Shown here: positions 1 through 64,000 of the stretch, one piece after another
Layout of the letters: every line of letters begins with the position of its first letter
How positions within the stretch are numbered: position 1 is the first letter of the stretch
Assembly (NCBI GenBank): GCA_900315245.1
Contig: OMYJ01000002.1
Location: forward strand, 57,864 to 121,863
DNA: 64,000 bases
Direction of reading: 5' to 3'
Origin: an uncultured Bacteroidales bacterium
GTDB taxonomy: Bacteria > Bacteroidota > Bacteroidia > Bacteroidales > WCHB1-69
Made by a program: the position numbers and the translations under genes
The notes under the pieces: model-generated
The model's input: the letters and a program-made list of their open reading frames with translations, nothing else
Database searches by the model: none
What the model was told of the DNA's origin: nothing

Positions 1-165
1 ACGTTAGACGAGCTGAAAGCCACCTGGATGGCGAAACTCGGCCCGAAGACGCTCTTCATCTCCGCCAAAACGAAAGAAAACGTCAACGAAATGAAGGATT
101 TCTTGTACGAAGAAATCAAGAAGCTACATATCCAAATCTACCCGTACAATAACTTTTTGTATTAG
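1..165 (+). CDS. hflX: GTPase HflX, C-terminal fragment (5' end outside window)
   Basis: Frame 1 is open from the window edge to TAG at 163-165. The peptide ...LKATWMAKLGPKTLFISAKTKENVNEMKDFLYEEIKKLHIQIYPYNNFLY has the GTPase G5 SAK motif and the short YPYN-FLY tail recalled from Bacteroidota HflX. Confidence 0.55.
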   Translation, partial: TLDELKATWMAKLGPKTLFISAKTKENVNEMKDFLYEEIKKLHIQIYPYNNFLY

Positions 166-214
166 CTATTGCCCAGCCAACAGCTAATAGCTAATAGCCA
201 AAAACCAAAAGCTA
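164..214. repeat. 8-nt periodic AGCYAAWA tract filling the gap between two convergent stop codons (family copy 1 of 4)
   Basis: Sequence is agctattgcccagccaacagctaatagctaatagccaaaaaccaaaagcta. The same word family recurs at 18652, 22104 and 32015. Confidence 0.8.
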
Positions 215-904
215 CTTCCCTTTTTTCGCGGCGATCGACAGGAAGAGTCCGAGTATGACGCTGCAGAAGGCGGCGAAGAGGACTTGGAGATCCTGCGGCA
301 GGCAGAAGGTGAGCGTGTGGGCGGGAATCCAGAACAGCGGGATGGTCTTCTTGAAGACGAAGCCCCACTGCACACCCCAGTCCATCTCGCAAATGTGCCG
401 TTTAACGGCAACGGGCTTGAACAGTGCCGAGAAAGCGCCGCCGTGCTCGTTGATGTGCATATCGGAGATTTTGTGGACGGTCATGAAGACGGGGGCGAAG
501 GCGGTGTTCATCATCACACTGACACAGAAAGCGCCGAGGAGTTTCAGCCACGACATCGGCTCGGACATGGCTGCAGAGATTCCGCTGAAGGCCGCGTAAC
601 GTTCCATGAAAGCCGGTACACCGAGGCGGAAGACGTTCATTGCCAGAGCAATCCACATGCCGAGAAGCCCCCAGACCACGAATTTCGGGGCGAGGCCGAA
701 GCCCTTATGGTAGTACTGTCCTGTCTTCACGCGGCTGCCGAGCATCTCCCCGAAAGTGGCCAGAATGCCGAACTTCAGGAATGCCATCCACAGCGGGAAA
801 CGTTGGTTTCCAGCGCAATAGGTATCATAAACGCTGTCAAACAGAAAGAATGGCAGCAGGCACAACACAATGACTGCTATAACGATAATGTCCGATTTTT
901 TCAT
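212..904 (-). CDS. polytopic membrane protein, function unknown
   Basis: 230-aa ORF with about 6 hydrophobic segments and an ATG start. The overlapping + strand ORFs have antisense-like composition. Confidence 0.7.
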   Translation of the reverse strand: MKKSDIIVIAVIVLCLLPFFLFDSVYDTYCAGNQRFPLWMAFLKFGILATFGEMLGSRVKTGQYYHKGFGLAPKFVVWGLLGMWIALAMNVFRLGVPAFMERYAAFSGISAAMSEPMSWLKLLGAFCVSVMMNTAFAPVFMTVHKISDMHINEHGGAFSALFKPVAVKRHICEMDWGVQWGFVFKKTIPLFWIPAHTLTFCLPQDLQVLFAAFCSVILGLFLSIAAKKGK

Positions 905-962
905 ACCTCAACACTGTTTTTATTGAAACGGCAAAGGTACATTTTTTTTGCGTCAACCCGAT

Positions 963-990
963 TTCACAATTCACAATTCACAATTCAAAA
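963..990. repeat. tandem word repeat (TCACAAT x3) in divergent promoter region
   Basis: ttcacaattcacaattcacaattcaaaa read directly from the sequence. Confidence 0.8.
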
Positions 991-1054
991 GAAAGTATGT
1001 AAAACATGTAACATCCGACGAGGAATTTCGTTATAAAGAAAAATTGACTTAATT

Positions 1055-3328
1055 ATGAAGAAGATATTCGTGCTATATTTTTGTGTTCTAATATGCCTGA
1101 CCGGAATGGCGCAGATCCGGGCATATCAGCCTTGGGATTCAGCCACTGCCACTGGGCCTCTGAACTTCATGACTTTGGATGTACAAAACCACCCATACAT
1201 CAGGCTAAACTATAATGAAAGTTATAGCGTTGGCCCTGATAATTTTGAAAACTCTTCGGCCACAGGTCCAAACATCCATCACCAACTGATCACCACAAAT
1301 GGCTCTGATCCATGTCGATGCTTCAACACAACAGGTTCAACTTACATCCACGAGAATTACTTTCCGACCACTGACGTCATCACGAAGCCCAATGGAGCTC
1401 CTGTTGACACGGTCATCCGGTTGGGCAGCACAACTCAAAACAACAACTCCCAAATTGAATACTGGTTCTACCCTAAGGTCAGTGAAAGTACTTTGTTGGT
1501 TTGTTTCTCTTTTGCCGAAGAAGATGTGGATTATCACGATAAAGATGAGAATCCCCGTTTTTACATCGAGTTGTTAGACGGTCAGACCAATCAACTCATC
1601 CAAAGCGGCTATTATCCAACGGAAGCAGCTACTGTCGCCGGCAATCTAACACCTACCAATAACAATTGGTCGTACAGCCGTTTCCTCGCTGTACCTAGTG
1701 GGGAAAACAGCAATCAAGACCACTCTGTATGGTCTGATAACTTGCAATCCTTCGTTTACTATTGGGCATTTCCGCAAGCCACACCCACGACATTCCCCTA
1801 TCGTGAATGCCCTTCCAATCAGACTTCGGGTCAGTCATCCTATACGGTCAAATGGTTTGAGTACAAACCCATCGCCTTCAACTTGAGTTCCTACGCTGCC
1901 CAGCACAAATCTGTAAAATTACGGATCAGGGCAAAAGCTTGTGTGTATTTTGCCCATTGGAATTATGCCCTCTTTTACGCCAAGATGATTCCCAGTTCCA
2001 TCCATGTGGATGCCTGCGGTTCCGAGCCCATACACCTTTCCGTACCCAATGGTTTCTTGGAAGACGTCTATGAATGGCACTACGGTTTTGACTCCTTGGA
2101 TGCGACAACTCGACCTGAACTCCAAATCAACATCACCCCCGGCATTACCGGCACCGTCTATGATGTCATGATTGACCGCGATGTGCTTCTTTCCCAACCG
2201 GGAGGAAAATTATGGCCGTACTACTCCTGCAAGATGCGGTCCTACACAGGTGTCCCTTTCCTCTATGAGGCTGAAATCAAATCCTACTTTTTGGAGCCTA
2301 ACATCACCTTTAAGCAGAAATTCGACAATTGCGACTTTCGCGCCCAGCTTATCGACTCCAGCCGGATTTTCTCCGTGACCCCGCCCGGGCCGGGACAAAC
2401 TGAGGACGACACCACCTTCCAGCAGACCCACCACATCCAATGGTTTGTCAAAAACTATCAAACTTCGCAACCCAACAACGACCGTTTTGACTCCATCCCC
2501 AACCGATATGGCGACACCAGCTTCACTTACGTCTTCAATTATCCATATATAGACACTCTCACTGGTGAGGCCTTCATCAAAATTGTTATCCAAGACTCCC
2601 TGCAGAAGTGCATCAAAGACACCATAAAACGCATCCAGCTGGACTTGAAGGCCATCCGGGACACGCTTACATACGACACGATTTATACCTGCGAGGAAAA
2701 AATGCCATACGTGTTCGACAGAGCCTATTTCGGTGAAAACCAGATATGGAACAGCGAAGGCACGCGCCGCGTCACCTATAACGACACCGCCTGGAACGGC
2801 TGCGACAGCATCGTGGACGTCACCCTCATCGTCCGCAAACCCAAAGTGGAAATCACCTCCGACCCGGATTTCTGTGAGGCATTCTCCACCAACCTGACCG
2901 CCGAATGCGCGGAAACCGTGCTGCAGTATAAATGGGAGAACGGGGAGACCTCGCCCTCCATCACCATCGACGAGCCTGGGCGATATTCCGTCGAAATCAT
3001 CAACAAAGACAGCTGCAGCTCCACGGGAAGCATCGTCATCCCCGCCTGCAAACCTTATCTTAACCTGCCCAACTCCTTCTCGCCAAGCAACCAAGACGGC
3101 TTAAACGACTATTTCTACATTCCGCAGAGAAACCTCATCAAAGAACTGGAATTCACCGTCTTCAACCGCCATGGGGTAATGATCTATCACACCACCAACA
3201 AGGAGTTCGAATGGAACGGCACCGAAAATGGCAATCTGTTCATGGGTGCCACCTACAACTACATCCTCCGCATCGTCGATTACGAGGGAGTGGCCTCTGT
3301 ACACAAGGGGTCCGTCACGATTTTCTAA
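1055..3328 (+). CDS. large secreted protein with T9SS type B (gliding-motility-associated) C-terminal sorting domain
   Basis: 757 aa with signal peptide ...LTGMA|QIRAY. The C-terminus NSFSPSNQDGLNDYFYIP...FNRHGVMIY...EWNG...YNYILRIVDYEG matches the type B CTD pattern (P-N-x-F-[ST]-P-N-x-D-G-x-N-D). Confidence 0.85.
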   Translation: MKKIFVLYFCVLICLTGMAQIRAYQPWDSATATGPLNFMTLDVQNHPYIRLNYNESYSVGPDNFENSSATGPNIHHQLITTNGSDPCRCFNTTGSTYIHENYFPTTDVITKPNGAPVDTVIRLGSTTQNNNSQIEYWFYPKVSESTLLVCFSFAEEDVDYHDKDENPRFYIELLDGQTNQLIQSGYYPTEAATVAGNLTPTNNNWSYSRFLAVPSGENSNQDHSVWSDNLQSFVYYWAFPQATPTTFPYRECPSNQTSGQSSYTVKWFEYKPIAFNLSSYAAQHKSVKLRIRAKACVYFAHWNYALFYAKMIPSSIHVDACGSEPIHLSVPNGFLEDVYEWHYGFDSLDATTRPELQINITPGITGTVYDVMIDRDVLLSQPGGKLWPYYSCKMRSYTGVPFLYEAEIKSYFLEPNITFKQKFDNCDFRAQLIDSSRIFSVTPPGPGQTEDDTTFQQTHHIQWFVKNYQTSQPNNDRFDSIPNRYGDTSFTYVFNYPYIDTLTGEAFIKIVIQDSLQKCIKDTIKRIQLDLKAIRDTLTYDTIYTCEEKMPYVFDRAYFGENQIWNSEGTRRVTYNDTAWNGCDSIVDVTLIVRKPKVEITSDPDFCEAFSTNLTAECAETVLQYKWENGETSPSITIDEPGRYSVEIINKDSCSSTGSIVIPACKPYLNLPNSFSPSNQDGLNDYFYIPQRNLIKELEFTVFNRHGVMIYHTTNKEFEWNGTENGNLFMGATYNYILRIVDYEGVASVHKGSVTIF

Positions 3329-3362
3329 TTTGTGACTTGCAATATGAGATTGCGAAATGTAC

Positions 3363-3389
3363 GGGTGTCTGGACGGGCACCCTTTTTTT
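3363..3389 (+). terminator. rho-independent terminator
   Basis: Stem gggtgtc/ggcaccc (7 bp including one G-U) with a 6-nt loop, followed by T7. Confidence 0.7.
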
Positions 3390-3554
3390 GCGGTTCCGAG
3401 TGCCCTTGCGAGGCAAAAACGATACTGCCGTTTTTCAACCCTACTACGCTAACGAAAAAATAATATCTTTGCGGCACCGTTTTTGAACACGAGACTATAC
3501 ACCGTTCGCAAACCGTAAACCGTAAATCGCAAATCGTAATAAAAACCACCGAAT

Positions 3555-4526
3555 ATGAAAAAAACGTTTACATTAGTTATGCTTTTAGCGGGTTTCTTGG
3601 GCTTGACGGCCCAGAACACCATCTTGAACAGCGATTTTGAATTGTGGTCTTACGGGAAGCCCGTGGGATGGACCGTAGGGCTTCACGGAGACATCACCTC
3701 CATCGTGAACCTTCCCGTGGAGGTCAATTTCGGCACCCAGAGCAATGAAGCTCACTCGGGCAACTCGTCCGTAAAGTTAGTCTCTGGCGACTTCACGATA
3801 CCCTACACGCAGTTTAGCTTCAATCTGCCGGGGATCCTGCAAGCCGGGGAGTCGGAAGGGTTCTCCATTCCTCTGGAAAACATCATGAGCATCATCCAAG
3901 CCATCCAAGACACCACCGGCAACTCGGGTTTTGACCCTGAGAATCTGGCCTCCCTGTCATCGCTATTACAGCTTCTCTCCAAAGGCGTCCCCTGCTCCAC
4001 CGTCCCGGCATCGGTCACCGCTTGGGTGAAATACCAACCGCAAGAAGGCGACCAGCTCATGATGTTCGCCGTGGCGAAAAAAGAGGGTATGCCCATAAGC
4101 TACAACTATGGCATCTTCCAAACAGAAGATCCTGACGCTTACCAGAAAATCGGGATTGACCTTGACTCACCCAATGCGGAGTGCGACTCCATCATGATCA
4201 TCATCCTCTCCTCCACAACGATGAACAGCACTTCGGTTCTCTTTGTAGATGATATCGCTTTGGAATACAGCGGTGTAGGCATCCCCGAACTTGAAGATTT
4301 TGACGGGAGAATATACCCCAACCCGGCCTGCAACCAGTTATTCATCCAACCTGACAACGAGAATGTGTACGAATGGACCCTGACCGACATGTCAGGAAAA
4401 ATTCTCCAGACAGGCAAATCCTCCGGAAAAGCCATTCTTGACACAAGATCTTATGCCACAGGCATGTACCTGCTACAAATCAAGGCCGACAACAAAATCA
4501 GCACCCATAAGGTATCGATTCGATGA
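3555..4526 (+). CDS. secreted protein with T9SS type A (Por_Secre_tail) C-terminal sorting domain
   Basis: 323 aa with signal peptide ...GLTA|QNTIL. The C-terminus is IYPNPACNQLFIQ...GMYLLQIKADNKISTHKVSIR. Confidence 0.85.
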   Translation: MKKTFTLVMLLAGFLGLTAQNTILNSDFELWSYGKPVGWTVGLHGDITSIVNLPVEVNFGTQSNEAHSGNSSVKLVSGDFTIPYTQFSFNLPGILQAGESEGFSIPLENIMSIIQAIQDTTGNSGFDPENLASLSSLLQLLSKGVPCSTVPASVTAWVKYQPQEGDQLMMFAVAKKEGMPISYNYGIFQTEDPDAYQKIGIDLDSPNAECDSIMIIILSSTTMNSTSVLFVDDIALEYSGVGIPELEDFDGRIYPNPACNQLFIQPDNENVYEWTLTDMSGKILQTGKSSGKAILDTRSYATGMYLLQIKADNKISTHKVSIR

Positions 4527-5443
4527 CAACACCGCTGATTTGGCTCGCGCCGTTGCATGGGATCACTTCCTATACATTCAGAAACACCCTATGCCGTCAC
4601 TTTGGCGGCATAGATTGTTTTATGGCTCCTTTCCTGCCTGCACAGCCCGCCGGCAAGTACAGGAAGAAGGTCTGGCAGGATATTATCCCCGAAAACAACA
4701 CCGCCCTTCCCCTCGTTCCGCAACTGATGGGCAATCGTCCGGATCATTTTGTGGATACGACACAGATGCTGAACGAACAATTTGGTTACGAGCACTTTAA
4801 CATCAACATCGGATGTCCTTCGTCCCCTGTTGTGCGCCATACGCGCGGCTGCGGCCTGATGCCCCACCCTGACATCGTGGAGCAGATTGTGGCGGAAGTG
4901 ACAGGGAAAACGCCGTTCCGCATCTCCCTGAAAATGCGTCTCGGCCTGCACAATGCCAATGAGGGACGCAACCTGCTCACTCGCCTTAACGACTATCCGC
5001 TGGATTTTCTGGTCATCCATCCCCGATTGGGCGATGATCTGTACGAGGGAGTTCCCGATTGGGACACCTTCGCGGAGTTTTGCCAGCTGACGCAACACAA
5101 AATCGTCTATAGCGGAGACATTTTCACCGTGGAAGATTACAACAGGTTGGCTGAGCGATTCCCGCAAGTGTCGGCCTGGATGCTCGGTCGCGGATTGTTG
5201 CGGAATCCATTTTTGGCTGAAGAGATTAAAGGACAAGATATTGGCGACAAAAGAGAACGGTTCCTCAATTTCTATCAGGACTTTATCGAAAAACTGCTGC
5301 CCATCCGAGGCGAATCGGGCACCTTGGCCAATCTGAAAGAGTTATGGCACTATTTCGCAGTTTTCACCGGTTTATCAGAAGAAAAATTGCAGCAATTGTT
5401 ACGGATATGCGATTTACGGGAATTTGTGGCAGTTAGCAGTTAG
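4523..5443 (+). CDS. tRNA-dihydrouridine synthase (Dus) family flavoenzyme
   Basis: 306 aa with LAPLHGITS...FRN and NINIGCPS...GCGLM motifs typical of the Dus TIM barrel. ATGA start/stop overlap with the upstream gene. Confidence 0.75.
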   Translation: MTTPLIWLAPLHGITSYTFRNTLCRHFGGIDCFMAPFLPAQPAGKYRKKVWQDIIPENNTALPLVPQLMGNRPDHFVDTTQMLNEQFGYEHFNINIGCPSSPVVRHTRGCGLMPHPDIVEQIVAEVTGKTPFRISLKMRLGLHNANEGRNLLTRLNDYPLDFLVIHPRLGDDLYEGVPDWDTFAEFCQLTQHKIVYSGDIFTVEDYNRLAERFPQVSAWMLGRGLLRNPFLAEEIKGQDIGDKRERFLNFYQDFIEKLLPIRGESGTLANLKELWHYFAVFTGLSEEKLQQLLRICDLREFVAVSS

Positions 5444-5534
5444 TAGTTAGCAGTTGGTGTTCCCGAAATTTCCCATCTTATGTCTCTTATCTCACGTCAC
5501 ACGTTAGACGTCACACGTCTTACGTCACACGTCT
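5429..5534. repeat. two tandem word repeats (GCAGTTA-type x4; ACGTCACACGT x3 with AGACGT-cac-ACGTCT hairpin)
   Basis: gcagttagcagttagtagttagcagttgg overlaps the stop codon of the Dus gene. Further along is cacgtcacacgttagacgtcacacgtcttacgtcacacgtct. Confidence 0.8.
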
Positions 5535-5618
5535 AAAAAAATGTATATTTGCAGTTGGTGAATATTTTTGACTCACATTCGTAAATATATAAAAATCAAA
5601 TAATTAAACATCAAAAGT

Positions 5619-8600
5619 ATGAAGAAAAATTCTATCATTTTGTGTAAGGCGGCTTTGCTGTTATGCTGCCTGACAAGTATGGTCGGTTTGACACTTGCTC
5701 AAACCACCTATACGTTCAGTAATTATCCTGCAGGAGAGCAATATGCTGTGAATGAGGTACATATTTTGGATGATGCGATGACACTCGTCACGAACGAATG
5801 TCATTTCACCACTCAATTGCGCGTCTATTCTAGCTCTTCACATGATGGCTGTTTTTATTCCTATGCTTTACCTCTTTACATTGACAGTATAGCTTTCAAT
5901 ATGGGGTACAAAACTGACAATGTGAACATTTATGGTAGTATTGACGGTGACAACTGGAATTTGGTCGGTACCATTGCAGTCACCTCGACCAATTACAGTG
6001 ATTATGGATTGTCCTTTGGAAGCAACAATTACAACTATTTTAAATTTGACGTTGCCGGTTCTCAGCAGATCCGCGTGGTTTCCATGACAATGTTTTACAA
6101 ATCCACAGGGCCGTCTGGCCAGGTAGCCCAGATTCCGACATTTTCACCTGCGACAGGACTTTACACCAGCCCCATATCGGTAACCATCGCCACAGAAACG
6201 GCCAATGCCTCCATCTATTACACTCTTGATGGCTCCACCCCCACCACCAGTTCCAATTTATATACCGCTCCTTTTACCATCAGCCAGACCACCACGGTGA
6301 AAGCTATCGCCACTGCCAATGGTTATGCCAACAGCTCTGTGGCCACTGCCACCTATTCTTTTCCTGAAATTATAGCCAACCTTGCAGCTTTCAAGGCTTT
6401 GCCAGATGGTTCACAACCCTACATTATCGGAAACGACGTTACCTTTGTTTTTGGCAACGGTGCATACACTTACGTCAAAGATGCCTCCGCTGGACTTCTG
6501 CTTTACGGCAATAATGGCGTTGCCAATGATTTTTCCGAAGGTGAGCAGATTGCGAACCTGAATGGTTCAAAGACTTCATATCATAATCAAATTGAGATGA
6601 CGGTTGCCTCTTACGAGATTTCCACTTCACCCAGCGTCGGCACAGTTGAGCCTATAACAGTGACCATCAACCAATTAAAAAATAATTACAACACATACGA
6701 TGCTCAACTCGTTACGATTCAGGACGTGACTTTCCCTGACGGATTTACAGGTTCATCTTGTAATGTCATTCACGGAACCGACACGCTCTCCTTGTACAAC
6801 CGTTTCGGTGTTGATACCACATTAGCGGCTGGAAGCACACACAATATCACAGGATTTGCTGCCATCTACAACTCTACAATCCAGCTATATCCTCGTTACA
6901 ATCAGGATTTGGACGTACAATCTTCCGTTATCACTCCTGAAGTTGCCGCTCCCGTGTTCAGTCCGGCTGCCGGCACCTACACCGACAGCGTGACGTTCAG
7001 CCTCACCTGCACGACGGAAGATGCCACCATCCATTACACCACCGACGGCACCGAGCCGACAGAAACCTCCACTCTCTACAGTGCACCGGTAACCTTGACC
7101 GCCACCACCACCGTCATGGCCAAAGCCTTCAAAACTGACTGGACCGCCAGCGAGACTGTCACGGCTGTCTATACAATCACCAACCAGCCCGCATCCAACG
7201 ACACGATAATCTATGCCGTTGGTTTTGAGGATGAGGAGGGTTTCACCGCCAGCAACGTCTATAACAACACCACGGTAGCTTTCTCCGGAGCGGATGGAGC
7301 GCAATGGGGCACTTTCTACGGCACACCTTCCACCAACAACCATATCGCCGGCGCCCAGTCCATGCAAATGCGCTGGTACATCTCCGCCGCTGAAAACATC
7401 GGTTACACCTACACGAACTTTGACTTGCACAACGTGACCCACGTCACTTTCGCAGCGATGAGCACCAACGGTTTGAATGTCAAGGTTTCCCACTCCACTG
7501 ACGGTGGAAGCACCTACTCGGCCGGACAAGTGTTCACGCTGGGTTCCACCGCACAAGTTTTCAACTATGTGGTGGATGAGGCAGGCAGCTATAACTTCGT
7601 TCGTCTGAAATTCGCCATTGAGCTGCCCGAGACCAACCCCACCGCCACCTCCCGCGTGGTCATTGACAGCCTCGTGGTCTTCGGTGTTCAAGGACAGGCA
7701 CCTTCAGTAGTGACAACCCCTGTCATTACTCCGAACGGAGGGTCCTATTACGAGCCTCAGACGGTCAGCATCACCTGTGCCGATGCCGATGCAGTGATCC
7801 GTTACACCACTGACGGCACCGAACCCACAGAGAGTTCCACCGTCTATAGCCAACCGTTTACTGTAAGCACCACCACGACCATCATGGCCAAAGCGTGGAA
7901 AACCAATATGACCCCGAGCTTCACGGCTACGGCCACCATCTCATTCCCCACTCAGGTCGCCAACATTGCCGCCTTCAAGGCCGCTGCCTCCAATGAGCCG
8001 CAACAGATCATGAGCGACGTGACCTTCGTGTTCCGCAGCGGTCGCTACGTGTTTGTGGAAGACAACACCGCCGCCATGCTCATCTTCGACAATTCAACTC
8101 CTGTGATTACCAATACCTATAACGAAGGCGATGTCATCCATGCCGGTGTTTTCGGCAAATACACCACGTATCAAGGTATGGTGGAGATGGTACCCACACA
8201 TAACGCTCTTGAGGCTACTGGAACACCTGTAACGGTCACGCCCGCCAACGCCACCATCTCGAACATCAAATCTCAATATACAGATGTTTACGAGTCCAAA
8301 CTGGTGCGCTTGAGCAATGTAACCTTCATCAGTGGCACCCAATTCGTGCAGAACGGCGACACGATGGCCATCTACAACCGTTTCAACACCGTCACCACGG
8401 AGATTTCCGCCGGCGATTTGGCCGATGTAACCGGCTTTGTCAGCTACTCCACCAACCACGGCTACCAGATTTATCCTCGTGGCGACGAAGACATCGACAT
8501 CCACACTGTGGTGATTATGGACACGGTCGCCACACCAGAATTTGACTTGTTCAAAGACGGCGAATTCTATAGAGTGAATATCACCTGCGCCACAGAAGGT

Positions 8601-9026
8601 GCCAGCATATACTATACTCTTGACGGTACCGATCCTGACGAATCCGCTAATTTGTTCACCGGCCTTTTCCCGTTGACACTCAATGTGCATTATACACTGA
8701 AGGCCATCGCCATGAAGGAGGGTATGGTGAACAGTGCCATCGCCGTTTACGATTACAATCCAAGCGGAATCAACAACTTCGAGCTACGCAACAATCTCAG
8801 CGTTTATCCCAATCCCGCCATCAACAATGTGACCATCAATGTGAAGAATGACAATGTCACCATCGAAAAAGTGGAACTTTACAACATTTATGGTCAACTG
8901 CTGAATATGATGTATGTGAACGGAAACACGGCAGAAGTTTCTGTCCATGCACTCGCCACGGGCACCTACTTCGCCAAGATTTTCACCGACAAGGGTATTG
9001 TCACAATGCCGGTGATACGGAAATAA
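5619..9026 (+). CDS. 1135-aa secreted multidomain protein: 4 chitobiase/hexosaminidase-C-like (CHB_HEX_C) modules, duplicated interdomain modules, T9SS type A CTD
   Basis: Signal peptide ...GLTLA|QTTYT. The motif I(Y/H/R)YT(L/T)DG(S/T)(T/E/D)P...Y..P(F/V)T...TTT(V/I)(K/M)A(I/K)A occurs four times. C-terminus is VYPNPAINNVTINV...GTYFAKIFTDKGIVTMPVIRK. Confidence 0.85.
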   Translation: MKKNSIILCKAALLLCCLTSMVGLTLAQTTYTFSNYPAGEQYAVNEVHILDDAMTLVTNECHFTTQLRVYSSSSHDGCFYSYALPLYIDSIAFNMGYKTDNVNIYGSIDGDNWNLVGTIAVTSTNYSDYGLSFGSNNYNYFKFDVAGSQQIRVVSMTMFYKSTGPSGQVAQIPTFSPATGLYTSPISVTIATETANASIYYTLDGSTPTTSSNLYTAPFTISQTTTVKAIATANGYANSSVATATYSFPEIIANLAAFKALPDGSQPYIIGNDVTFVFGNGAYTYVKDASAGLLLYGNNGVANDFSEGEQIANLNGSKTSYHNQIEMTVASYEISTSPSVGTVEPITVTINQLKNNYNTYDAQLVTIQDVTFPDGFTGSSCNVIHGTDTLSLYNRFGVDTTLAAGSTHNITGFAAIYNSTIQLYPRYNQDLDVQSSVITPEVAAPVFSPAAGTYTDSVTFSLTCTTEDATIHYTTDGTEPTETSTLYSAPVTLTATTTVMAKAFKTDWTASETVTAVYTITNQPASNDTIIYAVGFEDEEGFTASNVYNNTTVAFSGADGAQWGTFYGTPSTNNHIAGAQSMQMRWYISAAENIGYTYTNFDLHNVTHVTFAAMSTNGLNVKVSHSTDGGSTYSAGQVFTLGSTAQVFNYVVDEAGSYNFVRLKFAIELPETNPTATSRVVIDSLVVFGVQGQAPSVVTTPVITPNGGSYYEPQTVSITCADADAVIRYTTDGTEPTESSTVYSQPFTVSTTTTIMAKAWKTNMTPSFTATATISFPTQVANIAAFKAAASNEPQQIMSDVTFVFRSGRYVFVEDNTAAMLIFDNSTPVITNTYNEGDVIHAGVFGKYTTYQGMVEMVPTHNALEATGTPVTVTPANATISNIKSQYTDVYESKLVRLSNVTFISGTQFVQNGDTMAIYNRFNTVTTEISAGDLADVTGFVSYSTNHGYQIYPRGDEDIDIHTVVIMDTVATPEFDLFKDGEFYRVNITCATEGASIYYTLDGTDPDESANLFTGLFPLTLNVHYTLKAIAMKEGMVNSAIAVYDYNPSGINNFELRNNLSVYPNPAINNVTINVKNDNVTIEKVELYNIYGQLLNMMYVNGNTAEVSVHALATGTYFAKIFTDKGIVTMPVIRK

Positions 9027-9073
9027 TCTGATTGTCCATAAAGACGATGTGCACATCGTCCTTACCTTGAAGG

Positions 9074-9105
9074 AGGCGCGACATTTATTTGTCGCGCCTT
9101 TTTTG
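9074..9105 (+). terminator. rho-independent terminator
   Basis: 9-bp stem aggcgcgac/gtcgcgcct, 8-nt loop, then a T-run. Confidence 0.75.
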
Positions 9106-9124
9106 TCTGTTGCCTAAAAATGAT

Positions 9125-9132
9125 TATCTTTG
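9125..9132 (+). promoter_or_regulatory. Bacteroidota -7 box (TATCTTTG)
   Basis: Matches TAnnTTTG, 16 nt upstream of ATG 9148. Confidence 0.55.
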
Positions 9133-9147
9133 CCGAAAATTTGAAAC

Positions 9148-9867
9148 ATGAAAAATCTTTCCGATTTTCCACCGAAGTTGTCGCCGAAAATGAAAATGGC
9201 CGATGCAATCAACCAGTATCACAGTCTGTTGACCGTTCTTCCACGTCTTAACATCCCTCTCGGATTCGGAGAGAAGAGCATTGAACAACTCTGTTCCGAA
9301 CACCACGTTTCGCTGCCCCTGTTCACCCTCATCAGCCGTGTCTATTGTCAGGAAGACTACTACCCGACGGCTAACGAGCTGCAACAGTGCCCCATGGCCG
9401 ACATCCTGCAATACCTCGTTTCTTCGCACAAGGACTATTTAGAGAACAAACTCCCGCACATCGAGCACCACCTCAACATTTTGTTGGAACCGATGGACCG
9501 GAAATACAGCACGTTGATCACCAACTTCTACGCAGAATTCCGCAAAGAGATGGAGAAGCATTTCCGTTACGAGGAAGAGGTGATTTTCCCTTACTTGCGG
9601 CAGATCCTCTCCGAACAGGAAGCCACCGAGTCCGCCACCTATCAGAAGAACACTTTCCATCAGCAGCATGACGACATTGAGGACACCCTCAACGATCTTT
9701 CCAATCTGTTGCTCAAGTACATACCCGCCGAAATTTCCCCCGTGGAGCGCGTCGATATGCTGTTAGACGTTTATGCCCTCTCCAATGACATTGCCAGACA
9801 TGCCATGATGGAAAACCGCATCTTAGTTCCGTATATCCAACTGTTAGAATCCAAACGCCATGACTAA
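9148..9867 (+). CDS. hemerythrin-like (HHE cation-binding) domain protein
   Basis: 239 aa with spaced His/Glu helices (H..Y....LP.IEHH, F..E...HF..EE..IFPY, QQHDDIED), as in the hemerythrin/RIC family. Confidence 0.6.
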   Translation: MKNLSDFPPKLSPKMKMADAINQYHSLLTVLPRLNIPLGFGEKSIEQLCSEHHVSLPLFTLISRVYCQEDYYPTANELQQCPMADILQYLVSSHKDYLENKLPHIEHHLNILLEPMDRKYSTLITNFYAEFRKEMEKHFRYEEEVIFPYLRQILSEQEATESATYQKNTFHQQHDDIEDTLNDLSNLLLKYIPAEISPVERVDMLLDVYALSNDIARHAMMENRILVPYIQLLESKRHD

Positions 9868-10450
9868 GATCGCCATCGCCGAACCCTCAATCATGCTGCG
9901 CATCGGACTAGAGCAGCTGCTCCGGGAGCTGCCCGACGCAGAGGTCGTCTTCTCCACCGACAACCTGGGTTCCCTATACGCGAGAATCAACGCTCTGCGC
10001 CCGGACATCCTGATTGTCAATCCGTTACTATACGACTACGCCAAACGCGCCACCATACGCGCCGAGTTTGACAGCCTGCCGAACCTGCGTCTCATCGGAT
10101 TGGTCACTTCTTACATCGAATCGCAGCACCAGCGGCAGTTCGCCGGCATCATTGAGCTCAACGACGACCTCCAGCGCATCAAATCCACCATCAACCAAGT
10201 GGTGAACACCATCCAATCCGACGGCGATGAACCCGACACCGACCCCCTCTCCGACCGCGAGAAAGAAGTACTCATCTGCCTCTCCAAAGGACTGAAAAAC
10301 AACGAAATTGCCGACACCCTCAACATCTCCGTCCACACCGTCATCACCCACCGCAAGAACATCGTCCGCAAAACCGGCATCAAATCCGTCGCGGCCCTCA
10401 CCGTCTATGCCATCCTGAACAACCTCATTGAAGAAAAAGACATTATCTAA
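9860..10450 (+). CDS. LuxR/FixJ-type HTH regulator with degenerate (pseudo-)receiver domain
   Basis: C-terminal LSDREKEVLICLSKGLKNNEIADTLNISVHTVITHRKNIVRKTGI is a GerE/LuxR HTH. The N-terminal receiver-like fold lacks the acidic pocket and phospho-acceptor Asp (IAIAEPS; PDILIVNP). ATGA overlap with the upstream gene. Confidence 0.85.
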   Translation: MTKIAIAEPSIMLRIGLEQLLRELPDAEVVFSTDNLGSLYARINALRPDILIVNPLLYDYAKRATIRAEFDSLPNLRLIGLVTSYIESQHQRQFAGIIELNDDLQRIKSTINQVVNTIQSDGDEPDTDPLSDREKEVLICLSKGLKNNEIADTLNISVHTVITHRKNIVRKTGIKSVAALTVYAILNNLIEEKDII

Positions 10451-10480
10451 TGTAGAATGTAGAATGAAGAATGTAGAATA
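10451..10480. repeat. tandem word repeat (TGTAGAA/TGAAGAA x4)
   Basis: tgtagaatgtagaatgaagaatgtagaata begins immediately after the stop codon. Confidence 0.8.
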
Positions 10481-10484
10481 ATAC

Positions 10485-10618
10485 GGTCGAAGGACCATTC
10501 CCCCCTTTAGGGGGGATGCCCGAAGGGCAGGGGGGTAAAACAACTTCCTTGAGCAGCCCCGAAGGGGCAAGACGCGCGAAGCGCTAATAACCCCACACAA
10601 GCGAAGCGCAGTGTGGGG
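10485..10618 (+). repeat. cluster of six short GC-rich hairpins with GAA(G)/TTTA loops
   Basis: ggtc-gaag-gacc (10485-10496); cccccc-ttta-gggggg (10500-10515); gccc-gaa-gggc (10518-10528); gcccc-gaa-ggggc (10556-10568); gcgc-gaa-gcgc (10574-10584); ccccacac-N12-gtgtgggg (10591-10618) enclosing GCGAAGC. Confidence 0.7.
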
Positions 10619-10644
10619 ACACCCCAAAAGAACACCCATCCACT

Positions 10645-12564
10645 ATGAACATAAAAGCCCTACTATCAACAATGCTGCTGTGCCTCGGCATGGCAGCCAC
10701 CGCGCAGGAGAACGACCCCTACGCCGGCTACGACCGCGTGACCCTCTACGACAGCATGACCGTGCGCATGGAGGAGAACGGCCTCAGCCACTATGTCAAC
10801 CACCAGCGTTACCGGATCTTGAGCGATGCCGGCGGGCGCGACTACAACACCGTCATCGTCGATTACGACCCCCTGTCAGCTTACTGCGAGATCCGCGACG
10901 TGGTCGTCTATCGCCACGACGGCACGGAGGAACACCCCGACTTCATGGTCTGCGACTATCCCGCCCCGGCTCACATGATCTACTGGGGCGCGCGACAGAA
11001 GATGGTCGCCCTCGGCCGCCTCGAACCCGGCGACGAGGTGGAGTTCCTCACCTACAAGAAGGGCTTCACCTACGCCCTGCTGCAAGGCGACGACCCCGAC
11101 GCGAAGTACATCCCGCCCATGCGCGGCCACTTCTACGATATCGTCCCCTTCTGGAACAGCCAACCCGTGAAGGAGAAAGTGTATCAGGTCAGCGTGCTGA
11201 CCAACAAGAACTTGCAGTACAAAATCTACAATGGTAACCTCAACGTGAAAACGAAGAAGGACGGCGACCGCACTATCTTCACCTTCGAGAACAAAGACTA
11301 TTTCCCGTTGAAAACCCCGCGCTACACGGTGGCGAGCAACGACATCGAGCCAAAAGTCATCGTGACCACCGCGAAAGACTGGGAAGCCAAGTCGATGTGG
11401 TTCTACGGCGTGAACGAGGACTTCGGCAGTTTCGAGGCCACACCGGAGATCCAAGCAAAGGTCGATGAGCTGCTGAAGCCGGCCAAGACCGAGAACGACA
11501 GCTTGGACATCCTCACGCACTGGGTGGCCGACAATGTGCGCTACTCCGGCATCTCCATGGGCGAAGGCGAGGGGTTCACGCTCCACAAGTGCGAGATGAC
11601 CTTCCGCGACCGTTGCGGCGTCTGCAAAGACAAAGCCGGAATGCTCATCGGCATGTTGCGGGCGGCCGGGTTCAAGGCCTACGCCGCGATGACGATGGCC
11701 GGCGAGCGTATCGAAGACATTCCCGCCGACCAGTTCAACCACTGCATCACGGTGGTGCAGCGACGCAACGGCAACTATCAACTCCTGGATCCCACGTGGG
11801 TGCCGGGCGTGCGCGGCGAACTGTGGTCCAGCGCGGAGCAGCAGCAGAACTACCTCATGGGACTCCCCAACGGCGCGAAGTTGGGACTCACGCCCGTTTC
11901 CGACCCGAAAAACCACTACGTCAGGATGACCGCTAACACGCAGGTCACCAAGAACGGCACGCTGAAGGGCACCGTCACCATCACCGCCGACCGGCAAAGT
12001 GACCGCACCGTGCGCGGTGTCTTCTACGGCTTCCGCACGGAATGGCAGCGCAGCGTGGAGGAGATGTTCTACCAAGAGTACCCCAACGCGAAGCTCAAGA
12101 GCGTGAAATACACCAGCGAAGACGACTACCTCAAGCAACCGGTAAAGATTACGTATTCGTTCGAGATCCCTGATTACGCAACCGTTACCGACAACGAGAT
12201 CATCGCCACGCCGTTCCTCGCCAACGGCTTCTACACCTTCGCCATGCGCCACCTCTACTACAACACGAGTCTCGAAAAGCGCGACTACCCCTTCACCGAC
12301 CGCTGCTCGCGCTACGTCGCCATCAGCGAAACGATGAAGGTGCCGTCGGGCTACACCCGCGTGAGCGCGCCCGAAGCACGACAATTCGTCACGCCAAGCA
12401 TCTCGTTCAAAGGCGGTTACACCATCGGCTACAACATGGTGACATTCAACGAAACCATCTCCCTCGGCAAACGCGTCTATGAGGCCTCCGAATGGCCCGC
12501 GTTCCGCAAAGCGGTGCAGTGCCAACGGGGGTACATGGGGAATCCCGTGGTGTTCGTTAAATAA
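10645..12564 (+). CDS. DUF3857-type secreted protein with transglutaminase-like cysteine protease core
   Basis: 639 aa with signal peptide ...MAATA|QENDP. RCGVCKDKAGMLIGMLRAAG ... FNHCITVV ... LLDPTW is a Cys-His-Asp transglutaminase-like triad pattern. Confidence 0.8.
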   Translation: MNIKALLSTMLLCLGMAATAQENDPYAGYDRVTLYDSMTVRMEENGLSHYVNHQRYRILSDAGGRDYNTVIVDYDPLSAYCEIRDVVVYRHDGTEEHPDFMVCDYPAPAHMIYWGARQKMVALGRLEPGDEVEFLTYKKGFTYALLQGDDPDAKYIPPMRGHFYDIVPFWNSQPVKEKVYQVSVLTNKNLQYKIYNGNLNVKTKKDGDRTIFTFENKDYFPLKTPRYTVASNDIEPKVIVTTAKDWEAKSMWFYGVNEDFGSFEATPEIQAKVDELLKPAKTENDSLDILTHWVADNVRYSGISMGEGEGFTLHKCEMTFRDRCGVCKDKAGMLIGMLRAAGFKAYAAMTMAGERIEDIPADQFNHCITVVQRRNGNYQLLDPTWVPGVRGELWSSAEQQQNYLMGLPNGAKLGLTPVSDPKNHYVRMTANTQVTKNGTLKGTVTITADRQSDRTVRGVFYGFRTEWQRSVEEMFYQEYPNAKLKSVKYTSEDDYLKQPVKITYSFEIPDYATVTDNEIIATPFLANGFYTFAMRHLYYNTSLEKRDYPFTDRCSRYVAISETMKVPSGYTRVSAPEARQFVTPSISFKGGYTIGYNMVTFNETISLGKRVYEASEWPAFRKAVQCQRGYMGNPVVFVK

Positions 12565-12689
12565 TTTTCATATAAATTATCAATAAACGCCAATGAATTC
12601 GCCAACAACCATGCTATCACCTCAACGAATTCAATAATTCATACATAATTCATGGCAAATTCATGATAATTCACGTTAAAAATACAATA

Positions 12690-14351
12690 ATGAAAAAATA
12701 TATATTTCTGTTATTAATAGTATTCGCAAGCTTCTCCGCATTCGCCAAGGCCCCCGAAAAGGACGCCGTCTATAAGCTCATCTCCAAGAGCTACACGTTG
12801 AACACCGACGGTTCGACCGAGTTCCGCAAGCGCACGGAGCTGCAGATTTTCACGCGGATGACGTTCGACCATTTCGGAGAGACGTTTATCACGTACAACC
12901 CTGATTTCCAGGAACTCATCATCAACGAGGCCTACACCATCCGTAAAGACGGCAGCAAGGTGGAAACTCCCGCAAACGCCTTCAACCCGATGTTGCCGGA
13001 GGGCTGCACAAAATGCGAGCGGCTCAACGGCATCCGCACCATGGTGGTGACCCATACGGCATTGGAGTACGATGCCGTCATTGTCCTCGACTACACCATC
13101 CGCTCCAAGAACTTCTTCTTCCAGGAGTTGTTGGAAAAGGTCGATTTGCAGGAGGAGGTGCCAGTGGAAAAGTATGTGGTCAGTGTGACCACGCCGGACT
13201 ACAAGCCCGCGAAATTTGTGTTGAACGGGAAACTTTCCTACACGGAAACCGAGAACACCGACAAAGGGATGAAAACCACCGTAATGACCTTCACCAATCT
13301 GCCAGAATATCCTACGGATGAGTACATTTTCCCTGGTGATTATAAGGCCGTCACGTTTTACACGATGGATGAACCGCATTATATCGTCGGCAAAATCGCC
13401 CAACAAAATGCTATGCAAAAATTTAGCAATCAAAAGATTACAGACTTCTTCACGAGTCGATTCGCAGAAGAGATGACCGATATGGACAAGGTTTTGTCAG
13501 TCAGGGATTACATCCACGACAATATCCAGACCAATCATCTGGATGCCAGCGTGTTGAACTATATGTTCGCCTCGCCGCAGCAGGTGTGGGAGAGCAACTG
13601 CGCGTTGCCCATCGAGAAGAACATCCTGTTGGCGGGCGTATTACAAAGTTTGGGGAACGATGCGCAATTAGCGTTTATGGGAAACTCGTTAGCCTCTGAT
13701 TTGAAGACCGTTGTGCGCATCCAACGAAATGGAGCAACCGATTATATTTCTGCTAACGAGATTGAAGAACTGAGTTTGGACGCTTTCTTCGCGCCCGCCA
13801 CACTCATCATGCAGGACGGCAAAATAGAGAATGTGACGGCACAGCCCATATCCGTGGAAAGAGTGGCCGAAATCACGCTTGAAAGCGGAAAATTGGATGA
13901 TCCGGTGGTGAAAATGGAACAGAAAGTGGAATCGCCACAGATGAAATATCTGCAAGTGCATGGGATCGGCGACACAAAAGTGTCTGTTTCGCAACTCTCT
14001 GGCAAATATTACGAAATGACCATCGACGACGGCGACTACGGCACACCAATCCGTTCTGTGAACATCCACAACAACCGCAAATACGATGTGGACACGAAAG
14101 AATCGAGCGAGAAATACGGTTATTCCGTCAAATTGCCTGCCAACGTCCGTTGTCTGACGAAAACCTCACACAAAGAAATCACCGTGGAGGGCGCCAAACT
14201 CCTGATTGATGTTGTGGTGGGCGGTAATACGATAATGATTACAAGGACGTTAAATCTGCCCAAAGAGGGCATTTCCGCCAAATCGTCGAAGAAGTTCAAG
14301 GCGATGATGGGAGAGTGGGAGACACCGGTGAAGGTGGTGTTTTCCCTGTAA
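12690..14351 (+). CDS. DUF3857/DUF3858-like secreted paralog (transglutaminase core apparently degenerate)
   Basis: The ORF begins at 12663, but MKKYIFLLLIVFASFSAFA at 12690 is the plausible signal-peptide start. Size and organisation are similar to the upstream gene. Confidence 0.65.
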   Translation: MKKYIFLLLIVFASFSAFAKAPEKDAVYKLISKSYTLNTDGSTEFRKRTELQIFTRMTFDHFGETFITYNPDFQELIINEAYTIRKDGSKVETPANAFNPMLPEGCTKCERLNGIRTMVVTHTALEYDAVIVLDYTIRSKNFFFQELLEKVDLQEEVPVEKYVVSVTTPDYKPAKFVLNGKLSYTETENTDKGMKTTVMTFTNLPEYPTDEYIFPGDYKAVTFYTMDEPHYIVGKIAQQNAMQKFSNQKITDFFTSRFAEEMTDMDKVLSVRDYIHDNIQTNHLDASVLNYMFASPQQVWESNCALPIEKNILLAGVLQSLGNDAQLAFMGNSLASDLKTVVRIQRNGATDYISANEIEELSLDAFFAPATLIMQDGKIENVTAQPISVERVAEITLESGKLDDPVVKMEQKVESPQMKYLQVHGIGDTKVSVSQLSGKYYEMTIDDGDYGTPIRSVNIHNNRKYDVDTKESSEKYGYSVKLPANVRCLTKTSHKEITVEGAKLLIDVVVGGNTIMITRTLNLPKEGISAKSSKKFKAMMGEWETPVKVVFSL

Positions 14352-14511
14352 AGACGCAATCCAAAGCGTAGAATGCAACTTTCATGCCGTTTCAGGTAGA
14401 AAACATTTAGTTAATTGTTAAAAAATCAATATTCAAAATAATATTAATGTAATGGCGAAGCTTATCAGAAAAAGTGTATCTTTGCCGCGTTAAATTCAAA
14501 CCTGAAATAAA

Positions 14512-14922
14512 ATGAAAGACACTAAAATCACGTATTCTATCGAAGAGGCCCGGAGATATGTGGCCAATGCCGAGGATGTTATCCAAAAGGCCAAGTATAA
14601 TCCTGAGACACAGTCTTATATGGATAGCAAATATGTTCGGACTGCTGGGGATATTCTGTGGAAAGGTTGTTTGATTGCCCTTGACACGGTCTTTCAGGTG
14701 CGCAAGGGCAAAGGTCGTCCGTCAATCGAAAAATACCGTGATGCTGTTGCGAAACGGGACGGGAAATTACTGAGTTTTGTTAATAACGGATACGACGTCA
14801 CCCATCTGTATATGGGTTATGACGGTACAACGGATAAGAAAATCTGTGACAGAGGATTCGAAATCACCAACCACATCATTGACCACTGCGCGATGATGCT
14901 GCCGAAGCCGGTGTGCGCGTGA
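14512..14922 (+). CDS. conserved hypothetical protein (DUF5618-like)
   Basis: 136 aa. IEEARRYVANAEDVIQKA...YVRTAGDILWKGCLIALD...RDGKLL..VNNGYD..HLYMGYDG recalls DUF5618. TATCTTTG box at 14477-14484. Confidence 0.55.
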   Translation: MKDTKITYSIEEARRYVANAEDVIQKAKYNPETQSYMDSKYVRTAGDILWKGCLIALDTVFQVRKGKGRPSIEKYRDAVAKRDGKLLSFVNNGYDVTHLYMGYDGTTDKKICDRGFEITNHIIDHCAMMLPKPVCA

Positions 14923-14942
14923 GAGTATAACGAAACAATATT

Positions 14943-14972
14943 AAAAAAGCGTGTTTGGAAACACGCTTTTTT
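14943..14972. terminator. bidirectional rho-independent terminator between convergent genes
   Basis: aaaaaagcgtgtttggaaacacgctttttt: 7-9 bp stem flanked by an A-run and a T-run. Confidence 0.8.
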
Positions 14973-14988
14973 AGATTATTACTGTAAA

Positions 14989-15687
14989 TTATTCGTTATC
15001 TTCTACAGGCAAAGCTTCCTCTTGTACCGGCATTTCCTCTTCGCCAATGCTCTCGTATTCCGCACGGAGCTGCTCGTAGAACTTGGTCGTGGTCATCTGC
15101 ATGTAAGGGATCAGCCAAAGACACCCGATGAAGAAGGTGAATATGCCCAAAATCATCCAGCCGATGAAACTCAACTCCAGCAGGAATAGTTCCCACTTGT
15201 GTCCCATCATCATAGTGCGGCTCATCTGCAAAGTCTCTGTTACGGAAAGTTCCGGATGGTCGCGCAAAAGGAAAGGAGTCATTGCGTATGCAAGACCAAG
15301 GATGATGCCCGGCACAATCAAAAGGGCACAACCACAGACGACAAGCACTACCATCAACAGTAAGGTTCCCAGCACGTGTAGGAAATTCCTGTACCCATAG
15401 AACAGGTCGCCAATATCCGCTGGAAGATCCTGACGGGAAGAATGCAGGTGGGCGACGGAGAAACCCATACTCATCGGGAGCATAAGAAGCGTCAGCAGAA
15501 AACCGGTTCCTGTAAGGAAAAAAGCCAGCGTGGCAAAACTGCTACCTTGGAAAATAGTTCCGAAATTGGACAATGTGGAGGCAAGCCCGTAAAGCAACAT
15601 ATAAACAAACGTGAGTCCCACAAAAGAACCCCATTTGCCTTTCAGCGTGGCCAAAGCCTGGTCTTTCAAATCGTTAATTTTTCCCAT
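14989..15687 (-). CDS. DUF975-like integral membrane protein
   Basis: 232 aa. N-terminus MGKINDLKDQALATLKGKWG, then 5-6 TM segments and an acidic tail. Confidence 0.65.
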   Translation of the reverse strand: MGKINDLKDQALATLKGKWGSFVGLTFVYMLLYGLASTLSNFGTIFQGSSFATLAFFLTGTGFLLTLLMLPMSMGFSVAHLHSSRQDLPADIGDLFYGYRNFLHVLGTLLLMVVLVVCGCALLIVPGIILGLAYAMTPFLLRDHPELSVTETLQMSRTMMMGHKWELFLLELSFIGWMILGIFTFFIGCLWLIPYMQMTTTKFYEQLRAEYESIGEEEMPVQEEALPVEDNE

Positions 15688-15717
15688 AATGTTTCAATTT
15701 TATTGGTGAATGATTTT

Positions 15718-15746
15718 GGGGCAAAAATACATTTTTTTGTGAATTG
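15718..15746 (-). promoter_or_regulatory. 29-nt promoter cassette copy 1 (contains TATTTTTG -7 box on minus strand)
   Basis: ggggcaaaaatacatttttttgtgaattg is identical to 16463-16491 and lies 31 nt upstream of ATG 15687. Confidence 0.6.
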
Positions 15747-15799
15747 AATGAAAAGAAAACGCAAAAGGATAAAAATCTGCTAACAATGTGAAATCGTCT

Positions 15800-16435
15800 C
15801 TACTTCGTCTTATATTTCAGTCGGAGGTTATAGGCGAGGAACTGCGCCACCTGGTCGGTGGTGAAAGGAGTGACATTGATAACGAGATCGTAGTTGCGAG
15901 CATCGTAGCGGGATTTCCCGGCGAAGGTCTTCGTGTAATTCTCACGGGCCTTGTCAATTTCATCAATCAGTTTGCGTGCCTCCTTTTCATCGACTTTGCA
16001 CTTTTTCATGATGCGTTTCACACGATGCTCCATATCGGCGATGAGGAAGATTTTGATAGTGTCGGGGGTGTCCTTGAAAACATGGAAGCCAGAACGACCG
16101 ACTACGATGCAAGACTCATGCTCGGCGAGATCGCGCAGGGCTTTAGCCTCTGCATAGTAGAGCTGTTGGGAAGTCACCTCAATGGGCTGTTGAGTGTAAG
16201 TGGTAGCAATACCGAACTGTTGGTAGAAACGGCAGAACTCTGACCACCAGTTGGTTTTCTCCGCTTTGATTTTTTCCGCTTCCTTTTCGGTAAGGTTGAA
16301 TTTTTCGCGAATGGTAGCGAGGAAAGTTTTGTCATAGAGCTTCACGTCGAGCAGTTCGCTGAGCTTCCGGGCAATTTCATGGCCGCCGGAGCCGAATTCA
16401 CGGTTGATGGTGATGATGAATCTGGTGTTTTCCAT
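15800..16435 (-). CDS. cytidylate kinase-like family P-loop protein
   Basis: IITINREFGSGGHEIARKLSELLDVKLYDK matches the N-terminus of the cytidylate-kinase-like family. ATG at 16435 is preferred over the TTG at 16456 given by the ORF track. Confidence 0.7.
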   Translation of the reverse strand: MENTRFIITINREFGSGGHEIARKLSELLDVKLYDKTFLATIREKFNLTEKEAEKIKAEKTNWWSEFCRFYQQFGIATTYTQQPIEVTSQQLYYAEAKALRDLAEHESCIVVGRSGFHVFKDTPDTIKIFLIADMEHRVKRIMKKCKVDEKEARKLIDEIDKARENYTKTFAGKSRYDARNYDLVINVTPFTTDQVAQFLAYNLRLKYKTK

Positions 16436-16462
16436 ATCTTTTGTTGTTAATTTCAATTAATG

Positions 16463-16491
16463 GGGGCAAAAATACATTTTTTTGTGAATTG
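16463..16491 (-). promoter_or_regulatory. 29-nt promoter cassette copy 2
   Basis: Identical 29-mer, 28 nt upstream of ATG 16435. Confidence 0.6.
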
Positions 16492-16621
16492 TGATTAGTG
16501 AATTGACATAAACTTAAACAAAGACTTAAGACTATGACTTTTGCGGACAACAATAAAAACAAATCACTATTCACTATTCACAAAAATTAGTATCTTTGCT
16601 CGCTGATTCAAACTTCCGATT

Positions 16622-17743
16622 ATGGCACAAACTATTGAAATAAAAGAAGTTAAAAACAGTGAGGACTTGAAGAAGTTTATACAATTCCCCCGGAAACTGT
16701 ATAAGGACTGTCCTTATTACGTGCCTGCGTTGGACAAGGGCGAGGAAAAGCTGCTGACCAAGCATCCGGCTTTGGCTTTCTGTGACTTACGAATGTGGCT
16801 CGCCCTTCGCGAAGGTGAAATCGTCGGACGCATCGCGGGCATCATCAACCACAGGTGCAACGAAATCAAGGGTCAAAAACGCATCCGCTTCGCCTGGTTC
16901 GATGTCATTGAAGACCCCGAAGTGGCTAAAAAGCTGTTCCAGACGGTGGAAGAATGGGGAAAGTCGCAAGGTCTGGAGGAAATCTGCGGTCCCTCGCGAT
17001 ACTCCAACATGGAGAAACAGGCCATGCTCGTGGATGGATTCGACCACCTCACCTCTCTAGGTGCAGATTACAACTTCCCCTATTATCCTGAGTACATGGA
17101 TCTTATGGGCTTCGAAAAAGAAGTGGACTACATCCAGTACAAGGTAAAAGTGACGCCCGTTTCCGAACGGATTTCCCGCATGGCCGACCTTTTAGGCAAG
17201 AAATATCACGTGCATCTGCGCGAAATCAAGGACAAGGAGCAATTGAAAAGGGACGGCTACGCCTTTCTGGAGGTCCTAAACGAAAGCTACCACGACATTT
17301 TCAACTTCATCCCGCTCACCCATGAGGAGATGACCTGGATTATTGATGAGAACCTCTCCGTCGGGATTTTGGATCTGGTTTCCTTTTTGGAAGATGACAA
17401 CGGTCAGCTGGTGGGCATCGCCATGAGCATACCTTCGCTGAACGAAGCGTTCAAGAAAGCCAACGGGAAGATGTGGCCATTTGGGGCGTTCCATATCCTG
17501 CACGCGCTCCGCAAGAACAAAAACGTCGATCTGCTGCTCACGGGCGTACTGCCCGAATACGCGCACACCGGCATCCACGCCATCTACCACAAACAGCTCC
17601 ACGAGGCCTTCCTGCGCCACGGCTTCGAATACGCCTACACCTCGCAGCAACTGGAAGACAACATCGCCGCCCGCATCTGGCAGAAGTACGACTCGGAAGT
17701 GATTGCAAGAAGGAGGTGCTATCGGAAAAGAATTGATAATTGA
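16622..17743 (+). CDS. GNAT-like acyltransferase family protein (tentative)
   Basis: 373 aa. FIQFPRKLYKDCPYYVPAL and GRIAGIIN...RFAWFD resemble a Bacteroidota N-acetyltransferase-like family. TATCTTTG box at 16591-16598. Confidence 0.5.
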   Translation: MAQTIEIKEVKNSEDLKKFIQFPRKLYKDCPYYVPALDKGEEKLLTKHPALAFCDLRMWLALREGEIVGRIAGIINHRCNEIKGQKRIRFAWFDVIEDPEVAKKLFQTVEEWGKSQGLEEICGPSRYSNMEKQAMLVDGFDHLTSLGADYNFPYYPEYMDLMGFEKEVDYIQYKVKVTPVSERISRMADLLGKKYHVHLREIKDKEQLKRDGYAFLEVLNESYHDIFNFIPLTHEEMTWIIDENLSVGILDLVSFLEDDNGQLVGIAMSIPSLNEAFKKANGKMWPFGAFHILHALRKNKNVDLLLTGVLPEYAHTGIHAIYHKQLHEAFLRHGFEYAYTSQQLEDNIAARIWQKYDSEVIARRRCYRKRIDN

Positions 17744-17763
17744 TAATTGATAATTGATAATTA
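17731..17763. repeat. tandem word repeat (AATTGATA x4) spanning the stop codon
   Basis: aattgataattgataattgataattgataatta. The same word occurs in the prophage at 60787-60821. Confidence 0.85.
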
Positions 17764-17879
17764 TTGGGTTAGTACTTATTTCTCCCTTGTCAAAGTCTTC
17801 TTATTCTCAAGTCTTCCCATTCTCTATTAAATCCAATATCTCAAATCCAAAGTCCAAAGTCTCAAGTCCAATATATCCA

Positions 17880-18650
17880 ATGAACAACAAATATGCCATA
17901 ATTACGGGGGCGAGCAAAGGTTTGGGCCGGGAGCTTGCATTTGAGTTGGCGCGGCGGGGTTACCCCACCCTATTGGTCAGTTCAACCGAAACCGTACATG
18001 CCGTGCGCGAAGAAATCGTCAACAAATATCCCGTTGATTGCCAGTCATTCATTGTGGATTTATCCGATGAGAAGGCGGTGCGGGAATGGGCGGAATCCAT
18101 CGCGAAAGAATACCCTATAGGCATCCTCGTCAACAATGTGGGAACGGGCGGCAGCTGCGCCTTCGAAACCGCCGACATGGACTACCTGCTGCGAATTCTC
18201 CACCTCAACGTTTTGTGTACCACCATTTTGACAAAGTCCCTGCTCCTGAATCTGCAACAAAACACACCCGCCCACATCTTAAATGTCGGCAGTATGGCAG
18301 GATTCACCGCCACCGCCTACAAGACTATCTATCCAGCATCCAAAGCATACGTCCATGCCTTCTCAAAAAGTTTGCGCGAAGAGTTAAAAGATACGGGAAT
18401 TTCGGTCACGTTGGCCGCGCCCGGCGCGATGGCCACCAACACGGAAGTAAGCGCCCGTATCGCCAAGCAGGGCTTCTTCGGCCGCGCCACCCTGAAATCC
18501 ACCTCCGACATCGCCCGCAAATACATCAAAGGGATGCTCCGCGGCAAACGGCAGATCATCCTCAACCCGCTCAGCTACTTTCTGACCAAAATCATTCCCG
18601 AACGATGGCGCATACCCCTGCTCTCCCGCATCGTAAAACGGGAACTTTAA
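17880..18650 (+). CDS. short-chain dehydrogenase/reductase (SDR)
   Basis: AIITGASKGLGRELA (TGxxxGxG), NNVG, and Y..SK (YPASKAYV) motifs. Start moved to ATG 17880, because the upstream part of the ORF is repeat DNA. Confidence 0.85.
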   Translation: MNNKYAIITGASKGLGRELAFELARRGYPTLLVSSTETVHAVREEIVNKYPVDCQSFIVDLSDEKAVREWAESIAKEYPIGILVNNVGTGGSCAFETADMDYLLRILHLNVLCTTILTKSLLLNLQQNTPAHILNVGSMAGFTATAYKTIYPASKAYVHAFSKSLREELKDTGISVTLAAPGAMATNTEVSARIAKQGFFGRATLKSTSDIARKYIKGMLRGKRQIILNPLSYFLTKIIPERWRIPLLSRIVKREL

Positions 18651-18651
18651 C

Positions 18652-18690
18652 GATAGCCAAAAGCCAATAGCTAAAAGCCAAAAGCTATAA
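18652..18690. repeat. AGCYAAWA tract (family copy 2)
   Basis: gatagccaaaagccaatagctaaaagccaaaagctataa, directly after the SDR stop codon. Confidence 0.8.
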
Positions 18691-18741
18691 TCCAAACATG
18701 ACAATATTTTTACTATCTTTGCACCCTCAAAATCTGATACA

Positions 18742-19755
18742 TTGGAAGAACAGGATATACAGAAAATTCAGGCTGCACTGAAAGAGACAAAGACCATTGC
18801 CATTGTCTTCCATTTCAATCCCGACGGGGATGCTTTGGGCAGTGCGCTGGCCTTATACCATTATTTTCAGGACGAAGGTTATGAAGCCTCTGTCATTTCA
18901 CCCAACCCGTTCCCGAACTTCCTGCAATGGATGCCCGGCGCAGAACAGATTATCGTGGCACAGGAGAACCTCGTGGAGGCGCGCAAACGCATCCGCAATG
19001 CAGACATGCTATTCATCGTCGATATGAATGCTCCACACCGCGCCGGCCAAGACCTGCAGAATGCGATTTCAAAATCCACCCATTTCAAGGTGCTGATCGA
19101 CCATCATGTGCAGCCCGACATCAAATGTGATGTCATGTACTCCACACATCTCACAACCTCCGCCTCCGAATTGGTATATGATTTCCTGTACCAATATCTT
19201 ACACCCGAAAAGCCTATCACAAAAGAGATTGCCGAATGCCTTTATGTGGGGATTATCACCGACACCGGCTCCATGTCTTATACCTGCGACTACCCGAAAT
19301 CCTACACCGTGTTGCGCAAGCTTATCGAAGCCGGCATCAACGGTGAGGAAATCCATCGTAAAGTCTATGACAACTACACCGAAAGCCGTATGAAACTGTT
19401 GGGGCTGGCCTTGTCGCAGCGCATGGTGGTGATGCCGGAATTTGGTGCCTCCTATATGTATCTGACCAAGAAAGACCTGACCGACAATGGTTTCCAAATC
19501 GGTGACACGGAAGGGTTTGTCAACTACGGGCTATCCATGGGCATTGTACATTACACTGCTTTTTTCACAGAGCGCGACAACCGAATCCGAGTGTCCTTCC
19601 GCTCCAAGGGAATTGTGGATGTCAACCTTTTCGCCCGCAAATACTTCGAGGGCGGCGGGCATGCCAACGCCGCCGGTGCCTTTTATCATGGCTCCATGGA
19701 AGATGCTATTGCTCACTTTGAAAAAGCAGTACGGGAAAATGCGCAGCAGTCTTAA
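18742..19755 (+). CDS. nrnA: DHH/DHHA1 phosphoesterase (NrnA-like oligoribonuclease/pAp phosphatase)
   Basis: HFNPDGDALGS, LIDHHV (DHH) and GGGHANAAG (DHHA1) motifs. TTG start 20 nt after the TATCTTTG box (18714-18721). Confidence 0.75.
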   Translation: MEEQDIQKIQAALKETKTIAIVFHFNPDGDALGSALALYHYFQDEGYEASVISPNPFPNFLQWMPGAEQIIVAQENLVEARKRIRNADMLFIVDMNAPHRAGQDLQNAISKSTHFKVLIDHHVQPDIKCDVMYSTHLTTSASELVYDFLYQYLTPEKPITKEIAECLYVGIITDTGSMSYTCDYPKSYTVLRKLIEAGINGEEIHRKVYDNYTESRMKLLGLALSQRMVVMPEFGASYMYLTKKDLTDNGFQIGDTEGFVNYGLSMGIVHYTAFFTERDNRIRVSFRSKGIVDVNLFARKYFEGGGHANAAGAFYHGSMEDAIAHFEKAVRENAQQS

Positions 19756-20347
19756 CAAGCGAACTTGCAACATCTGTTTTCTTGCGCTTCTCACACTCTT
19801 TTCCAGCGCTTTCTCCTCCTGCCACCGGCAAAACGCCACGGGAAGCGTGGTCGTGTCGTCGGATACGGAAAAAGAGGAAAAGGCAGACCCCTACGTGGAA
19901 GGCAACAAGAACATCATGCGGCGGGAAAACGAAGAAATCCAGATGTTTCTAAAACGGTATGGATGGGACATGCAGCGCACCGCCACGGGACTCTACATCG
20001 AAGTGTTGAATCCCGGCAACGGAGAACTTTACAAGGAGAACGACCCTGTGACTTTGGAATACCGCACGTTCCTGCTTTCCGGCGAGATGATCTACTGCTC
20101 CGACAGTCTCGGCAAAAAACATTTTGTGGTAAACCGCTCCGAAGAGATCGACGCATTGCACGAGGCAGTGCAACTGTTGCGACCGGGCGCAAAGGCCCGA
20201 CTGGTCATCCCTTCCTATCTGGCATACGGAGTGGCCGGTGACGGTGACCGCATCCAAGGCCTTCAGCCAATCATAATGGAAATCACACTTTCAGAAACAG
20301 CCGATAATTATTTGAAAAACAACCATATACCTGATCCTTATAATTAA
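19739..20347 (+). CDS. FKBP-type peptidyl-prolyl isomerase, lipoprotein
   Basis: Start at MRSSLNKRTCNICFLALLTLFSSAFSSC (lipobox). FKBP core is VTLEYRTFLLSGE...ARLVIPSYLAYG. Overlaps nrnA by 17 nt. Confidence 0.75.
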   Translation: MRSSLNKRTCNICFLALLTLFSSAFSSCHRQNATGSVVVSSDTEKEEKADPYVEGNKNIMRRENEEIQMFLKRYGWDMQRTATGLYIEVLNPGNGELYKENDPVTLEYRTFLLSGEMIYCSDSLGKKHFVVNRSEEIDALHEAVQLLRPGAKARLVIPSYLAYGVAGDGDRIQGLQPIIMEITLSETADNYLKNNHIPDPYN

Positions 20348-20352
20348 TAACG

Positions 20353-21207
20353 ATGAAAATCAGATTCCTGATATTGCCATTCCTCTTCTTCCTGATCTGT
20401 ATTTCGGCCATTTCCTGCCGGAAATACAGTGGCTTCAAACATGACTCTTCCGGATACTACTACCATTATTTCAGCTGCAACGAGAACAACGGTCAACCGC
20501 AAACCGGCGACTTTGTGGTCGTCAACATGGGAATTCGCACAACAGACACTGTCATTTCGCCCATGACCCAGAACAACATGTTGATTGACGAGCTTTACAG
20601 AGGCGACATCTACTGCGCCCTGCGCGACATGCACCTCGGAGACAGTGCCACCTTTATCTTCAACGGCCCCCAATTCTATGAAGAATTTTTGGGCATGGGA
20701 GAGTATCCTTACGGGAAAAAACCCATTTATGTTGACATCAAGTTGCTGAAAATCATGTCTAAAGAGAATCTGGAAGAAGCCGAAGAACGCTACCAGGAAC
20801 AAAAGAAACTTATCCGACACATAGAGGATTCGTTAATTTTGGATTATGTTGCCGAATATCGTTTTGAGGACAAATATTATGGTCTCCATTTCACCTATGA
20901 CAAAAGAGGTTCGGGACCAAAGCCGAAGAAAAACCAGACCGTGCAGGTATTGTACCGCGGACGCAGGCTGGACAACACCGAATTTGACAATTGTACAGAT
21001 GCCGAACACCCCTTAACTTTTGAATTAGGGAAAGATCAGGCGGCAAGAGGTTTGGATGTCATGGTGCAGAACATGTGCGTGGGCGACCAAGTGACAGTCG
21101 TATTGCCCTCATCATACGCTTTCGGTGACAAAGGAAACGAGGTTTTCCAAATTCCTCCTTACACCCCGGTGGTTTATACTATCGAGTTACTTAAAATCGT
21201 AAAATAA
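20353..21207 (+). CDS. FKBP-type peptidyl-prolyl isomerase, lipoprotein
   Basis: Lipobox ...ISAISC. VQVLYRGRRLDNTEFD...LTFELG...GLDV...M.VGD...VVLPSSYAFG. Confidence 0.8.
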   Translation: MKIRFLILPFLFFLICISAISCRKYSGFKHDSSGYYYHYFSCNENNGQPQTGDFVVVNMGIRTTDTVISPMTQNNMLIDELYRGDIYCALRDMHLGDSATFIFNGPQFYEEFLGMGEYPYGKKPIYVDIKLLKIMSKENLEEAEERYQEQKKLIRHIEDSLILDYVAEYRFEDKYYGLHFTYDKRGSGPKPKKNQTVQVLYRGRRLDNTEFDNCTDAEHPLTFELGKDQAARGLDVMVQNMCVGDQVTVVLPSSYAFGDKGNEVFQIPPYTPVVYTIELLKIVK

Positions 21208-21239
21208 CAATCATCATTAATAACAGAAAAAAAGAAAAA

Positions 21240-22100
21240 ATGAAGAAAAACGTAACAAAATTGATCCTTTTCGGGATTGCAGCGACCCTTTTACTCTCAC
21301 TCGGAGCTTGTAGCAAATACAAAGGATTCAAAAAAGCCAAATCAGGTTTATACTATCAGTTTCATGTACAGAATGACACCGCTGACCAGCCTATGACTGG
21401 TGATTTAGTGGGTGTTCTGATGTCATTGCGCGCAGGCGACTCCCTGCTCTTCCCCATGATGCCGAATGAAATGGTTATGGACTCCCTTTACGAGGGTGAC
21501 ATTTTTGAAGCCATCCGTATGATGCATGTTGGAGACAGCGCGACTTTCATTCTTGACGGCAAACAATTCTTCGAAAAGATGATGAACCCTGCTCAAGAAT
21601 ACGAATTTGGCGAAGATCCTCTCTATCTCGATGTGATGCTTTACGGAGTCATGAAAAAGGCAGAGTTCGAGAAAGCCAAAGCGGAGTTTGAAGCCCAGTT
21701 GGATGACAGAAAAGTGAAAGAAGTGGAAGAAATTGACGAATATCTGCAAAAACACCCAGGCATGAAGCAAAACCAAGCAGGTGTGTATGTGAAAAACGTT
21801 AAGAAAGGCAATGGAGCCAAAGTGGAACCGTTGCAGACCGTGAAGGTCCACTATACGGGCCGTTTCGTTGACGGCACTGTGTTCGACAGCTCAGTGGAAC
21901 GCGGTGAACCGTTTTCCTTTACGGTGGGTGCCGGCCAGGTGATCCCCGGTTGGGACGCCACTGTCTCCGAAATGAAAGTCGGCGACAAAGTGACCGTGCT
22001 CATCCCCTCCAGCATGGCCTACGGCGAAGGCAGACAAGGTATTCCCCCGTATTCCCCACTGGAATTCGACATCGAACTGCTGGAAATCGTGAACGAATAA
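21240..22100 (+). CDS. FKBP-type peptidyl-prolyl isomerase, lipoprotein
   Basis: Lipobox ...SLGAC. VKVHYTGRFVDGTVFDSSVERGEPFSFTVGAGQVIPGWD...MKVGDK..VLIPSSMAYG. Confidence 0.85.
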   Translation: MKKNVTKLILFGIAATLLLSLGACSKYKGFKKAKSGLYYQFHVQNDTADQPMTGDLVGVLMSLRAGDSLLFPMMPNEMVMDSLYEGDIFEAIRMMHVGDSATFILDGKQFFEKMMNPAQEYEFGEDPLYLDVMLYGVMKKAEFEKAKAEFEAQLDDRKVKEVEEIDEYLQKHPGMKQNQAGVYVKNVKKGNGAKVEPLQTVKVHYTGRFVDGTVFDSSVERGEPFSFTVGAGQVIPGWDATVSEMKVGDKVTVLIPSSMAYGEGRQGIPPYSPLEFDIELLEIVNE

Positions 22101-22103
22101 TTT

Positions 22104-22170
22104 ATTGGCTATTAGCTTTTGGCTATTGGCCATTTGCTAAAAGCTAAAAGCCAGAAGCCAAAAGCCAAAA
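22104..22170. repeat. AGCYAAWA tract in inverted-repeat (hairpin) configuration (family copy 3)
   Basis: attggctattagcttttggctattggcc / gctaaaagctaaaagccagaagccaaaagccaaaa. The two arms are imperfect reverse complements. Confidence 0.8.
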
Positions 22171-22172
22171 TT

Positions 22173-24305
22173 ATGTCCGGACAAAATTACGCCCTACGAA
22201 TTGCGCAGGCACTCCAACTGACGGAGGAGCAGGTACAGAACACCCTGAATTTGCTGGAAACCGGCGCCACAATCCCTTTCATCTCACGATATCGGAAAGA
22301 GGCAACAGGTTCATTAGACGAGGTGCAGATCGGGAATATCAAGGACTTGTATGCCAAATGGTTGGAGCTGGATAAACGCCGCGCCGCTATTCTGGATTCC
22401 ATTGCCGAACAGGGCAAACTCACCCCCGAACTTCGCAAACAAATCGAAGAAGCCGAGACTATGAGCGTTTTGGAGGACTTATACCTCCCATACCGCCCGA
22501 AACGGAAAACCCGTGCATCCGTGGCGGTGGAGAAAGGGTTGCAACCGCTATCGAAACTGCTGTGGGCACAACGCCAGCTGGATTTGCAACGCGAAGCCGC
22601 CAAGTTCGTCAACCCTGAGAAAGGGGTGGCGAATGTGGAAGAGGCCTTGGCCGGCGCACGCGACATCATCGCCGAGAAAGTCAGCGAAAACCCCAATATC
22701 CGGGCTCGCCTGCGCGACACGTTCCTTCGCCACAGCCGCATCTCCACCCGGCAAATCCCCGACCGGATCGACGAAGAGGGGAAATACCGCATCTATTACC
22801 AATCGGAAGAGTTTCTCGCCAAAGCCCCGTCGCACCGCATCTTAGCCATGTTCCGCGGCGAGGAAGAAGGCATCCTCCGCGTAAGCATAGCCCCCGACGA
22901 GGAACGCACACTCGCGGACATGAAACGCCGTATCGTCAAGAACAACAGCAACTCCGCGCAGCAGGTCTGGATGGCGGCAACCGACTCCTACAAACGGTTA
23001 CTGCAACCTCAGATGGAAACGGAAATGCGCAAATTCTACAAGGAAAAAGCCGACAAGGAGGCTATCGCCGTCTTCTCGAAAAACGCTCGGCAATTGCTGT
23101 TGGCCGCCCCGCTGGGACAAGTCACCACTCTCGCCATCGACCCCGGCTTCCGCACCGGCTGCAAAGTCGTGATTCTCGACCCGCAAGGCAAACTACTCTA
23201 CAACGAGACTATCTACCCGCACCCGCCGGTGGCGCAGTACAAACTCGCCTCCGACAAGCTGAAACGGTTGGTCCTCCAGTACAAAGTGGATGCCATCGCC
23301 ATCGGGAACGGTACCGCCGGCCGCGAAACGGAAAATTTCGTCCGGCACATCCCCTTCGAGCGGGAGGTCAAAGCCTTCATGGTGAACGAGAGCGGCGCGT
23401 CCATCTATTCGGCGTCGCCTGTGGCCCGCGAGGAATTCCCCAACTACGATGTCACGGTGCGCGGCGCAGTTTCCATCGGGCGACGACTGATGGATCCGTT
23501 GGCCGAGTTGGTGAAAATAGACCCGAAATCCATCGGTGTGGGTCAATACCAGCATGACGTGAACCAGAAAATGCTGCAGGAGAGCCTGCAAACCACCGTC
23601 GAGAGCTGCGTTAACTACGTGGGCGTAGAGCTGAACACCGCCAGCAAGCAGCTGCTCTCTTACGTCTCCGGTGTCGGGCCGGCATTGGCGCAGAACATTG
23701 TCGATTACCGCAACGAAAACGGGGCCTTCGCCTCCCGCGAAGCATTGAAGAACGTACCCCGTTTCGGAGCCAAAGCCTTCCAACAGGCAGCGGGATTCTT
23801 GAGAATACGAGGTGCCGAGAACCCGCTGGACGCCAGCGCGGTACACCCCGAAAGCTACAACGTGGTCAGCCAAATGGCCGCCGACCTTGATTGCTCGGTA
23901 GCCGACCTGATGGCCAACAAACAGCTCCGACAACAAATCAAACTGCAGAAATACATCTCCAAAACGGTCGGAATGCCCACCCTGCAAGACATCATGAACG
24001 AACTTGACAAACCCGGCCGCGACCCGCGAACCCAGTTCGAAATGTTCGAGTTCGACAAAAACGTACACACCATCAACGATCTTTACATTGGCATGGTGTT
24101 ACCGGGCATCATCACCAATATCACCAACTTCGGCTGTTTTGTCGATATCGGCGTTCACCAAGACGGACTCATCCACATCAGCCGCCTGAGCGACCACCGC
24201 ATCTCCGACCCGTCCGAAGTGGTCCACCTCAACCAAAAGGTCATGGTGCGCGTGGAGAATGTCGAAATCGACCGCAAACGCATCAGCCTCGCGTTGGAAA
24301 AATAG
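22173..24305 (+). CDS. tex: Tex-like transcription accessory protein (S1 domain)
   Basis: N-terminal TIPFISRYRKE, a YqgF-like central region and a C-terminal S1 domain (GMVLPGIITNITNFGCFVDIG...GLIHIS). Start moved to ATG 22173, beyond the repeat tract. Confidence 0.9.
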   Translation: MSGQNYALRIAQALQLTEEQVQNTLNLLETGATIPFISRYRKEATGSLDEVQIGNIKDLYAKWLELDKRRAAILDSIAEQGKLTPELRKQIEEAETMSVLEDLYLPYRPKRKTRASVAVEKGLQPLSKLLWAQRQLDLQREAAKFVNPEKGVANVEEALAGARDIIAEKVSENPNIRARLRDTFLRHSRISTRQIPDRIDEEGKYRIYYQSEEFLAKAPSHRILAMFRGEEEGILRVSIAPDEERTLADMKRRIVKNNSNSAQQVWMAATDSYKRLLQPQMETEMRKFYKEKADKEAIAVFSKNARQLLLAAPLGQVTTLAIDPGFRTGCKVVILDPQGKLLYNETIYPHPPVAQYKLASDKLKRLVLQYKVDAIAIGNGTAGRETENFVRHIPFEREVKAFMVNESGASIYSASPVAREEFPNYDVTVRGAVSIGRRLMDPLAELVKIDPKSIGVGQYQHDVNQKMLQESLQTTVESCVNYVGVELNTASKQLLSYVSGVGPALAQNIVDYRNENGAFASREALKNVPRFGAKAFQQAAGFLRIRGAENPLDASAVHPESYNVVSQMAADLDCSVADLMANKQLRQQIKLQKYISKTVGMPTLQDIMNELDKPGRDPRTQFEMFEFDKNVHTINDLYIGMVLPGIITNITNFGCFVDIGVHQDGLIHISRLSDHRISDPSEVVHLNQKVMVRVENVEIDRKRISLALEK

Positions 24306-24336
24306 GACAACTGATTTCCAAAAAATTTCTACACCG

Positions 24337-24371
24337 TAAAAAAAAGACCGACATCGCTGCCGGTCTTTTTC
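24337..24371. terminator. bidirectional rho-independent terminator
   Basis: A-run, agaccg-N10-cggtct hairpin, T-run, located between convergent genes. Confidence 0.7.
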
Positions 24372-24389
24372 TTTATGAGACTTATCGAA

Positions 24390-26102
24390 TTATTTCTTGA
24401 TAATCTTGTGCATGGACGTGCCGTTGTCGGTCGTGAGTTTCAAGGTGTAGAGACCGTTGGCAAGGTCTTTCACGGAGACGCGCGTCACTTCACCAGTCTC
24501 GACTTTCACTAATTGGCCTTGCATGTTGAAGATTTCCACACGCTGAACCTGATTGTCCGAAGAGATATTAATCATATCAGTGGCAGGGTTCGGATAGATA
24601 GCCATTTCACTGGTGTATTCTTCAACACCAACTGTTCTTGTGACATCAATCATGTACGTAGCCTTGCTGCCGAACTTGCCGTTGTCACGGAAAATCTGCG
24701 TACCATCCTCAGCCATCAACTTGAACCAACCTGTACCATAACCACTGTTTATACCATCACCTTGACTATCATAAACCTCAAGACGATGACATCCTAAAGT
24801 TGTAGGGGCGAACGTAAAGGTATGTTCAGCAGAGGAGTTGGTAAAGGGACCGCCGGATAGCACCACGTTGCCTTCAGGACCAAAGATTTTGAACGTCGTT
24901 TCTGTGCCATAGTTGTCGGTTTTCACAACAAGCGTCATGGTTCCGGCACCTTCATGTACATTCTTCTTAATTGAAAGTGTTTTGGCAGGAAGATCAACAT
25001 CCACGCCATTGATTTGCGTGATTTTCACACTCAACGTATTGTTGACATTGAGGTTAAGGTTAAAAGTAGGGATGTTAACATCGGTGATGTCAAATGAACT
25101 TACACTGCCGTTCCATGTGGCAGTTTGCGTGTTGCCTCCAATGCCATAGGTGTAATTCAGAGAAGTCACCGCTTCGGAACCTTGGTTCATGAACTTGAAA
25201 TAGGCATTGGCCTGATCGTCACACGTCAAAGACGGTGTCTCATTCAAATTGACGATACGTCCGGAGAGAGCAGGCAGGTTGATGCGTTCAATGGGAACTT
25301 CAATGCTGGTAAGCACTTCCTTATGACCTTCACAAACAAATGCGATAAAACTCAAATCCGAAAGCACAGCTTCAATAGCATTCGGAGAGCCCAATTGAGC
25401 AGGAATCACATATTCGTAATTCTTCTCCACCAAGGTGCCTGGGGCTATGCTATCAATTGTTTCACCCCATTGGCCCGTAATCAGATGGCGCAACATGTGC
25501 ATGTGGGTGTACTGGCTGCCATCCACCTGTGCGGGATTCATAGACATACCTGCTTGAGAACCCAACACATTGTCTTGAAGAATGGCAACATTCAAGGCAT
25601 TGGAGGTAACAGTTTGGGAACCTGTGTAATAGAGTTGGACACGGATGTTTACTGTTCTGGTGCTCATATCAAGCGTACCCTCAGCTGCAATGTTCACAGG
25701 AGAGGACATACCAAGAATTGTGTTCGCACAAGAAGGCCAATAGTCTCTGTAAACATCCAACACGGAAGAATACTGTGAGAAAACATGACGGTTAACGGTT
25801 CCTGCAGGATACCCCGTAAGGCCAATTTGATTAGCCAATGCATTACCCCACTGGGTAGTGTATGTGTTAGCAGAATAATTACCCTGATGGATATTAATAA
25901 TATTGACACGATCCGGATGTGCGGCTTTTACTTCATTAGCCTTCTTGTGTCCGGCAGGACACCAACCGCAGTTAATACCCGTGTACTCCTCAATAAGTAC
26001 ATTACGGTTGGAAGGGGTTGTTGACACAATCGTGTCGGTGATTTGTGCGAAGCCAGTCAATCCAGCCATAATCGCAATAACTAACAGTAAAGTTTTCTTC
26101 AT
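24390..26102 (-). CDS. Omp28-related/thioredoxin-like surface protein with T9SS type A CTD
   Basis: Start at MKKTLLLVIAIMAGLTGFA|QITD (ATG 26102). EEYTGINCGWCPAGH motif. C-terminus is IYPNPATDMINIS...GLYTLKLTTDNGTSMHKIIKK. Confidence 0.75.
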   Translation of the reverse strand: MKKTLLLVIAIMAGLTGFAQITDTIVSTTPSNRNVLIEEYTGINCGWCPAGHKKANEVKAAHPDRVNIINIHQGNYSANTYTTQWGNALANQIGLTGYPAGTVNRHVFSQYSSVLDVYRDYWPSCANTILGMSSPVNIAAEGTLDMSTRTVNIRVQLYYTGSQTVTSNALNVAILQDNVLGSQAGMSMNPAQVDGSQYTHMHMLRHLITGQWGETIDSIAPGTLVEKNYEYVIPAQLGSPNAIEAVLSDLSFIAFVCEGHKEVLTSIEVPIERINLPALSGRIVNLNETPSLTCDDQANAYFKFMNQGSEAVTSLNYTYGIGGNTQTATWNGSVSSFDITDVNIPTFNLNLNVNNTLSVKITQINGVDVDLPAKTLSIKKNVHEGAGTMTLVVKTDNYGTETTFKIFGPEGNVVLSGGPFTNSSAEHTFTFAPTTLGCHRLEVYDSQGDGINSGYGTGWFKLMAEDGTQIFRDNGKFGSKATYMIDVTRTVGVEEYTSEMAIYPNPATDMINISSDNQVQRVEIFNMQGQLVKVETGEVTRVSVKDLANGLYTLKLTTDNGTSMHKIIKK

Positions 26103-26266
26103 ACTTTGAAATAATTTATGTGAACAATAATTTGCTAAAAAAACCTTGCAAAAATACACTTTTGTTTGAAAAAGTCAAGAAAAAAAATTCAGGGTCGATG
26201 ATGAATGTAAAATAACTTAGACTTAATACTTAAACTTAGACTTTTGTTGTGGAGTGAGTAATTTCG

Positions 26267-27547
26267 TTAGTTTATTTGCCTAAGGACGAGCTGGATGGTG
26301 TGGCGGTTGTTTTGGCGAATAATAACTTCTTCTTTATCAAACATTTTCAGAATTTCTTTCTCTGATTCAGAATCATAATGCCTAATTGTGACCAAACGGA
26401 TATCTTCGTTGAATTTCACCACAAACTCTTTGCCTAATGCCTCTATGCAGGGCTGCAACCGTAACGGCACATTGTCCGTACACACCGAAAACGTAAGCGC
26501 GGAATTCTGGATCAGATTGATTTTAACCCGATACTCAGACAGAACATCCAGAATTTTGGACAAATTTTCAACCCCGATAATGGAAAAATCTCGCGGGGAG
26601 ACCGAAAGCAGCAGCTGGTTATCTTTCACGATACAGGATGGAATTTCAACTGTATCAGCATGTTGCGTAATCTGGCTACCTTCATTTTCCGGATGGAAGA
26701 AGGATTTTACGAACAATGGTATCTGTTTGTTATGCAGCGGTCTAAGAGTTTTAGGATGGATGACACTCGCACCATAGTAAGCCAACTCCACCGTCTCGTG
26801 ATAGGTCAGCGTGTCGATTTTGACCGCATTCGGGAAACGTTTCGGGTCAGCATTAAGGATGCCGGGCACATCTTTCCATACGGTAACACTCTCGGCATCA
26901 AGAGTGTGCGCGAGAATTGCGGCAGAGTAGTCGGACCCTTCGCGCCCGAGTGTGGTTGTCTGGTTCTCCGCTGTGCCCGCGATGAACCCCTGCGTCAGCA
27001 CGATGCCGTGCGCTCTATTCTGGAAATAGGGTTTTATGGTGTTGCCAGCCAATTTCTGCGTCACCGTCCAATCGACATGCCCTTCACGGTAGGTGTTATC
27101 CGTACGTATGAGCTGCCGTGCATCAAGCCATTGCGTTTCAACACCTTGGGCATTAAGATATGTGGAAATCAATGTCGTGGAAAGCAGTTCGCCGAAACTG
27201 ACGACACGGTCATAGTCGTAGTCAAAATTGTCGGAAGTGGGCCGTTGCAACTGTTCGTTCAGAAGGGTGAAGAGCCGTTCGGACTGGGGCTGGAAAGGGT
27301 TCTCAGTACCCATAAGTTGCGCTGCAACAGTCTCATGGCTCGTCCGCAACTCAGCTAACAACGCGGGTACATTTTCAGGCGCATGATAATAGGCATCCAA
27401 CAGCTTCTCCAAGAAATTGGTGGTCTTGCCCATAGCGGAGATCACGACCACAAGTTGCTCGTTTTCATAACGATGCAAAATATTCTTCAGATTTTCGATG
27501 GCTGGGGCGTCCTTCACTGAGGCACCGCCGAATTTAAAAACTTTCAT
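26267..27547 (-). CDS. lysC: aspartate kinase
   Basis: MKVFKFGGASV N-terminus, an amino-acid kinase fold and C-terminal ACT-like repeats; 426 aa. Confidence 0.9.
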   Translation of the reverse strand: MKVFKFGGASVKDAPAIENLKNILHRYENEQLVVVISAMGKTTNFLEKLLDAYYHAPENVPALLAELRTSHETVAAQLMGTENPFQPQSERLFTLLNEQLQRPTSDNFDYDYDRVVSFGELLSTTLISTYLNAQGVETQWLDARQLIRTDNTYREGHVDWTVTQKLAGNTIKPYFQNRAHGIVLTQGFIAGTAENQTTTLGREGSDYSAAILAHTLDAESVTVWKDVPGILNADPKRFPNAVKIDTLTYHETVELAYYGASVIHPKTLRPLHNKQIPLFVKSFFHPENEGSQITQHADTVEIPSCIVKDNQLLLSVSPRDFSIIGVENLSKILDVLSEYRVKINLIQNSALTFSVCTDNVPLRLQPCIEALGKEFVVKFNEDIRLVTIRHYDSESEKEILKMFDKEEVIIRQNNRHTIQLVLRQIN

Positions 27548-27553
27548 CGTATT

Positions 27554-28537
27554 TTATTCGTTTTTAAGGACCTGCAATAATGTTGTACCCACCACTCCGA
27601 GCGTGTTCTTGTCAATATGCTGAATATTGTCATTCAACGTATGCCACACGGGGTCGAAACCGGTGCCGGATGCCGCGTCATAGTGGATGATGTCGATCAT
27701 CTTGAACGACGCATATTTGTTGACATAGTAGTGGTCGTCGGTGATGACGCCGCCGGGTTTGTTCTGGAAATACTGGCCGTGGCCGAGTTCGTAAGCCGTG
27801 GACCACACTTTGCGAACCACCTCCTGCGCGTCGCGCAAGGAGAACTGCTCCTGCATGAACTGTGCGTTCGGACTGCCGACCATATCGAGCAAAATGCCGT
27901 AATTAGCCGTATATCCTTGTACATGTGGGTTTTTAGCCCAATGCTGCGCGCCCAAGCCCCACCAATCGCCGGGAACGCTCTCACTCTCTTTCGGACCATA
28001 GTCTTCCGCATCGAAAAAGATGATATCGACACCGACATTGGGCTGCGACTCATGGAGTTGGCGTGCGATTTCAAGCAACACCCCTACCCCGCTGGCACCA
28101 TCATTGGCTCCGTCGATTGCCTTGTTGCGATTGGCCGGGTCGGGATCGTGGTCGGCGAAAGGACGGGCGTCCCAGTGCGCGGCCAGCACAATACGTTTCG
28201 TCCTCTCGGGTCCGAAACTGCCAATGAGGTTGGCACATGGCCACGACTTTCCGTCATAGGTTTTCGCGGTGAAAGACTGATTATAGACCGTATCGCAATA
28301 CGTTTTCAGTTTGTTGAGAAGCCAAATTCGGCAGTTCTCATGCGCCTCCGTGCCTAACACGCGCGGGCCGAAATCAGTTTGCGCCTTCACAAAAGCGTAC
28401 GCGGAATCGTTATCAAATGCCGGAAGGGTGACGGTAGGCTGTGGGGTGTCCTTTGGGGTTTTCTTAGTGCGGTCGCAAGCCGGAAGAAAGACAACCGCCA
28501 CCATAAGCAGCATGAATATTGACTTAATTTTCAACAT
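27554..28537 (-). CDS. lipoprotein glutaminyl-peptide cyclotransferase (M28-fold, animal-type QC)
   Basis: Start at MLKIKSIFMLLMVAVVFLPAC (lipobox). AHWDARPFADHD...IDGANDGASGVGVLLEIARQL...IIFFDAEDYG is an M28/QC metal-site pattern. Confidence 0.7.
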   Translation of the reverse strand: MLKIKSIFMLLMVAVVFLPACDRTKKTPKDTPQPTVTLPAFDNDSAYAFVKAQTDFGPRVLGTEAHENCRIWLLNKLKTYCDTVYNQSFTAKTYDGKSWPCANLIGSFGPERTKRIVLAAHWDARPFADHDPDPANRNKAIDGANDGASGVGVLLEIARQLHESQPNVGVDIIFFDAEDYGPKESESVPGDWWGLGAQHWAKNPHVQGYTANYGILLDMVGSPNAQFMQEQFSLRDAQEVVRKVWSTAYELGHGQYFQNKPGGVITDDHYYVNKYASFKMIDIIHYDAASGTGFDPVWHTLNDNIQHIDKNTLGVVGTTLLQVLKNE

Positions 28538-28636
28538 GTTACAATAGACTATTAATATTTTTCTATGTTTAAAAATTGATTGGCGAAGATACAAAAAAAG
28601 AGGTTTCAAGTTTCTGGTTTGATTGAAACCTGAAAC

Positions 28637-28666
28637 AAAAAAGGCGACTATGCAGTCGCCTTTTTC
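28637..28666 (-). terminator. terminator downstream of tRNA-Met
   Basis: ggcgac-tatgca-gtcgcc hairpin flanked by A6/T5 runs. Confidence 0.7.
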
Positions 28667-28668
28667 TG

Positions 28669-28742
28669 TGGCGGGATCGAGAGTTGAACTCGAGACCTCC
28701 GGGTTATGAATCCGACGCTCTAACCAACTGAGCTACCCCGCC
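28669..28742 (-). tRNA. tRNA-Met (anticodon CAT), elongator type
   Basis: The reverse complement ggcggggtagctcagttggttagagcgtcggattCATaacccggaggtctcgagttcaactctcgatcccgcca folds as a 74-nt cloverleaf with a GTTCAACTC T-loop. Confidence 0.9.
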
Positions 28743-28755
28743 TTTTTTGAGGCTG

Positions 28756-28763
28756 CAAAAATA
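28756..28763 (-). promoter_or_regulatory. -7 box (TATTTTTG) for tRNA-Met
   Basis: Minus strand gtgtatttttgcagc, 14 nt upstream of the tRNA 5' end. Confidence 0.6.
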
Positions 28764-28858
28764 CACTTTTTTTGGATAGTTTTTCAAATGTTGAAAAATT
28801 TTTCTTTCACCGCCTTTTTACCGAAAAAATCGTATCTTTGCAAACAAAATTCACGATT

Positions 28859-29101
28859 ATGGCATTCACGTTTTTCAACAACAGAGAACCCCGGCAGTTC
28901 AACTACAAACCCAGGTACTACGACCCGAAGAAAGAAGAATCCACCGGCGACGCACGGAAAGACTTCGCCCGCAACCTCCACGACGAGTGGCAAAGCAAGC
29001 GCAACCACACCGGAGACCGCAAGAACAACTCTTCGATAACCATCCTTTTCATGATATTCTTCGTGATCGTGCTCGCCCTCGTACTCTGGAAATTCTTCTA
29101 A
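28859..29101 (+). CDS. small membrane-anchored conserved hypothetical protein
   Basis: 80 aa. MAFTFFNNREPRQFNYKPRYYDP... with a C-terminal TM (ITILFMIFFVIVLALVLWKFF). TATCTTTG box at 28833-28840. Confidence 0.55.
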   Translation: MAFTFFNNREPRQFNYKPRYYDPKKEESTGDARKDFARNLHDEWQSKRNHTGDRKNNSSITILFMIFFVIVLALVLWKFF

Positions 29102-29107
29102 CCCGAA

Positions 29108-29172
29108 CAGGTTTCAGGTTTCAGGTTTCAAGTTGAGACTCACCTGAAACCTGAATCTTGAAACCTGAAACC
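29108..29172. repeat. GGTTTCA x3 / TGAAACC x3 inverted tandem-word hairpin
   Basis: caggtttcaggtttcaggtttcaag...cacctgaaacctgaatcttgaaacctgaaacc. A related copy lies at 28603-28636 on the other side of tRNA-Met. Confidence 0.8.
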
Positions 29173-29200
29173 ACATAACCTTTTAACCATTTTTAACCCT

Positions 29201-31066
29201 ATGGAAGACATCATACGCCTGCTGCCCGATGCGGTGGCGAACCAGATAGCGGCCGGAGAGGTCGTGCAGCGACCCGCCTCTGTGGTCAAGGAGTTGCTTG
29301 AAAACGCCGTGGATGCCGGCGCAACCCAGATCCAACTCATCATCAAGGATGCCGGCAAAACGCTCATCCAGGTGACCGACAACGGCAAAGGCATGTCGTT
29401 CAACGACGCGCGCCTCTGCTTCGAGCGTCACGCCACCTCCAAGCTGCGCAAGGCCGACGACCTGTTCCACATCTGCACCAAGGGATTCCGCGGCGAGGCC
29501 CTCGCCTCCATCGCGGCCATCGCGCACGTGGAGCTCAAAACCAAGCCCGCCGCCGACGAGATGGGCACCCTCGTGCTTATCGAAGGCGCCGACATCAAGG
29601 AACATGCGCCCGTCACCTGCGCCGACGGCACCTCCATCGCCGTCAAGAACCTCTTCTTCAACGTGCCCGCCCGCCGAAACTTCCTCAAGTCCGACAAGGT
29701 GGAGCTCACCCACATCGAAGAGGAATTCTACCGTGTCGCGCTCATCCACCACGATCTCACCTTCCAATACTATAACGACGGCAAGCTCGTCTTGCTGTTG
29801 CCCGCTTCCAACATGCGCCAGCGCATCGTCAACGTTTTCGGTCAGCACTTCAACGACAAACTTTTCCCCGTGGAGCTCAACCACGAACTGATGCGCGTCA
29901 CCGGTTTCATCGCCAAGCCCGAAAACGCCAAGCGGAAAAGCGAGCAGTACATGTTCGTCAACCATCGCTACGTACGCCACAGCCTGCTCAACTTCGCGGT
30001 CGAGAAGGCGTACGCCGACCTCATCCCGCAGGGTTCGCACCCCGCCTACTTCATCGCCCTTGAAATCGACCCCGCTATGATCGACGTCAACGTCAGCCCC
30101 ACCAAAGTGGAGGTCAAGTTGCAGGACGAACGGTTGTTCTTCGGGTTCCTCAACTCCACGGTGAAGAAAGCCCTCGGCACCATGTCGCTCACCCCGATGA
30201 TCGACTTTGACGACTCTTTTCCCGACATTATCACCGACCGTCCCGAGAACAAAGAGATTGTCGCGCCCACCATCCGCACGAATCCCAACTACAATCCTTT
30301 CGACAAAGTGCCGGAAAAGAAGCACAATTCCCCGTTCCAACAGTTTGGTGGCGGTAATTTCCGTCGCGAGACGCCCACCTCCAACGACTGGGAAAACTTC
30401 CTCAAAGAGCTGAATGTGGAAAAGGTGGAATACCCGAAAGAGGAACAGCAACAGGTTGAATTCCAATCTCATACTGAAGAAAACCAACTCGACATTCCCG
30501 AAAATATCCCGTTTTTCGTGTTCGGAGGCCGCTACCTCTTTTTCGAGCTGAACGGTCAGGTGATGGCCGCCGACCTGCCCAACGTGCAGGAACGCATCCT
30601 TTACGACATGTACGTCAACGCCCTGAAGAACACCCCGATACGGCCGCAACAGAGCTTGTTCCCGCAAACGGTGACGCTCACCGCCGCCCAAACCGACTTG
30701 GCCATCTCACTGAAGGAGGATTTCCTGCGATTGGGCTACGACCTCGAAAAGATTGACAACACGCACTTGGCCGTCAACGCCACCCCCAACGATGAAGAGG
30801 AAGAAGGTGACGTGCAGGCACTTATCGAAAACGTGCTGACCGCCTACCAGACCAACCAAGTCATCCACAAGGGCGACAAAATCGCCGGCATCGCGCAGAG
30901 TCTGGCGCGACAGAAACGCTCCCGCCAGCGCGTGCCCGCCACCCAAGAGGAGGTCAAAGCGTTGATCCGCAAATTGTTCGAAAGCGACATGCCCACGTTG
31001 ACACCGTCTGGCAAAAGCACGTTGCACATTTTCGGAGCGGAGGAGTTGCGACACTATTTCGAGTGA
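29201..31066 (+). CDS. mutL: DNA mismatch repair protein MutL
   Basis: IRLLPDAVANQIAAGEVVQRPASVVKELLENAVDAGA (GHKL ATPase N-terminus); 621 aa. Confidence 0.95.
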   Translation: MEDIIRLLPDAVANQIAAGEVVQRPASVVKELLENAVDAGATQIQLIIKDAGKTLIQVTDNGKGMSFNDARLCFERHATSKLRKADDLFHICTKGFRGEALASIAAIAHVELKTKPAADEMGTLVLIEGADIKEHAPVTCADGTSIAVKNLFFNVPARRNFLKSDKVELTHIEEEFYRVALIHHDLTFQYYNDGKLVLLLPASNMRQRIVNVFGQHFNDKLFPVELNHELMRVTGFIAKPENAKRKSEQYMFVNHRYVRHSLLNFAVEKAYADLIPQGSHPAYFIALEIDPAMIDVNVSPTKVEVKLQDERLFFGFLNSTVKKALGTMSLTPMIDFDDSFPDIITDRPENKEIVAPTIRTNPNYNPFDKVPEKKHNSPFQQFGGGNFRRETPTSNDWENFLKELNVEKVEYPKEEQQQVEFQSHTEENQLDIPENIPFFVFGGRYLFFELNGQVMAADLPNVQERILYDMYVNALKNTPIRPQQSLFPQTVTLTAAQTDLAISLKEDFLRLGYDLEKIDNTHLAVNATPNDEEEEGDVQALIENVLTAYQTNQVIHKGDKIAGIAQSLARQKRSRQRVPATQEEVKALIRKLFESDMPTLTPSGKSTLHIFGAEELRHYFE

Positions 31067-31192
31067 TGATGAACAAAAATATACAATAATCACCAAAAAT
31101 ATGCCACGAATTGTCAATAATTAATCTTTGTATATAAAACACTTGTATTCTATAAGAAATAATGAAATACAATTTTTGAATAATACATAATC

Positions 31193-31240
31193 AATTCGTG
31201 ATAATTCGTGATAATTCGTGATAATTCGTGATAATTCATG
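31193..31240. repeat. tandem word repeat (ATAATTCGTG x4.5)
   Basis: aattcgtgataattcgtgataattcgtgataattcgtgataattcatg. Confidence 0.9.
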
Positions 31241-31248
31241 TAAACAAT

Positions 31249-32016
31249 ATGAAATGTATTACTGTTGACAATCTGACATTTGCCTACGACGACCGCGTGA
31301 TTTTCAACGACTTGTCTGTCAGCTTCCCGCAAGGCGGCTTCTGCTCAATTCTGGGACCGAACGGTTCCGGCAAGACCACGTTGCTGAAGTGCATCGTGGG
31401 GTTGTTGCAACCGAGTGGCGGCACCATTATGTTAGAAGGGAAGCCGATGTCTGAGTACAAGATGATGGATTTGGCGAGAAAAATTGCCTATGTGCCGCAA
31501 TATCAGGACATCGTGTTCGACATTTCCGTGTTCGACTACGTGATGTTGGGGCGCAACCCTTATCAGACCCCATGGGAGATGCAACGCACTGAGGACAAAG
31601 AGATTGTGGAGGCAATGTTGCAAAAGTGCAATGTATGGCACTACCGCGACACATTGATACAGTCGTTGAGCGGCGGCGAGCGTCAGCGGGTGATGATCGC
31701 CCGTGCCATGGCGCAGCAGACCGGCATCATGCTCCTGGACGAGCCGCTCTCCAACATCGATGTCACGCACAAGTTCGAGATCATGGACATCTTGCAACAG
31801 TTAAATGAGGAGCGGAACGTCACGGTGCTCATCATCCTCCACGACTTGCCGATCGCGAAGGCCTATTCCAAGCAGGTGTTGTTACTCAAAGAGGGAAAGA
31901 TGCTGCACTTCGGCGACAAAAACGCAGTCCTGACGGAGGAAAACATCCGGAACTGTTTCAATCTGACGGAGCGGTATGCCGTGTCCGAGGAGGGGTTTAT
32001 TACGAAGAGACTTTAG
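31249..32016 (+). CDS. ABC transporter ATP-binding protein (FecE/BtuD-like), no adjacent permease
   Basis: Walker A GPNGSGKTT, signature LSGGERQR, Walker B MLLDEP. ATG 31249 is preferred over the GTG at 31228, which lies inside the repeat. Confidence 0.85.
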   Translation: MKCITVDNLTFAYDDRVIFNDLSVSFPQGGFCSILGPNGSGKTTLLKCIVGLLQPSGGTIMLEGKPMSEYKMMDLARKIAYVPQYQDIVFDISVFDYVMLGRNPYQTPWEMQRTEDKEIVEAMLQKCNVWHYRDTLIQSLSGGERQRVMIARAMAQQTGIMLLDEPLSNIDVTHKFEIMDILQQLNEERNVTVLIILHDLPIAKAYSKQVLLLKEGKMLHFGDKNAVLTEENIRNCFNLTERYAVSEEGFITKRL

Positions 32017-32093
32017 CTTTTGGCTATTAGCTATTGGCTGTAAATAGCCGAATGTTAAAAGCTAAAAGCCAAGAGCCAAAAGCTAATAGCCAG
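32015..32093. repeat. AGCYAAWA tract in hairpin configuration (family copy 4)
   Basis: agcttttggctattagctattggct ... agctaaaagccaagagccaaaagctaatagccag. The 11-nt agcttttggct pairs with agccaaaagct. Confidence 0.8.
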
Positions 32094-32165
32094 ACGATTA
32101 TGAATAAAATAGGAATGAAACATGAAATTCCGGATTACAAATGCATTTCGTATCGGAAAAAATAC

Positions 32166-32173
32166 TATTTTTG
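32166..32173 (+). promoter_or_regulatory. -7 box (TATTTTTG) for tRNA-Ser
   Basis: 13 nt upstream of the tRNA 5' end. Confidence 0.6.
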
Positions 32174-32185
32174 CCGCCCGAAAAT

Positions 32186-32270
32186 GGAGAGATGGCAGAG
32201 CGGTCGATTGCGGCGGTCTTGAAAACCGTTGAGGGTAACACCTCCGGGGGTTCGAATCCCTCTCTCTCCG
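32186..32270 (+). tRNA. tRNA-Ser (anticodon TGA)
   Basis: ggagagatggcagagcggtcgattgcggcggtctTGAaaaccgttgagggtaacacctccgggggttcgaatccctctctctccg. Long variable arm; acceptor stem GGAGAGA/TCTCTCC. Confidence 0.9.
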
Positions 32271-32292
32271 CAGAAGCCCGAAACTCAATCAG

Positions 32293-32327
32293 AATCAGCA
32301 AATTACAAGCGTAGTTTGCTGATTTTT
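32293..32327 (+). terminator. rho-independent terminator after tRNA-Ser
   Basis: 10-bp stem aatcagcaaa/tttgctgatt, 12-nt loop, T5. Confidence 0.75.
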
Positions 32328-32440
32328 GCGTTAAAATCGGGACAGAAAATGCCCGGTCGCCCAAAGAGAAGAGAAAAAAAGCATAAAAAAAGAGGACCCG
32401 AAAGCCCTCCTTTCATTTCTCATGGCGTATTGCATTCATT

Positions 32441-32557
32441 TCATCGCTTCACCGCCTTCCTCACCACGCTCACCCCTCGCTCGAAGTTGATCTTTACGAG
32501 GTATGTGCCGGAGGGATAGGGCGAGAGGGCATGTTTCTTATAAGTCTCGAGGTCCAC
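32441..32557 (-). pseudogene. 3' remnant of a T9SS type A CTD-encoding gene (38 codons + stop), truncated at its 5' side
   Basis: The minus-strand frame reads VDLETYKKHALSPYPSGTYLVKINFERGVSVVRKAVKR*, preceded by an in-frame TGA at 32558-32560. There is no upstream body for this domain. Confidence 0.55.
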
Positions 32558-32601
32558 TCAATGATTTATCGCTTGTATGGGGCCTAAAACAAAACGTACA
32601 G

Positions 32602-32665
32602 TGAATTTTGCCTGAATTTTGCCCGAAAATTGCCTGAAAAACAGTGGGTTATACTGAATTTTGCC
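32602..32665 (+). repeat. TGAATTTTGCC direct repeats (2 abutting + 1 variant + 1 at 32655): candidate transposase end-binding sites
   Basis: tgaattttgcc (32602), tgaattttgcc (32613), cgaaaattgcc (32624), tgaattttgcc (32655). Related copies: tgtattttgcc 32775, ccgattttgcc 32923, inverted ggcaaaattga 33041, ttaattttgcc 33129. Confidence 0.5.
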
Positions 32666-33220
32666 GGATGGGCGAGACAAAACAAACTGTACCAAAACTT
32701 ATATTTTGGTTTAATTTTTGACGGGCGAGGAGCCCGTTTTCTGTAGCAAAAGTTTAATCGGGGTTTGCAGAGGTTGTATTTTGCCCGTGGAATGGCTGTA
32801 AATGGCCGATTCTGCGGGCTTTTTCGTGTGCTTTAGAGGATGGGCGGAAACGGGTGGAATCACACGGATCCGAACGCCTTTTTATACCCTTGAAAGAATG
32901 TTGCAACGGGTGCGATTTGTACCCGATTTTGCCGACAGACTGACAATGGACTTACAAACAGACTTACAACAGACTTACATTTTTTGTGTCGAAAATGTTG
33001 GATTGAAAGGGGTGTTTGTGCCGATTTTTTCACGTAACTTGGCAAAATTGAGGAAATAGAGGGGGTATTTTTCGCCACTTTTGAACCGTTTTATTCCTGT
33101 TTAAATGGCTAAAAATCAGTGTTGTAGGTTAATTTTGCCGGATTTGGCGCGTGTGTGTGCCGTTTTGGGGTGCGCGGGAGGCGGGTGCGGCGGTCGCGTG
33201 GTGGGTGCGCGGCGTGTGCG

Positions 33221-33862
33221 CTACTCCAGACGGATCACACCCACCACAATGCTCAGACTGCGGATGTCGCTCTTGGGGATGCTGAACGGCGGATAATTTT
33301 CGCGGTTGTCGGACACCAGGAGTATGCGGTCGGGATCCTCGTCCTGGAATACGCGCTTGACCAAAGCGCCCTGGCTGCTGTCAATGACATAGATTTTGCC
33401 CCACTGGAAAAAAAGCACGTCATGCACGCGGCGGCAGGCGAGTATGTCCCCGTTACTATATTTAGGATACATGGATGAACCGGAAACACGGATCATATAC
33501 TCCACGTTGAGGTTGGCAAAATCAGGGATGATGTAGTGCGCACAGTCGATGAAGCGCGTGCCTACCGGATCATCCGTGGGAAGCCCCGCCACCGCCTCGA
33601 TCGGGATGAGCGGGATGCCCGTGCCTGGCTCTGTAGCGAGGTGTGCTGCCGGGAGGTCGCTACGGAGCATTGACCCGCGTCCTGTGACTAACCAATCCAG
33701 CGAAATTTCCGGAAAAGTATTTAGAATCGTCTCTAAATTTGCCGATGTAACACTCCCACCTTTGTCCAAAAAGCCATTCGACAGACCTGTTTTTTTATAA
33801 AAATCTGTCTTGGAAAGATTTTTTTCTTTTATGAAAATCAATAAGTTAGACTTCGTATCCAT
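33221..33862 (-). CDS. phage repressor, XRE-type HTH + S24 (LexA-like) autopeptidase domain
   Basis: 213 aa. N-terminal HTH (LSKTDFYKKTGLSNGFL). C-terminal VSGSSMYP (Ser nucleophile) and ALVKRV (Lys). Confidence 0.85.
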   Translation of the reverse strand: MDTKSNLLIFIKEKNLSKTDFYKKTGLSNGFLDKGGSVTSANLETILNTFPEISLDWLVTGRGSMLRSDLPAAHLATEPGTGIPLIPIEAVAGLPTDDPVGTRFIDCAHYIIPDFANLNVEYMIRVSGSSMYPKYSNGDILACRRVHDVLFFQWGKIYVIDSSQGALVKRVFQDEDPDRILLVSDNRENYPPFSIPKSDIRSLSIVVGVIRLE

Positions 33863-33868
33863 TTAAAA

Positions 33869-33943
33869 GTAGATTTTTTTCTCAAAATTTAGCCGATTGA
33901 TTAGATTTTTTTCTAATTTTGCCGCGCAGTTCCATAATGGAAT
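33869..33943 (+). promoter_or_regulatory. early control region: 13-bp direct repeat x2, -7 box TAATTTTG, 6-1-6 palindrome
   Basis: tagatttttttct at 33870-33882 and 33902-33914. TAATTTTG at 33914-33921. ttccat-a-atggaa at 33931-33943, near the predicted transcription start. Confidence 0.5.
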
Positions 33944-33982
33944 TGGCGTGTAAAAATACGAAAATTTCAAAACGAAGTTACA

Positions 33983-34165
33983 ATGGAGAAAACACCGAAG
34001 AAAGTATGGACGAAGAAAGGCACGGGGCTGATGCTGGCGCGGAGGTTCCGGGTGTCACCGAGATGGGTGAGCAAGGTGCTGAACGGCGGCGGAGACAGCC
34101 AGACGGCCCGCAACATCAGAGCGGTGGCCGTGAGAGACTACGGCGGAATCCCCATTTACGAATAG
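33983..34165 (+). CDS. Ner/Cro-like small DNA-binding protein
   Basis: 60 aa. GLMLARRFRVSPRWVSKVLNGG is HTH-like. It is the first gene of the early operon, divergent from the repressor. Confidence 0.6.
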   Translation: MEKTPKKVWTKKGTGLMLARRFRVSPRWVSKVLNGGGDSQTARNIRAVAVRDYGGIPIYE

Positions 34166-34181
34166 AAGATGGAGGCGGACG

Positions 34182-36317
34182 ATGAATACATTGCTATCAT
34201 ATAACGGTCGGATGGGCTTTGAGGCGCGTTTCCTTTGGGAAAGCGGCATCATGAAGCGCGGTACCTATGACCAGAACGTGGCACGGCAGCGCATTGAGGT
34301 GCTGCACCGGTCCGCTCCGGGCATTCCGGCGGTGGTGGCTTACGACACGCTGCCCCTGCACCTCAAGAGCAAGGTGGACCGCGCACTGGCCAACCGTGGC
34401 GAAGCCGCCGTGAAGGAGGGTGCGCCGCAGATCTCGGTATTTGAGAGCCTGATACACGAGGATGCCGATGCCCGCTGCTTCTACGCCGACTACCAGCTGA
34501 CCGACGGAAGACCCCTGCCCGCGCACGTGCAGACCGAGTACTACAACAACGCCATCGTGCTGAACGCGGTGCGCGAAATGCTGACCATCCGCAAGGGCCG
34601 CCGCGATGCCTGCAACATCAGCGGCAACCGCAAAAACGGCCTCTTCGCCAGCGTGAGCGCTGACGTGAACGCCGTGAACCGCGACCGCTATCCGCACACG
34701 CTGCCATCGAACGACCGCCGCCTGCGCGACCGCTATAATGCCTACTTCCACAACGGCAATCCCGACTATGAGAGTCTTATACACAAGAATTACTGCAACC
34801 AGAACAGCCGGAAGGTGACGGAGGCGGTGAAGTGGATGATCCTTTCGCTCTACTGCCAGAAAAACAACCCGTATGCCGACTGGGTACACGCACAGTATAT
34901 GCAGTTCCTGGCCGCCGGCATCGATGTGGTGGATAGCCGCACGGGACAGATCTTCGACCGCCGCGACTTCACCGATGAGAACGGCGCACCCCTCACTATC
35001 AGCGAGAGCACGGTGTGGAACATTGTGAACGCGCCCGAGAACCGCGTGCTGATCGACAGCATCCGGATGAGCTACCACAAGTTCGGCGCGTTGAGCCGTC
35101 CGCACCACCACCGTCACAACGCGATGTTCAGCTTGAGCAAGGTGAGTCTCGACGACCGTGACCTGCCTCGCAAGATGCACGATGGCAACCGCGTGAAGGC
35201 CTACTACGCATACGACGTGTGCAGCGGTGCTCTTATCGGAGCCGCCTACAGCCGCAAGAAGGACACAGACCTGTATATCGGCTGCCTTCGCGATATGTTC
35301 CGCTTCCTTGACAGACGCGCTTTAGGCCTGCCGCTGGAGATGGAGGTGGAAAACCACTTGGTGAACCAGTTCGAGGACGACCTGATGCGGGCGGGCAACC
35401 TGTTCCCGTTCGTGCGCTGGTGCGCCCCCACGAACTCGCAGGAGAAACACGCTGAGCAGTTCAACCGCGCCAAGAAGTACGGCTACGAGAAACGCTATCA
35501 GGACGGCATTGGCCGTTGGTATGCCAAGCTGCCGGTGAACCAGACAGAGGGCGAGCGGTTCTACAACGATCAGACCGACCGCTACGAGATCAAGGAGAAA
35601 ACCTACAGCTACGAGCAGTTGGTGGCTGACGATATGCAGATGATCGAGGCCTACAACAACGGCCTGCACCGCGACCAGAAGACCTATCCGGGGAAAACCC
35701 GTATGCAGGTGTTCCTCGAGAACCTGAACCCGCAACTGAAACCGATGAACCGCAGCCTGTTGCTGCGCTACATCGGAAACCACACTTCAACCAGAATCCA
35801 GCGCAACCAGTATGTGCAGGTGCAGTATGCCGACTACCAGCTGGAGGATCTGTCGATGTTGAAGCGGTTGAAGCCGGGCAACTACAGCGTGGACGCCTAC
35901 TGGCTGGATGACACCGACGGCACTATCGGCGAAGTTTATCTGTACCAGGGCGGGCAGTATGTGGGCAAAGCCGCACAGATTGCCACCTTCACCACGGCAC
36001 AGGCGGAATGGACGGAGGCCGACACAGCCGCGATAACCGAGCAAAGCAAGTATATCAGCAAGTTCGACAAATTTGTCCGCGAAGGCAAGGACAACATAGC
36101 CAACATCAAAGTTCTACCGGCTGAGATGCCGGAGGGTCTGGACTGCCTGCCAGGGAAAGCCCCGGATGTAACCCTGCAAGGGTCCGCCGCCGGGGAGGTT
36201 GGAGGCGCGAGCCTTGTTCCACCCGCCTCCCCGCGTCCGGCGGATGACGATCTGGACGCGCTGATGGAGAAATACTCCGCTGCGGACTACCGGGAATACG
36301 CCATTGAAATGGCATAG
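34182..36317 (+). CDS. Mu A-like DDE transposase
   Basis: 711 aa, in the position after ner. The central integrase/RNaseH-like core region (..VSLDDRDLP.., ..AYYAYDVCSGALIG..) is followed by a MuB-like gene. Confidence 0.8.
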   Translation: MNTLLSYNGRMGFEARFLWESGIMKRGTYDQNVARQRIEVLHRSAPGIPAVVAYDTLPLHLKSKVDRALANRGEAAVKEGAPQISVFESLIHEDADARCFYADYQLTDGRPLPAHVQTEYYNNAIVLNAVREMLTIRKGRRDACNISGNRKNGLFASVSADVNAVNRDRYPHTLPSNDRRLRDRYNAYFHNGNPDYESLIHKNYCNQNSRKVTEAVKWMILSLYCQKNNPYADWVHAQYMQFLAAGIDVVDSRTGQIFDRRDFTDENGAPLTISESTVWNIVNAPENRVLIDSIRMSYHKFGALSRPHHHRHNAMFSLSKVSLDDRDLPRKMHDGNRVKAYYAYDVCSGALIGAAYSRKKDTDLYIGCLRDMFRFLDRRALGLPLEMEVENHLVNQFEDDLMRAGNLFPFVRWCAPTNSQEKHAEQFNRAKKYGYEKRYQDGIGRWYAKLPVNQTEGERFYNDQTDRYEIKEKTYSYEQLVADDMQMIEAYNNGLHRDQKTYPGKTRMQVFLENLNPQLKPMNRSLLLRYIGNHTSTRIQRNQYVQVQYADYQLEDLSMLKRLKPGNYSVDAYWLDDTDGTIGEVYLYQGGQYVGKAAQIATFTTAQAEWTEADTAAITEQSKYISKFDKFVREGKDNIANIKVLPAEMPEGLDCLPGKAPDVTLQGSAAGEVGGASLVPPASPRPADDDLDALMEKYSAADYREYAIEMA

Positions 36318-36352
36318 CAACGAATTTTCAAACCAATTAAAACACCAATAAA

Positions 36353-37225
36353 ATGAACATCAGTAAGGAAATCAAGGAAAAGGTTGTGGAGGCGATGAAA
36401 GAACGCCGTCCGCACTACGCCAGCGACGCGAAATTCGCAGTGGCATTGGGAATCAGCAGCTCGCAGTACAGCCGTGTGATGCGCGGTGACTGGGAACGGG
36501 TGCTGAGCGACAGCAACTGGATCAGCATCGCCCGCAAATTAGAGGTGACGCTGAACGCGCTGCCGGAATGGAAGACCGCCGTGACCCCGGTGTATGAGTT
36601 TGTGACGGGCCAGCTGCAGTTCTGCCAGGACAATGGCAGCAGCCGGATGCTGTGCGACGTGGCCGACATCGGCAAGACCTACACCGCCCGCTGCTATGTG
36701 CGAAACCACGCCAACGCCGTCTATATTGACTGTTCGCAAGTGAAGACCAAACAGAGACTTATCCGCCAAATCGCCAGGGAGTTCGGGGTGGGAAGCGTAG
36801 GAACATATAACGATGTGTACGCAGATTTGGTGTTTTATCTGCGGAGCCTGCCCCGTCCGCTGGTGATATTGGACGAAGCCGGGGACCTGGACTATGCCGC
36901 CTTTCTGGAGCTAAAAGCCCTGTGGAACGCCACCGAGCGGTGCTGCGGGTGGTATATGATGGGTGCCGACGGTCTCAGGGAGAAAATCCGCCGCAGCATT
37001 GAATACAAGAAGGTGGGTTACGAGGAGATTTTCAGCCGTTACGGCAGCCGCTATCAGCGTGCCACTCCGGAGAGCGAGAAGGAGACACAAGATTTCAAAA
37101 AGTTGCACGCCGCCCTCATTGCCAAGGCCAACGCCGGCGCGGGCGTGAACATCCAGCGGCTGATCGCCCAGTGCGACAACTCGCCCCGCCGCATTTATGA
37201 CGAACTGATGAAAGCCAACCGCTAA
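36353..37225 (+). CDS. Mu B-like AAA+ transposition ATPase with N-terminal HTH
   Basis: HTH FAVALGISSSQYSRVMRG; Walker A-like DIGKTYT; Walker B LVILDEAGD. Confidence 0.8.
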   Translation: MNISKEIKEKVVEAMKERRPHYASDAKFAVALGISSSQYSRVMRGDWERVLSDSNWISIARKLEVTLNALPEWKTAVTPVYEFVTGQLQFCQDNGSSRMLCDVADIGKTYTARCYVRNHANAVYIDCSQVKTKQRLIRQIAREFGVGSVGTYNDVYADLVFYLRSLPRPLVILDEAGDLDYAAFLELKALWNATERCCGWYMMGADGLREKIRRSIEYKKVGYEEIFSRYGSRYQRATPESEKETQDFKKLHAALIAKANAGAGVNIQRLIAQCDNSPRRIYDELMKANR

Positions 37226-37237
37226 ACGCACGGAACT

Positions 37238-37855
37238 ATGAGAAAAGCATTGTCAGTGACGGACATCTGCCGGAAGAGCTACGAGACGTTCCCCTTCGAG
37301 GGGGCGTGGCTGGAGGCTTTCGGCTGCCCGGAGCGCGTGGGCACGTGGATAGTGTGGGGGCAGTCGGGCAGCGGCAAGAGCACCTTTGCGGTGCAGCTGT
37401 GCCGCGAGCTGAGCCGCTTCGGCAAGGTGCTGTACGACAGTCTGGAGGAGGGCACCTCGCTGACGTTCCGCAACAAGATCGCACAGCTGCAAGATGTGGA
37501 GCGCGGCCGCTTCCAGGTGGTGAGCGAACCGATGGAGGCACTGAAGGAACGGCTGGCCAAACGGCGCAGCGCGGACTTCGTGATCATCGACAGTTTCCAG
37601 TACACCGGCTTGGATTACCGCAGCTATCTGGCACTGAAACAGACACTGGCCAGCAAGTTGCTGATCCTCATCTCGCACGCCGACGGCAAACTGCCCAGCG
37701 GACGCGCCGCCAAGAGCGTGATGTACGATGCCTCGCTGAAGATATGGGTGGAAGGCTACCGCGCCTACAGCAAAGGCCGCTTCATCGGCGAGAACGGCGG
37801 AGTATATACCATCTGGGAAGAGGGGTCGCAGATCATTGGCTTGAATAATCGATAA
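37238..37855 (+). CDS. RecA-fold P-loop ATPase (Sak4/KaiC-like core), function unknown
   Basis: WGQSGSGKSTFA (Walker A) and FVIIDSFQ (Walker B); 205 aa. Confidence 0.6.
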   Translation: MRKALSVTDICRKSYETFPFEGAWLEAFGCPERVGTWIVWGQSGSGKSTFAVQLCRELSRFGKVLYDSLEEGTSLTFRNKIAQLQDVERGRFQVVSEPMEALKERLAKRRSADFVIIDSFQYTGLDYRSYLALKQTLASKLLILISHADGKLPSGRAAKSVMYDASLKIWVEGYRAYSKGRFIGENGGVYTIWEEGSQIIGLNNR

Positions 37856-37889
37856 TTCACTTAAATAATCACCAAAAATCCCAACAATT

Positions 37890-38078
37890 ATGAGTACAAC
37901 AGTTTATTATCCGAGAGTTAGGAACATCAGTTTCTACGACAACAACGGCGTGGTGTGCGGCGGCATGTACGGCCTCGTCGCCAAGGAGAAGTTCATCCGG
38001 CTGCTGAAGTCCGGGAAGTTCCCGCGAATCAGCCTTCGCAAGAAGGTGCAGGTGATGCTGAGAGGAGGTGCGAGATGA
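37890..38078 (+). CDS. hypothetical early protein
   Basis: 62-aa ORF with an ATGA overlap with the next gene. Confidence 0.45.
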   Translation: MSTTVYYPRVRNISFYDNNGVVCGGMYGLVAKEKFIRLLKSGKFPRISLRKKVQVMLRGGAR

Positions 38079-38581
38079 AAACCGCGACCCCGAATCTGAG
38101 AACCACGGAGCAGAACCGGCGGCTGTGGTGGCTGGCCGGGCAACTGGGTCTCGACAAAGAGGCGATGGCCGATGTGGTGCTGGAGTTCACCGAGGGCCGC
38201 ACCTGCCACACCTCGGAGCTCACCTTCCTGGAGTGCCGCGAGCTGACGGAGTTCCTGCAGGGCACGCTCATCGGGCACGACCGGCGCGACAGCCGTGCGG
38301 AGCGCACCGACCAGAAGCGTGACGGCGACCCCGACCGCGTGAAGCTGGACCGCCAGCGCAAGGGCGTGATCCGCGCCATCTACCGCTGGCTGGAGCTGAG
38401 AGGCGTGACCAACGCGAGCATGGACTACGTGAAGGCCATCGCCTGCCGTGCCGCCAAGGCCGACAGCTTCAACCGCATCTCCCCGGACGCGCTCACCCGC
38501 GTGTATGCGGAGTTCTGCCACAAGCAGGAGTCCCTGTCGGCAATGCGGAATGTGGAATTGGGAATTGCAATGCAAAATTAG
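38075..38581 (+). CDS. GemA (Mu gp16)/DUF1018-like regulatory protein
   Basis: Start at MKTATPNLRTTEQNRRLWWLAGQLGL. Pattern ...R.L..L...LG........ and C-terminal ...YVKAIACRAAKADSFNRISPDAL.RVY, as in DUF1018. Confidence 0.5.
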   Translation: MKTATPNLRTTEQNRRLWWLAGQLGLDKEAMADVVLEFTEGRTCHTSELTFLECRELTEFLQGTLIGHDRRDSRAERTDQKRDGDPDRVKLDRQRKGVIRAIYRWLELRGVTNASMDYVKAIACRAAKADSFNRISPDALTRVYAEFCHKQESLSAMRNVELGIAMQN

Positions 38582-38586
38582 GAGTT

Positions 38587-39027
38587 ATGGAACAAGGTAT
38601 AATAAAGGAGTTTATTCGTGTCAACCATTTGGACGCACCCGATTATGCTCTACGAGGCTATTTTGATGTTCTGACAGTCAAACAGCCATACGCTTCCATG
38701 TTGGTCTCAGGTGTGAAGAAGTTCGAATGCAGAAACTATCGTCTCCCTGAAAAATTTGTAAGTGAGCCAATTCTTATCCACGCAGGAGCAAATCCGTTGG
38801 CTGTCAAAGTCGAAGTGAATGAAGGGGTATATAACTACTTCCTTAATCGAGCAAAAAATGAGAATCTGTTTGGCTGTATTTTGGGCGTTGTAGTGTTTGG
38901 CGAAACTGAATTGTCCCCATGCCCAACATTCTACCAATACAGATGGCCGGTACGGGAATATTTACAATTTACAGAGCCCATCCGCGACATTCGAGGCCAG
39001 CAGGGCATTTGGAAATTAGTACTTTAA
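38587..39027 (+). CDS. ASCH (PUA-like) domain protein
   Basis: LTVKQPYASMLVSGVKKFECRNYRLP...ILIHAG. GC content is lower than in the flanking phage genes. Confidence 0.65.
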   Translation: MEQGIIKEFIRVNHLDAPDYALRGYFDVLTVKQPYASMLVSGVKKFECRNYRLPEKFVSEPILIHAGANPLAVKVEVNEGVYNYFLNRAKNENLFGCILGVVVFGETELSPCPTFYQYRWPVREYLQFTEPIRDIRGQQGIWKLVL

Positions 39028-39051
39028 TCACCAATTAAAACCCAAAGAATT

Positions 39052-39315
39052 ATGGCAGAAAAACGCTATTTATTTAAGCATAGGCTTTCGCAAAAGAGCA
39101 GCTTTGTACGGATTGCCGAGGCCGTTCGAGCACTCGGATACGAACTGAGAACCGAAAAAAGAGGGGTGACCATAACATGGGAAGAACTAAGTGTCAGTGA
39201 CCCCGGCAAGACTGTCTTTCGTTCTCAAGGATTAATAGATGAAAGAGTGCCGGAATGGCTCAACGAGCAGCTTGAAGGAAAGGGGCTCCTTAGACCCATG
39301 GAACCAGAAATTTAA
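39052..39315 (+). CDS. hypothetical protein (cassette flanked by identical 20-nt leaders)
   Basis: 87-aa ORF. ttaaaacccaaagaattatg occurs at 39035-39054 and again at 39323-39342. Confidence 0.5.
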   Translation: MAEKRYLFKHRLSQKSSFVRIAEAVRALGYELRTEKRGVTITWEELSVSDPGKTVFRSQGLIDERVPEWLNEQLEGKGLLRPMEPEI

Positions 39316-39339
39316 TTTAATCTTAAAACCCAAAGAATT

Positions 39340-39798
39340 ATGACAAGAAATGAATTTGACGCGCAGATGCAGCGTCTGAAGTTAGAGTACACAAGGAAAA
39401 GTAATAACATCAACCGCCGGAAGGATGAGGCGGCAAGGGACAAGAGGATGCACCTGATGGCTCTCAGGACGAAACACGACCGGGAGCATCGGGTGGAGAT
39501 GGACAAACTTGCCGAGCTCATGCGGGCGAAAGCCGCCCTTTTTGACGGCGACCCGAAACGCGACCAGCTTGCTATGGAAATCAGGATTGCGGAGAAACGC
39601 ATGTCGATGATGAGGAACGAATATCAAGCGGAGTGCCGCTGTGTCATTGACGACACCTACACACTGCGCACCATCCTCGACGATGAGGCCCGTGCGCTGA
39701 CGGAGTGGTACGAGAGCGAGAAGACAAAGGTGTTTGACGCATTCGAGGCTGTCAAGGAAGACAACCCGGACAACCAGGACAACACACCGCTTCAATAA
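39340..39798 (+). CDS. hypothetical coiled-coil protein
   Basis: 152 aa, charged and helical, with GC3-rich codon usage. Confidence 0.55.
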   Translation: MTRNEFDAQMQRLKLEYTRKSNNINRRKDEAARDKRMHLMALRTKHDREHRVEMDKLAELMRAKAALFDGDPKRDQLAMEIRIAEKRMSMMRNEYQAECRCVIDDTYTLRTILDDEARALTEWYESEKTKVFDAFEAVKEDNPDNQDNTPLQ

Positions 39799-39831
39799 CC
39801 AATAACCCATAACCCATAACCTTTAAGAAAA

Positions 39832-40350
39832 ATGGCAAAGAAAAGAGAAAAGAAGACCGTTTACAGCGGCATCACATCGGAACAGATGGAACAGGCATTC
39901 GCCGATTATGCGAAGGCGGACGCGAGACAACAGAAAATCACCGCCGAGATGGACATCCAGATGGCCAAGATCCGCGAGAAGTGGCAGGACGAGCTGACGA
40001 AGCTGGCCGAGACGAAAGACAATGCTTTCGACATCCTGCAGGCCTACGCCTTGGAGAACCGCGACGAGCTGTTCAGCAAGCGCAAGAGCTTGGAGACCAC
40101 CCACGGCACCCTCGGCTTCCGCACCGGCACCCCGACGCTGGAGACCAGGAAGGGCTTTACCTGGGCGAGCGTGTTAGAGATGCTGAAGGAGTTCCTGCCC
40201 AACTATGTGCGCACCAAAGAGGAACCCGCCAAGGACAAGCTGCTGGCCGACCGCGAGGACGAAGAGGTGGCCGCCCTATTCCCCAAGATGGGGGTAGTTG
40301 TGGTGCAGGACGAGACGTTCTTTGTGGAACCCAAGAAGGAGGATTTGTAG
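39832..40350 (+). CDS. gam: host-nuclease inhibitor Gam (Mu Gam-like)
   Basis: 172 aa. AFADYAKADARQQKITAEMDIQMAKIREKW...L..YA..NRDELF...KS..T.HG.LGFR matches the Mu Gam pattern. Confidence 0.75.
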   Translation: MAKKREKKTVYSGITSEQMEQAFADYAKADARQQKITAEMDIQMAKIREKWQDELTKLAETKDNAFDILQAYALENRDELFSKRKSLETTHGTLGFRTGTPTLETRKGFTWASVLEMLKEFLPNYVRTKEEPAKDKLLADREDEEVAALFPKMGVVVVQDETFFVEPKKEDL

Positions 40351-40373
40351 GGGCGCGATTCATCGCGTCCGCA
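40346..40373. repeat. GC-rich hairpin, degenerate member of TGTAG...CA palindrome family
   Basis: tgtag-gggcgcgat-tca-tcgcgtcc-gca, sitting between the gam stop and the next start. Confidence 0.5.
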
Positions 40374-40392
40374 TTTTCCAAACACGATCGGT

Positions 40393-40761
40393 ATGAAGGT
40401 TTACATTGCAGGAAAAGTCAGCGATCTTCCCAGTTGGGAGGTGTTCATCAAGTTCGCCCAGGCTGAAATGTGGCTGAGGGAGAAGGGACACGAGACCGTG
40501 AACCCGCTGCGGCTGTGTTCGTCGAAATGGACATGGGAGCAGTGTATGCGCGTGTGCATCACGGAGCTGGTGAAGTGCGACGCCATCTGCCTGCTGAAGG
40601 ACTGGGGCGACAGTCCCGGCGCCGTCACCGAGCACTACGTGGCCTCGCGGCTCGGGATGCGGGTGATGGTGTTCATACCGAAAAACGGGATCTTGAGTAA
40701 CGCCGTTTGTAGAGACGTTGCGCGCAACGTCTCTACAGCGGACAAAACCGAAAGACAATGA
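40393..40761 (+). CDS. DUF4406-like (nucleoside 2-deoxyribosyltransferase-like fold) protein
   Basis: MKVYIAGKVSDL...A..L...G..V.NP...........W..CM..C...L..CDAI.LL.DW..S.GA..E. The last ~20 codons are supplied by a 30-nt palindrome. Confidence 0.6.
   Translation: MKVYIAGKVSDLPSWEVFIKFAQAEMWLREKGHETVNPLRLCSSKWTWEQCMRVCITELVKCDAICLLKDWGDSPGAVTEHYVASRLGMRVMVFIPKNGILSNAVCRDVARNVSTADKTERQ
40708..40737. repeat. perfect 30-nt palindrome TGTAGAGACGTTGCG|CGCAACGTCTCTACA
   Basis: Read directly from the sequence. It lies inside the 3' tail of ORF 40393-40761, 21 nt before the next start. Confidence 0.9.
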
Positions 40762-41168
40762 GAAAATTTGTATTGACATTTCCAGGAACCGAGGGTGACA
40801 TTGTGTTCACCTACGACGACGGCGAGGTGCTGCAGGGCGTGTCCTTCAACGGCAACTACCCGGAGGAGCAGCGGCGGAATGTGCTGCGGACGCTGCCGAT
40901 GCGCCCGGAGGTGCTTCAGCGGATCAACTGGCGCGACGGCATCCTCACCGAGGAGGCGGAGAAGGTGACGTTTGAGATGTTCTGGGACCGCTACAACGAC
41001 AAAGCCCGCAGCAGCCGGGTGAAAACCCAGCGTGTGTGGGACAGGATGCCGGAGGGAGAGCGGGTGAAGGCCTACCGCTACATCAACCGCTACAAGAGCT
41101 CCATTCCCCAGGGGGTGTGCATGAAGTACGCGACGACGTATCTGAACGACCAGCTTTGGAACAACTGA
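40758..41168 (+). CDS. hypothetical early/middle protein
   Basis: 136-aa ORF with ATGA overlap and GC3-rich codons. Confidence 0.55.
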   Translation: MRKFVLTFPGTEGDIVFTYDDGEVLQGVSFNGNYPEEQRRNVLRTLPMRPEVLQRINWRDGILTEEAEKVTFEMFWDRYNDKARSSRVKTQRVWDRMPEGERVKAYRYINRYKSSIPQGVCMKYATTYLNDQLWNN

Positions 41169-41244
41169 GCAATGCTGAATGCTGAATGCTGAATGTTGAA
41201 TATTGAATAAACAATTCACTAATCACTAATCACCAATCACAATT
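41169..41244. repeat. two tandem word repeats (ATGCTGA x4-5; AATCACT x4) running up to the ATG
   Basis: gcaatgctgaatgctgaatgctgaatgttgaatattgaataaacaattcactaatcactaatcaccaatcacaatt. Confidence 0.85.
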
Positions 41245-41601
41245 ATGAGCAAATTCAAACTTAAACTGAACCAGATGGAGATGAAGACTTTGGGGTCGTG
41301 CTGTGTGTATGCGGCGCGGAACATGGGGAGGGTGGAGTGTGTGGCCGGACTCGCCATCCTGGAGACCTGCGAGCGGCTGTGGAGCCGGATGCGGAACATG
41401 TACCGTCCGGATCGCGACAAATACACCCTCCGCCTGGGTGCGATGGAGGTGCATACACTCACCGCCACCGTGCTGCCCGCAATGCGGGACATGGACGAGC
41501 CGATTGTCCGCACCATGGGCTATGCTTTTGCCGAAGAGCTTCGCAAACAAAGCGAACGCGAGATTAACATCTACAACGCGATGCGCTATGGTGACGCTTG
41601 A
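41245..41601 (+). CDS. hypothetical protein
   Basis: 118-aa ORF whose start follows the repeat tract. Confidence 0.5.
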   Translation: MSKFKLKLNQMEMKTLGSCCVYAARNMGRVECVAGLAILETCERLWSRMRNMYRPDRDKYTLRLGAMEVHTLTATVLPAMRDMDEPIVRTMGYAFAEELRKQSEREINIYNAMRYGDA

Positions 41602-41905
41602 TCTGATATACGGCGTGATGACGAACTTCTACCACCAGACGTTCCGGCTGTCGAAGTCGCGCAGCCCGAAGGTTGCGGAGAAGAAGCAGATGTTCGCTAT
41701 GCTGGCCAGACACTACGGCCACCGAGTGGTGGACATCCGTGACTACATGGGCTGGCGCAACCACGGCAGCGTTTGCCTGGCGGTGCGCCGGATGCAGGGT
41801 TTCATCGATGTGTATCCGAAGGTGCAGCGCGAGGCCGTGGAGCTCCTCAACAAGGTGGACGAGGCCGCCGGCCAGAAGTATCTGGAATTTGATTCGGCGG
41901 TCTGA
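41588..41905 (+). CDS. DnaA domain IV-like HTH protein (candidate middle/late regulator)
   Basis: Start at MVTLDLIYGV. KKQMFAMLARHYG..VVDIRDYMGWRNHGSVCLAVRRMQGFI resembles the DnaA C-terminal DNA-binding domain (R.iamyL...S...IG....dHstV.ha). Confidence 0.5.
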   Translation: MVTLDLIYGVMTNFYHQTFRLSKSRSPKVAEKKQMFAMLARHYGHRVVDIRDYMGWRNHGSVCLAVRRMQGFIDVYPKVQREAVELLNKVDEAAGQKYLEFDSAV

Positions 41906-41934
41906 CCCGGAAAAATTATTAACAACATACGATT

Positions 41935-41960
41935 AACGCCCGCGAAATGCGGGCGTTTTT
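41935..41960 (+). terminator. strong rho-independent terminator ending the early/middle operon
   Basis: acgcccgc-gaaa-tgcgggcgt followed by T5. Confidence 0.8.
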
Positions 41961-41961
41961 G

Positions 41962-41969
41962 TATTTTTG
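41962..41969 (+). promoter_or_regulatory. -7 box within conserved TGTATTTTTGCGGC
   Basis: TATTTTTG, 20 nt upstream of ATG 41989. Confidence 0.6.
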
Positions 41970-41988
41970 CGGCGTAGAGAAAACACGT

Positions 41989-42255
41989 ATGGCACGAAAC
42001 CGATTGAATTACCTGCTGCACTGCAAGAAAGTGGTGGACATTGTGAACCAGCACTACGAGGAGGGGTGGACCACCTACGCCGCCGTGTGGCGCAGGTATG
42101 TCAATCCCGTCTATCCGATGAGCTACGCCACCTTCATCAAGATTATCAATATGCCGGGAATTGACCGCCAGATCGAGGAGGCGGAACGGCAGGCGGCCAG
42201 CGAACGCGACCGCAGGTTGGTGACTAACCGCTGCCAGCTGTCGCTGTTCGATTAG
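41989..42255 (+). CDS. hypothetical small protein with own promoter (possible regulator)
   Basis: Start at MARNRLNYLL; 88 aa. It sits between the terminator and the convergent late block. Confidence 0.5.
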   Translation: MARNRLNYLLHCKKVVDIVNQHYEEGWTTYAAVWRRYVNPVYPMSYATFIKIINMPGIDRQIEEAERQAASERDRRLVTNRCQLSLFD

Positions 42256-42260
42256 ACGCA

Positions 42261-42280
42261 GGGCGAATGATTATTCGCCC
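42261..42280. other. 8-bp GC-rich hairpin between convergent stop codons
   Basis: gggcgaat-gatt-attcgccc, followed by ctaca. There is no T-run, so this is not a canonical terminator. Confidence 0.6.
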
Positions 42281-42820
42281 CTACAGCCGTCTGATTTCCG
42301 GAATCACATTCACGTATTGTTTCTCCTGCACGATGGGAGTTCCGTCCATCCCGGTCATCGGGGTGTTGGCTGATGTGTCCGTCACCCTGCAGACGTATTC
42401 CTCCACGCTATCGACGTAGCGTTCGTGGTTGTGGTTGGGGATGGTCTGGGTGCGCATCCAGGCGTTGGAGCAGGGTGCGGTGAAATTCTGCATGGCGGCC
42501 ACCACGCTGTCCACAATGTCGAGGTATTCCAATGCTCGGTCTTCCAAGTCATCCGGTGTGTAGTCGGCGGTGAGGGCGTGCCATTCGGTGACGATGTGGA
42601 GGCGGGTGATCAGGTCGGCGTCCTGGACACGGTTGCCGAGGGTGCGCCACTTCATCGGGAGGAACTCCACGAAGACAGCGGGGGTGAGGAAGGGGGTCTC
42701 CTGCTCGATGAACTCCACCTGCTGGTTCCAGAGGTCGAAATGTTTGAAGAGAGGTTGGCCATCCGCACCGGGGATGTTCTTCAAGCGGTTCTTGATGGCT
42801 AAGTAAAGTTGTTTTTTCAT
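42281..42820 (-). CDS. virion-associated hypothetical protein (head-tail joining region by position)
   Basis: 179-aa ORF with a 4-nt overlap with the upstream gpG-like gene. Confidence 0.5.
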   Translation of the reverse strand: MKKQLYLAIKNRLKNIPGADGQPLFKHFDLWNQQVEFIEQETPFLTPAVFVEFLPMKWRTLGNRVQDADLITRLHIVTEWHALTADYTPDDLEDRALEYLDIVDSVVAAMQNFTAPCSNAWMRTQTIPNHNHERYVDSVEEYVCRVTDTSANTPMTGMDGTPIVQEKQYVNVIPEIRRL

Positions 42821-43308
42821 TGTTTGGAAATTTGTTTGAGTTTGCGTTCTATTTCGGATATGATGAGGGCGTTGAGTTCCTCGCTCTCACCCATAAACTG
42901 TCGCTTAGGCATGATGAAACCGCTTCCTCTGCCCGCCCGGAGGCCTTCGTTGTGGACACGTCCGTAGGGCTCTTTGGCAAATGCTGAAGGCGCGGTCCAG
43001 ACAACCACTTCCCCCTTGGACACATACTTGACCTCGATCGATCGGGCGAGGTCGCCAGTTTCGCCGGTGAGGATCTTGCGGGTGGTGCGTGCCGGATGGT
43101 TCCGGGCGGCCGTGCGGAACGCCGCCGTGCCCGGGGTGCGGCGTTTCACCTCCTGCCACTTCACCCGTCCCCACGCCTCGTTCTGAAAGTTCTTCTTGAA
43201 GTAGCTGACGGCGGTCTTGCCGGCAATGGTGGGGCCGTACTTGTCAAAGAGGTCTTTGAACTCGTTTTTCAGCCGGCCGATTTCCTTTCCAAATTGCTCT
43301 GGTGTCAT
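42817..43308 (-). CDS. phage virion morphogenesis protein (Mu gpG / HK97 gp10-like)
   Basis: ILTGETGDLARSI...VHNEG...PKRQFMG motif pattern; 163 aa. Confidence 0.65.
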   Translation of the reverse strand: MTPEQFGKEIGRLKNEFKDLFDKYGPTIAGKTAVSYFKKNFQNEAWGRVKWQEVKRRTPGTAAFRTAARNHPARTTRKILTGETGDLARSIEVKYVSKGEVVVWTAPSAFAKEPYGRVHNEGLRAGRGSGFIMPKRQFMGESEELNALIISEIERKLKQISKQ

Positions 43309-43397
43309 AATGATTGAATTTTTGCGCGAAAATACTATTTGTGGGGACTTCAGCTGTCGTTTGTTCGGATTATCGGTATAGCCATACCGATTTTTTG

Positions 43398-43405
43398 TAT
43401 TTTTG
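43398..43405 (+). promoter_or_regulatory. -7 box within TGTATTTTTGCGGC
   Basis: TATTTTTG, 26 nt upstream of ATG 43431. Confidence 0.6.
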
Positions 43406-43430
43406 CGGCCTGTTTAGCTTGAATGGCATT

Positions 43431-43874
43431 ATGGACGACAATCAACTGCTGGAACAGAATGAGGTGCTGAAGCAGCAGCATTCTGATCTTCAGAAAGAAT
43501 TTTGGAAAGAAAAGACAAAGTGGCTTCGTTTCCTTGTAACGACAATGTCAATCGTTCTCGGCATTCTGATTTCTGTGGGACCCGATTATAAATCTCCACT
43601 CCATATTGGGATTTGCTTTGTAATTGGAGTGTTTCTACTGACGCTGGGTATTCTGTTTCTATCAGTTTGCCTTTATTCAGGAATACACTATAAAAGCCGG
43701 GGAATTGTGTTGTTCGAAGAAGAAGCCAAAAAAGCGATTCAAGAGCGTCGTCGGGCGCAATCGGTAAAGGTTCAACCCCGAGCCATATTCTCAATCTCCG
43801 AAGTTTGCGGATACATTTGTTTCGTGTTGGCTTTACTCGCTTTATGCGCATACATGTTTTTACGCTTGTTATGA
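43431..43874 (+). CDS. AT-rich moron: 147-aa membrane protein (3-4 TM), opposite strand to surrounding late genes
   Basis: Start at MDDNQLLEQNE... Hydrophobic segments are LRFLVTTMSIVLGILISVG, IGICFVIGVFLLTLGILFLSVCLY and VCGYICFVLALLALCAYMFL. It has its own promoter. Confidence 0.6.
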   Translation: MDDNQLLEQNEVLKQQHSDLQKEFWKEKTKWLRFLVTTMSIVLGILISVGPDYKSPLHIGICFVIGVFLLTLGILFLSVCLYSGIHYKSRGIVLFEEEAKKAIQERRRAQSVKVQPRAIFSISEVCGYICFVLALLALCAYMFLRLL

Positions 43875-43989
43875 TTTTTTCTTTCATAATTTTTCGTTTT
43901 AGGTGTTTGTATATTGAAATTTTTGTATTTTTGCCGCTGGAAAGCCGAGTGTGAAAGAACCCCTTGTTCTTCTGCGGTTTTCTTTTTTT

Positions 43990-45036
43990 TTAGTAGGGTT
44001 CCGTAATTGTATAAAGGTTTAGACCTCCTGTTTTAAATTCACCTATCTTTACCTGAAACTCATAGCCATGAATACTTATTTTATACACTTTCATGGTGCT
44101 GAATAATTTTTTGCGTTGATAGAAGATACTACGGTGATTGTTGTGTGACAAATCAATCTCTTCATCTGGTAGTTGTGTAAACAGAGAAATGTATTTGTCA
44201 AAATTCAGCGCGATTTCCTGTTTGTAGAAATAAGACTTATCTGTTTTTGCTCCTTTTGTTATCTCTTGGATAGTAATATTATCTACCAAGACATTACCGA
44301 TTGAAGTATTAAAATGTAAATCAATATCGCTGTATTTTTCCCTGTTGATTTCGCGCACAGTTCTTATCACCGCTGTTCCCGTATTGTTTCCCGCCTGTTG
44401 GAAGTACGTGCAGTTCTCGCCGAAGATTTCCCCGGTTTCGGCGGGATTGCCTTCGAGGCCTTTGGCGTGGTGTGCATCTGTGGGGTTGCTGTCGGTGACG
44501 GGGTCGTCGGTCTCCTCCCAGTCGCACTTGCAATTCCATAAATTCCCAGGTTGGTTTTCGCTCCAGAACGGGTCGGACTTCGCCCATACCCGGTTGTAGA
44601 ACACCATGTGTTCCTCTCGTGGGTTTGCGCTGCGGGATGGCAGCCATTTCAGGTTCGGGTACAGCTCGTTGGCGATGGGGTCGGAGGTGAAGTCGGTCCA
44701 CTGCTTGGCGGTGCGGGCACGGGCCGTGGCGGTGTTGTACTCCGCTGCCTGGTAGCGGTTAAAGGTGTTGAGCACCGCCTTGGCCACTTTCTTGTATTCG
44801 TCATCGTCGGTCCATTTTTCCCGCTGTTTTTTCAGCTGCTCGGTGAGATGGTAGGCCTTGTATGCGGCAAAGCGGGTCACGTTGCTCTGAAGCTGTGCCT
44901 GGAGGTCGAAGTATCGGTCACCGTAGTCATCGGAGCGGAACACGCCGCCCACGGCTTTGCGCAGGTTGTCGGAGTAGGCCTTATAGACATCAGGGTGTAT
45001 GTTCCCGGCATTGCCTTCCATCACATCCCGGATCAC
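43990..45036 (-). CDS. MuF / SPP1 gp7-family minor head protein with ~170-aa C-terminal extension (annotated from GTG 45036; frame stays open and coding-like up to 45243)
   Basis: RFAAYKAY..., NRYQAAEYNTA.ARAR.AKQW, PSRSANPREEHM.FYN and the NCKC motif define the MuF core. The AT-rich tail ends ...GGLNLYTITEPY. Confidence 0.8.
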   Translation of the reverse strand: MIRDVMEGNAGNIHPDVYKAYSDNLRKAVGGVFRSDDYGDRYFDLQAQLQSNVTRFAAYKAYHLTEQLKKQREKWTDDDEYKKVAKAVLNTFNRYQAAEYNTATARARTAKQWTDFTSDPIANELYPNLKWLPSRSANPREEHMVFYNRVWAKSDPFWSENQPGNLWNCKCDWEETDDPVTDSNPTDAHHAKGLEGNPAETGEIFGENCTYFQQAGNNTGTAVIRTVREINREKYSDIDLHFNTSIGNVLVDNITIQEITKGAKTDKSYFYKQEIALNFDKYISLFTQLPDEEIDLSHNNHRSIFYQRKKLFSTMKVYKISIHGYEFQVKIGEFKTGGLNLYTITEPY

Positions 45037-45159
45037 CTTCTCGTACAGCTCCCGTTTGGAGAGGTTGTAGAGCGTGGGGAAGGAGAGCAGCGCATCAAGA
45101 GCCTCGGCCGTGCTGCCGTGGAAGTAGAGGTCGTCAAGTTCTGCCAGGGCGTTTCGGAC

Positions 45160-45192
45160 GGACAGGTCGCTGCCTGTCCTCAGAAGAAAAAA
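45160..45192 (-). promoter_or_regulatory. candidate -1 programmed ribosomal frameshift cassette at portal 3' end
   Basis: Minus strand: aaT_TTT_TTC ttc tga GGACAGG-cagcga-CCTGTCC. Heptamer at 45192-45186, 6-nt spacer, 7-bp stem at 45179-45160. The -1 frame is the MuF frame. Confidence 0.45.
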
Positions 45193-46493
45193 TTCTTCAG
45201 GCGGTTGAGCAGGTTGTTGGATCCGCGCCGGGGTCTGCCGGTTTCATCCTCCTTTAACGGGTTTTGCAACGGTGTTTCAAAGGGGGTGAAACTGTGCGCC
45301 ATGCGCAGCTCTTCCTTCAGCTCCTCGTAGTTGTCGGGCTTGGGGATGTCGAACTCCTCGTAGATGTAGTCGTCAGCGATGGGCAGCTTGTCGCTGATGG
45401 AGTTGAGCACGTCCCATTTGGTCTTCAGCTCGTTCCAGTCCTTGTCCGGGGACTGGTACCAAATGACGCCGCCGGTGACGTTGATGCCGAAGCGTTTGAG
45501 GATGGCGCGGAACCGGGTGTTGAGGATGGCCAAGATGAAACGTTTGTCGCTCTCGGTCTTCTCGTCTTCCACCTCCTTGTGGATTTCGCCCAAGGAGCGT
45601 GCGCCACGGTCGCCCTGTTCGGTGGTGAGGGTGTTGCCGAGGATAATCTTGGAGATGGAGGCGTCGCAGGCCTGGATGAGGCGGTCATACACCTCATTGC
45701 TGCCGGTGCTGCCGCCGGTCTCGTGGATCTTCAGCTCGGTGCTGCGCGGGTGGATGCTGTAGCCGGAACTGCCCCACTCCTGAAGCCCCTGTTCCAGTTT
45801 GGCGCGGGTGGCCTCGTCATAGTCGTCGTAGATCAGTTCGCGGAAGGGCATCCCGAACATCTCGGCAAACTGGCTCCAGTCGCCGAAACCGCCGCGTTTG
45901 TAGATGACGTACTGCGCCGCCTTCACAAACAGCCCTTTGTCGGTGGGGTCGCCCGCCCACAGCATATAGTTGGCCAAGGGGAGTTCCCTGTACAGCCAGT
46001 CTTTCGACACCAATGACTGCTGGCGGCTCACGCACTCGAATCCCTCCTCCGGATGCACGTGCTTGCGGGGTATGAGGTCGTAGTCGATCTTGTAGGTCTC
46101 CTCGTCCTCGTCGTACCACACATTGTTCACCTGGATGAGCGTGTAGCCCCAGGCGATGCTGTTGTGCAGGTCGCGGATAAGCAGGCGCATATCGGGCGAG
46201 TTGAGCAGGGAGGAGATTTCCTCGTCCTCCACGCCGTCGCGCACGAACACCAGCTCTTTGTTGAGCACCGCGTCCTGGCGTTTGCCCCAGGTGGCCTCGA
46301 TCTGCCCGTCGAGCAGGATGTCGTCGTAGAGGTCATATAGGTAGGTGCGGTTGGGATTGGTGATGTTCTCGAACGCCCGGATGGCGTTCTTCCAGTTCTC
46401 AATGTCCTGCGTGTTGTGCGGGGCGTTGTGGATCTGGATGTTCTGCACTATGATGTTGTCGGGGGTCTTCCCCTGTTTTCTTTTTACAGCCAT
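45180..46493 (-). CDS. portal protein (Mu gp29 / DUF935 family)
   Basis: 437 aa. IENWKNAIRAFENITNPNR..LYDLYDD.LLDG.I....KR resembles the DUF935 N-terminus. The gene follows the terminase. Confidence 0.8.
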   Translation of the reverse strand: MAVKRKQGKTPDNIIVQNIQIHNAPHNTQDIENWKNAIRAFENITNPNRTYLYDLYDDILLDGQIEATWGKRQDAVLNKELVFVRDGVEDEEISSLLNSPDMRLLIRDLHNSIAWGYTLIQVNNVWYDEDEETYKIDYDLIPRKHVHPEEGFECVSRQQSLVSKDWLYRELPLANYMLWAGDPTDKGLFVKAAQYVIYKRGGFGDWSQFAEMFGMPFRELIYDDYDEATRAKLEQGLQEWGSSGYSIHPRSTELKIHETGGSTGSNEVYDRLIQACDASISKIILGNTLTTEQGDRGARSLGEIHKEVEDEKTESDKRFILAILNTRFRAILKRFGINVTGGVIWYQSPDKDWNELKTKWDVLNSISDKLPIADDYIYEEFDIPKPDNYEELKEELRMAHSFTPFETPLQNPLKEDETGRPRRGSNNLLNRLKNFFF

Positions 46494-46496
46494 GGG

Positions 46497-46910
46497 TCAG
46501 TATTGGTTTTTGCGTTTGCGGTTGCCTCCGAAGGAGACGTAGGAGGAAGTTCCTGTGGGTCCGGTGAGGCGGGTCAGCCCGTCGATGGAGGCCCGCTCGG
46601 CCTGCACCTCCTTGAGGTAGCGGATGGCGTTGTTATAGGCCGTGACGCGGCTTTCGGGCATCGACACAGGACTGGCGATGCAGAAGCAGTTGTAGAGGGC
46701 GATGTCCCTCACGAGCTTCACCACCATGGGCAGGCGGCTGTCGCCGGTCTTGGCGAACTCGGCGCGGATGTCGTAGCGGGCGGTGAGATAGCTCTCCACT
46801 TCGGACTGCGCCTCGACGATAGCCTGGTTCATATTTTCAACATTACGGGCCACCACGGCGATATGTTCGCCGCGTGCGCCTCTTTCGAGGTCTTCGGGTT
46901 GCAGATACAT
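46497..46910 (-). CDS. DUF1320 (Mu gp36-like) head-associated protein
   Basis: Start at MYLQPEDLERG. ...A..EVESYL..RYD......P..V....DIALY.L pattern. Confidence 0.65.
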   Translation of the reverse strand: MYLQPEDLERGARGEHIAVVARNVENMNQAIVEAQSEVESYLTARYDIRAEFAKTGDSRLPMVVKLVRDIALYNCFCIASPVSMPESRVTAYNNAIRYLKEVQAERASIDGLTRLTGPTGTSSYVSFGGNRKRKNQY

Positions 46911-46914
46911 GTCG

Positions 46915-47160
46915 CTAATCGTTTTTGGGTTTCGTGTAATAGAGGCACACACGGGTCAGCTCCACGCTGTCCCTAAGCCTTTTGTGCAGAATGCCCTCCC
47001 TGATAAGCAGGTTGATACGAAAGCGGTCGTACACCCTGATCTTTCCGAACACTTGTATAACATAGTGGCGCTTGCCGGTCAACTTTTGCATCCTGTCTGC
47101 ATGACGGATGGCGTTGCGTACCTGAAGATACCTGATAAGTCGTTTGCATAATTCAATCAT
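46915..47160 (-). CDS. hypothetical small basic protein
   Basis: ORF between TerL and the gp36-like gene. ATG 47160 preferred. Confidence 0.4.
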   Translation of the reverse strand: MIELCKRLIRYLQVRNAIRHADRMQKLTGKRHYVIQVFGKIRVYDRFRINLLIREGILHKRLRDSVELTRVCLYYTKPKND

Positions 47161-47182
47161 TTTTTTGGTGAAACATTTAAGG

Positions 47183-48718
47183 TTAAACACGTCGTTTATT
47201 GCGTGGGCGTCTGCCCATAGTCAGCATTTCTCCAGACCGCTCCAGCGCTTTCTGCCCGGCCACGAACACTGCGCCCTCCACGCTGTCGGGTCCGTCGGCT
47301 GGGGCTTTGAGCTGCGGGCTCACAAGCAGGAACTGTTCGGCCAGCCGCTCCATGTGCGGATTGCCCCGCTTCGCCTCGTTGAACACAAGGCGGCATTCCC
47401 GGTTGAGGGGTTCCAGGTTGCCTTCTATGCGGTCGTATTTGTCCGGCTTGCTGCGGGTGTCGGGCACCATGTTCAGATAGTAGCCCTTCTCCTTCGCCTT
47501 GGTTGCGAACAAGGGTTTGAAAACCTGCTCGTAGAAAGGATCCTGAAGGGTGTTGTTCTCCACGTAGTTGTAGAGCTGCGCGGTGGTGTTGCCGAAACCC
47601 TCGTTGATGTCGTAGAACCAGTCCACGAACTCGGCGTTGGTGGCGTGGTCGAGGCGGCAGTCCAGAATGTAATAGGTGCCGTCGAGCAGCCCCACGGCGC
47701 TGATTGCCTTCATGGAGCCGGCCTTGTTTTTGGAATTGGAGGGCGAGGGGTCGCCGTAGATGATGATGTACCGGAAACGGTTGGTCTTGGGAACCTTTCC
47801 CCACGTGAGCTCCTTGAACACGTCACCCTCTGACAGCGGGTTGTTGTAGTATTCCTGCTGTTTGGCGCGGGTGCTGATTTTGGAGAGGATGAAGTCGATA
47901 TCCTCCTCGCTGTTCTTGCTCCAGGATGACTTCCCGTTTTTGTCGCGGATGTTCACGATGTCGAATTTGTCGGCGGCCTTGCCGGCGCGGGCGATGCAGC
48001 AGTCTTTGGCGATGATGTTGCCGTTGAACAGGATCCGGACATCGCCGGACACGGAGACGGTGGGGATGAGCGCCTGTTCAATCCAGTCCCACTTCTGCTT
48101 TATGCGGTCGGGGTTGCGGCACTCCTCGTCGGTGTCAATATCGTCGATGAGGATGAAATCGGGACGGGCGGCCTCGTTGCGGGTGCCACGGGGCGACTGT
48201 CCCGCGCCCAAGGCACGGAACGAGCAGCCGCATTTGGCGATGAACTCACCGTCCTCCCAGTGCCCTTCCACCTTCTGCTCGCCGTAGTCGTTGATGATGC
48301 GCAGGTTCTTCTCCAACTGCATCCTGAACGGCAGCATCAGGCGGCAGGCGTTGTCGTAGCTGTTGGACACCAGCAGGAAGTTGCGGATCCTGCCGGTGAG
48401 GGCCAGGTAGAGCACCTCGAACATGGAACGCGCCGACTTGGCCAACTCGCGGCTCCACGCCCGCACCTCGTACCAGCGTCGGTGCGCGAACAGGCGTTTG
48501 GTGGCCGCAATGTGGAACGGCGCGGGTTCGGCGGTGCAGTATTTCGGGAAATAGTATTTGAACCACTCCTCCGGATTGGCTTCAAGATGCGCGATGCGTT
48601 TCTGTCGCTCTATCTCGCTCTCGGAGCTGTCAACCTCCACATCGGAGATGAACTGGCTGTAGTATTCCTCCCAGTCCTTGAGCAGCTGCTTGTCCGTAGG
48701 TTTGCGTATCTTGGCCAT
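47183..48718 (-). CDS. terminase large subunit
   Basis: Start at MAKIRKPTDKQLL (ATG 48718). Walker-like region, then nuclease-domain acidic motifs (ILIDDIDTDEE...). 511 aa. Confidence 0.8.
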   Translation of the reverse strand: MAKIRKPTDKQLLKDWEEYYSQFISDVEVDSSESEIERQKRIAHLEANPEEWFKYYFPKYCTAEPAPFHIAATKRLFAHRRWYEVRAWSRELAKSARSMFEVLYLALTGRIRNFLLVSNSYDNACRLMLPFRMQLEKNLRIINDYGEQKVEGHWEDGEFIAKCGCSFRALGAGQSPRGTRNEAARPDFILIDDIDTDEECRNPDRIKQKWDWIEQALIPTVSVSGDVRILFNGNIIAKDCCIARAGKAADKFDIVNIRDKNGKSSWSKNSEEDIDFILSKISTRAKQQEYYNNPLSEGDVFKELTWGKVPKTNRFRYIIIYGDPSPSNSKNKAGSMKAISAVGLLDGTYYILDCRLDHATNAEFVDWFYDINEGFGNTTAQLYNYVENNTLQDPFYEQVFKPLFATKAKEKGYYLNMVPDTRSKPDKYDRIEGNLEPLNRECRLVFNEAKRGNPHMERLAEQFLLVSPQLKAPADGPDSVEGAVFVAGQKALERSGEMLTMGRRPRNKRRV

Positions 48719-48719
48719 A

Positions 48720-49169
48720 TCAGAGACAGGATTTGATGTAGGCGTTGAAGAGGCGCGCCACCTCCTTGCTGGTGTCGAACCCGGAGGTCTTGCGCACGAA
48801 GGAGAGGAACTCCTTGCCGGTGGCCATCTTCTCGGCGATGTTGGTTTCGGTTTCAAGATTCTTGATGGCGGTGGTGATCTTGACAATGGTGTCCGCCTCC
48901 TTGGATCCGGCAAAGTTCTCGCCTTCCTCGCGCCCCTCGATGGCGTCGTTGAGGCGCTTGAGCTGCCCGTAGAGCCGTGCGAGCTGCACATCCTTGCCAA
49001 CCAGCAGCGAGGTCTGCAACTCCTCCCACTTGCCCTCTTTCACCCATTTGCATACGGTCACCTTGCTCACTCCCACACGCTCGGCAATCTCGGCCTGGGT
49101 TATACTTGAATCGTTCAAGTATAACTGGCGGGCGTAGTCCTTTTTCTGTTCTCTTGTCAGTTCTGCCAT
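48720..49169 (-). CDS. terminase small subunit (HTH, Mu gp27/DUF1804-like)
   Basis: Start at MAELTREQKKDYARQLYL. HTH ITQAEIAERVGVSKVTVCKWVKEGKW. Abuts the TerL start. Confidence 0.65.
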   Translation of the reverse strand: MAELTREQKKDYARQLYLNDSSITQAEIAERVGVSKVTVCKWVKEGKWEELQTSLLVGKDVQLARLYGQLKRLNDAIEGREEGENFAGSKEADTIVKITTAIKNLETETNIAEKMATGKEFLSFVRKTSGFDTSKEVARLFNAYIKSCL

Positions 49170-49192
49170 AATTCCGTCTTGAAAAATCACGG

Positions 49193-49200
49193 CAAAAATA
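49193..49200 (-). promoter_or_regulatory. -7 box (minus strand TATTTTTG) for packaging block
   Basis: Minus strand gctatttttgccgtg, 24 nt upstream of ATG 49169. Confidence 0.55.
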
Positions 49201-49294
49201 GCGTGTAAACACAATGGAAGTTGTGAATGTGGCAATGGGATATATGGCTATATTGTTGATAGATACAAAATAAAAATATGTCGCGGGAGGGCTG

Positions 49295-49302
49295 TATTTT
49301 TG
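49295..49302 (+). promoter_or_regulatory. -7 box within TGTATTTTTGCCGC for head/tail operon
   Basis: TATTTTTG, 56 nt upstream of ATG 49358. Confidence 0.55.
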
Positions 49303-49357
49303 CCGCCTGATTCAATGTAAACCCAAAAAAGATTTGACATGAAAAAGTAAAAAAGGA

Positions 49358-50470
49358 ATGGCAAAGCAGAGTAAAACAGCAAAGAGGAACGAGGGTTTCG
49401 AGATGTATCTTTACGGCATCATCGGACGCGGGCTGGACATCGACACCAACGTGCTGATCGCCACCATCGAGTCGAAGCGGAAAGAGGGTGTGCGCTCGTT
49501 CACATTTTACGTGAACAGCGACGGAGGAGAGGTGGCGCAGGGCGCAGCCCTGTTCAACTACTTGGACCGCACGGACGTGGACATCACCTGGGTGGTGGAC
49601 GGCATAGCGGCCTCGATGATGGCCGCGCTGATCACCAACCCGAAACACCATGTGAAGGCCGCCCGCCACGCCAAGTTCATGTACCACCGCGTGAGCGGCT
49701 ACGTGTATGGCAACAGCGACGAGACCAGAGCCGCCGCCGATATGATGGACAGCTTCGAAAAGACGCTCATCGAGATGATAGCTCTCCGCACCTGTAAGAG
49801 TGCCGAAGAGATTCGCAATCTCTATTTTGACGGCGTGGACCACTGGCTGAGCGCGGAGGAGGCGGTGCAAGCCCGTTTGTGCGACGAGATCATACAGACC
49901 AATATGAACATAAAGGAGTTGGAGAACGTTACGGATGCCCGCAGCGCCTTCAACTACTACAATAACCAAATTATTAACTTAAAACAGCAAAAGATGGATG
50001 AAAAAGCATTTGCCGCCGCACTGAACATCAGCGAGACCTCCACGGAGGCCGAAATGCTGAATAGTGTGCGCGGTGTGGTGAATGAGAGAAACACCCTCCG
50101 CCAGCAGCTGCAAACCGAGAAGGACAAGGTTTCCAATCTGGAGAACCGCCTTCAGGAGTTTGAGCGCGGCAAGGTGAAGAATCTCATCGACTCGGCCATT
50201 GCGGACAAGCGCATCGGCGAGGACGACCGCGAGGCCTACACCAAGTTGGCCGAACAGGACTACGAGAACACCGAGAAAATCCTGAACAGGATGAAACCGG
50301 TGACGCGCGTGAAGGACAGTCTGGAGACAGGCGCGACCCCGAAAGAGGAGGAAGGATGGGACTGGGACAAGTACCACCGCTCCGGTAAGTTGGAAAACCT
50401 CAAAAAGAACAACCCCGGCCGCTATGCCGAGCTTTACAAGGCGAAGTTCGGATGCGACCCCAAAAACTAA
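49358..50470 (+). CDS. ClpP-like (S14) prohead protease fused to coiled-coil scaffold domain
   Basis: FYVNSDGGEV..GAALFNYL...VDGIAASMMAAL...H.VSG. The C-terminal 170 aa are coiled-coil. Confidence 0.8.
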   Translation: MAKQSKTAKRNEGFEMYLYGIIGRGLDIDTNVLIATIESKRKEGVRSFTFYVNSDGGEVAQGAALFNYLDRTDVDITWVVDGIAASMMAALITNPKHHVKAARHAKFMYHRVSGYVYGNSDETRAAADMMDSFEKTLIEMIALRTCKSAEEIRNLYFDGVDHWLSAEEAVQARLCDEIIQTNMNIKELENVTDARSAFNYYNNQIINLKQQKMDEKAFAAALNISETSTEAEMLNSVRGVVNERNTLRQQLQTEKDKVSNLENRLQEFERGKVKNLIDSAIADKRIGEDDREAYTKLAEQDYENTEKILNRMKPVTRVKDSLETGATPKEEEGWDWDKYHRSGKLENLKKNNPGRYAELYKAKFGCDPKN

Positions 50471-50475
50471 GCATT

Positions 50476-50871
50476 ATGTCGTATATCAGAAAAGAGACCA
50501 ACGCAAGTTACAACTTTGTGGCGCCCAACATTGAAAAAGACGCCGACAAAAAGGTGGAGGTAGTATTCCCCACCGCAGAGTTAGTGGAACCCACCCTCAG
50601 CTCCAACGCCGCAGAGGTGAAAGTGGAACGCGACACCACCATTGTTGACCTTGGCACGCTTGAAGCGGCGGCCACCCTGACCCTCACCCCCGGCAACAGC
50701 CTGAACATCGGTGCAAAAGTGGTGGTGAAGGCCGCCAGCGACGGCACCGCCCGCGCTGTGACCGTGAAACAGGACGCATCCACCACGGTGGACACCATCA
50801 GCGGCACCGCCAGCACCACCAAGGCGAAACAATATATGTGGACCGGATCCGCATGGATTGCTATCAGTTAA
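50476..50871 (+). CDS. hypothetical head protein (decoration-like by position)
   Basis: Start at MSYIRKETN; 131 aa, Ala/Thr/Val-rich. Sits between the protease and the capsid gene. Confidence 0.5.
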   Translation: MSYIRKETNASYNFVAPNIEKDADKKVEVVFPTAELVEPTLSSNAAEVKVERDTTIVDLGTLEAAATLTLTPGNSLNIGAKVVVKAASDGTARAVTVKQDASTTVDTISGTASTTKAKQYMWTGSAWIAIS

Positions 50872-50889
50872 CAACCAAAACCGAAAGAA

Positions 50890-52011
50890 ATGAAAAAAGG
50901 ATTGAGATTCATTATGAGTATGCTCATGGCACTTACGTTGTCATGTGTTGTGGGGGCGGCCACCGCTCCCGCTATCGGCGCAGCCACCTTCGTGGCCGCC
51001 AACCTGGTGCATGTTCCCGCCGGTTCCCTGGGAATGGCCGTCACTCCGGAAATCTGGACTGACTATATCATCGGAAACCTTTTCAAGACCAACGAGTTTC
51101 TCTTGCACTCCGTCGATGAGTCGCAGTATGTGATCGGGGGAACGGTGGTGCATATTCCGCAGGCGGGCTCGCCCAGCGGTGTGCAGCGCAACAGATCCTC
51201 GCTACCGGCAACCATCACGCGCAGAAAGGACGTGGACATCACTTACGCATTGGATGAGTTCACCACCGACCCGCGCTTTATCCCGTATGCCGACAAAGTG
51301 GAGTTGAGCTATGACAAGATGGACAGCTGCATGACCGAGGATATGACATACCTGCACCAGCTGACCGCCGAAGCCATGCTCTACAACTGGCGACCCACCT
51401 TCTTCATCAAGGCCACCGGCACCAAGGATGCCAAAAACACCATCCACGGTTCCAACTTGAGAACCGGCGTGACGGTGGAGGATTTCGCCAAAGCCAAGGT
51501 TATCTTCAACAAATGGGGCATCCCCAAGGACAGCAGGTATGTGCTTCTGAACACCGAGATGTACGAGCAGCTCTGCTCTGACATCCGCAACTCGCAGAAC
51601 GAGAATCTGAGCGCGATCTACGACAATGTGACCGGCGAGCTGCGCAAGCTCGAAGGGTTCACCATCGAGCAACGCGCCACCGCATTGCTGGCTTCCAACT
51701 CCACCCTGACCGCCGTGACCGGCAACAAGTATTTCAGATGGACCGGCAACGACCTCACCTATACCGTGGAGGACTACGAGGCCATTGAGCGAGGTGAGAA
51801 GCAGGAGGGTACGACCGACTGTTGCTACGGTCTGTTCTGGCATCCGTCGTGTGTGGCCCGCGCCATGGGTTCCACGCAGATGTTCAGCAAGGAGGGCGAC
51901 CCCACCTATTACGGCGACATTTATAGCTTCCTGCAGCGCCTGGGCGGCCGTGCCCGCAGAGGCGACAGCAAGGGTGTGCTTGGATTGATCCAGGAATACC
52001 ACGCAAGCTAA
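50890..52011 (+). CDS. major capsid protein (HK97-fold type)
   Basis: 373 aa. EIWTDYIIGNLFKTNEFLLHSVDES.YV.GG.VVHIPQAG...V..NR...P....R.D.DITY.LDEFTTDP..I...D..ELSYDK. Confidence 0.8.
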   Translation: MKKGLRFIMSMLMALTLSCVVGAATAPAIGAATFVAANLVHVPAGSLGMAVTPEIWTDYIIGNLFKTNEFLLHSVDESQYVIGGTVVHIPQAGSPSGVQRNRSSLPATITRRKDVDITYALDEFTTDPRFIPYADKVELSYDKMDSCMTEDMTYLHQLTAEAMLYNWRPTFFIKATGTKDAKNTIHGSNLRTGVTVEDFAKAKVIFNKWGIPKDSRYVLLNTEMYEQLCSDIRNSQNENLSAIYDNVTGELRKLEGFTIEQRATALLASNSTLTAVTGNKYFRWTGNDLTYTVEDYEAIERGEKQEGTTDCCYGLFWHPSCVARAMGSTQMFSKEGDPTYYGDIYSFLQRLGGRARRGDSKGVLGLIQEYHAS

Positions 52012-52032
52012 CAACCAATAACCACGCATATC

Positions 52033-52446
52033 ATGCCGACACCAAGAGGAATACGGAACAACAACCCGCTGAACATCCGGCACAGCCGGGACCGCTTCCA
52101 GGGCGAAGTGGTCCCGAGCCGTGACGGGGCGTTCAAGCAGTTCAGCAGCATGGCTTACGGCTACCGTGCCGCGTTCGTGACACTGGCCACCTACCTGGCC
52201 CACGGACGCAACACGGTGGAGAAGATTATCCGTGCGTGGGCGCCTCCCACAGAGAACAACACCGAGGGCTACATCGCCCACGTGGTGCAACGCAGTGGCG
52301 TGGGACGCAACAAGGTGCTCACGGCGGAATCCGGCGGCGACTACCGCAAGATAGTCGCTGCCATGAGCCACTGCGAGAACGGCATCCCGGCTAACATGGC
52401 CGACGTGGAGGCGGGGTTCCGGATGCAGAGCAAAATTAGAAATTAG
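52033..52446 (+). CDS. conserved phage protein with RNNNPLNIR motif (possible virion or cell-wall-active protein)
   Basis: 137 aa. GIRNNNPLNIRHS...F.G......F..F....YGYRA....L..Y...G.NT...II..WAP..EN.T..Y. Confidence 0.55.
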   Translation: MPTPRGIRNNNPLNIRHSRDRFQGEVVPSRDGAFKQFSSMAYGYRAAFVTLATYLAHGRNTVEKIIRAWAPPTENNTEGYIAHVVQRSGVGRNKVLTAESGGDYRKIVAAMSHCENGIPANMADVEAGFRMQSKIRN

Positions 52447-52465
52447 TAATTAGAAATTAGTAATT
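52433..52465. repeat. tandem word repeat (TTAGAAATTAGTAA x2) spanning stop and next start
   Basis: aaaattagaaattagtaattagaaattagtaatt followed by ATG. Confidence 0.85.
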
Positions 52466-52816
52466 ATGTGGGAGATGATTTTCACTTCGCTGGGAGGCAC
52501 GTTCCTGGGTACGTTCTTCGGCTGGTTCTTCGGCCGGAAACGCCAGAACATCGACACCATCGACGCGGCTGTGGAGACCTGGAAGAAGATCGTGGACTCG
52601 CTGCAGGAGCAGATCGACCGCCTGTTGGAGCAAAGAGCCTCCGACGCGGCCAAGATAGAGTCGCTGTCTGAACAGGTGAAGCAGCAGAACGCGCACATCG
52701 AGGAGCTGAAGGAACAGGTTTCATCGATGGAGCTGAAGGTGAAGAGTGTGAACCATCTGGAGAAGACCATCGCCCGCTACGAGAAACTGTTGGACGCTAA
52801 CGGAATCGAATATTAA
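52466..52816 (+). CDS. N-terminal TM + coiled-coil protein (holin/spanin-like by architecture)
   Basis: MWEMIFTSLGGTFLGTFFGWFFG, then a heptad-rich helix; 116 aa. Confidence 0.5.
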   Translation: MWEMIFTSLGGTFLGTFFGWFFGRKRQNIDTIDAAVETWKKIVDSLQEQIDRLLEQRASDAAKIESLSEQVKQQNAHIEELKEQVSSMELKVKSVNHLEKTIARYEKLLDANGIEY

Positions 52817-52845
52817 ACCCCTTTTGTTAAGATTGGCCCCGACGG

Positions 52846-52875
52846 TGTAGAGACGTGCCATGGCGCGTCTCTACA
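52846..52875. repeat. 30-nt palindrome TGTAGAGACGTGCCATGGCGCGTCTCTACA
   Basis: Intergenic. The outer 10-bp arms are identical to copy 40708, and the core is identical to copy 55125. Confidence 0.9.
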
Positions 52876-52895
52876 AGCCGGAGGGAAATGACAAG

Positions 52896-53201
52896 ATGAT
52901 GATAAAAATGTGGAAATGGATTGTGTGGGTTGTGCTCATAGCGGCGACGGCGGTGGCATCCACGGCGGCGGCCCTTGAGGGGAACCACCGACGGTCACTT
53001 GAAAAACAGGTGAAAGAGCAGTCGGTGGTGATCGACAGCCTTCTGAGCCGCGACCAGCCGATGTTGGACGTGAAGCTGTATGTGACCGATAAATCCAGGA
53101 ACACCATCTACGGCCGTTACAACAAGGGGAATATCTGGATGCCGCAGGAACGGCGTTACATCCTGGAAGTGGATAGCATGAACATGAGAGTCAGGAATTA
53201 A
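52896..53201 (+). CDS. membrane-anchored hypothetical protein
   Basis: Start at MMIKMWKWIVWVVLIAATAVAS. The upstream ATG at 52860 lies inside the palindrome. Confidence 0.5.
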   Translation: MMIKMWKWIVWVVLIAATAVASTAAALEGNHRRSLEKQVKEQSVVIDSLLSRDQPMLDVKLYVTDKSRNTIYGRYNKGNIWMPQERRYILEVDSMNMRVRN

Positions 53202-53229
53202 CGATTTGCGATTATAAGATTTTAGAATT

Positions 53230-53394
53230 ATGGACCCCAACAACAAAAACAGCAAGCCGGTGAAAAAGGCAGCGGGAGGTGTGGCCTACCCGATGCTGAA
53301 AGACGGAAAGTGGTTCTGCTCTGACGGGCAGTATTTCACAGATGCCTATTTTGCCCGGATGCACGAAAAACAAATCAAAACCAAACAGTCATGA
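53230..53394 (+). CDS. small hypothetical protein (54 aa, below ORF-track cutoff)
   Basis: MDPNNKNSKPVKKAAGGVAYPMLKDGKWFCSDGQYFTDAYFARMHEKQIKTKQS. ATGA overlap with the sheath-like gene. Confidence 0.4.
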   Translation: MDPNNKNSKPVKKAAGGVAYPMLKDGKWFCSDGQYFTDAYFARMHEKQIKTKQS

Positions 53395-54659
53395 ATGATA
53401 TTAAATTCGAGAAAACCAACGGCGGTCTGGGCAGACAAACGGGATCTGAAGATGTGATCAGCGGTCTGATTTTCGCCGGTATGGGCTTCACGTTCGGCGA
53501 CGCCGATGTTAATCTGAAGGGCTTTGACACCGCAGCAGTTGACGATCAGAACAATGCCTCTGCCTTTGCCCGGAAGTTCATCTATCCTGAGCAGCTGAAG
53601 GATGCGGGCATCGTGTTTACCAAGCCAGGTGACGGTTCCGAAAGCAATGGAACCCTCTCGAACATCGAGATTGCCAAGAACGTGCTGTACTACCATATTA
53701 CGGAATTTTTCCGAATGAATCCTGAAGGCGTGCTGTATGTGATGATAAAGGCGAACAGCGCAACAGTTGAAGTCGATGACATTGCCACGCTGCAGACCTA
53801 CGCAGGCGGCAATATCCGTCAAGTTGGCGTGTTCAACAGCACATTGCTGCCCATTGAAAAAAGCACCACAGGTGTCACCGGCGTTCAGGAAGTATGCAAA
53901 AATCTGGAAAACGCGCACCGCCCGCTGAGCGTTGTGCTGACCTACAACGGTGATAATGTCACTTTGGATGACTTGACAGCCAACAACAATAACCCAGCCG
54001 CTGACGGGAATTGTAATGTGTCGCTGCTGATAGGATGCGATATGGACGCCGGGCTTGCAGAAGCTCTGGGTGACAACTACTCCAAGTATGGATGTATCGG
54101 CCTCTGTATCGGTGCCATCAGCAAGGCCAATGTGCATGAGAGCATTGCCTGGGTGGGCAAATTCCCATTGGGGCTTAAAGCCCCCGCCTTGTTCACCGGC
54201 AACCTGATCCGCAACATCGCCACCCACAAGCTGGAGGAGCTGAACGACAAAAGATACATCTTCCCCGTTATCCATGCTGGCGACGCGGACAACTACTTCA
54301 ACGACAGCCACACGCTGGATGTCGATTCTTCGGACTATGCCTACATTGAGAACGTGCGCACGATCGACAAGGCCTGTCGCGGCATCCGCGGCAAGCTGCT
54401 GCCGTGGCTGAACTCGCCCTTGCGTGTGGATCCGAGCAACGGTCAATTGGAGAGCGGCATGGTGTCGTTCCTGGAGACCACCGCCGGGGAAGCCCTGGAG
54501 GAGATGGAGAAGGCCGGCGAGATCAGCGGTTACAAAGTGGAGATCGACCCGGCGCAGAACGTGCTGGCCACCTCCGCCTTGGAGATTGTGATCAAGAAGG
54601 TTCCCGTGGGCGTGATGCGCAAAGTGACGGTGAAGATCGGCTACACGACTTCGCTGTAA
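53391..54659 (+). CDS. putative contractile tail sheath protein (DUF2586-like)
   Basis: 422 aa, immediately upstream of the tube-like gene, the frameshifted chaperone and the TMP. Confidence 0.55.
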   Translation: MNDIKFEKTNGGLGRQTGSEDVISGLIFAGMGFTFGDADVNLKGFDTAAVDDQNNASAFARKFIYPEQLKDAGIVFTKPGDGSESNGTLSNIEIAKNVLYYHITEFFRMNPEGVLYVMIKANSATVEVDDIATLQTYAGGNIRQVGVFNSTLLPIEKSTTGVTGVQEVCKNLENAHRPLSVVLTYNGDNVTLDDLTANNNNPAADGNCNVSLLIGCDMDAGLAEALGDNYSKYGCIGLCIGAISKANVHESIAWVGKFPLGLKAPALFTGNLIRNIATHKLEELNDKRYIFPVIHAGDADNYFNDSHTLDVDSSDYAYIENVRTIDKACRGIRGKLLPWLNSPLRVDPSNGQLESGMVSFLETTAGEALEEMEKAGEISGYKVEIDPAQNVLATSALEIVIKKVPVGVMRKVTVKIGYTTSL

Positions 54660-54683
54660 TCTATAACCTAAAATCCAAGAATT

Positions 54684-55118
54684 ATGAACGGACTCAGATA
54701 TAATTCGATGATCAACGGGGTGGTTCACTCCTGGAGCAGCGTGCAGGTGATTATGGGCGGTGTGCCGGTGACTGGCATCAACAAGATCGACTATGACAGC
54801 AAGCAGACCAAGGAGGCCATCTACGGCGCCGGACAGAACCCTGTGGGCAAAGGCTATGGCAAGATTGAGAACAGCTGCACCATCGGACTCCTCCGCGAAG
54901 AGGTGGAGGCCATGCGTGCCGCCTCCCCCACCGGAAGACTGGCCGACCTTGCCCCCTTCAACATCATTGTGCAGTACTTGCCTGTGAACGGCCAGAAAAA
55001 GGTCACGCACCGCATCCTTGGCGCGGAGTTCACCAACGACGGCGGCGAGCTGAACGAGGGTGACACCAGCGACTACAACGAGTATGAATTGCTCGTGAGC
55101 GACATCCGATACAATTAA
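54684..55118 (+). CDS. putative tail tube protein
   Basis: 144 aa. W..V.V.MGGVPV.GI..IDY.......IYGAG..PVG.G.G...... pattern, plus position. Confidence 0.55.
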   Translation: MNGLRYNSMINGVVHSWSSVQVIMGGVPVTGINKIDYDSKQTKEAIYGAGQNPVGKGYGKIENSCTIGLLREEVEAMRAASPTGRLADLAPFNIIVQYLPVNGQKKVTHRILGAEFTNDGGELNEGDTSDYNEYELLVSDIRYN

Positions 55119-55124
55119 CCCCAT

Positions 55125-55154
55125 TGCAGAGACGTGCCATGGCGCGTCTCTGCA
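55125..55154. repeat. 30-nt palindrome TGCAGAGACGTGCCATGGCGCGTCTCTGCA
   Basis: Differs from copy 52846 only by T->C at position 3 and the paired A->G at position 28 (a compensatory change). Confidence 0.9.
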
Positions 55155-55176
55155 TTAACCCTAAACCTAAACGATT

Positions 55177-55488
55177 ATGGAAAAAACCGAATTGAAAGGA
55201 CAGGCGACGGCGGCCGAGATTGCCGTGTGGAAACGCGAGCACGGAGATGTCTATCAGGTGACTGTGGGCGGATCCGCGTGCTACCTGAAAAAACCCGACC
55301 GCACCACGCTGAAGATGGTGGCGGCGGTGGGCGGCAGCGACCCGGTGCGGGCCAACGAGGTGCTGCTTGAGAACTGCTGGCTTGGCGGCGACGAGAGCGT
55401 GAAAACCGACGACGAGAAGTTCTTCGGGGTGAGCGCGAAGCTGGCCGAGCTGGTAACTGTCAAGGAGGCCGAGCTAAAAAAGCTCTAA
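55177..55488 (+). CDS. tail assembly chaperone (G-like, 0-frame product)
   Basis: 103 aa, in the position between tube and TMP. Ends just after the A_AAA_AAG slippery site. Confidence 0.7.
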   Translation: MEKTELKGQATAAEIAVWKREHGDVYQVTVGGSACYLKKPDRTTLKMVAAVGGSDPVRANEVLLENCWLGGDESVKTDDEKFFGVSAKLAELVTVKEAELKKL

Positions 55489-55658
55489 GGGCCGCCCGCG
55501 ACAGGGTGAAGCGCGACGGCCTTGCGATGATGGACTGGCAGCTGCGCTACCACTACCACATCGACCCGGACACGCTGACCGATACCCAATGGGCGGAGGC
55601 GGTGGCTGCGCTCAACAAAATAAGGAAAGAGGAAGCGGGAAAGACAGGACGCAGATGA
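55177..55658 (+). CDS. tail assembly chaperone -1 frameshift product (GT-like)
   Basis: Slippery A_AAA_AAG at 55476-55482. The -1 frame stays open for 58 codons (ALRAARDRVKRDGLAMMDWQLRYHYHIDPDTLTDTQWAEAVAALNKIRKEEAGKTGRR*), stop at 55656-55658. Confidence 0.65.
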
Positions 55659-55662
55659 GCGG

Positions 55663-55998
55663 TTATGCCCCGAAAATGGACTTCCAGAACATCTGTTCCC
55701 TTACCGCACGGATGTAGGCTTTCCGGGCTTTCCGGGCCTGGCGGCGGCTTACATAAACAGAGTGCCGCTGCCATGGGAGAGGAGATTCCCCAAATCCACG
55801 CCTGCAGGCTTTTTCAGCCGCTTTCAGGCGTTTCTTTTCAGCCCTCACCTCTGCCCTGTAGGCGTTCCACCGCTCGGCATACCGCTTCCATCGCTCCACC
55901 TGAGCCTCGCTGGCACGTGAACGGACAACAGCGGCCACGAAGCATCCGAAAGCGAACGCCAAAGCAACCAAAACCAATATGACTTCTGCGACATTCAT
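55663..55998 (-). CDS. opposite-strand moron: 111-aa single-TM, highly basic protein
   Basis: Start at MNVAEVILVLVALAFAFGCFVAAVV, then an Arg/Lys-rich tail. Two minus-strand -7 boxes at 56004-56011 and 56012-56019. Confidence 0.5.
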   Translation of the reverse strand: MNVAEVILVLVALAFAFGCFVAAVVRSRASEAQVERWKRYAERWNAYRAEVRAEKKRLKAAEKACRRGFGESPLPWQRHSVYVSRRQARKARKAYIRAVREQMFWKSIFGA

Positions 55999-56023
55999 CG
56001 CGGCAAAGATACAAAAATAAACA

Positions 56024-58018
56024 ATGGCAACCAACAACACGGTAAATTTCACCATCAATTTCAACGGCAACGCCTACAACGGTGTTGTGCAGTTGAGTAA
56101 TGCTGTGAACCAAGTGTTGAACCCAGCGGTCAAAGAGACTACATCACTCTTTGAAAAAGTTGGCAACGCCTGTTTTCTGTTGAACAGTATCTTTGATATG
56201 GTGGGCCGCACCGTCGGCTGGGTTGTGGGCAAGCTGTCGGAGTTTGAGCAGGCGGGCCGCGCCCAAGCGGAGGCGGAGACGAAACTGGCGCAGGTGATGC
56301 GAAACACCATGGGAGCCGCGTCGGACGAGCTGGACACGATACGAGAACTGGCTGCCGCCCAACAGAAGATTGGCGTGATCGGCGACGAAATCCAGATTGC
56401 CGGGGCGCAGGAGCTTGCCAGGAATGTGACGCAGTTCTCCACGCTGGAGAAACTCATCCCGGTGATGAACGACCTGACGGCGCAGCAGCAGGGCTACAAC
56501 GCCACACAGGAGGGTGCCGTGGGCAACGCCCGGATGCTGGGACGCGCCCTGCAGGGCAACATCATGCTGCTGGAACGAAGCGGCTACCAGTTCACCGAGG
56601 CGCAGAAGCGGGTGATGAAGACTGGCGACGAAGCGCAGAAGGCCGCCGTGCTGGCGGAGGTTCTCTCTCAAAAGGTGGGCGGTGTGAACGAGGCTTTGGC
56701 CAACACCCCGGAGGGGCGCGTGGTGCAGCTCAACAACGCCTACGGTGACCTACAGGAACGCCTTGGCGGGCTGTGGGCGAATCTCAAGGATTCCCTCTTC
56801 CCGGTGTTCGACGGTCTGATCCAACGCGCCGACGGCCTCATCGATGTGATCGAGGAGAAGATCGGGGCGGCGAAGGAATGGATTGCCGGGGCGGTGGCGT
56901 GGCTTTCCGACGTGTGGAACGGCATCAAGGAGCCGGTGATGAACACGGTGTCGAGCCTGTGGACCTCGCTGAGGACCATTGTGGGCAACATTGTGAACTC
57001 CATCGCAGGCATCGTGCGCAACAACATCACGCTGATACGCGGCATAGTGGGTGCCATCGGCTGGACGATACGCACTGTGGGCAACGTACTGGCATGGGTG
57101 TCGGGACTGGTGACGGGGTTTGTGAACTTCCTGAGCGGGGCGGCGCCGATAGTGCTGGGCTTCGCGGGGGCTTACGGAATCCTGACATTGGCCACCAAGG
57201 CGCAGGCCATCGAGCAGAGCATCTTGAACGGCGCAACCATGCTGGGCGTGGGCATCGGCAAACTGTTGGGCGGAACCATCGCGTTTGTGAACGCGGTGAT
57301 GGCCGCCAATCCGGTGTACTGGATCATTGCGGGGATTGTCGCCCTGGCGGGAGTGATCACATTCCTCGCCATCAAGGTGAAGGGCTGGGGCACGCTGTGG
57401 GAGGCGGTGGTAAACTTCGCCAAACACACGTTCACGGCGTTCACCTACCTTGTGCAGCAGAAGTGGAACGTGATGATCAACGGACTGATGATAGGCCTCG
57501 ACAAAATCAAGGAGGCCTGGTACAAGTTCCGCAAGGCGGTGGGCATCGGCGACGAAAGCGAGAACGACGCCGCTTTGGCGAAGATCGCACAAGATGTGAA
57601 AGCCCGGCAGGAGAAAATCGCCGCCGGGAGCAAACTGGTAAGGGATGAGCTGAAGGCCGCCCGCGACTCGTGGAAGGGTGTGGATCTGAAGTGGGACAAG
57701 AAAGTGACCGCCAAGGATGCCGTGGCCAAAATCAAGGCGGATCTGGGCATCACCGACCAGAGCGCGGTGACGAACATCGTGAACGACCAGAGCAGCGGCG
57801 ACACCGAATTGAACAACGAGCTGTCGGACGCCTCTACCAAGATTTCGAGCGGTGGAAAAAACATCAAGAACATCAACATCACCATCAACGACGGGCTGGT
57901 GCACGGGGTGCAGAACTACTTCAACGGCAGCGACGACAATCCGGAGAGCGCATCGGACTTCATGTGGCGTCTGGCCAACGCCCTGCAGCTCGTTGTAAAC
58001 GATGTGAACTATGATTAG
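56024..58018 (+). CDS. tail tape measure protein
   Basis: 664 aa. N-terminal helical region, central Gly/Ala/Ile-rich TM-like segments, and position after the chaperones. Confidence 0.85.
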   Translation: MATNNTVNFTINFNGNAYNGVVQLSNAVNQVLNPAVKETTSLFEKVGNACFLLNSIFDMVGRTVGWVVGKLSEFEQAGRAQAEAETKLAQVMRNTMGAASDELDTIRELAAAQQKIGVIGDEIQIAGAQELARNVTQFSTLEKLIPVMNDLTAQQQGYNATQEGAVGNARMLGRALQGNIMLLERSGYQFTEAQKRVMKTGDEAQKAAVLAEVLSQKVGGVNEALANTPEGRVVQLNNAYGDLQERLGGLWANLKDSLFPVFDGLIQRADGLIDVIEEKIGAAKEWIAGAVAWLSDVWNGIKEPVMNTVSSLWTSLRTIVGNIVNSIAGIVRNNITLIRGIVGAIGWTIRTVGNVLAWVSGLVTGFVNFLSGAAPIVLGFAGAYGILTLATKAQAIEQSILNGATMLGVGIGKLLGGTIAFVNAVMAANPVYWIIAGIVALAGVITFLAIKVKGWGTLWEAVVNFAKHTFTAFTYLVQQKWNVMINGLMIGLDKIKEAWYKFRKAVGIGDESENDAALAKIAQDVKARQEKIAAGSKLVRDELKAARDSWKGVDLKWDKKVTAKDAVAKIKADLGITDQSAVTNIVNDQSSGDTELNNELSDASTKISSGGKNIKNINITINDGLVHGVQNYFNGSDDNPESASDFMWRLANALQLVVNDVNYD

Positions 58019-58041
58019 TAATTAGTGATTTGTGAATTGAT

Positions 58042-58659
58042 ATGGGAGCGATAGTGATACACATACCTGGGAAGAGTGAGCGGCAGGCGCGTTTCGCGGC
58101 GGCCAACGCGCTGAGCGCGGCCGAGCAGGCAGGCAGGACGCAGGGCATGTCGTGGGCGCGATATGGCTGGTACCAGGCTGCCCTTGGCACCGACCCCATT
58201 GTGTTCGACTACTACACCGACCGGCTGCGCACCGACGGCTCCCAGTATGACAACAACCTGCTGCTGCGCACCGCCGACATGGGCACCGTGATCGAGATCA
58301 TTGACGCCCGCATTGACGTGACCCACGCCAACACCATCAAGAATACCGCTGTAACGGGTAGGGCAGGCACTGTAAAAGAGTTGATTCAAAAGAAAGACTA
58401 TGCCATATCCGTGAAAGGAAACCTTGTTGGGGAGCGCAACAAGTTTCCCTACGATGCGCTGCACAGGTTAGAGATTATCCTGAACGAAGAGAAGAGTTTT
58501 GAGGCCAAAAGCGTGTTGTTAGAGTCGTTTGGCATTGACTGGGTAGTGCTGAAAGAAGCAAAATTCAGCCAGCAAGAGCTGAAGTACTTCAACACCTTGC
58601 CTTTTACGCTGGAATTTGACAGCGACTTTACATACAACTTTTTAGTGGAGGAGGAATAA
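58042..58659 (+). CDS. tail/baseplate-proximal protein (hypothetical)
   Basis: 205-aa ORF directly after the TMP. Confidence 0.5.
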   Translation: MGAIVIHIPGKSERQARFAAANALSAAEQAGRTQGMSWARYGWYQAALGTDPIVFDYYTDRLRTDGSQYDNNLLLRTADMGTVIEIIDARIDVTHANTIKNTAVTGRAGTVKELIQKKDYAISVKGNLVGERNKFPYDALHRLEIILNEEKSFEAKSVLLESFGIDWVVLKEAKFSQQELKYFNTLPFTLEFDSDFTYNFLVEEE

Positions 58660-58669
58660 TGAAAGAATC

Positions 58670-59014
58670 TCACTTCATACCCGGCCAGTTGTTGACGAAG
58701 CGGACCTTCAGGTCTTCCCAATTGTCCACTATCTGTATGGTGAAGTCAGGCCAGTTGTCAACGAATTTCCATTTGCCGCACTCATCCGCCCAGTTGTCCA
58801 CTACCTTGACACTGATGTCCTGCCAATTTTCCACGACCTTGACTTTGAGATCCGCGCCGGACGATACGATTTTAACCCTGCCATATAGCTTGATGCCCTT
58901 GCAGGTGCAATCCTCAAAAGCGGTGTCTGACTTTACAAAAACGCTGTCAGGCTCGGCAGCGTAGAGAAGCGAGCCGAACAGAACGATTAAGAACGAGAAT
59001 ATCAAACGTTTCAT
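58670..59014 (-). CDS. opposite-strand moron: secreted 114-aa protein with five 11-aa V(V/E)(D/N)NWxD repeats
   Basis: Signal peptide MKRLIFSFLIVLFGSLLYA|AEPD. Repeats are VKVVENWQD / VKVVDNWAD / WKFVDNWPD / IQIVDNWED / VRFVNNWPG. Confidence 0.65.
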   Translation of the reverse strand: MKRLIFSFLIVLFGSLLYAAEPDSVFVKSDTAFEDCTCKGIKLYGRVKIVSSGADLKVKVVENWQDISVKVVDNWADECGKWKFVDNWPDFTIQIVDNWEDLKVRFVNNWPGMK

Positions 59015-59030
59015 AATATAGAGATTTACG

Positions 59031-60026
59031 ATGTTGACCTTGAAATGCCAGATAGAAATCCGCAGCAAAAGTACGAAAAAAACCGTACGGTTCGACTATG
59101 CGAACAGCATTGAGGTCAAGACATCGTGCAACAGCCTGACGGACACGGCGGTGCTGAAGCTGCCCCGCAAGATGAGCTGGCGGGGGAAACCGCTGACGGA
59201 CTATGTGCGCCGCAATGACGGCATCACCATCCGGGCGGGCTACGCGGAACACGGCCTTGAAACGCTGTTTCAGGGCTATGTGAAGGACGTTGAAAACGGG
59301 CGGCCGGTGGTGATCACCTGCGAGAACGAGATGCGCCGCCTGAAAGGGGTCACCGTGGAACCGGAGATCATCCCCAATTTCGACATCCGCGCCTTCATGC
59401 GCCGCTACGCCCCGGACATCCGGGTGGCCGGACCCGCCAGGATGGACTTCGGCACCGTGACCGTGGAGCGGCAGAGCCTGGCGCATTTCTTGGACGGGCT
59501 CACAAGCAAGTTCAAATGGTTCCGGGCGTTTTTCCGGGACGGCGTGTTTGTGGCCCTCTTCGACCCGGACGGGCTGGATGACGTGAAGGTCGTCTCCCTC
59601 GATCCCACACGGAACATTATCAGCGACTCGCTGAAATACACCCTTGCGGAGGACGTGAAGGTGTGCGTGAAGGCCACTTCCATTCAGGAAGACAACACCA
59701 AGATAGAGGTGACGGTACCGGTGGAAGCGGAGGCCAACCCGTCGGAGTATGAGCAGCGGCATTTCCTGCTTCCGGGCTACAGCAACGCCGCCTCGCTGAA
59801 AGAGGCTGCCGAAAAGACCCTTGCGGAATACAAGACCGACAAAATGGAAGGCACGCTGACCCTGTTCGGCATCCCCTTTGTGCGCAAAGGCGACGTGGTG
59901 CGGCTGACCGACAAAGACCGTCCGGAGCGCGACGGGAAACGGTTCCGCATTGATGCGGTGACATACAGCTTCGGTACCGGCGGCTACCGCCAGGAGGTGA
60001 CGTTAGGGAAAAGAGTTAGAATTTAG
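59031..60026 (+). CDS. baseplate hub / late control gpD-like protein (Mu gpP-like)
   Basis: 331 aa. L.LP........L...V...D.I.I..GY........F.GYV pattern, plus position. Confidence 0.55.
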   Translation: MLTLKCQIEIRSKSTKKTVRFDYANSIEVKTSCNSLTDTAVLKLPRKMSWRGKPLTDYVRRNDGITIRAGYAEHGLETLFQGYVKDVENGRPVVITCENEMRRLKGVTVEPEIIPNFDIRAFMRRYAPDIRVAGPARMDFGTVTVERQSLAHFLDGLTSKFKWFRAFFRDGVFVALFDPDGLDDVKVVSLDPTRNIISDSLKYTLAEDVKVCVKATSIQEDNTKIEVTVPVEAEANPSEYEQRHFLLPGYSNAASLKEAAEKTLAEYKTDKMEGTLTLFGIPFVRKGDVVRLTDKDRPERDGKRFRIDAVTYSFGTGGYRQEVTLGKRVRI

Positions 60027-60031
60027 CGGTT

Positions 60032-60529
60032 ATGGACGACATACATAAGATAAAGGATTGTTTGCGGGAATTGGCGGGAGGTGCGCCGATCGAGACGGAG
60101 GTGGCGAAGGTTCTCTCCGTGGACGGCGCGGTGTGCAAGGTTTCCCGTGTGCGCGACGGGATGGTGATCGACAGGGTTCGCCTGAACGCCATCAGCACGG
60201 CGGACAAAGGAATTGTGGTTACCCCCAAGACCGGAACGTATGTGCTGGTTTCCCGCCTCGGCGAGGTCAACTGGTTCGTGACCCTCTGCGGCGAGGTGGA
60301 GAAAATCTCCATCGACGCGGAGGCGGACATTGTGATCAACAGGGGCGGATATGGCGGTCTGATTAGAATTGAGGATTTGGTGGGAGCGATTAACCGATTG
60401 GTGGAGGTATTCAACAGCCATACACATACAGTGGTCGAGGCTGTCGCCAAGTCGCCAGAATTACAAATGCAACGATTAAATAGAAACGATATTGAAAACA
60501 CTCATATAAAACACGGAGACCCACAATGA
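60032..60529 (+). CDS. baseplate spike/assembly protein V-like
   Basis: 165 aa. The N-terminal OB-like segment VAKVLSVDGAVCKVSRVRDGMVIDRVRLNAI. Called by gene order. Confidence 0.5.
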   Translation: MDDIHKIKDCLRELAGGAPIETEVAKVLSVDGAVCKVSRVRDGMVIDRVRLNAISTADKGIVVTPKTGTYVLVSRLGEVNWFVTLCGEVEKISIDAEADIVINRGGYGGLIRIEDLVGAINRLVEVFNSHTHTVVEAVAKSPELQMQRLNRNDIENTHIKHGDPQ

Positions 60530-60810
60530 ACGGCATACTGACAGACGACAACGGAGACCTGATCATCACCAGCGGCCACGTGACGGTGGGCGACAACCGC
60601 GAGCAGTGCGCCCGGCATCTGATAACCGCCTGGACGGGCGAATACAAGCACGCCCCCATGCTGGGCGGCAATGTCAGGCGGATGATCGCCGGCGGCCACG
60701 ACCCTTTCTGGGCGGGCCGGATGAAGGAGCAGCTGAAACAGTGCCACATTTCGGTAGAACACTTGCGGGTGAAGGAAGGGAACGTTGAATTGATAATTGA
60801 TAATGGATAA
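60526..60810 (+). CDS. baseplate wedge W/gp25-like small protein (tentative)
   Basis: 94 aa with ATGA overlap. The C-terminal codons are supplied by the AATTGATA repeat. Confidence 0.4.
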   Translation: MNGILTDDNGDLIITSGHVTVGDNREQCARHLITAWTGEYKHAPMLGGNVRRMIAGGHDPFWAGRMKEQLKQCHISVEHLRVKEGNVELIIDNG

Positions 60811-60821
60811 TTGATAATTGA
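60787..60821. repeat. tandem word repeat (AATTGATA x4) spanning stop codon; same word as host locus 17731
   Basis: gaattgataattgataatggataattgataattgac. Confidence 0.85.
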
Positions 60822-60833
60822 CGGTGAAACGGT

Positions 60834-61715
60834 ATGGCAAGGAGTATTAGAGAAATAGCGGACGGCATGAAAGCCGATTTTGTGCGCAGCGAGGCGTTGC
60901 GGACAGCCTTCGGGCTGACGGCGGGTTACGACCCGGACGGCGACGCGGTGGCACAGGCGGCCTACTATGACCAAAACTTCAGCGCGGTGAGTGTGGAGAC
61001 CTGCATCCTGTATGTGGTGGCCGCGTGCGCCGCCTTGGTGGAAAACCTGTTCGACTGGTTCACGGCGGACGTGGACGAGAGAGTGAACGAGGACCGCTAC
61101 GGACGCAAGGGATGGTATGAGAAGACGGCCAAGGCGTTCCAGATGGGCTACCCGCTGAACGAAGAGACGGGCAAGTATGACACGGTGGTGGAGGAAAACA
61201 ACGAGGCGCTGATTGTGAAGCACGCCTCGGCGGAGGCTAACAACGGTTTCGGTGTGAAACTGAAGGTGGCCAAGGGGGAGACGGGAGCACTGTCGCCCTT
61301 GGACACGGACGAGCTGACCGCCTTCGAGACCTACATCAACCGGCTGAAGCCCGCTGGCGTGCCGGTGACGGTGGTGAACCGCAGTGCCGACCTGTTAGCC
61401 TTGGACATGGCGGTTTATTACGACCCGTTAGTGTTCACGGAAGCCTCCGCGATGCAGAAGGTGAAAGACACTGTGACGGCCTACCTTCAGGGCATTGAGT
61501 TCAACGGCGAGTTCACCGTGATGGCCATGGTTGACCGGCTGCAGTCCGTGACGGGCATCGACATTGTGGAAGTGAAGGGCGTGCGGGCAAAGCACGAGGG
61601 CTATGGCTATAAAGACGTGGAATACTACAACGGATATCCCTACGTGCCGGAATCAGGCTATCTGGTTCTTGGCGATGACATCGAGCAGGACATAAAACTG
61701 ATTGTTAGACAATAG
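60834..61715 (+). CDS. baseplate J-like protein (Mu gp47 / P2 gpJ-like)
   Basis: 293 aa. Called by position and a conserved ...L..F..YI...KPAGV.V.V pattern. Confidence 0.55.
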   Translation: MARSIREIADGMKADFVRSEALRTAFGLTAGYDPDGDAVAQAAYYDQNFSAVSVETCILYVVAACAALVENLFDWFTADVDERVNEDRYGRKGWYEKTAKAFQMGYPLNEETGKYDTVVEENNEALIVKHASAEANNGFGVKLKVAKGETGALSPLDTDELTAFETYINRLKPAGVPVTVVNRSADLLALDMAVYYDPLVFTEASAMQKVKDTVTAYLQGIEFNGEFTVMAMVDRLQSVTGIDIVEVKGVRAKHEGYGYKDVEYYNGYPYVPESGYLVLGDDIEQDIKLIVRQ

Positions 61716-61717
61716 AG

Positions 61718-62206
61718 ATGAGCGAGTATGATGTGGATATAAGGAAGTTTGCCGGCGGATGGCTGCCGGGGGCGCTGCGGGGCACGGTGCGCGAATGGGC
61801 ACTGGTGCTGATCCAGCCCTTCAGGAGCCTGCACCACCGTTTCATGCAGTATCGAGAGGAGAAACTGCGGGCGTTGCAGTATGACGCCACCACGGTGCGC
61901 TTGGAAGCGATGCTGAACTACTACCTGCATGACGAGCTGGCGGAGCTGGCCAACGGCGGGCGCATCTTGGTGGAGGACGGAGCGGCGGTGCAACAATGCA
62001 TAGTCTATTCGAAGCATGAACATCTTCCGGTGATGGTGGGGATGCAGATGATACATTCCTGCACCGCATGGGGCGCGGTGCCCTTTGTGGTGAAGATCCC
62101 GGCCGCGCTGCAAGGCAACCGGGACGTGTGGAACCGCGTGGACCGGCTTGTGAGGCGATACAAGTTGTTAGGCACGAAACACACGATTGAGTATTACCAG
62201 GATTAA
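61718..62206 (+). CDS. baseplate/tail-fiber-attachment protein (P2 gpI/Mu gp48-like, tentative)
   Basis: 162-aa ORF following the J-like gene. Confidence 0.4.
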   Translation: MSEYDVDIRKFAGGWLPGALRGTVREWALVLIQPFRSLHHRFMQYREEKLRALQYDATTVRLEAMLNYYLHDELAELANGGRILVEDGAAVQQCIVYSKHEHLPVMVGMQMIHSCTAWGAVPFVVKIPAALQGNRDVWNRVDRLVRRYKLLGTKHTIEYYQD

Positions 62207-62218
62207 AACAACAACGAT

Positions 62219-63010
62219 ATGGAAAGATTATTGAACATAAACAGACCCGAAGGTTTCCCGCTTTGTGCGGAGACGTTAGAGGTGCTGAACGACAACAGCG
62301 AGATGTTCTCGCAGTGGCTGAAGGAGATCCCGCTTAAAAACCGCCAGGCGGTGATATTCGGCAACCATCTGTTGGTGTGCCAGAACCTCCAGAAACGATG
62401 GGTGAAGTTGGGTGCGGTGAGCGCGGCTTCAATGAGCCAGTGCAAGCTGGTGTTCCATACGCCGGTGAGCCATACTGTCCGAGACAGCAACGGCCATGAA
62501 TACTTTGATGTGTGGCTGACAGAGGAGGCGGACATTGTGGACGAGACCTCGCCCGGGGCGCAGTGGACGATTCTCGGACTTTCACATGTGTTCGAGCTTG
62601 GGCTTTGGTATGACCATCTGCCTTCGTTCGAGGCGGGGCTGTCAGCTTCCTCCGTGAGCGGAGGTTCATTTGTGGAACCTATGTCACTCTATGATCAGGG
62701 AAACATCCTGCGCGGGAACAGGGAACGCACCCAGATGCGTTTTGCTATCACATACAACATAAGGGCTACATTGTCATCGGTGTTGTCTGTCCCGATGCCT
62801 GCCGAATGTCCCGACGGCACGCGCTTGGATGCGGATTTGGAGGTCATAAGCACAGGGATACATTACCCTGTAAGGTCTTATATTAGCGGGGGAATGTTGT
62901 TGGTGGACATTGGCCGATGGCTGAAGGACGAAGGGCTTTTTTCAGGGCATGGGTATGATTGGATACAATGCAATGACATCATCCGCATCAACAAGGAGGT
63001 GCTGCTATGA
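62219..63010 (+). CDS. hypothetical tail-tip protein
   Basis: 263-aa ORF in the late operon. Confidence 0.45.
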   Translation: MERLLNINRPEGFPLCAETLEVLNDNSEMFSQWLKEIPLKNRQAVIFGNHLLVCQNLQKRWVKLGAVSAASMSQCKLVFHTPVSHTVRDSNGHEYFDVWLTEEADIVDETSPGAQWTILGLSHVFELGLWYDHLPSFEAGLSASSVSGGSFVEPMSLYDQGNILRGNRERTQMRFAITYNIRATLSSVLSVPMPAECPDGTRLDADLEVISTGIHYPVRSYISGGMLLVDIGRWLKDEGLFSGHGYDWIQCNDIIRINKEVLL

Positions 63011-63291
63011 CGGGCAGGGACCGGCAGACGGTGGCCGACATGGCCGTGGAGCACAGCGGCAGCGCGGAAGCGGTGTTCGCCATCGCCCGCAGGAACAGCA
63101 TCCCCGTGGATGCGGAGGTGGCCGGGATGGAGCTGGCCGACGAGGCTGTGGCCGACCGCCGCACATGGGAGTATGTGGCGGGAACGGGCGTGAGCCCGGC
63201 AGGGATATACAAGGAAGAGGAGGATATGCTCACCACGGATGACGGTTCGATAAATGTGGTTACAGAAGACAATGAAACAATAATTCAATAA
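63007..63291 (+). CDS. small hypothetical tail protein (LysM/gpX-like, tentative)
   Basis: 94 aa with ATGA overlap. QTVADMAVEHSGSAEAVFAIARRNSI resembles a LysM-like helix pair. Confidence 0.4.
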   Translation: MTGRDRQTVADMAVEHSGSAEAVFAIARRNSIPVDAEVAGMELADEAVADRRTWEYVAGTGVSPAGIYKEEEDMLTTDDGSINVVTEDNETIIQ

Positions 63292-63298
63292 CCTTTAA

Positions 63299-64000
63299 AT
63301 GGCAATTAATATGAAGTTCAGGGAGTTTTTGTTGAGACGTTTATTGAAGGGAACCGACTATTTGGTCGGCTATGATGCCAGTACCGGTGAGTATATCCGC
63401 ATCAGCAAGGCGGACCTTGCATCATCGATAGCCGCGATCGCCGCCGCGCAAACGCTGGCGGTGCAGTATTCGGCCAACGGCGAAAGCTGGCACGACAGCT
63501 ACACGGCAGGCGACAATTATATGCGAATAAAGACCGGAAGCGGTGCGTGGAGCGACGCGATAAGAATCTGTGTGAGCGCATACGACATCTGGCTGCAGGC
63601 AGGGAACAGCGGCTCCGAGGCGGACTTTCTGGCATCGCTGAAAGGAGAGGATGGCGACGGAGCCGATCTCAGCGGCCTGCAACTGCAGAACATAGCCGGA
63701 TATGCGGAATTCCTGCAGCAGGTGAACGCGGCGGTGGCCAATGCGAAGGCGGCCATTATTGAAGAGGTGGTGGTTCAAGCCGTAGAGCGCACGCTGGAAC
63801 AGTTTACAGGAGTGCAGTTGGAGGACATCGCCGAAATCCGGAGCTTAAGCGAAGATGACTATCTGACCGTTGTGACTTCCGACGGGCTGCGCAAGGTGAG
63901 GATCGGCAGCTTCAGCGACAATGTGGCGGTGCGCACCGTATCAACTGCCGTACTGGAGAAAAGTATTCAGTCTCAGCTTTGCATACTGACTGTTTCTGGA
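63299..64000 (+). CDS. tail fiber protein, N-terminal part (runs off window)
   Basis: Open frame from ATG 63299 to the window edge. SAYDIWLQAGNSGSEADFLASLKGEDGDGA is a typical tail-fiber motif. Confidence 0.6.
   Translation, partial: MAINMKFREFLLRRLLKGTDYLVGYDASTGEYIRISKADLASSIAAIAAAQTLAVQYSANGESWHDSYTAGDNYMRIKTGSGAWSDAIRICVSAYDIWLQAGNSGSEADFLASLKGEDGDGADLSGLQLQNIAGYAEFLQQVNAAVANAKAAIIEEVVVQAVERTLEQFTGVQLEDIAEIRSLSEDDYLTVVTSDGLRKVRIGSFSDNVAVRTVSTAVLEKSIQSQLCILTVSG

Follow-up and report, generated by a model that had tools for sequence, protein, structure and literature searches.

Repeat arrays in the window

The window analysed here is a stretch of 64,000 nucleotides from an uncultured cattle-rumen Bacteroidales, an assignment on which T9SS domains and the nearest MAGs agree, and its second half is a Mu-like prophage. 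Short tandem repeats had been reported in an initial annotation at gene boundaries of both host and prophage. Using TRF and direct reading of the sequence, we find an array at every one of the listed loci (Table 1).

Table 1. Repeat arrays and associated features in the window, from host (first 16 rows) to prophage.
Position	Strand	Repeat	Context and evidence
175..214		AGCCAAA/AGCTAAT-type heptamers, period 7/21	TRF; fits AGCYAAW pattern; 3' end of minus-strand gene 212-904
963..987		TTCACAA x3.6, copies 100% identical	Divergent gap 904/1055; same word as 16482 on opposite strand
3510..3539	+	AAACCGT x4.3	TRF; 16 nt upstream of ATG 3555; 5' UTR position, downstream of TATCTTTG -7 box at 3464
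5429..5455	+	GCAGTTA x3.9	Overlaps stop of gene 4523-5443; encodes ...VAVSS*
5490..5534	+	CACGTCA x5.9 (alternatively 14-mer x3.2)	Upstream of -7 boxes 5544, 5563
10449..10479	+	AATGTAG x4.4	Begins at stop of gene 9860-10450
12563..12673	+	Weak 12-mer repeat at stop edge (12563-12587); irregular AATTCAT-type repeat, spacing 8-11 nt, at start edge (12634-12673)	TRF and sequence read; gap 12564-12663; L001 sequence unrelated
16466..16599		Imperfect palindrome, 40-nt arms, each with TAnnTTTG -7 box and heptamer array: TTGTGAA x3.4 (16482-16505), TCACTAT x2.6 (16564-16581)	TRF; divergent promoter region; folding z -3.8
17731..17871	+	Three blocks: AATTGAT x4.6; 16-mer x2; TCCAAAG-type heptamers x~5.6	TRF and sequence read; 137-nt spacer; first block overlaps stop, encodes ...RIDN*; last ends 9 nt before ATG 17880
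18653..18696	+	AGCCAAA/AGCTAAA x6	From 3 nt past stop of gene 17880-18650; upstream of -7 box 18714; conserved in L001
22103..22170	+	Unbroken heptamer array: TTRGCTA x5 (left half), AAAGCYA x4.6 (right half)	TRF, folding; from stop (22100) to tex ATG (22173)
26214..26243		AACTTA(G) x4.8	Minus-strand gene on either side; absent from L001
28601..28637		Small hairpin GGTTTCAAGTTTC...GAAACCTGAAAC	Sequence read; words CAGGTTT/AAACCTG, as at 29108-29172
29108..29198	+	CAGGTTT x3.9, ACCTGAA x4.4	TRF, folding; gap between 80-aa ORF and mutL; distal part a decayed TAACCWTTT relic ending 3 nt before ATG
31193..31237	+	AATTCGTGAT x4.5, perfect 10-mer array	12 nt before ATG 31249
32013..32090	+	TTAGCTA/TTGGCTA x3.9, TAAAAGC x5	Hairpin beginning in stop of gene 31249-32016; upstream of tRNA-Ser promoter box 32166
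32602..32979	+	11-nt repeats, outside heptamer class: TGAATTTTGCC x3.4 (32602-32638), ACAGACTTACA x4 (32935-32979)	Near left end of Mu-like prophage
39793..39821	+	CAATAAC/CCATAAC x4.1	Stop of gene 39340-39798 to 11 nt before gam ATG; identical in phage L089
41171..41240	+	10.5 contiguous heptamers, AATGCTG drifting to AATCACT	Forms the 76-nt gap
52433..52466	+	AAATTAG x4.9	Stop of gene 52033-52446 to ATG 52466
58012..58035	+	TGATTAG x3.4	Between tape-measure gene stop and next ATG
60788..60821	+	AATTGAT x4.9	Overlaps end of gene 60526-60810; encodes ...LIIDNG*

Abundance and unit length

At a TRF score of at least 40, 22 arrays lie in 16 of the 54 intergenic gaps of at least 15 nt, whereas shuffling these gaps 100 times with composition preserved gives a mean of 0.35 arrays and a maximum of 3. 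Exact period-7 runs number 8, against 0 in 50 local shuffles. The density of arrays in the window is thus far above what the base composition of the gaps would give by chance. Occupancy was counted on a curated list of 27 arrays, which takes in TRF scores of 30-39. On this list arrays occupy 14 of 22 host gaps and 23% of host intergenic bases, and 5 of 32 prophage gaps, roughly a quarter of the host's occupancy; the claim that almost every intergenic gap carries repeats is therefore roughly right for the host but wrong for the prophage. The arrays are AT-richer than the remaining intergenic DNA, with equal strand skews. Since independent assemblies carry arrays again when strains and relatives are compared, we dismiss an assembly artefact.

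With few exceptions the unit measures 7 nt (or 14/21). Under a uniform detector we find 16 arrays of period 7, one of period 10, and none of periods 5, 6, 8, 9 or 11. The repeats described initially as having units of 7-10 nt are real, but their unit is 7 nt, with exceptions at 31193 (the 10-mer) and 12634 (irregular); the 'AATTGATA x4' of that description is AATTGAT x4.6. Related Mu-like phage loci, 893 kb in total, hold 31 arrays of period 7, 14 of period 8 and at most 2 of any other period. The strong preference for 7 over 5, 6 or 8 nt in non-coding DNA is left unexplained by generic slippage alone, which is a point against the slippage model discussed below. We considered the repeat at 32935-32979 as a member of the heptamer class and rejected it on its period of 11 and its conservation, which is 100% in phage L087 despite diverging flanks; it probably serves the phage as a regulatory or end-binding repeat.

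Placement relative to genes and promoters

All arrays of period 7, 14 or 21 are intergenic or reach no further into a gene than its last codons, and the tails RIDN*, LIIDNG* and VAVSS* are array-encoded, as had been noticed at the outset. Intragenic arrays are weak, and their periods (6, 8, 9, 10, 12 or 15) are mostly multiples of 3. In gaps of at least 95 nt, by our own gene model, 11 of 20 arrays come to within 12 nt of the edge of a coding region, compared with 4.4 expected (P=0.0008). Such closeness even in long gaps is not obviously neutral and so weighs against slippage; it could fit neutrality if the long gaps were themselves built from old arrays. Convergent gaps are without arrays (0 of 5), a further observation on the same side that is not significant.

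With respect to transcription units, the arrays are variously intercistronic, upstream of -7 boxes, in a 5' UTR or after genes. Because this placement is so heterogeneous, a single RNA-level function is disfavoured. The organism does lack Shine-Dalgarno sequences, as was guessed initially: none of 25 host genes has an SD-like 4-mer (6 of 44 phage genes do), and leaders are A-rich and G-poor.

Inverted pairs and shared words

At four loci adjacent arrays are reverse-complementary, and the window has no longer hairpins than those they form. Upstream of tex the two halves are near reverse complements (-30.8 kcal/mol, z -4.1); in the mutL gap CAGGTTT is followed by its exact reverse complement (-36.1 kcal/mol, z -5.5); and the pair at 32013..32090 folds with z -4.0. 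Under slippage, such pairs would call for something more, be it template switching or selection for pairing, and to that extent they tell against it.

Across all loci there are 7 pairs of identical words, significantly more than the 0.64 expected, and 3 of the 7 include a prophage array, one of them being the host-phage AATTGAT pair. Among host loci, too, words recur above chance. This recurrence of words at separate loci is also awkward for the slippage model. When up to one mismatch is allowed, host and phage share 4 cross pairs where 3.65 are expected (P=0.5), and in IMG/VR the frequency of AATTGAT x3 does not exceed that of two control words matched in composition. The proposed vocabulary shared by host and prophage thus does not rise above chance.

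Birth and turnover of arrays

Several slots can be compared with relatives in which the array is missing. At the 17731 slot, L001 has no spacer: there the two genes share an ATGA overlap, which is accompanied by the seed GAATTGA. At slot 58012, L081 and L229 have the junction TGATATG instead of the 23-nt array of the window; at slot 41168, L092 and L093 have a 12-nt gap and no array; and at slot 60788, L081 is without the array, has the seed GAATTGAG and ends the gene in ELSIKN*. After gam, TTGATAA/TGGATAA x4 occurs in L089 alone. The pre-birth junctions are gaps of 1-12 nt or gene overlaps, with seeding on the local stop codon. Comparison with related prophages, as had been suggested, shows close phage relatives without some of the arrays of this prophage. 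Because of this, and of the lower prophage occupancy, the sequences fit a gain of the prophage arrays while resident in this host lineage.

Copy number changes in exact 7-nt steps, as the strain comparison proposed earlier was meant to detect. Where strains have identical flanking proteins, slot 41168 has a gap of 76, 69 or 62 nt, and the mutL slot has alleles of 99 and 92 nt, one CAGGTTT unit apart. In L001 the 16482 array is one 7-nt unit longer in sequence otherwise 97% identical. The 10-mer array at 31193 falls to x2.5 in another strain; in the L001 gap corresponding to 31066 it is replaced by the unrelated heptamer arrays GACGTAA/GACTTAA and TGAAACC. Two further mutL alleles, of 43 nt and of CCTTAAC x7.7 (L001), bring the strain alleles built from related words to four.

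Arrays are also homogenised and exchanged. At slot 58018 the units of L227 and L228 are homogenised to TGAATTG x3 with length unchanged; at slot 52433 phage L081 has GAATNNN x6 instead; and at slot 41168 L088 has GATTTGC x4, unrelated to the array of the window and L089. L001 conserves the pair at 32013..32090, which does not vary among 5 strains. Differing words occupy the gap before tex in the window, L001, L002, L023 and L024; those of L002 (CTGTTRG x6) lack the second arm. That some slots remain filled across deep divergence while their words change, as before tex and, in every strain seen, at mutL, is a further observation against slippage.

Discussion

The arrays evolve fast, have a specific 7-nt unit, are restricted to non-coding DNA, differ between strains by whole units, turn over, and are born from minimal junctions. 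We consider it likely that they are heptanucleotide simple-sequence repeats, that slipped-strand mispairing generates them, and that they are tolerated only where they fall outside reading frames. On this account, slippage during replication in a 7-nt register would create and change arrays, both in the host chromosome and in the Mu-like prophage copied along with it by the host. The first step would be duplication of a short stretch of local sequence, in the typical case the end of a gene with its stop at a tight or overlapping junction; the array could then gain or lose whole units, be homogenised, decay by point mutation or be overwritten by new arrays, and some arrays would gain an inverted copy, giving long hairpins. 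Since 7 is not a multiple of 3, an array in frame is a frameshift, so that arrays persist only between genes or in last codons, and hence end up against stop and start codons. The initial suggestions of slippage-generated spacers and of a genome-wide process that also acts on the phage are both well supported, by the 7-nt steps among strains and by the close phage relatives that lack arrays present in this prophage.

Alternatively, the arrays may be selected as intercistronic or initiation spacers, for example as unstructured initiation regions. Start regions that bear arrays do fold slightly more weakly than others (-2.9 versus -5.8 kcal/mol), but at P=0.086 the difference does not bear out such a role. 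Moreover, L001 does without any spacer at the 17731 slot, arrays are found ahead of promoters and behind genes as well, and several of them are strong hairpins adjoining start codons. It is unlikely that the arrays are binding arrays, also proposed initially, because the words differ from slot to slot and, within one slot, from strain to strain.

Slipped-strand mispairing has precedent. Heptanucleotide repeats are described, in the account of Mrazek (2007) given in PMC4679880, as the most abundant class of long SSR in most of the genomes surveyed; the same account has slippage proposed as their cause and a 7-nt polymerase contact proposed for the register. For the register in the window, we infer that mismatch repair probably misses loops of this size. 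The arrays described here are of the same kind as those heptanucleotide SSRs, as summarised by MacGregor (2015), and as the cyanobacterial STRR: a kind of bacterial repeat already known and functionally unexplained. For this Bacteroidales and its prophage, the majority of arrays are probably tolerated rather than selected.

Period and placement of the arrays

The initial annotation had described tandem 'words' of 7-10 nt at nearly every gene boundary of host and prophage, and TRF does find tandem arrays at every coordinate that it named. The comparison with shuffled controls that it proposed, here run on the gaps of the window, gives a strong excess: taking gene boundaries from our own approximate gene model, we find 22 arrays (TRF score of at least 40) in 16 of the 54 gaps of at least 15 nt, whereas 100 shuffles of the same gaps yield 0.35 arrays on average, with a maximum of 3. 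Exact runs of period 7 number 8, compared with 0 in 50 shuffles.

The unit itself is narrower than had been claimed. A uniform detector returns 16 arrays of period 7, one of period 10, and none of period 5, 6, 8, 9 or 11. Because the arrays are so specific in their period, we conclude that the words of 7-10 nt are heptamers that had been read off by one or two bases. The two true exceptions are the array at 31193, a perfect 10-mer, and the one at 12634, which is irregular. Across 893 kb from 80 related Mu-like phage loci, the corresponding counts are 31 arrays of period 7, 14 of period 8, and at most 2 of any other period.

All arrays of period 7, 14 or 21 are either intergenic or reach solely into terminal codons; the protein tails RIDN*, LIIDNG* and VAVSS*, which had been ascribed to repeats, are indeed array-encoded. 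The arrays found within genes are weak and have periods of 6, 8, 9, 10, 12 or 15, mostly multiples of 3.

Occupancy was counted on a curated list of 27 arrays, in which those with TRF scores of 30-39 were included. Arrays occupy 14 of 22 host gaps and 23% of the host's intergenic bases, as against 5 of 32 gaps and 6% of intergenic bases in the prophage. The description of arrays in almost every gap is therefore apt for the host but not for the prophage. Within gaps of at least 95 nt, arrays prefer the edges: 11 of 20 lie at most 12 nt from a coding boundary, where 4.4 are expected (P=0.0008). About 12 of the 27 arrays start within or directly behind a stop codon, about 11 end at most 20 nt from a start codon, and several lie upstream of promoters. 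None of the five convergent gaps in the window holds an array, a number too small for a test. With respect to transcription units, most arrays are intercistronic within operons (those at tex, at mutL and at gene 31249 and all five prophage arrays, whose gaps have no -7 box), others stand upstream of -7 boxes (5490, 16482, 16564, 18653, 26214 and 32013), and one lies in a 5' UTR (3510).

Arrays are richer in AT than other intergenic DNA. A strand-specific composition was considered and rejected, since the skews of the arrays (A>T, C>G) are common to the other intergenic DNA as well. A sense-strand stop codon is present in 23 of 32 units, compared with 18.3 expected (P=0.023), an excess that we attribute to the seeding of arrays on stop codons.

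The host, the prophage and their gene starts

Positions 1-32271 of the window are the chromosome of an uncultured rumen Bacteroidales, several of whose large proteins carry type IX secretion C-terminal domains. Its Tex protein is 96% identical to that of the metagenome-assembled genome RUG13189 (locus L001) and 89% identical to that of RUG11592 (locus L002). The DNA is colinear with L001 from 12242 to the end of the tRNA-Ser at 32271, where colinearity ceases; identity is 86-96%. The Mu-like transposable prophage begins at about 32.6 kb (32600-64000) and runs off the right end of the window. Besides the genes placed in the table, it encodes a terminase, a protease, a major head protein, Mu F, sheath, tape measure and baseplate proteins. 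The phage family is large, with 161 stretches in IMG/VR that encode a relative of Gam.

Prophage genes and alleles of the mutL slot
Feature	Position or source	Strand	Gap	Description
S24 repressor	33221-33862	minus		prophage gene
MuA-like transposase	34182-36317			prophage gene
MuB-like protein	36353-37225			prophage gene
Gam	39832-40350			prophage gene
Mu-type portal	45180-46493	minus		prophage gene
mutL allele 1	window		99 nt	CAGGTTT x3 / ACCTGAA x4 hairpin
mutL allele 2			92 nt	one CAGGTTT unit fewer
mutL allele 3			43 nt	single-stranded RAACYTT x4 array
mutL allele 4	L001			CCTTAAC x7.7

The supposition that this organism makes no use of Shine-Dalgarno sequences holds up: between -20 and -5, an SD-like 4-mer occurs in 0 of 25 host genes and in 6 of 44 phage genes. 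In the leaders, A makes up 41% of bases and G 11-18%, with peaks of A at -13 to -11 and again at -3. The Bacteroidota -7 promoter box TAnnTTTG is enriched, with 42 matches against 26 expected.

One further element is found at a gene start. A GC-rich, structured-looking stretch of about 130-160 nt at 10483-10640 (CGGTCGAAGGACCATTCCCCCCTTTAGGGGGGATGCCCGAAGGGCAGGGGGG...) lies upstream of the DUF3857 gene at 10645. It recurs in L001 (347-450) before a paralogous DUF3857 gene; at that site the window is occupied by AT-rich repeats. The stretch is a possible small mobile element or RNA element.

Variation among strains and related phages

The same gene junction, or slot, can be compared across strains. 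The arrays at 16564, 18653, 22103-22170 and 32013-32090 are conserved in L001, and one array differs from L001 by exactly one 7-nt unit, the remaining sequence being 97% identical. In the 31066 gap, L001 has unrelated heptamer arrays instead; the array at 26214, which also differs from L001, is counted among such unrelated replacements. At 17743 three arrays make up a 137-nt spacer in the window; in L001 the two genes overlap as ATGA, with the seed GAATTGA already in place at the stop codon. The 10-mer array at 31193 has 4.5 copies, versus 2.5 in another strain. The slot upstream of tex is occupied in the window, L001, L002 and two further related loci (L023 and L024), with words that change from one to another.

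The slot before mutL has four alleles among strains (see table), all of them downstream of an identical 80-aa protein. The ORF for this protein (28859-29101) has no Pfam family. It is 100% conserved in many rumen assemblies despite a divergence of 2-5% in the flanking DNA, as listed in 84 blocks of our collection.

Related phage and prophage loci tell of similar changes. The gap before gene 41245 measures 76, 69 or 62 nt among contigs whose downstream protein is identical; in the more distant phages L092 and L093 it is 12 nt long and has no array, and in L088 it holds an unrelated GATTTGC x4. The array at 58012 is absent from L081 and L229, whose junction reads TGATATG, and its units are homogenised to TGAATTG x3 in L227 and L228. 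L081 likewise lacks the array at 60788; it has the seed GAATTGAG, its C-terminal tail differs, and at slot 52433 it has other heptamers. The differences in copy number among strains, which the initial annotation had proposed as a sign of slippage, thus come in steps of 7 nt (76/69/62; 99/92; one unit relative to L001), and related phages, the comparison with which it also proposed, lack arrays at some slots.

The gap after gam is a highly plastic slot. The window (40351-40392) and L088 have a GC-rich hairpin there (GGGCGCGATTCATCGCGTCC), L089 has an extra TTGATAA/TGGATAA array in its place, L092 has a gap of 3 nt, and L087 (8519-8730) and L093 (6416-6517) have an insert that looks like the 3' half of a tRNA. 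A strain contig, L224 (1-38; Logan SRR16020869), has an ACCCATA/ACCAATA array before a gene 100% identical to window 41245-41601; in the window, this word family is found at slot 39793, at a distance of 1.4 kb. That one word occupies different slots in related phages points to copying from array to array, or to deletion between them.

Together with the public strain and phage variants, the window forms an unusually clear natural time series, in which junctions with no spacer, newborn arrays seeded on a stop codon, unit steps, homogenisation, decay and replacement, and conversion to hairpins can all be seen.

A proposed mechanism of slippage

We propose that an array would be born when a local sequence is tandemly duplicated at a tight gene junction. 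Whole units would then be gained and lost, and the array would be homogenised, decay and be replaced. The data fit this pattern of birth, unit steps, homogenisation, decay and replacement, which is the signature of slipped-strand mispairing. Slippage-generated spacers were among the explanations first offered for the repeats, and this one has gained from the whole-unit copy changes, homogenisation and replacement seen among strains. That the arrays are confined to non-coding DNA is a consequence of their unit length, since 7 cannot be divided by 3.

The occupancy of the prophage is about a quarter of that of the host, and several of its arrays are missing from close relatives of the phage. Most simply read, the phage undergoes the host's process while resident, in agreement with the earlier suggestion that it is subject to the same genome-wide process.

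With regard to the 7-nt register, heptanucleotides are the most abundant class of long simple sequence repeat (SSR) in most genomes surveyed, and a 7-nt polymerase contact has been suggested as the cause (Mrazek 2007, as summarised in PMC4679880). Our own suggestion is that the prevailing units would be the shortest ones able both to evade repair and to re-anneal stably. It is based on mismatch repair: loops longer than about 4 nt escape MutS.

Relation to known repeats

The arrays are real and strong, but they are ordinary in kind: they belong to the heptanucleotide class of SSR. They exceed chance, heptamers predominate among them, those of period 7, 14 or 21 keep out of coding sequence except for terminal codons, and they vary among strains by whole units. 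The cyanobacterial STRR sequences of Mazel et al. (1990) are reportedly tandem heptanucleotide arrays, dispersed between genes and with several word families per genome. The window resembles them in having tandem heptamers between genes and several word families; unlike them, it lies in a Bacteroidales, words such as CCCCAGT are absent from it, and HIP1 is not enriched. A cyanobacterial origin, which this likeness might bring to mind, was rejected on the HIP1 count (1 versus 1.65 expected), and the type IX secretion domains and nearest MAGs point to Bacteroidales.

According to the summary in PMC4679880, the long SSRs of Mrazek 2007 have units of 5-11 nt with heptanucleotides predominant, run head to tail, are longer than chance allows and mostly non-coding, tolerate units that are a multiple of 3 within genes, and have been ascribed to slippage. 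All of this is shared by the window. It differs from those SSRs, as there summarised, in having many AT-rich words in one genome, covering 23% of the host's intergenic bases, in its setting (a rumen Bacteroidales with a Mu-like prophage), in the birth of arrays from overlapping junctions, and in its inverted hairpin pairs.

A second comparison is with the TAACTGA direct repeats of Beggiatoaceae, cyanobacteria and five Bacteroidetes, most of which precede a start codon by no more than a few nucleotides (MacGregor 2015, PMC4679880). These form sets of 2-6 forward copies, strains differ mostly by indels in 7-nt increments, and other heptamers were noted in Gramella, Aequorivita and Elizabethkingia. 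There one word is dominant, with 169 sets in one genome, whereas the window has more than 15 words; no tandem TAACTGA occurs in the window or in L001. A related locus, L003 (17184-17293, in a water-buffalo cecum Bacteroidales MAG), does have this word, as (C/T)AACTGA x15.7 preceded by TAACTCC x4, and so resembles the long arrays described in the same paper for some Bacteroidetes.

In Haemophilus influenzae, 7-bp repeats stand between the promoter and start of hmw1A and hmw2A, and changes of copy number by slippage tune expression (PMC8262952, PMC12721329). Unlike such phase-variable contingency loci, the arrays considered here are genome-wide, lie outside reading frames, and are not confined to surface or virulence genes: they flank housekeeping genes (tex, mutL, SDR, ABC ATPase) and phage morphogenesis operons.

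Our search of the literature, in which MacGregor 2015 (PMC4679880) and general papers on SSRs were the relevant finds, returned no paper on heptamer arrays in rumen Bacteroidales or Mu-like phages. Arrays of AATTGAT/AATGGAC type are extremely dense in some unrelated IMG/VR contigs (L189, 6543-7074 and 10360-10557; L203, 1075-3332), reaching 1.3 arrays per kb, inverted array pairs included.

Selection for spacers

Slippage might merely supply the variation, while selection accounts for the persistence and placement of the arrays. In a Bacteroidales that initiates without Shine-Dalgarno pairing, AT-rich, G-poor and weakly folding arrays could provide an unstructured landing zone for the 30S subunit or uncouple neighbouring cistrons, with copy number as an evolvable tuning knob. 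The A-rich leaders and their A peaks accord with such a role, as does the fact that many arrays end 0-16 nt before an ATG whose last preceding bases are preserved; moreover, a translational role has been proposed for the TAACTGA repeats just before start codons (MacGregor 2015, PMC4679880). Start regions that bear arrays are also less GC-rich and fold less strongly, at a mean of -2.9 versus -5.8 kcal/mol. This difference is a trend only (P=0.086), so that the unstructured initiation regions once suggested receive a lean in their favour without reaching significance, and we have not adopted them as a feature of the arrays.

Other observations speak against initiation as the purpose. The same gene pairs manage in relatives with gaps of 1-12 nt or an ATGA overlap. 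Strong hairpins end 3 nt from the tex ATG and lie 29 nt upstream of the mutL ATG, where they should hinder rather than help initiation. Many arrays adjoin a stop codon with the next start a long way off, or precede a promoter, and a scan of the units in the window's arrays detects no avoidance of ATG. The varied position of arrays relative to transcription units (intercistronic, upstream of -7 boxes, in a 5' UTR) argues against any one single function. At the same time, the edge preference within gaps, the lasting occupancy of slots whose words change (tex, mutL), and the independent birth of two unrelated arrays at a single phage slot argue for some selection. On balance, we regard selected intercistronic or initiation spacers as possible but doubtful.

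Hairpins and word families

At four host loci (16466-16599, 22103-22170, 29108-29172 and 32013-32090), arrays stand next to their reverse complements. Ranked by length, the top eight inverted repeats of the window are all hairpins of this sort, with folding z-scores of -3.8 to -5.5 relative to shuffles. Words also recur: 7 pairs of arrays share an identical word, compared with 0.64 expected, and 3 of the 7 pairs involve a prophage array, one of them being the host-phage AATTGAT pair. Three families can be named, AGCYAAW (at 175, 18653, 22103-22170 and 32013-32090), TTCACAA/TCACTAT, and CAGGTTT/AAACCTG, which is also found at 28601. The AGCYAAW pattern has 13 matches at its 4 loci, where 0.01 are expected.

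A vocabulary shared by host and phage, as the initial annotation had it, is not among these results, because such sharing is at the level of chance (4 versus 3.65 expected, P=0.5). Nor is AATTGAT a special word: 49 IMG/VR contigs contain 3 perfect copies, while the composition-matched controls AATATGT and AATAGTT give 42 and 64. Each of the two AATTGAT arrays can be followed back to a GAATTGA that was already present locally.

The hairpin arrays and recurring families might instead be a dispersed element of REP or MITE type, spread by recombination or transposition, whose RNA hairpins serve as terminators, stabilisers or processing sites. The REP/BIME sequences of enterobacteria are dispersed, imperfectly palindromic and intergenic, and often come right after stop codons. 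The window's hairpins are like them in being dispersed and imperfectly palindromic and in directly following stop codons; unlike REP/BIME, their arms are tandem heptamers, their words differ by locus, and at one traceable slot they grew in place. That slot is mutL, where the right arm and the older single-stranded array are homologous and the left arm, a new inverted copy, varies by single units; from this we infer growth in place.

Similarity between the hairpins at 22103 and 32013 is 75-80%, and the CCATAAC word is found at two different slots in related phages, as might be expected of a mobile family. However, the similarity of these two hairpins, and of the AGCYAAW loci, is that of the shared repeated word. 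The window's 64 kb contain no RAYT transposase and no terminal inverted repeats with target-site duplication, and no flank similarity extends beyond the repeated word. Intrinsic terminators were rejected, since no T-run follows the array hairpins, none of these hairpins is flagged as a terminator, and terminator-like sites number 23 against 21.9 after shuffling. In Rfam, two tRNAs alone reach the gathering score, and nothing credible lies over the arrays at E<=1. We therefore think a dispersed REP- or MITE-like family unlikely.

As a pan-Bacteroidota element, AGCYAAW fails: among 81 sequences it is found in the window, in L001 and, weakly, in Aquimarina, so that 78 of the 80 other Bacteroidota loci lack such arrays. 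The Aquimarina case (L051, Aquimarina agarilytica, a distant marine flavobacterium) consists of similar TTRGCTA/TAGCYAA hairpins at three loci, 1320-1385, 3257-3346 and 9690-9763, which are not found in the other 78 loci; they may reflect convergence or a shared element.

On a broader form of the selective account, the arrays would give Shine-Dalgarno-less Bacteroidota, and their phages, a spacer system that is under selection and renews itself. A mechanism specific to 7 nt would make new intergenic DNA at stop-start junctions, copy number and hairpin conversion would tune translational coupling and transcript processing gene by gene, and preferred words would be reused. Deep slot occupancy, edge placement, word families and repeated births are compatible with such a system, which we nevertheless hold to be decidedly unlikely.

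Binding sites, promoters and assembly

Another source of repeated words would be tandem sites at which a host or phage regulator binds DNA or RNA in a sequence-specific manner. The WAATCAC/TTCACAA arrays have some of the look of such sites: they are symmetric, lie upstream of both -7 boxes of a divergent promoter, and share an identical 15-nt stretch with the prophage. Against this, more than 15 different words are in use, the word at one slot differs between strains or close relatives whose flanking genes are identical, copy number is not conserved, and a 7-bp spacing would set successive sites on different faces of the DNA helix. For the heptamer arrays, the idea of binding arrays is thus largely refuted by the turnover of words, and we consider a regulator of this kind very improbable.

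A set of 11-nt repeats near the left end of the prophage probably does consist of binding sites, because these are conserved. The first, TGAATTTTGCC, is present x3.4 at 32602-32660, with further copies at about 32655 and 32779; the second, ACAGACTTACA, is present x4 at 32935-32979, where the array is 100% identical in phage L087 although its flanks diverge by about 7%. They are likely to be transposase end-binding or operator sites rather than slippage arrays.

We also examined a sigma-70 promoter within the AATTGAT array (17733-17761). TTGATA, a 17-nt spacer and GATAAT make a 10/12 match, the best in the region. We treat it as a coincidence that stems from the 7-nt periodicity (23 = 2 modulo 7), and the enriched TAnnTTTG boxes of Bacteroidota lie outside arrays. 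The match is probably meaningless in Bacteroidota but could matter in hosts with sigma-70 promoters and arrays of this kind.

Finally, although the window derives from a short-read metagenome assembly (ENA ERZ931332, contig k127_770338, 306 kb, PRJEB21624), there is next to no chance that the arrays are an artefact of assembly or sequencing, since assemblies made independently, from different samples and with different pipelines (ENA, JGI, Logan, IMG/VR and GenBank MAGs), contain them base for base or with a difference of whole units, contrary to the absence from close genomes by which an artefact was to be recognised.

Significance

Heptanucleotide tandem repeats have been known in bacteria since 1990, and yet we know of no established reason for their 7-nt unit, nor of any established function. 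The window offers an unusually complete set of evolutionary intermediates, together with a variant that forms hairpins. In practical terms, the arrays are hypervariable strain markers, and they are a hazard for gene calling because they rewrite start sites and the C-terminal ends of proteins. Of this bacterium's intergenic DNA in the window, about a quarter is made by the array process, and the resident Mu-like prophage is, on the comparison with its relatives, being remodelled by the same process as its host. As a result, three questions become directly testable: how non-coding DNA is born between genes, whether spacer length bears on translation without Shine-Dalgarno sequences, and what causes the 7-nt register.

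Follow-up and report, generated by a model that had tools for sequence, protein, structure and literature searches.

The repeats closest to those considered here are the REP elements of TnpA_REP subclass 2.4 (RAYT Group 4), which include 28-nt palindromes that start with GT[AG]G and finish with C[TC]AC (Quentin et al., 2018, PMC6006769; Bertels et al., 2017, PMC5581495). A double-foot REP of this subclass, GTAGAGACGCACGGCCGTGCGTCTCTAC, with a 12-bp stem and a 4-nt loop, is given in Table S1 of PMC6006769, and a second, single-foot type is described for the same subclass, GTAGGGGCG occurring 68 times in that table. Double-foot REPs are found in Cyanobacteria, Bacteroidetes and various other phyla and stand alongside 'canonical long' REPs, which have three G-C pairs at the bottom of the stem; copies that flank a RAYT gene or lie in frame within it (the REPtron) are a hallmark of the subclass. 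The palindromes in the window, the 64-kb stretch of DNA analysed here, agree with this description in their length and ends, in their outer stem (GTAGAGACG/CGTCTCTAC in the Table S1 entry), in the phyla in which their relatives occur and in the presence of both types. They differ from it in lying inside a Mu-like prophage, with similar copies at structural-gene junctions of other phage types, in the absence of a RAYT gene from the window and in the wholesale exchange of a centre at an orthologous site; REPs in phages are not described in the REP literature cited here. With a probability of roughly 0.8, we assign the palindromes to the REP elements of subclass 2.4, accumulated at the gene junctions and 3' gene ends of a Mu-like prophage whose host belongs to the Bacteroidota. 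They are members of an already described family of small bacterial repeats, linked with RAYT transposases and presumably mobilised by them, and not a phage regulatory signal.

Other REP systems offer partial parallels. The REP/BIME sequences of Escherichia coli, served by a Group 2 TnpA_REP (Ton-Hoang, 2012; Messing, 2012, PMC3479197; Corneloup, 2021, PMC8266576), likewise have GTAG at the foot of an extragenic hairpin and lie mostly downstream of genes; their recognition as ssDNA by a CT-cleaving Y1/HUH enzyme (PMC3479197, PMC8266576) is counted as a further likeness. However, the E. coli elements are one-footed, with an imperfect, bulged stem and a larger loop, are arranged in BIME arrays and number hundreds of copies, whereas the window elements are perfect or near-perfect palindromes and mostly singletons. 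Pseudomonas REPINs (Bertels & Rainey, 2011, PMC3116915) resemble the present elements in being non-autonomous, in their presumed dependence on a single-copy RAYT and in their compensatory stem changes, but a REPIN consists of two inverted REPs and a spacer, while here both feet belong to one palindrome, an arrangement that could arise from an inverted dimer through a central deletion (PMC6006769). No REPIN doublet is present in the window, where each of the five copies stands alone and ~340 nt separate the closest pair; a REP doublet with a 30-nt spacer occurs only in a related phage (L244). The GTAG-tagged REP superfamily (Di Nocera et al., 2013, PMC3733652) shares the GTAG tag, G-T pairs and alternative complementary residues in the stem, location between unidirectional or convergent ORFs with occasional intragenic copies and, as a listed likeness, clusters in which flanking DNA is reiterated. 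The GTAG tag surveyed there is unpaired and confined to one end, unlike the double-foot copies, and only CGTC repeats, with no GTAG repeats, were reported for Bacteroidetes (PMC3733652).

The pattern AGAGACG-N10-CGTCTCT occurs exactly three times in the window (40711-40734, 52849-52872 and 55128-55151) against 0.17 expected, a count of three being reached in 0 of 100 shuffles. These are the strong copies that a preliminary description had placed at 40708-40737, 52846-52875 and 55125-55154, and much of its account of them holds. All three are 28-30 nt palindromes, unstranded, sharing GYAGAGACG-N10-CGTCTCTRC. Copy 1 is a perfect 15+15 palindrome (100% complementary), its core at 40709-40736 reading GTAGAGACG-TTGCGCGCAA-CGTCTCTAC. 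In copies 2 and 3 complementarity is 93%, the sole non-Watson-Crick pair of each being T.G on the plus strand and C.A on the minus strand. Copy 2 (core 52847-52874) has the outer arms of copy 1 around a different centre, TGCCATGGCG; its core is identical to that of copy 3 (core 55126-55153), and the two 30-mers differ in just one pair of positions, 3 and 28, with T-A in copy 2 and C-G in copy 3. GTAG starts and CTAC ends copies 1 and 2, and copy 3 has GCAG and CTGC. Folded as ssDNA, the double-foot copies form 13 pairs with a 4-nt loop (-10.2 to -14.3 kcal/mol, z -4.9 to -6.7).

Two single-foot, 'canonical long' REPs complete the set. The segment at 40346-40373, earlier regarded as a degenerate relative of the strong copies, is instead the second REP type of subclass 2.4, a different subtype of the same system: on the plus strand, 40347-40370 consists of one GTAG foot (40347-40350) and a GGG-bottomed stem, GGGCGCGAT-TC-ATCGCGTCC, in which TC forms a 2-nt loop (-7.9 kcal/mol, z -2.7). 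The other, newly found, lies on the minus strand at 42261-42284 (GTAGGGGCGAATAATCATTCGCCC; -9.1 kcal/mol, z -4.7). In its host-like part (1 to ~33,900) the window has no convincing REP copy, compared with five in the ~30 kb prophage; one marginal single-foot match, at 12208-12234, does not rise above the chance level of the scan.

The placement of the copies at gene junctions, also proposed previously, is confirmed. The TAG at 40348-40350, within the foot of the first single-foot REP, is the stop codon of gam (PF07352, 39832-40350). Copy 1 supplies the DUF4406 ORF at 40393-40761 with its C-terminal tail (...CRDVARNVST...); PF14359 spans residues 1-92 of the 122 in this ORF. The new single-foot REP occupies the convergent junction between ORF 41947-42255 (+) and ORF 42281-42820 (-) and supplies the latter with its TAG stop codon. 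Copies 2 and 3 are in short gaps separating plus-strand ORFs (52466-52816 and 52860-53201 for copy 2, 54684-55118 and 55177-55488 for copy 3). A GC-rich hairpin at the end of a gene is also the mark of a Rho-independent terminator, but no T-run follows any copy (agcggaca, aagccgga and ttaaccct lie downstream of copies 1-3), as the preliminary description had observed, no copy is listed by a terminator scan, and the conservation across phyla extends beyond structure to sequence; an intrinsic terminator was rejected on the lack of the T-run.

Stretches that match the pattern number at least 120 in genomes (Bacteroidota, Cyanobacteria, Chloroflexota, Acidobacteriota, Ignavibacteria, Planctomycetes and other groups) and at least 120 in viruses, and the exact 28-mer GTAGAGACGCACGGCCGTGCGTCTCTAC of Table S1 (PMC6006769) was recovered repeatedly in these scans. 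Among the matches listed, all five pairs of the N10 centre are complementary at 84 of 128 genome sites and four of the five at 34 more, and the palindrome ends exactly at GTAG/CTAC, pairs outside the feet being complementary in 20-31% of cases, which is the chance level. Across 116 distinct sequences, each of the five inner pairs has undergone 38-63 double-sided changes, and more than 90% of members have T at position 2. The covariation score for this set, the tally of which had been suggested together with a motif search, is 0.362, against 0.110 in shuffles (the observed value reached in 0 of 500) and at most 0.066 for slid pairings. Nor are the sites scattered randomly in coding DNA: 64-66% lie outside every ORF of at least 150 aa, compared with 19-23% of random positions, among the matches listed. 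The palindrome is also present at junctions of phages unrelated to the present prophage.

A RAYT-like gene is flanked by the palindrome or contains it in seven of 120 genome loci among the matches listed. The encoded proteins match NF047646 at E values of 1e-13 to 1e-16 with 50-58 bits, below the NCBIfam curated cut-off of 80, and have the HUH 'NHLH/NHFH' and 'YIxNNP' motifs. The palindrome stands on either side of the gene in one locus (L135), and in three others (L134, L179 and L205) it separates the HUH motif from the Tyr motif while staying in frame. No RAYT homologue was detected by tblastn in the 64-kb window, and no RAYT gene was found in the viral loci among the matches listed.

Related phages differ by insertion, deletion and replacement of these elements. 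The single-foot REP at the gam junction is shared by the window and L247 and absent from L248 and L251; at the site of copy 1, L247 and L248 have orthologous REPs with other centres, and for one orthologous copy the centre is exchanged completely between near-identical phages. The junction of copy 2, before ORF 52860, contains copy 2 in L047 and a REP with a different centre in L022 and is empty in L102 and L244, and at the 55125 junction L244 has an additional 58-bp REP-containing insert. The exchange of a 10-bp centre at a fixed site with nearly identical flanks could conceivably be an in vivo trace of REP-REP recombination, which could proceed by RAYT-catalysed strand exchange or by template switching on the shared outer stem. 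The occurrence of REPs at structural-gene junctions of several phage types, together with their swappable centres, is possibly unreported. This patchy presence in near-identical phages, the published outer stem, the many phyla and the linkage to RAYT-like genes favour the REP/MITE-like selfish element that was among the roles first considered.

A mechanism can be suggested in which the ssDNA hairpin recognition and cleavage chemistry is drawn from the literature; RAYT binding and cleavage have been characterized in Group 2 and Group 3 systems (PMC8266576), and no such biochemistry was found for subclass 2.4. When exposed as ssDNA, as at a replication fork, either strand of the palindrome would form a hairpin of 12-13 bp whose 5' foot is GTAG. 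A putative host-encoded HUH/Y1 transposase (RAYT) might recognise the hairpin and GTAG and cut and rejoin DNA at a nearby CT, such as that provided by the 3' foot CTAC, thereby multiplying or recombining the repeat in trans. The phage, which has no RAYT gene, would be a passive target during its residence in the chromosome. Only insertions that spare genes would survive, which would explain why the copies are found at junctions, as stop codons or as harmless C-terminal tails.

Purely host-driven spread would not predict five copies in the prophage and none convincing in the host-like part. This imbalance between ~30 kb of prophage and the adjacent 34 kb of host DNA, and the repeats at structural-gene junctions of several unrelated phage types, hint that temperate phages might carry RAYT-dependent REPs from genome to genome, a proposal that we consider doubtful. 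REPIN-RAYT systems have been described as vertically inherited, and RAYT genes as absent from horizontally transferred elements (10.1101/2021.07.10.451892); here, by contrast, phages carry the repeats but not the RAYT. Shuttling by phages, if true, would help to explain the presence of the same 9-bp stem from Cyanobacteria to Bacteroidota and would qualify the published view of almost purely vertical REP-RAYT inheritance.

The hairpins might instead act in RNA, shielding upstream mRNA from 3' exonucleases or marking processing or attenuation points and so tuning the expression of neighbouring genes. This is unlikely, though it deserves some weight: all double-foot copies lie between co-directional plus-strand ORFs, in copies 2 and 3 the sense strand carries the mismatch as T.G (G.U in RNA) and the other strand as C.A, and a role in RNA has been proposed for E. 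coli REPs, the G-T pairing of GTAG repeats having been read likewise (PMC3733652). Across loci, the G.T version is on the sense strand in 24 cases against 12, but this bias is not significant and is based on crude gene calls, at least two of them wrong. The copies are also dispensable, near-identical phages lacking them or having another centre, and the same elements occur at convergent junctions and within genes. Besides the missing T-run, no Rfam family was identified: at the gathering score only two tRNAs and no palindrome matched in the window, and at E values up to 1 the region 40000-56000 gave nothing but a chance miRNA match elsewhere. An RNA-level role can be compatible with a REP origin, as a side effect of the repeat.

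The preliminary description also raised an operator for a Mu C/Mor-type activator. The palindromes would then be dsDNA dyad sites for a phage regulator, such as a Mor/C-like late activator or one of the small DNA-binding proteins encoded at 41303-42255. The symmetry is indeed perfect up to the centre: among the matches listed, 76-84% of sites are complementary even at the two innermost pairs, which are dispensable for a hairpin loop, and this fits dsDNA symmetry or arm-to-arm copying better than plain hairpin selection; in addition, ORF 41303-41905 weakly matches a DnaA-C-like helix-turn-helix (E 3e-4, below cut-off). The identical outer stem nevertheless recurs in chromosomes of many phyla, including Cyanobacteria, Chloroflexota and Acidobacteriota, and at the junctions of unrelated phages, and proteins of the present phage are unmatched in all 120 genome loci listed. 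Moreover, the variable part is the centre, where a dimeric protein would make contact, near-identical phages gain and lose copies, and the sites are at the 3' ends of genes, not upstream of promoter-like sequences, all of which makes an operator highly improbable.

The conserved arm contains GAGACG/CGTCTC, which we take to be a BsmBI/Esp3I-type recognition sequence. Each copy has two inverted CGTCTC sites that might be targets or decoys of restriction-modification, but such by-products are the least credible source of the elements, given that conservation runs past the hexamer to GTAG/CTAC, that single-foot relatives (GTAGGGGCG...) lack the site, that the elements are linked to RAYT-like genes, that flank clustering revealed no R-M gene adjoining the sites and that the breadth of phyla makes it unlikely.

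With the palindromes taken as REP elements, the paired substitution in copy 3 has a particular consequence, since the change from T-A to C-G converts both GTAG feet into GCAG. In another RAYT system, GTAG to GCAG nearly abolished cleavage (PMC8266576), and the change in copy 3 thus preserves pairing but not recognition by the transposase. It could have arisen by arm-to-arm copying inside the palindrome, with selection not required. Copy 3 is identical in L243 and L102, and the orthologous copy in L244 has GTAG and CTAC feet, which bears out the compensatory substitution first proposed from the window copies.

The window contains the pattern AGAGACG-N10-CGTCTCT at three places (40711-40734, 52849-52872 and 55128-55151), against an expectation of 0.17 and with no shuffle reaching three. 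Addition of one further base per side to the 28-mers with nine-base arms recovers the 30-mers of the preliminary description at 40708-40737, 52846-52875 and 55125-55154 (copies 1, 2 and 3). The observation made there is correct: copy 1 is palindromic without a mismatch (15+15), and copies 2 and 3 differ solely at positions 3 and 28, T-A in one standing against C-G in the other; their single non-Watson-Crick pair is T.G on the plus strand and C.A on the minus strand. As single-stranded DNA the three copies form 13-pair hairpins (-10.2 to -14.3 kcal/mol, z -4.9 to -6.7). The palindromes have no match in Rfam in either gathering or E-value mode. A terminator role can be set aside, as every copy lacks a following T-run, in line with the earlier account, and a terminator scan lists none of them.

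A literature search with the palindrome sequence gave nothing beyond primers and BsmBI cloning sites, and the identity of the family emerged from the genes beside it. All ORFs flanking the 120 genome loci listed were clustered; no gene was common to most of these flanks, and the largest clusters comprised six or seven loci, one of them being a RAYT (TnpA_REP), the transposase to which the small repeats known as REPs are tied. RAYT-like proteins overlap or abut the palindrome at six of the 120 loci by clustering and at seven by tblastn. These proteins carry an HUH motif (MPNHLH or NHFH) and a YIxNNP motif at the C-terminal end, match the NCBIfam entry 'REP-associated tyrosine transposase' with E values of 1e-13 to 1e-16, which lie under its curated cut-off, and match Pfam Y1_Tnp weakly. 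At one genome locus (L135) a palindrome stands on either side of the RAYT-like gene; at three others (L134, L179 and L205) it lies in frame inside the gene, between the HUH and tyrosine motifs, and is translated, for example, as VETHGRASLQ. TnpA_REP subclass 2.4 (Quentin et al., 2018; PMC6006769), equivalent to RAYT Group 4 (Bertels et al., 2017), has the motifs NH[IFV]H and YIxNNP, is described as unique in having in-frame REPs inside tnpA_REP between HuH and Y, and is associated with two REP types, 'canonical long' (three G-C pairs at the stem bottom) and 'double foot' (GT[AG]G / C[TC]AC). Table S1 of the same paper enters GTAGAGACGCACGGCCGTGCGTCTCTAC, a 28-mer also found among the listed genome and viral matches, as a double-foot REP of subclass 2.4, and contains GTAGAGACG 15 times and GTAGGGGCG 68 times. 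The window palindromes belong to this family, whose description at the sequence level already exists, and the last of the three roles first offered for them (operator, RNA hairpin or REP/MITE-like selfish element) proved to be the right one. The GTAG-tagged REP superfamily has been reviewed (Di Nocera et al., 2013; PMC3733652).

The element at 40346-40373, formerly regarded as a degenerate relative, is a related repeat, although not a decayed palindrome: it is a single-foot, canonical long REP (40347-40370) reading GTAG followed by GGGCGCGAT-TC-ATCGCGTCC, whose TAG terminates gam. Scanning for GT[AG]G plus a hairpin gave a second single-foot REP on the minus strand at 42261-42284 (GTAGGGGCGAATAATCATTCGCCC), situated at the convergent junction between the early plus-strand genes and the minus-strand block, its TAG ending ORF 42281-42820. 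Five REPs are thus present in the prophage, one of which supplies a tail of 20-30 residues to the DUF4406 protein. In the host 34 kb of the window, double-foot copies are absent and no single-foot candidate is convincing; the marginal single-foot match at 12208-12234 is at chance level, the scan averaging 2.6 matches per shuffle. No RAYT homologue was found within the 64-kb window or at any viral locus among the matches listed.

The host DNA (1 to ~33,900) is of Bacteroidota origin and encodes several type IX secretion sorting-domain proteins, MutL, Tex and two tRNAs; all matches to one protein of this region are on contigs of metagenomic origin, from an ENA metagenome assembly and from a sequencing run assembled in Logan. 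The Mu-like prophage starts at ~33,900 with early genes that include an S24 repressor-like gene, an AAA+ MuB-like protein and Gam (PF07352), a 711-residue ORF occupying the transposase position. Next come a minus-strand block encoding Mu portal, Mu F-like and gp36-like proteins and then, on the plus strand, protease, head and tail genes. The block (42281-49000) also contains virion-morphogenesis and 605-residue (probable terminase) genes; it runs convergently to the early genes, and the protease, head and tail genes diverge from it. In Mu itself, the corresponding genes are collinear. Since the block proteins occur together with early genes in two related contigs (L050 and L107), this layout seems typical of the phage group. 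Directly after gam, a position taken in the window by a REP and the DUF4406 gene, three related loci have candidate tRNA genes, recognized by eye (L252 ~3030-3110, L253 ~3040-3120 and L258 ~3040-3130), with T-arm motifs such as GGTTCGAATCC.

The wider pattern, GYAGAGACG-N10-CGTCTCTRC, was scanned in IMG/VR, where it occurs in at least 120 stretches (151 sites among the matches listed), and in a collection of one genome per species, where it likewise occurs in at least 120 stretches; judged roughly from the degeneracy of the pattern and the size of the collection, chance would account for a few tens of matches in the latter, with random centres. The genome matches listed come from Bacteroidota, Cyanobacteria (Nostoc, Calothrix, Scytonema and other genera), Chloroflexota, Acidobacteriota, Ignavibacteria, Planctomycetes and Spirochaetes, and also from Desulfuromonas. 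The outer nine pairs are set by the search pattern and are therefore uninformative on conservation. The central ten bases (the centre) are wholly self-complementary in 84 of the 128 genome sites among the matches listed, with four of five pairs in 34 others. Covariation is marked among the 116 distinct 28-mers: each of the five inner pairs is changed on both sides in 38-63 sequences, and the score is 0.362, compared with 0.110 in shuffles (0/500 as high) and at most 0.066 for slid pairings. Complementarity ends precisely at GTAG/CTAC, with T preferred immediately outside (position -1). At pair 2-27 the 116 sequences have T-A in 98, T.G in nine, C-G in four and no pair in five, so that a path via a T.G intermediate is populated.

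The sites also show a positional bias. Between 64 and 66% of family sites fall outside any ORF of at least 150 residues and 20-24% lie deep inside one, compared with 19-23% and 68-72%, respectively, for random positions in the same loci; random positions served as the reference since a greedy longest-ORF caller is too crude (in the window it calls long antisense ORFs). At several loci the upstream ORF terminates in the TAG of the GTAG foot. Effects on phage mRNA, as in the RNA-hairpin proposal, are possible; relative to transcription, mismatches are G.T on the sense strand in 24 cases and the other way round in 12, a difference that is not significant and that includes known gene miscalls. The palindromes are best annotated as REP elements, rather than as operators or terminators.

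Relatives of the window prophage's proteins are encoded at 41 of the 120 viral loci listed and at none of the 120 genome loci listed; among the remaining viral loci are REPs that abut tail sheath, major head protein, head protease and tape measure genes of other phage types. Across 80 loci picked by Gam alone (398 kb) there are just three strict double-foot REPs, so REP-rich genomes are a trait of particular lineages and not of Mu-like phages generally. Published accounts describe RAYT genes as missing from elements that move horizontally and REPINs as inherited almost exclusively vertically (10.1101/2021.07.10.451892); a non-exhaustive search of the REP literature found no mention of REPs in phages. 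To this view of REP-RAYT systems as vertically inherited chromosomal residents, the presence of REPs but no transposase at gene junctions in a Mu-like prophage and in phages of other types adds that the repeats populate mobile genomes too. This setting, together with the replacement of centres, is of modest added interest.

In related Mu-like viral contigs, one sub-family has conserved flanks (cgcRccccRccc-REP-aaYcaaacggRc), as at L012 7585-7612, L019 6-938, L076 1668-1695, L100 6092-6119 and L111 12947-13656; its members are clustered in twos or threes within a few hundred bases, have differing centres and may form a larger composite, BIME-like unit. A metagenome-assembled Bacteroidales contig (L125, isolate Goat_Abomasum) has four double-foot REPs with three centres in 4.2 kb (458-4673); the contig is chromosome-like and has no match to the window phage's proteins, indicating that ruminant-gut Bacteroidales have REP-dense chromosomal regions.

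Differences between close relatives provide natural 'before and after' pairs for REP insertion and change: junctions with and without a REP, an exchanged centre, and a 58-bp insert accompanied by a flank duplication. At the gam junction the window and L247 share a REP, whereas L248 (Gam 95% identical) has a heptamer array (AATTGAT/AATGGAT) instead and L251 a six-base gap. The window and L247 differ at three positions in the ~55 nt upstream of copy 1 and at one in the 77 nt downstream, and the protein that follows is 100% identical; as its central ten bases the window has TTGCGCGCAA and L247 has CAAAGTTTTG, with eight of ten positions differing, and L248 has CAAAATCTTG. Point mutation is an unreasonable source of eight changes in ten bases between near-identical flanks; the centre at copy 1 has been replaced. 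The window's variant recurs at a different junction of a related phage (L060). Copy 2 is shared with L047; at the same junction L102 and L244 have another allele of the upstream gene, with a stop/start overlap (ATGA) and no REP, and L022 has that allele yet carries a REP with a different centre (TGCTGCAGCG), followed by an apparent repeat of ~20 nt of the original junction. Copy 3 is identical in L243 and L102. At its position L244 (upstream protein 94% identical) has GTAG...CTAC, which makes the window's GCAG...CTGC a true double change at orthologous positions; L244 also has an extra 58-bp insert in which a REP (centre CAAAATTTTG) is present and the ~9-bp flank ATTAACCCC is repeated. These flank duplications in L022 and L244 follow no general rule, and the family flanks show no consistent target-site duplication. 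In a 52%-identical relative (L245, ~2940-3060), a decayed copy, GTAAAGACGCACGGCCGTGCGTCTCAAC, follows the homologue of ORF 54684-55118; beyond this copy come incomplete versions of its right half (GGCCGTGCGTCTCAAC), two or three in tandem, a pattern suggestive of slippage or abortive copying at the REP.

Group 2 and Group 3 RAYTs bind the folded single strand, require GTAG, and cleave and rejoin at CT or CA, on either the 5' or the 3' side of the hairpin; in the Stenotrophomonas system a GCAG mutant is hardly cleaved (PMC8266576). By extension, a double-foot REP would present a GTAG foot on each strand, with the CT provided by the CTAC foot, and copy 3, where both strands read GCAG, may be a fossil that is inactive but has kept its pairing. 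Complementarity extends into the would-be loop (76-84%), which, with the swappable centre, suggests that an arm is copied from the opposite arm or from another copy; possible routes are RAYT-catalysed exchange and template switching on the nine-base stem that the copies share.

Short tandem arrays with a 7-nt period also occur in the window, ~24 in all, with 3-6 copies of units that differ widely in sequence (AGCCAAA, AATTGAT, CAGGTTT and AAATTAG among others), for example at 175-212, 963-987, 3510-3539, 5429-5533, 10449-10479, 17731-17762, 18655-18696, 22103-22170, 29108-29172, 32013-32090, 39793-39821, 41171-41240, 52433-52466, 58012-58035 and 60788-60821. All are intergenic, often 0-70 nt upstream of a start codon, in host and prophage alike, and none of the ~24 lies deep within a long ORF. 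The arrays at 22103-22170 and 29108-29172 are inverted pairs, and at the junction before ORF 52466 relatives have heptamer arrays whose sequence is not that of the window. The arrays are reminiscent of the STRR heptamers of cyanobacteria.
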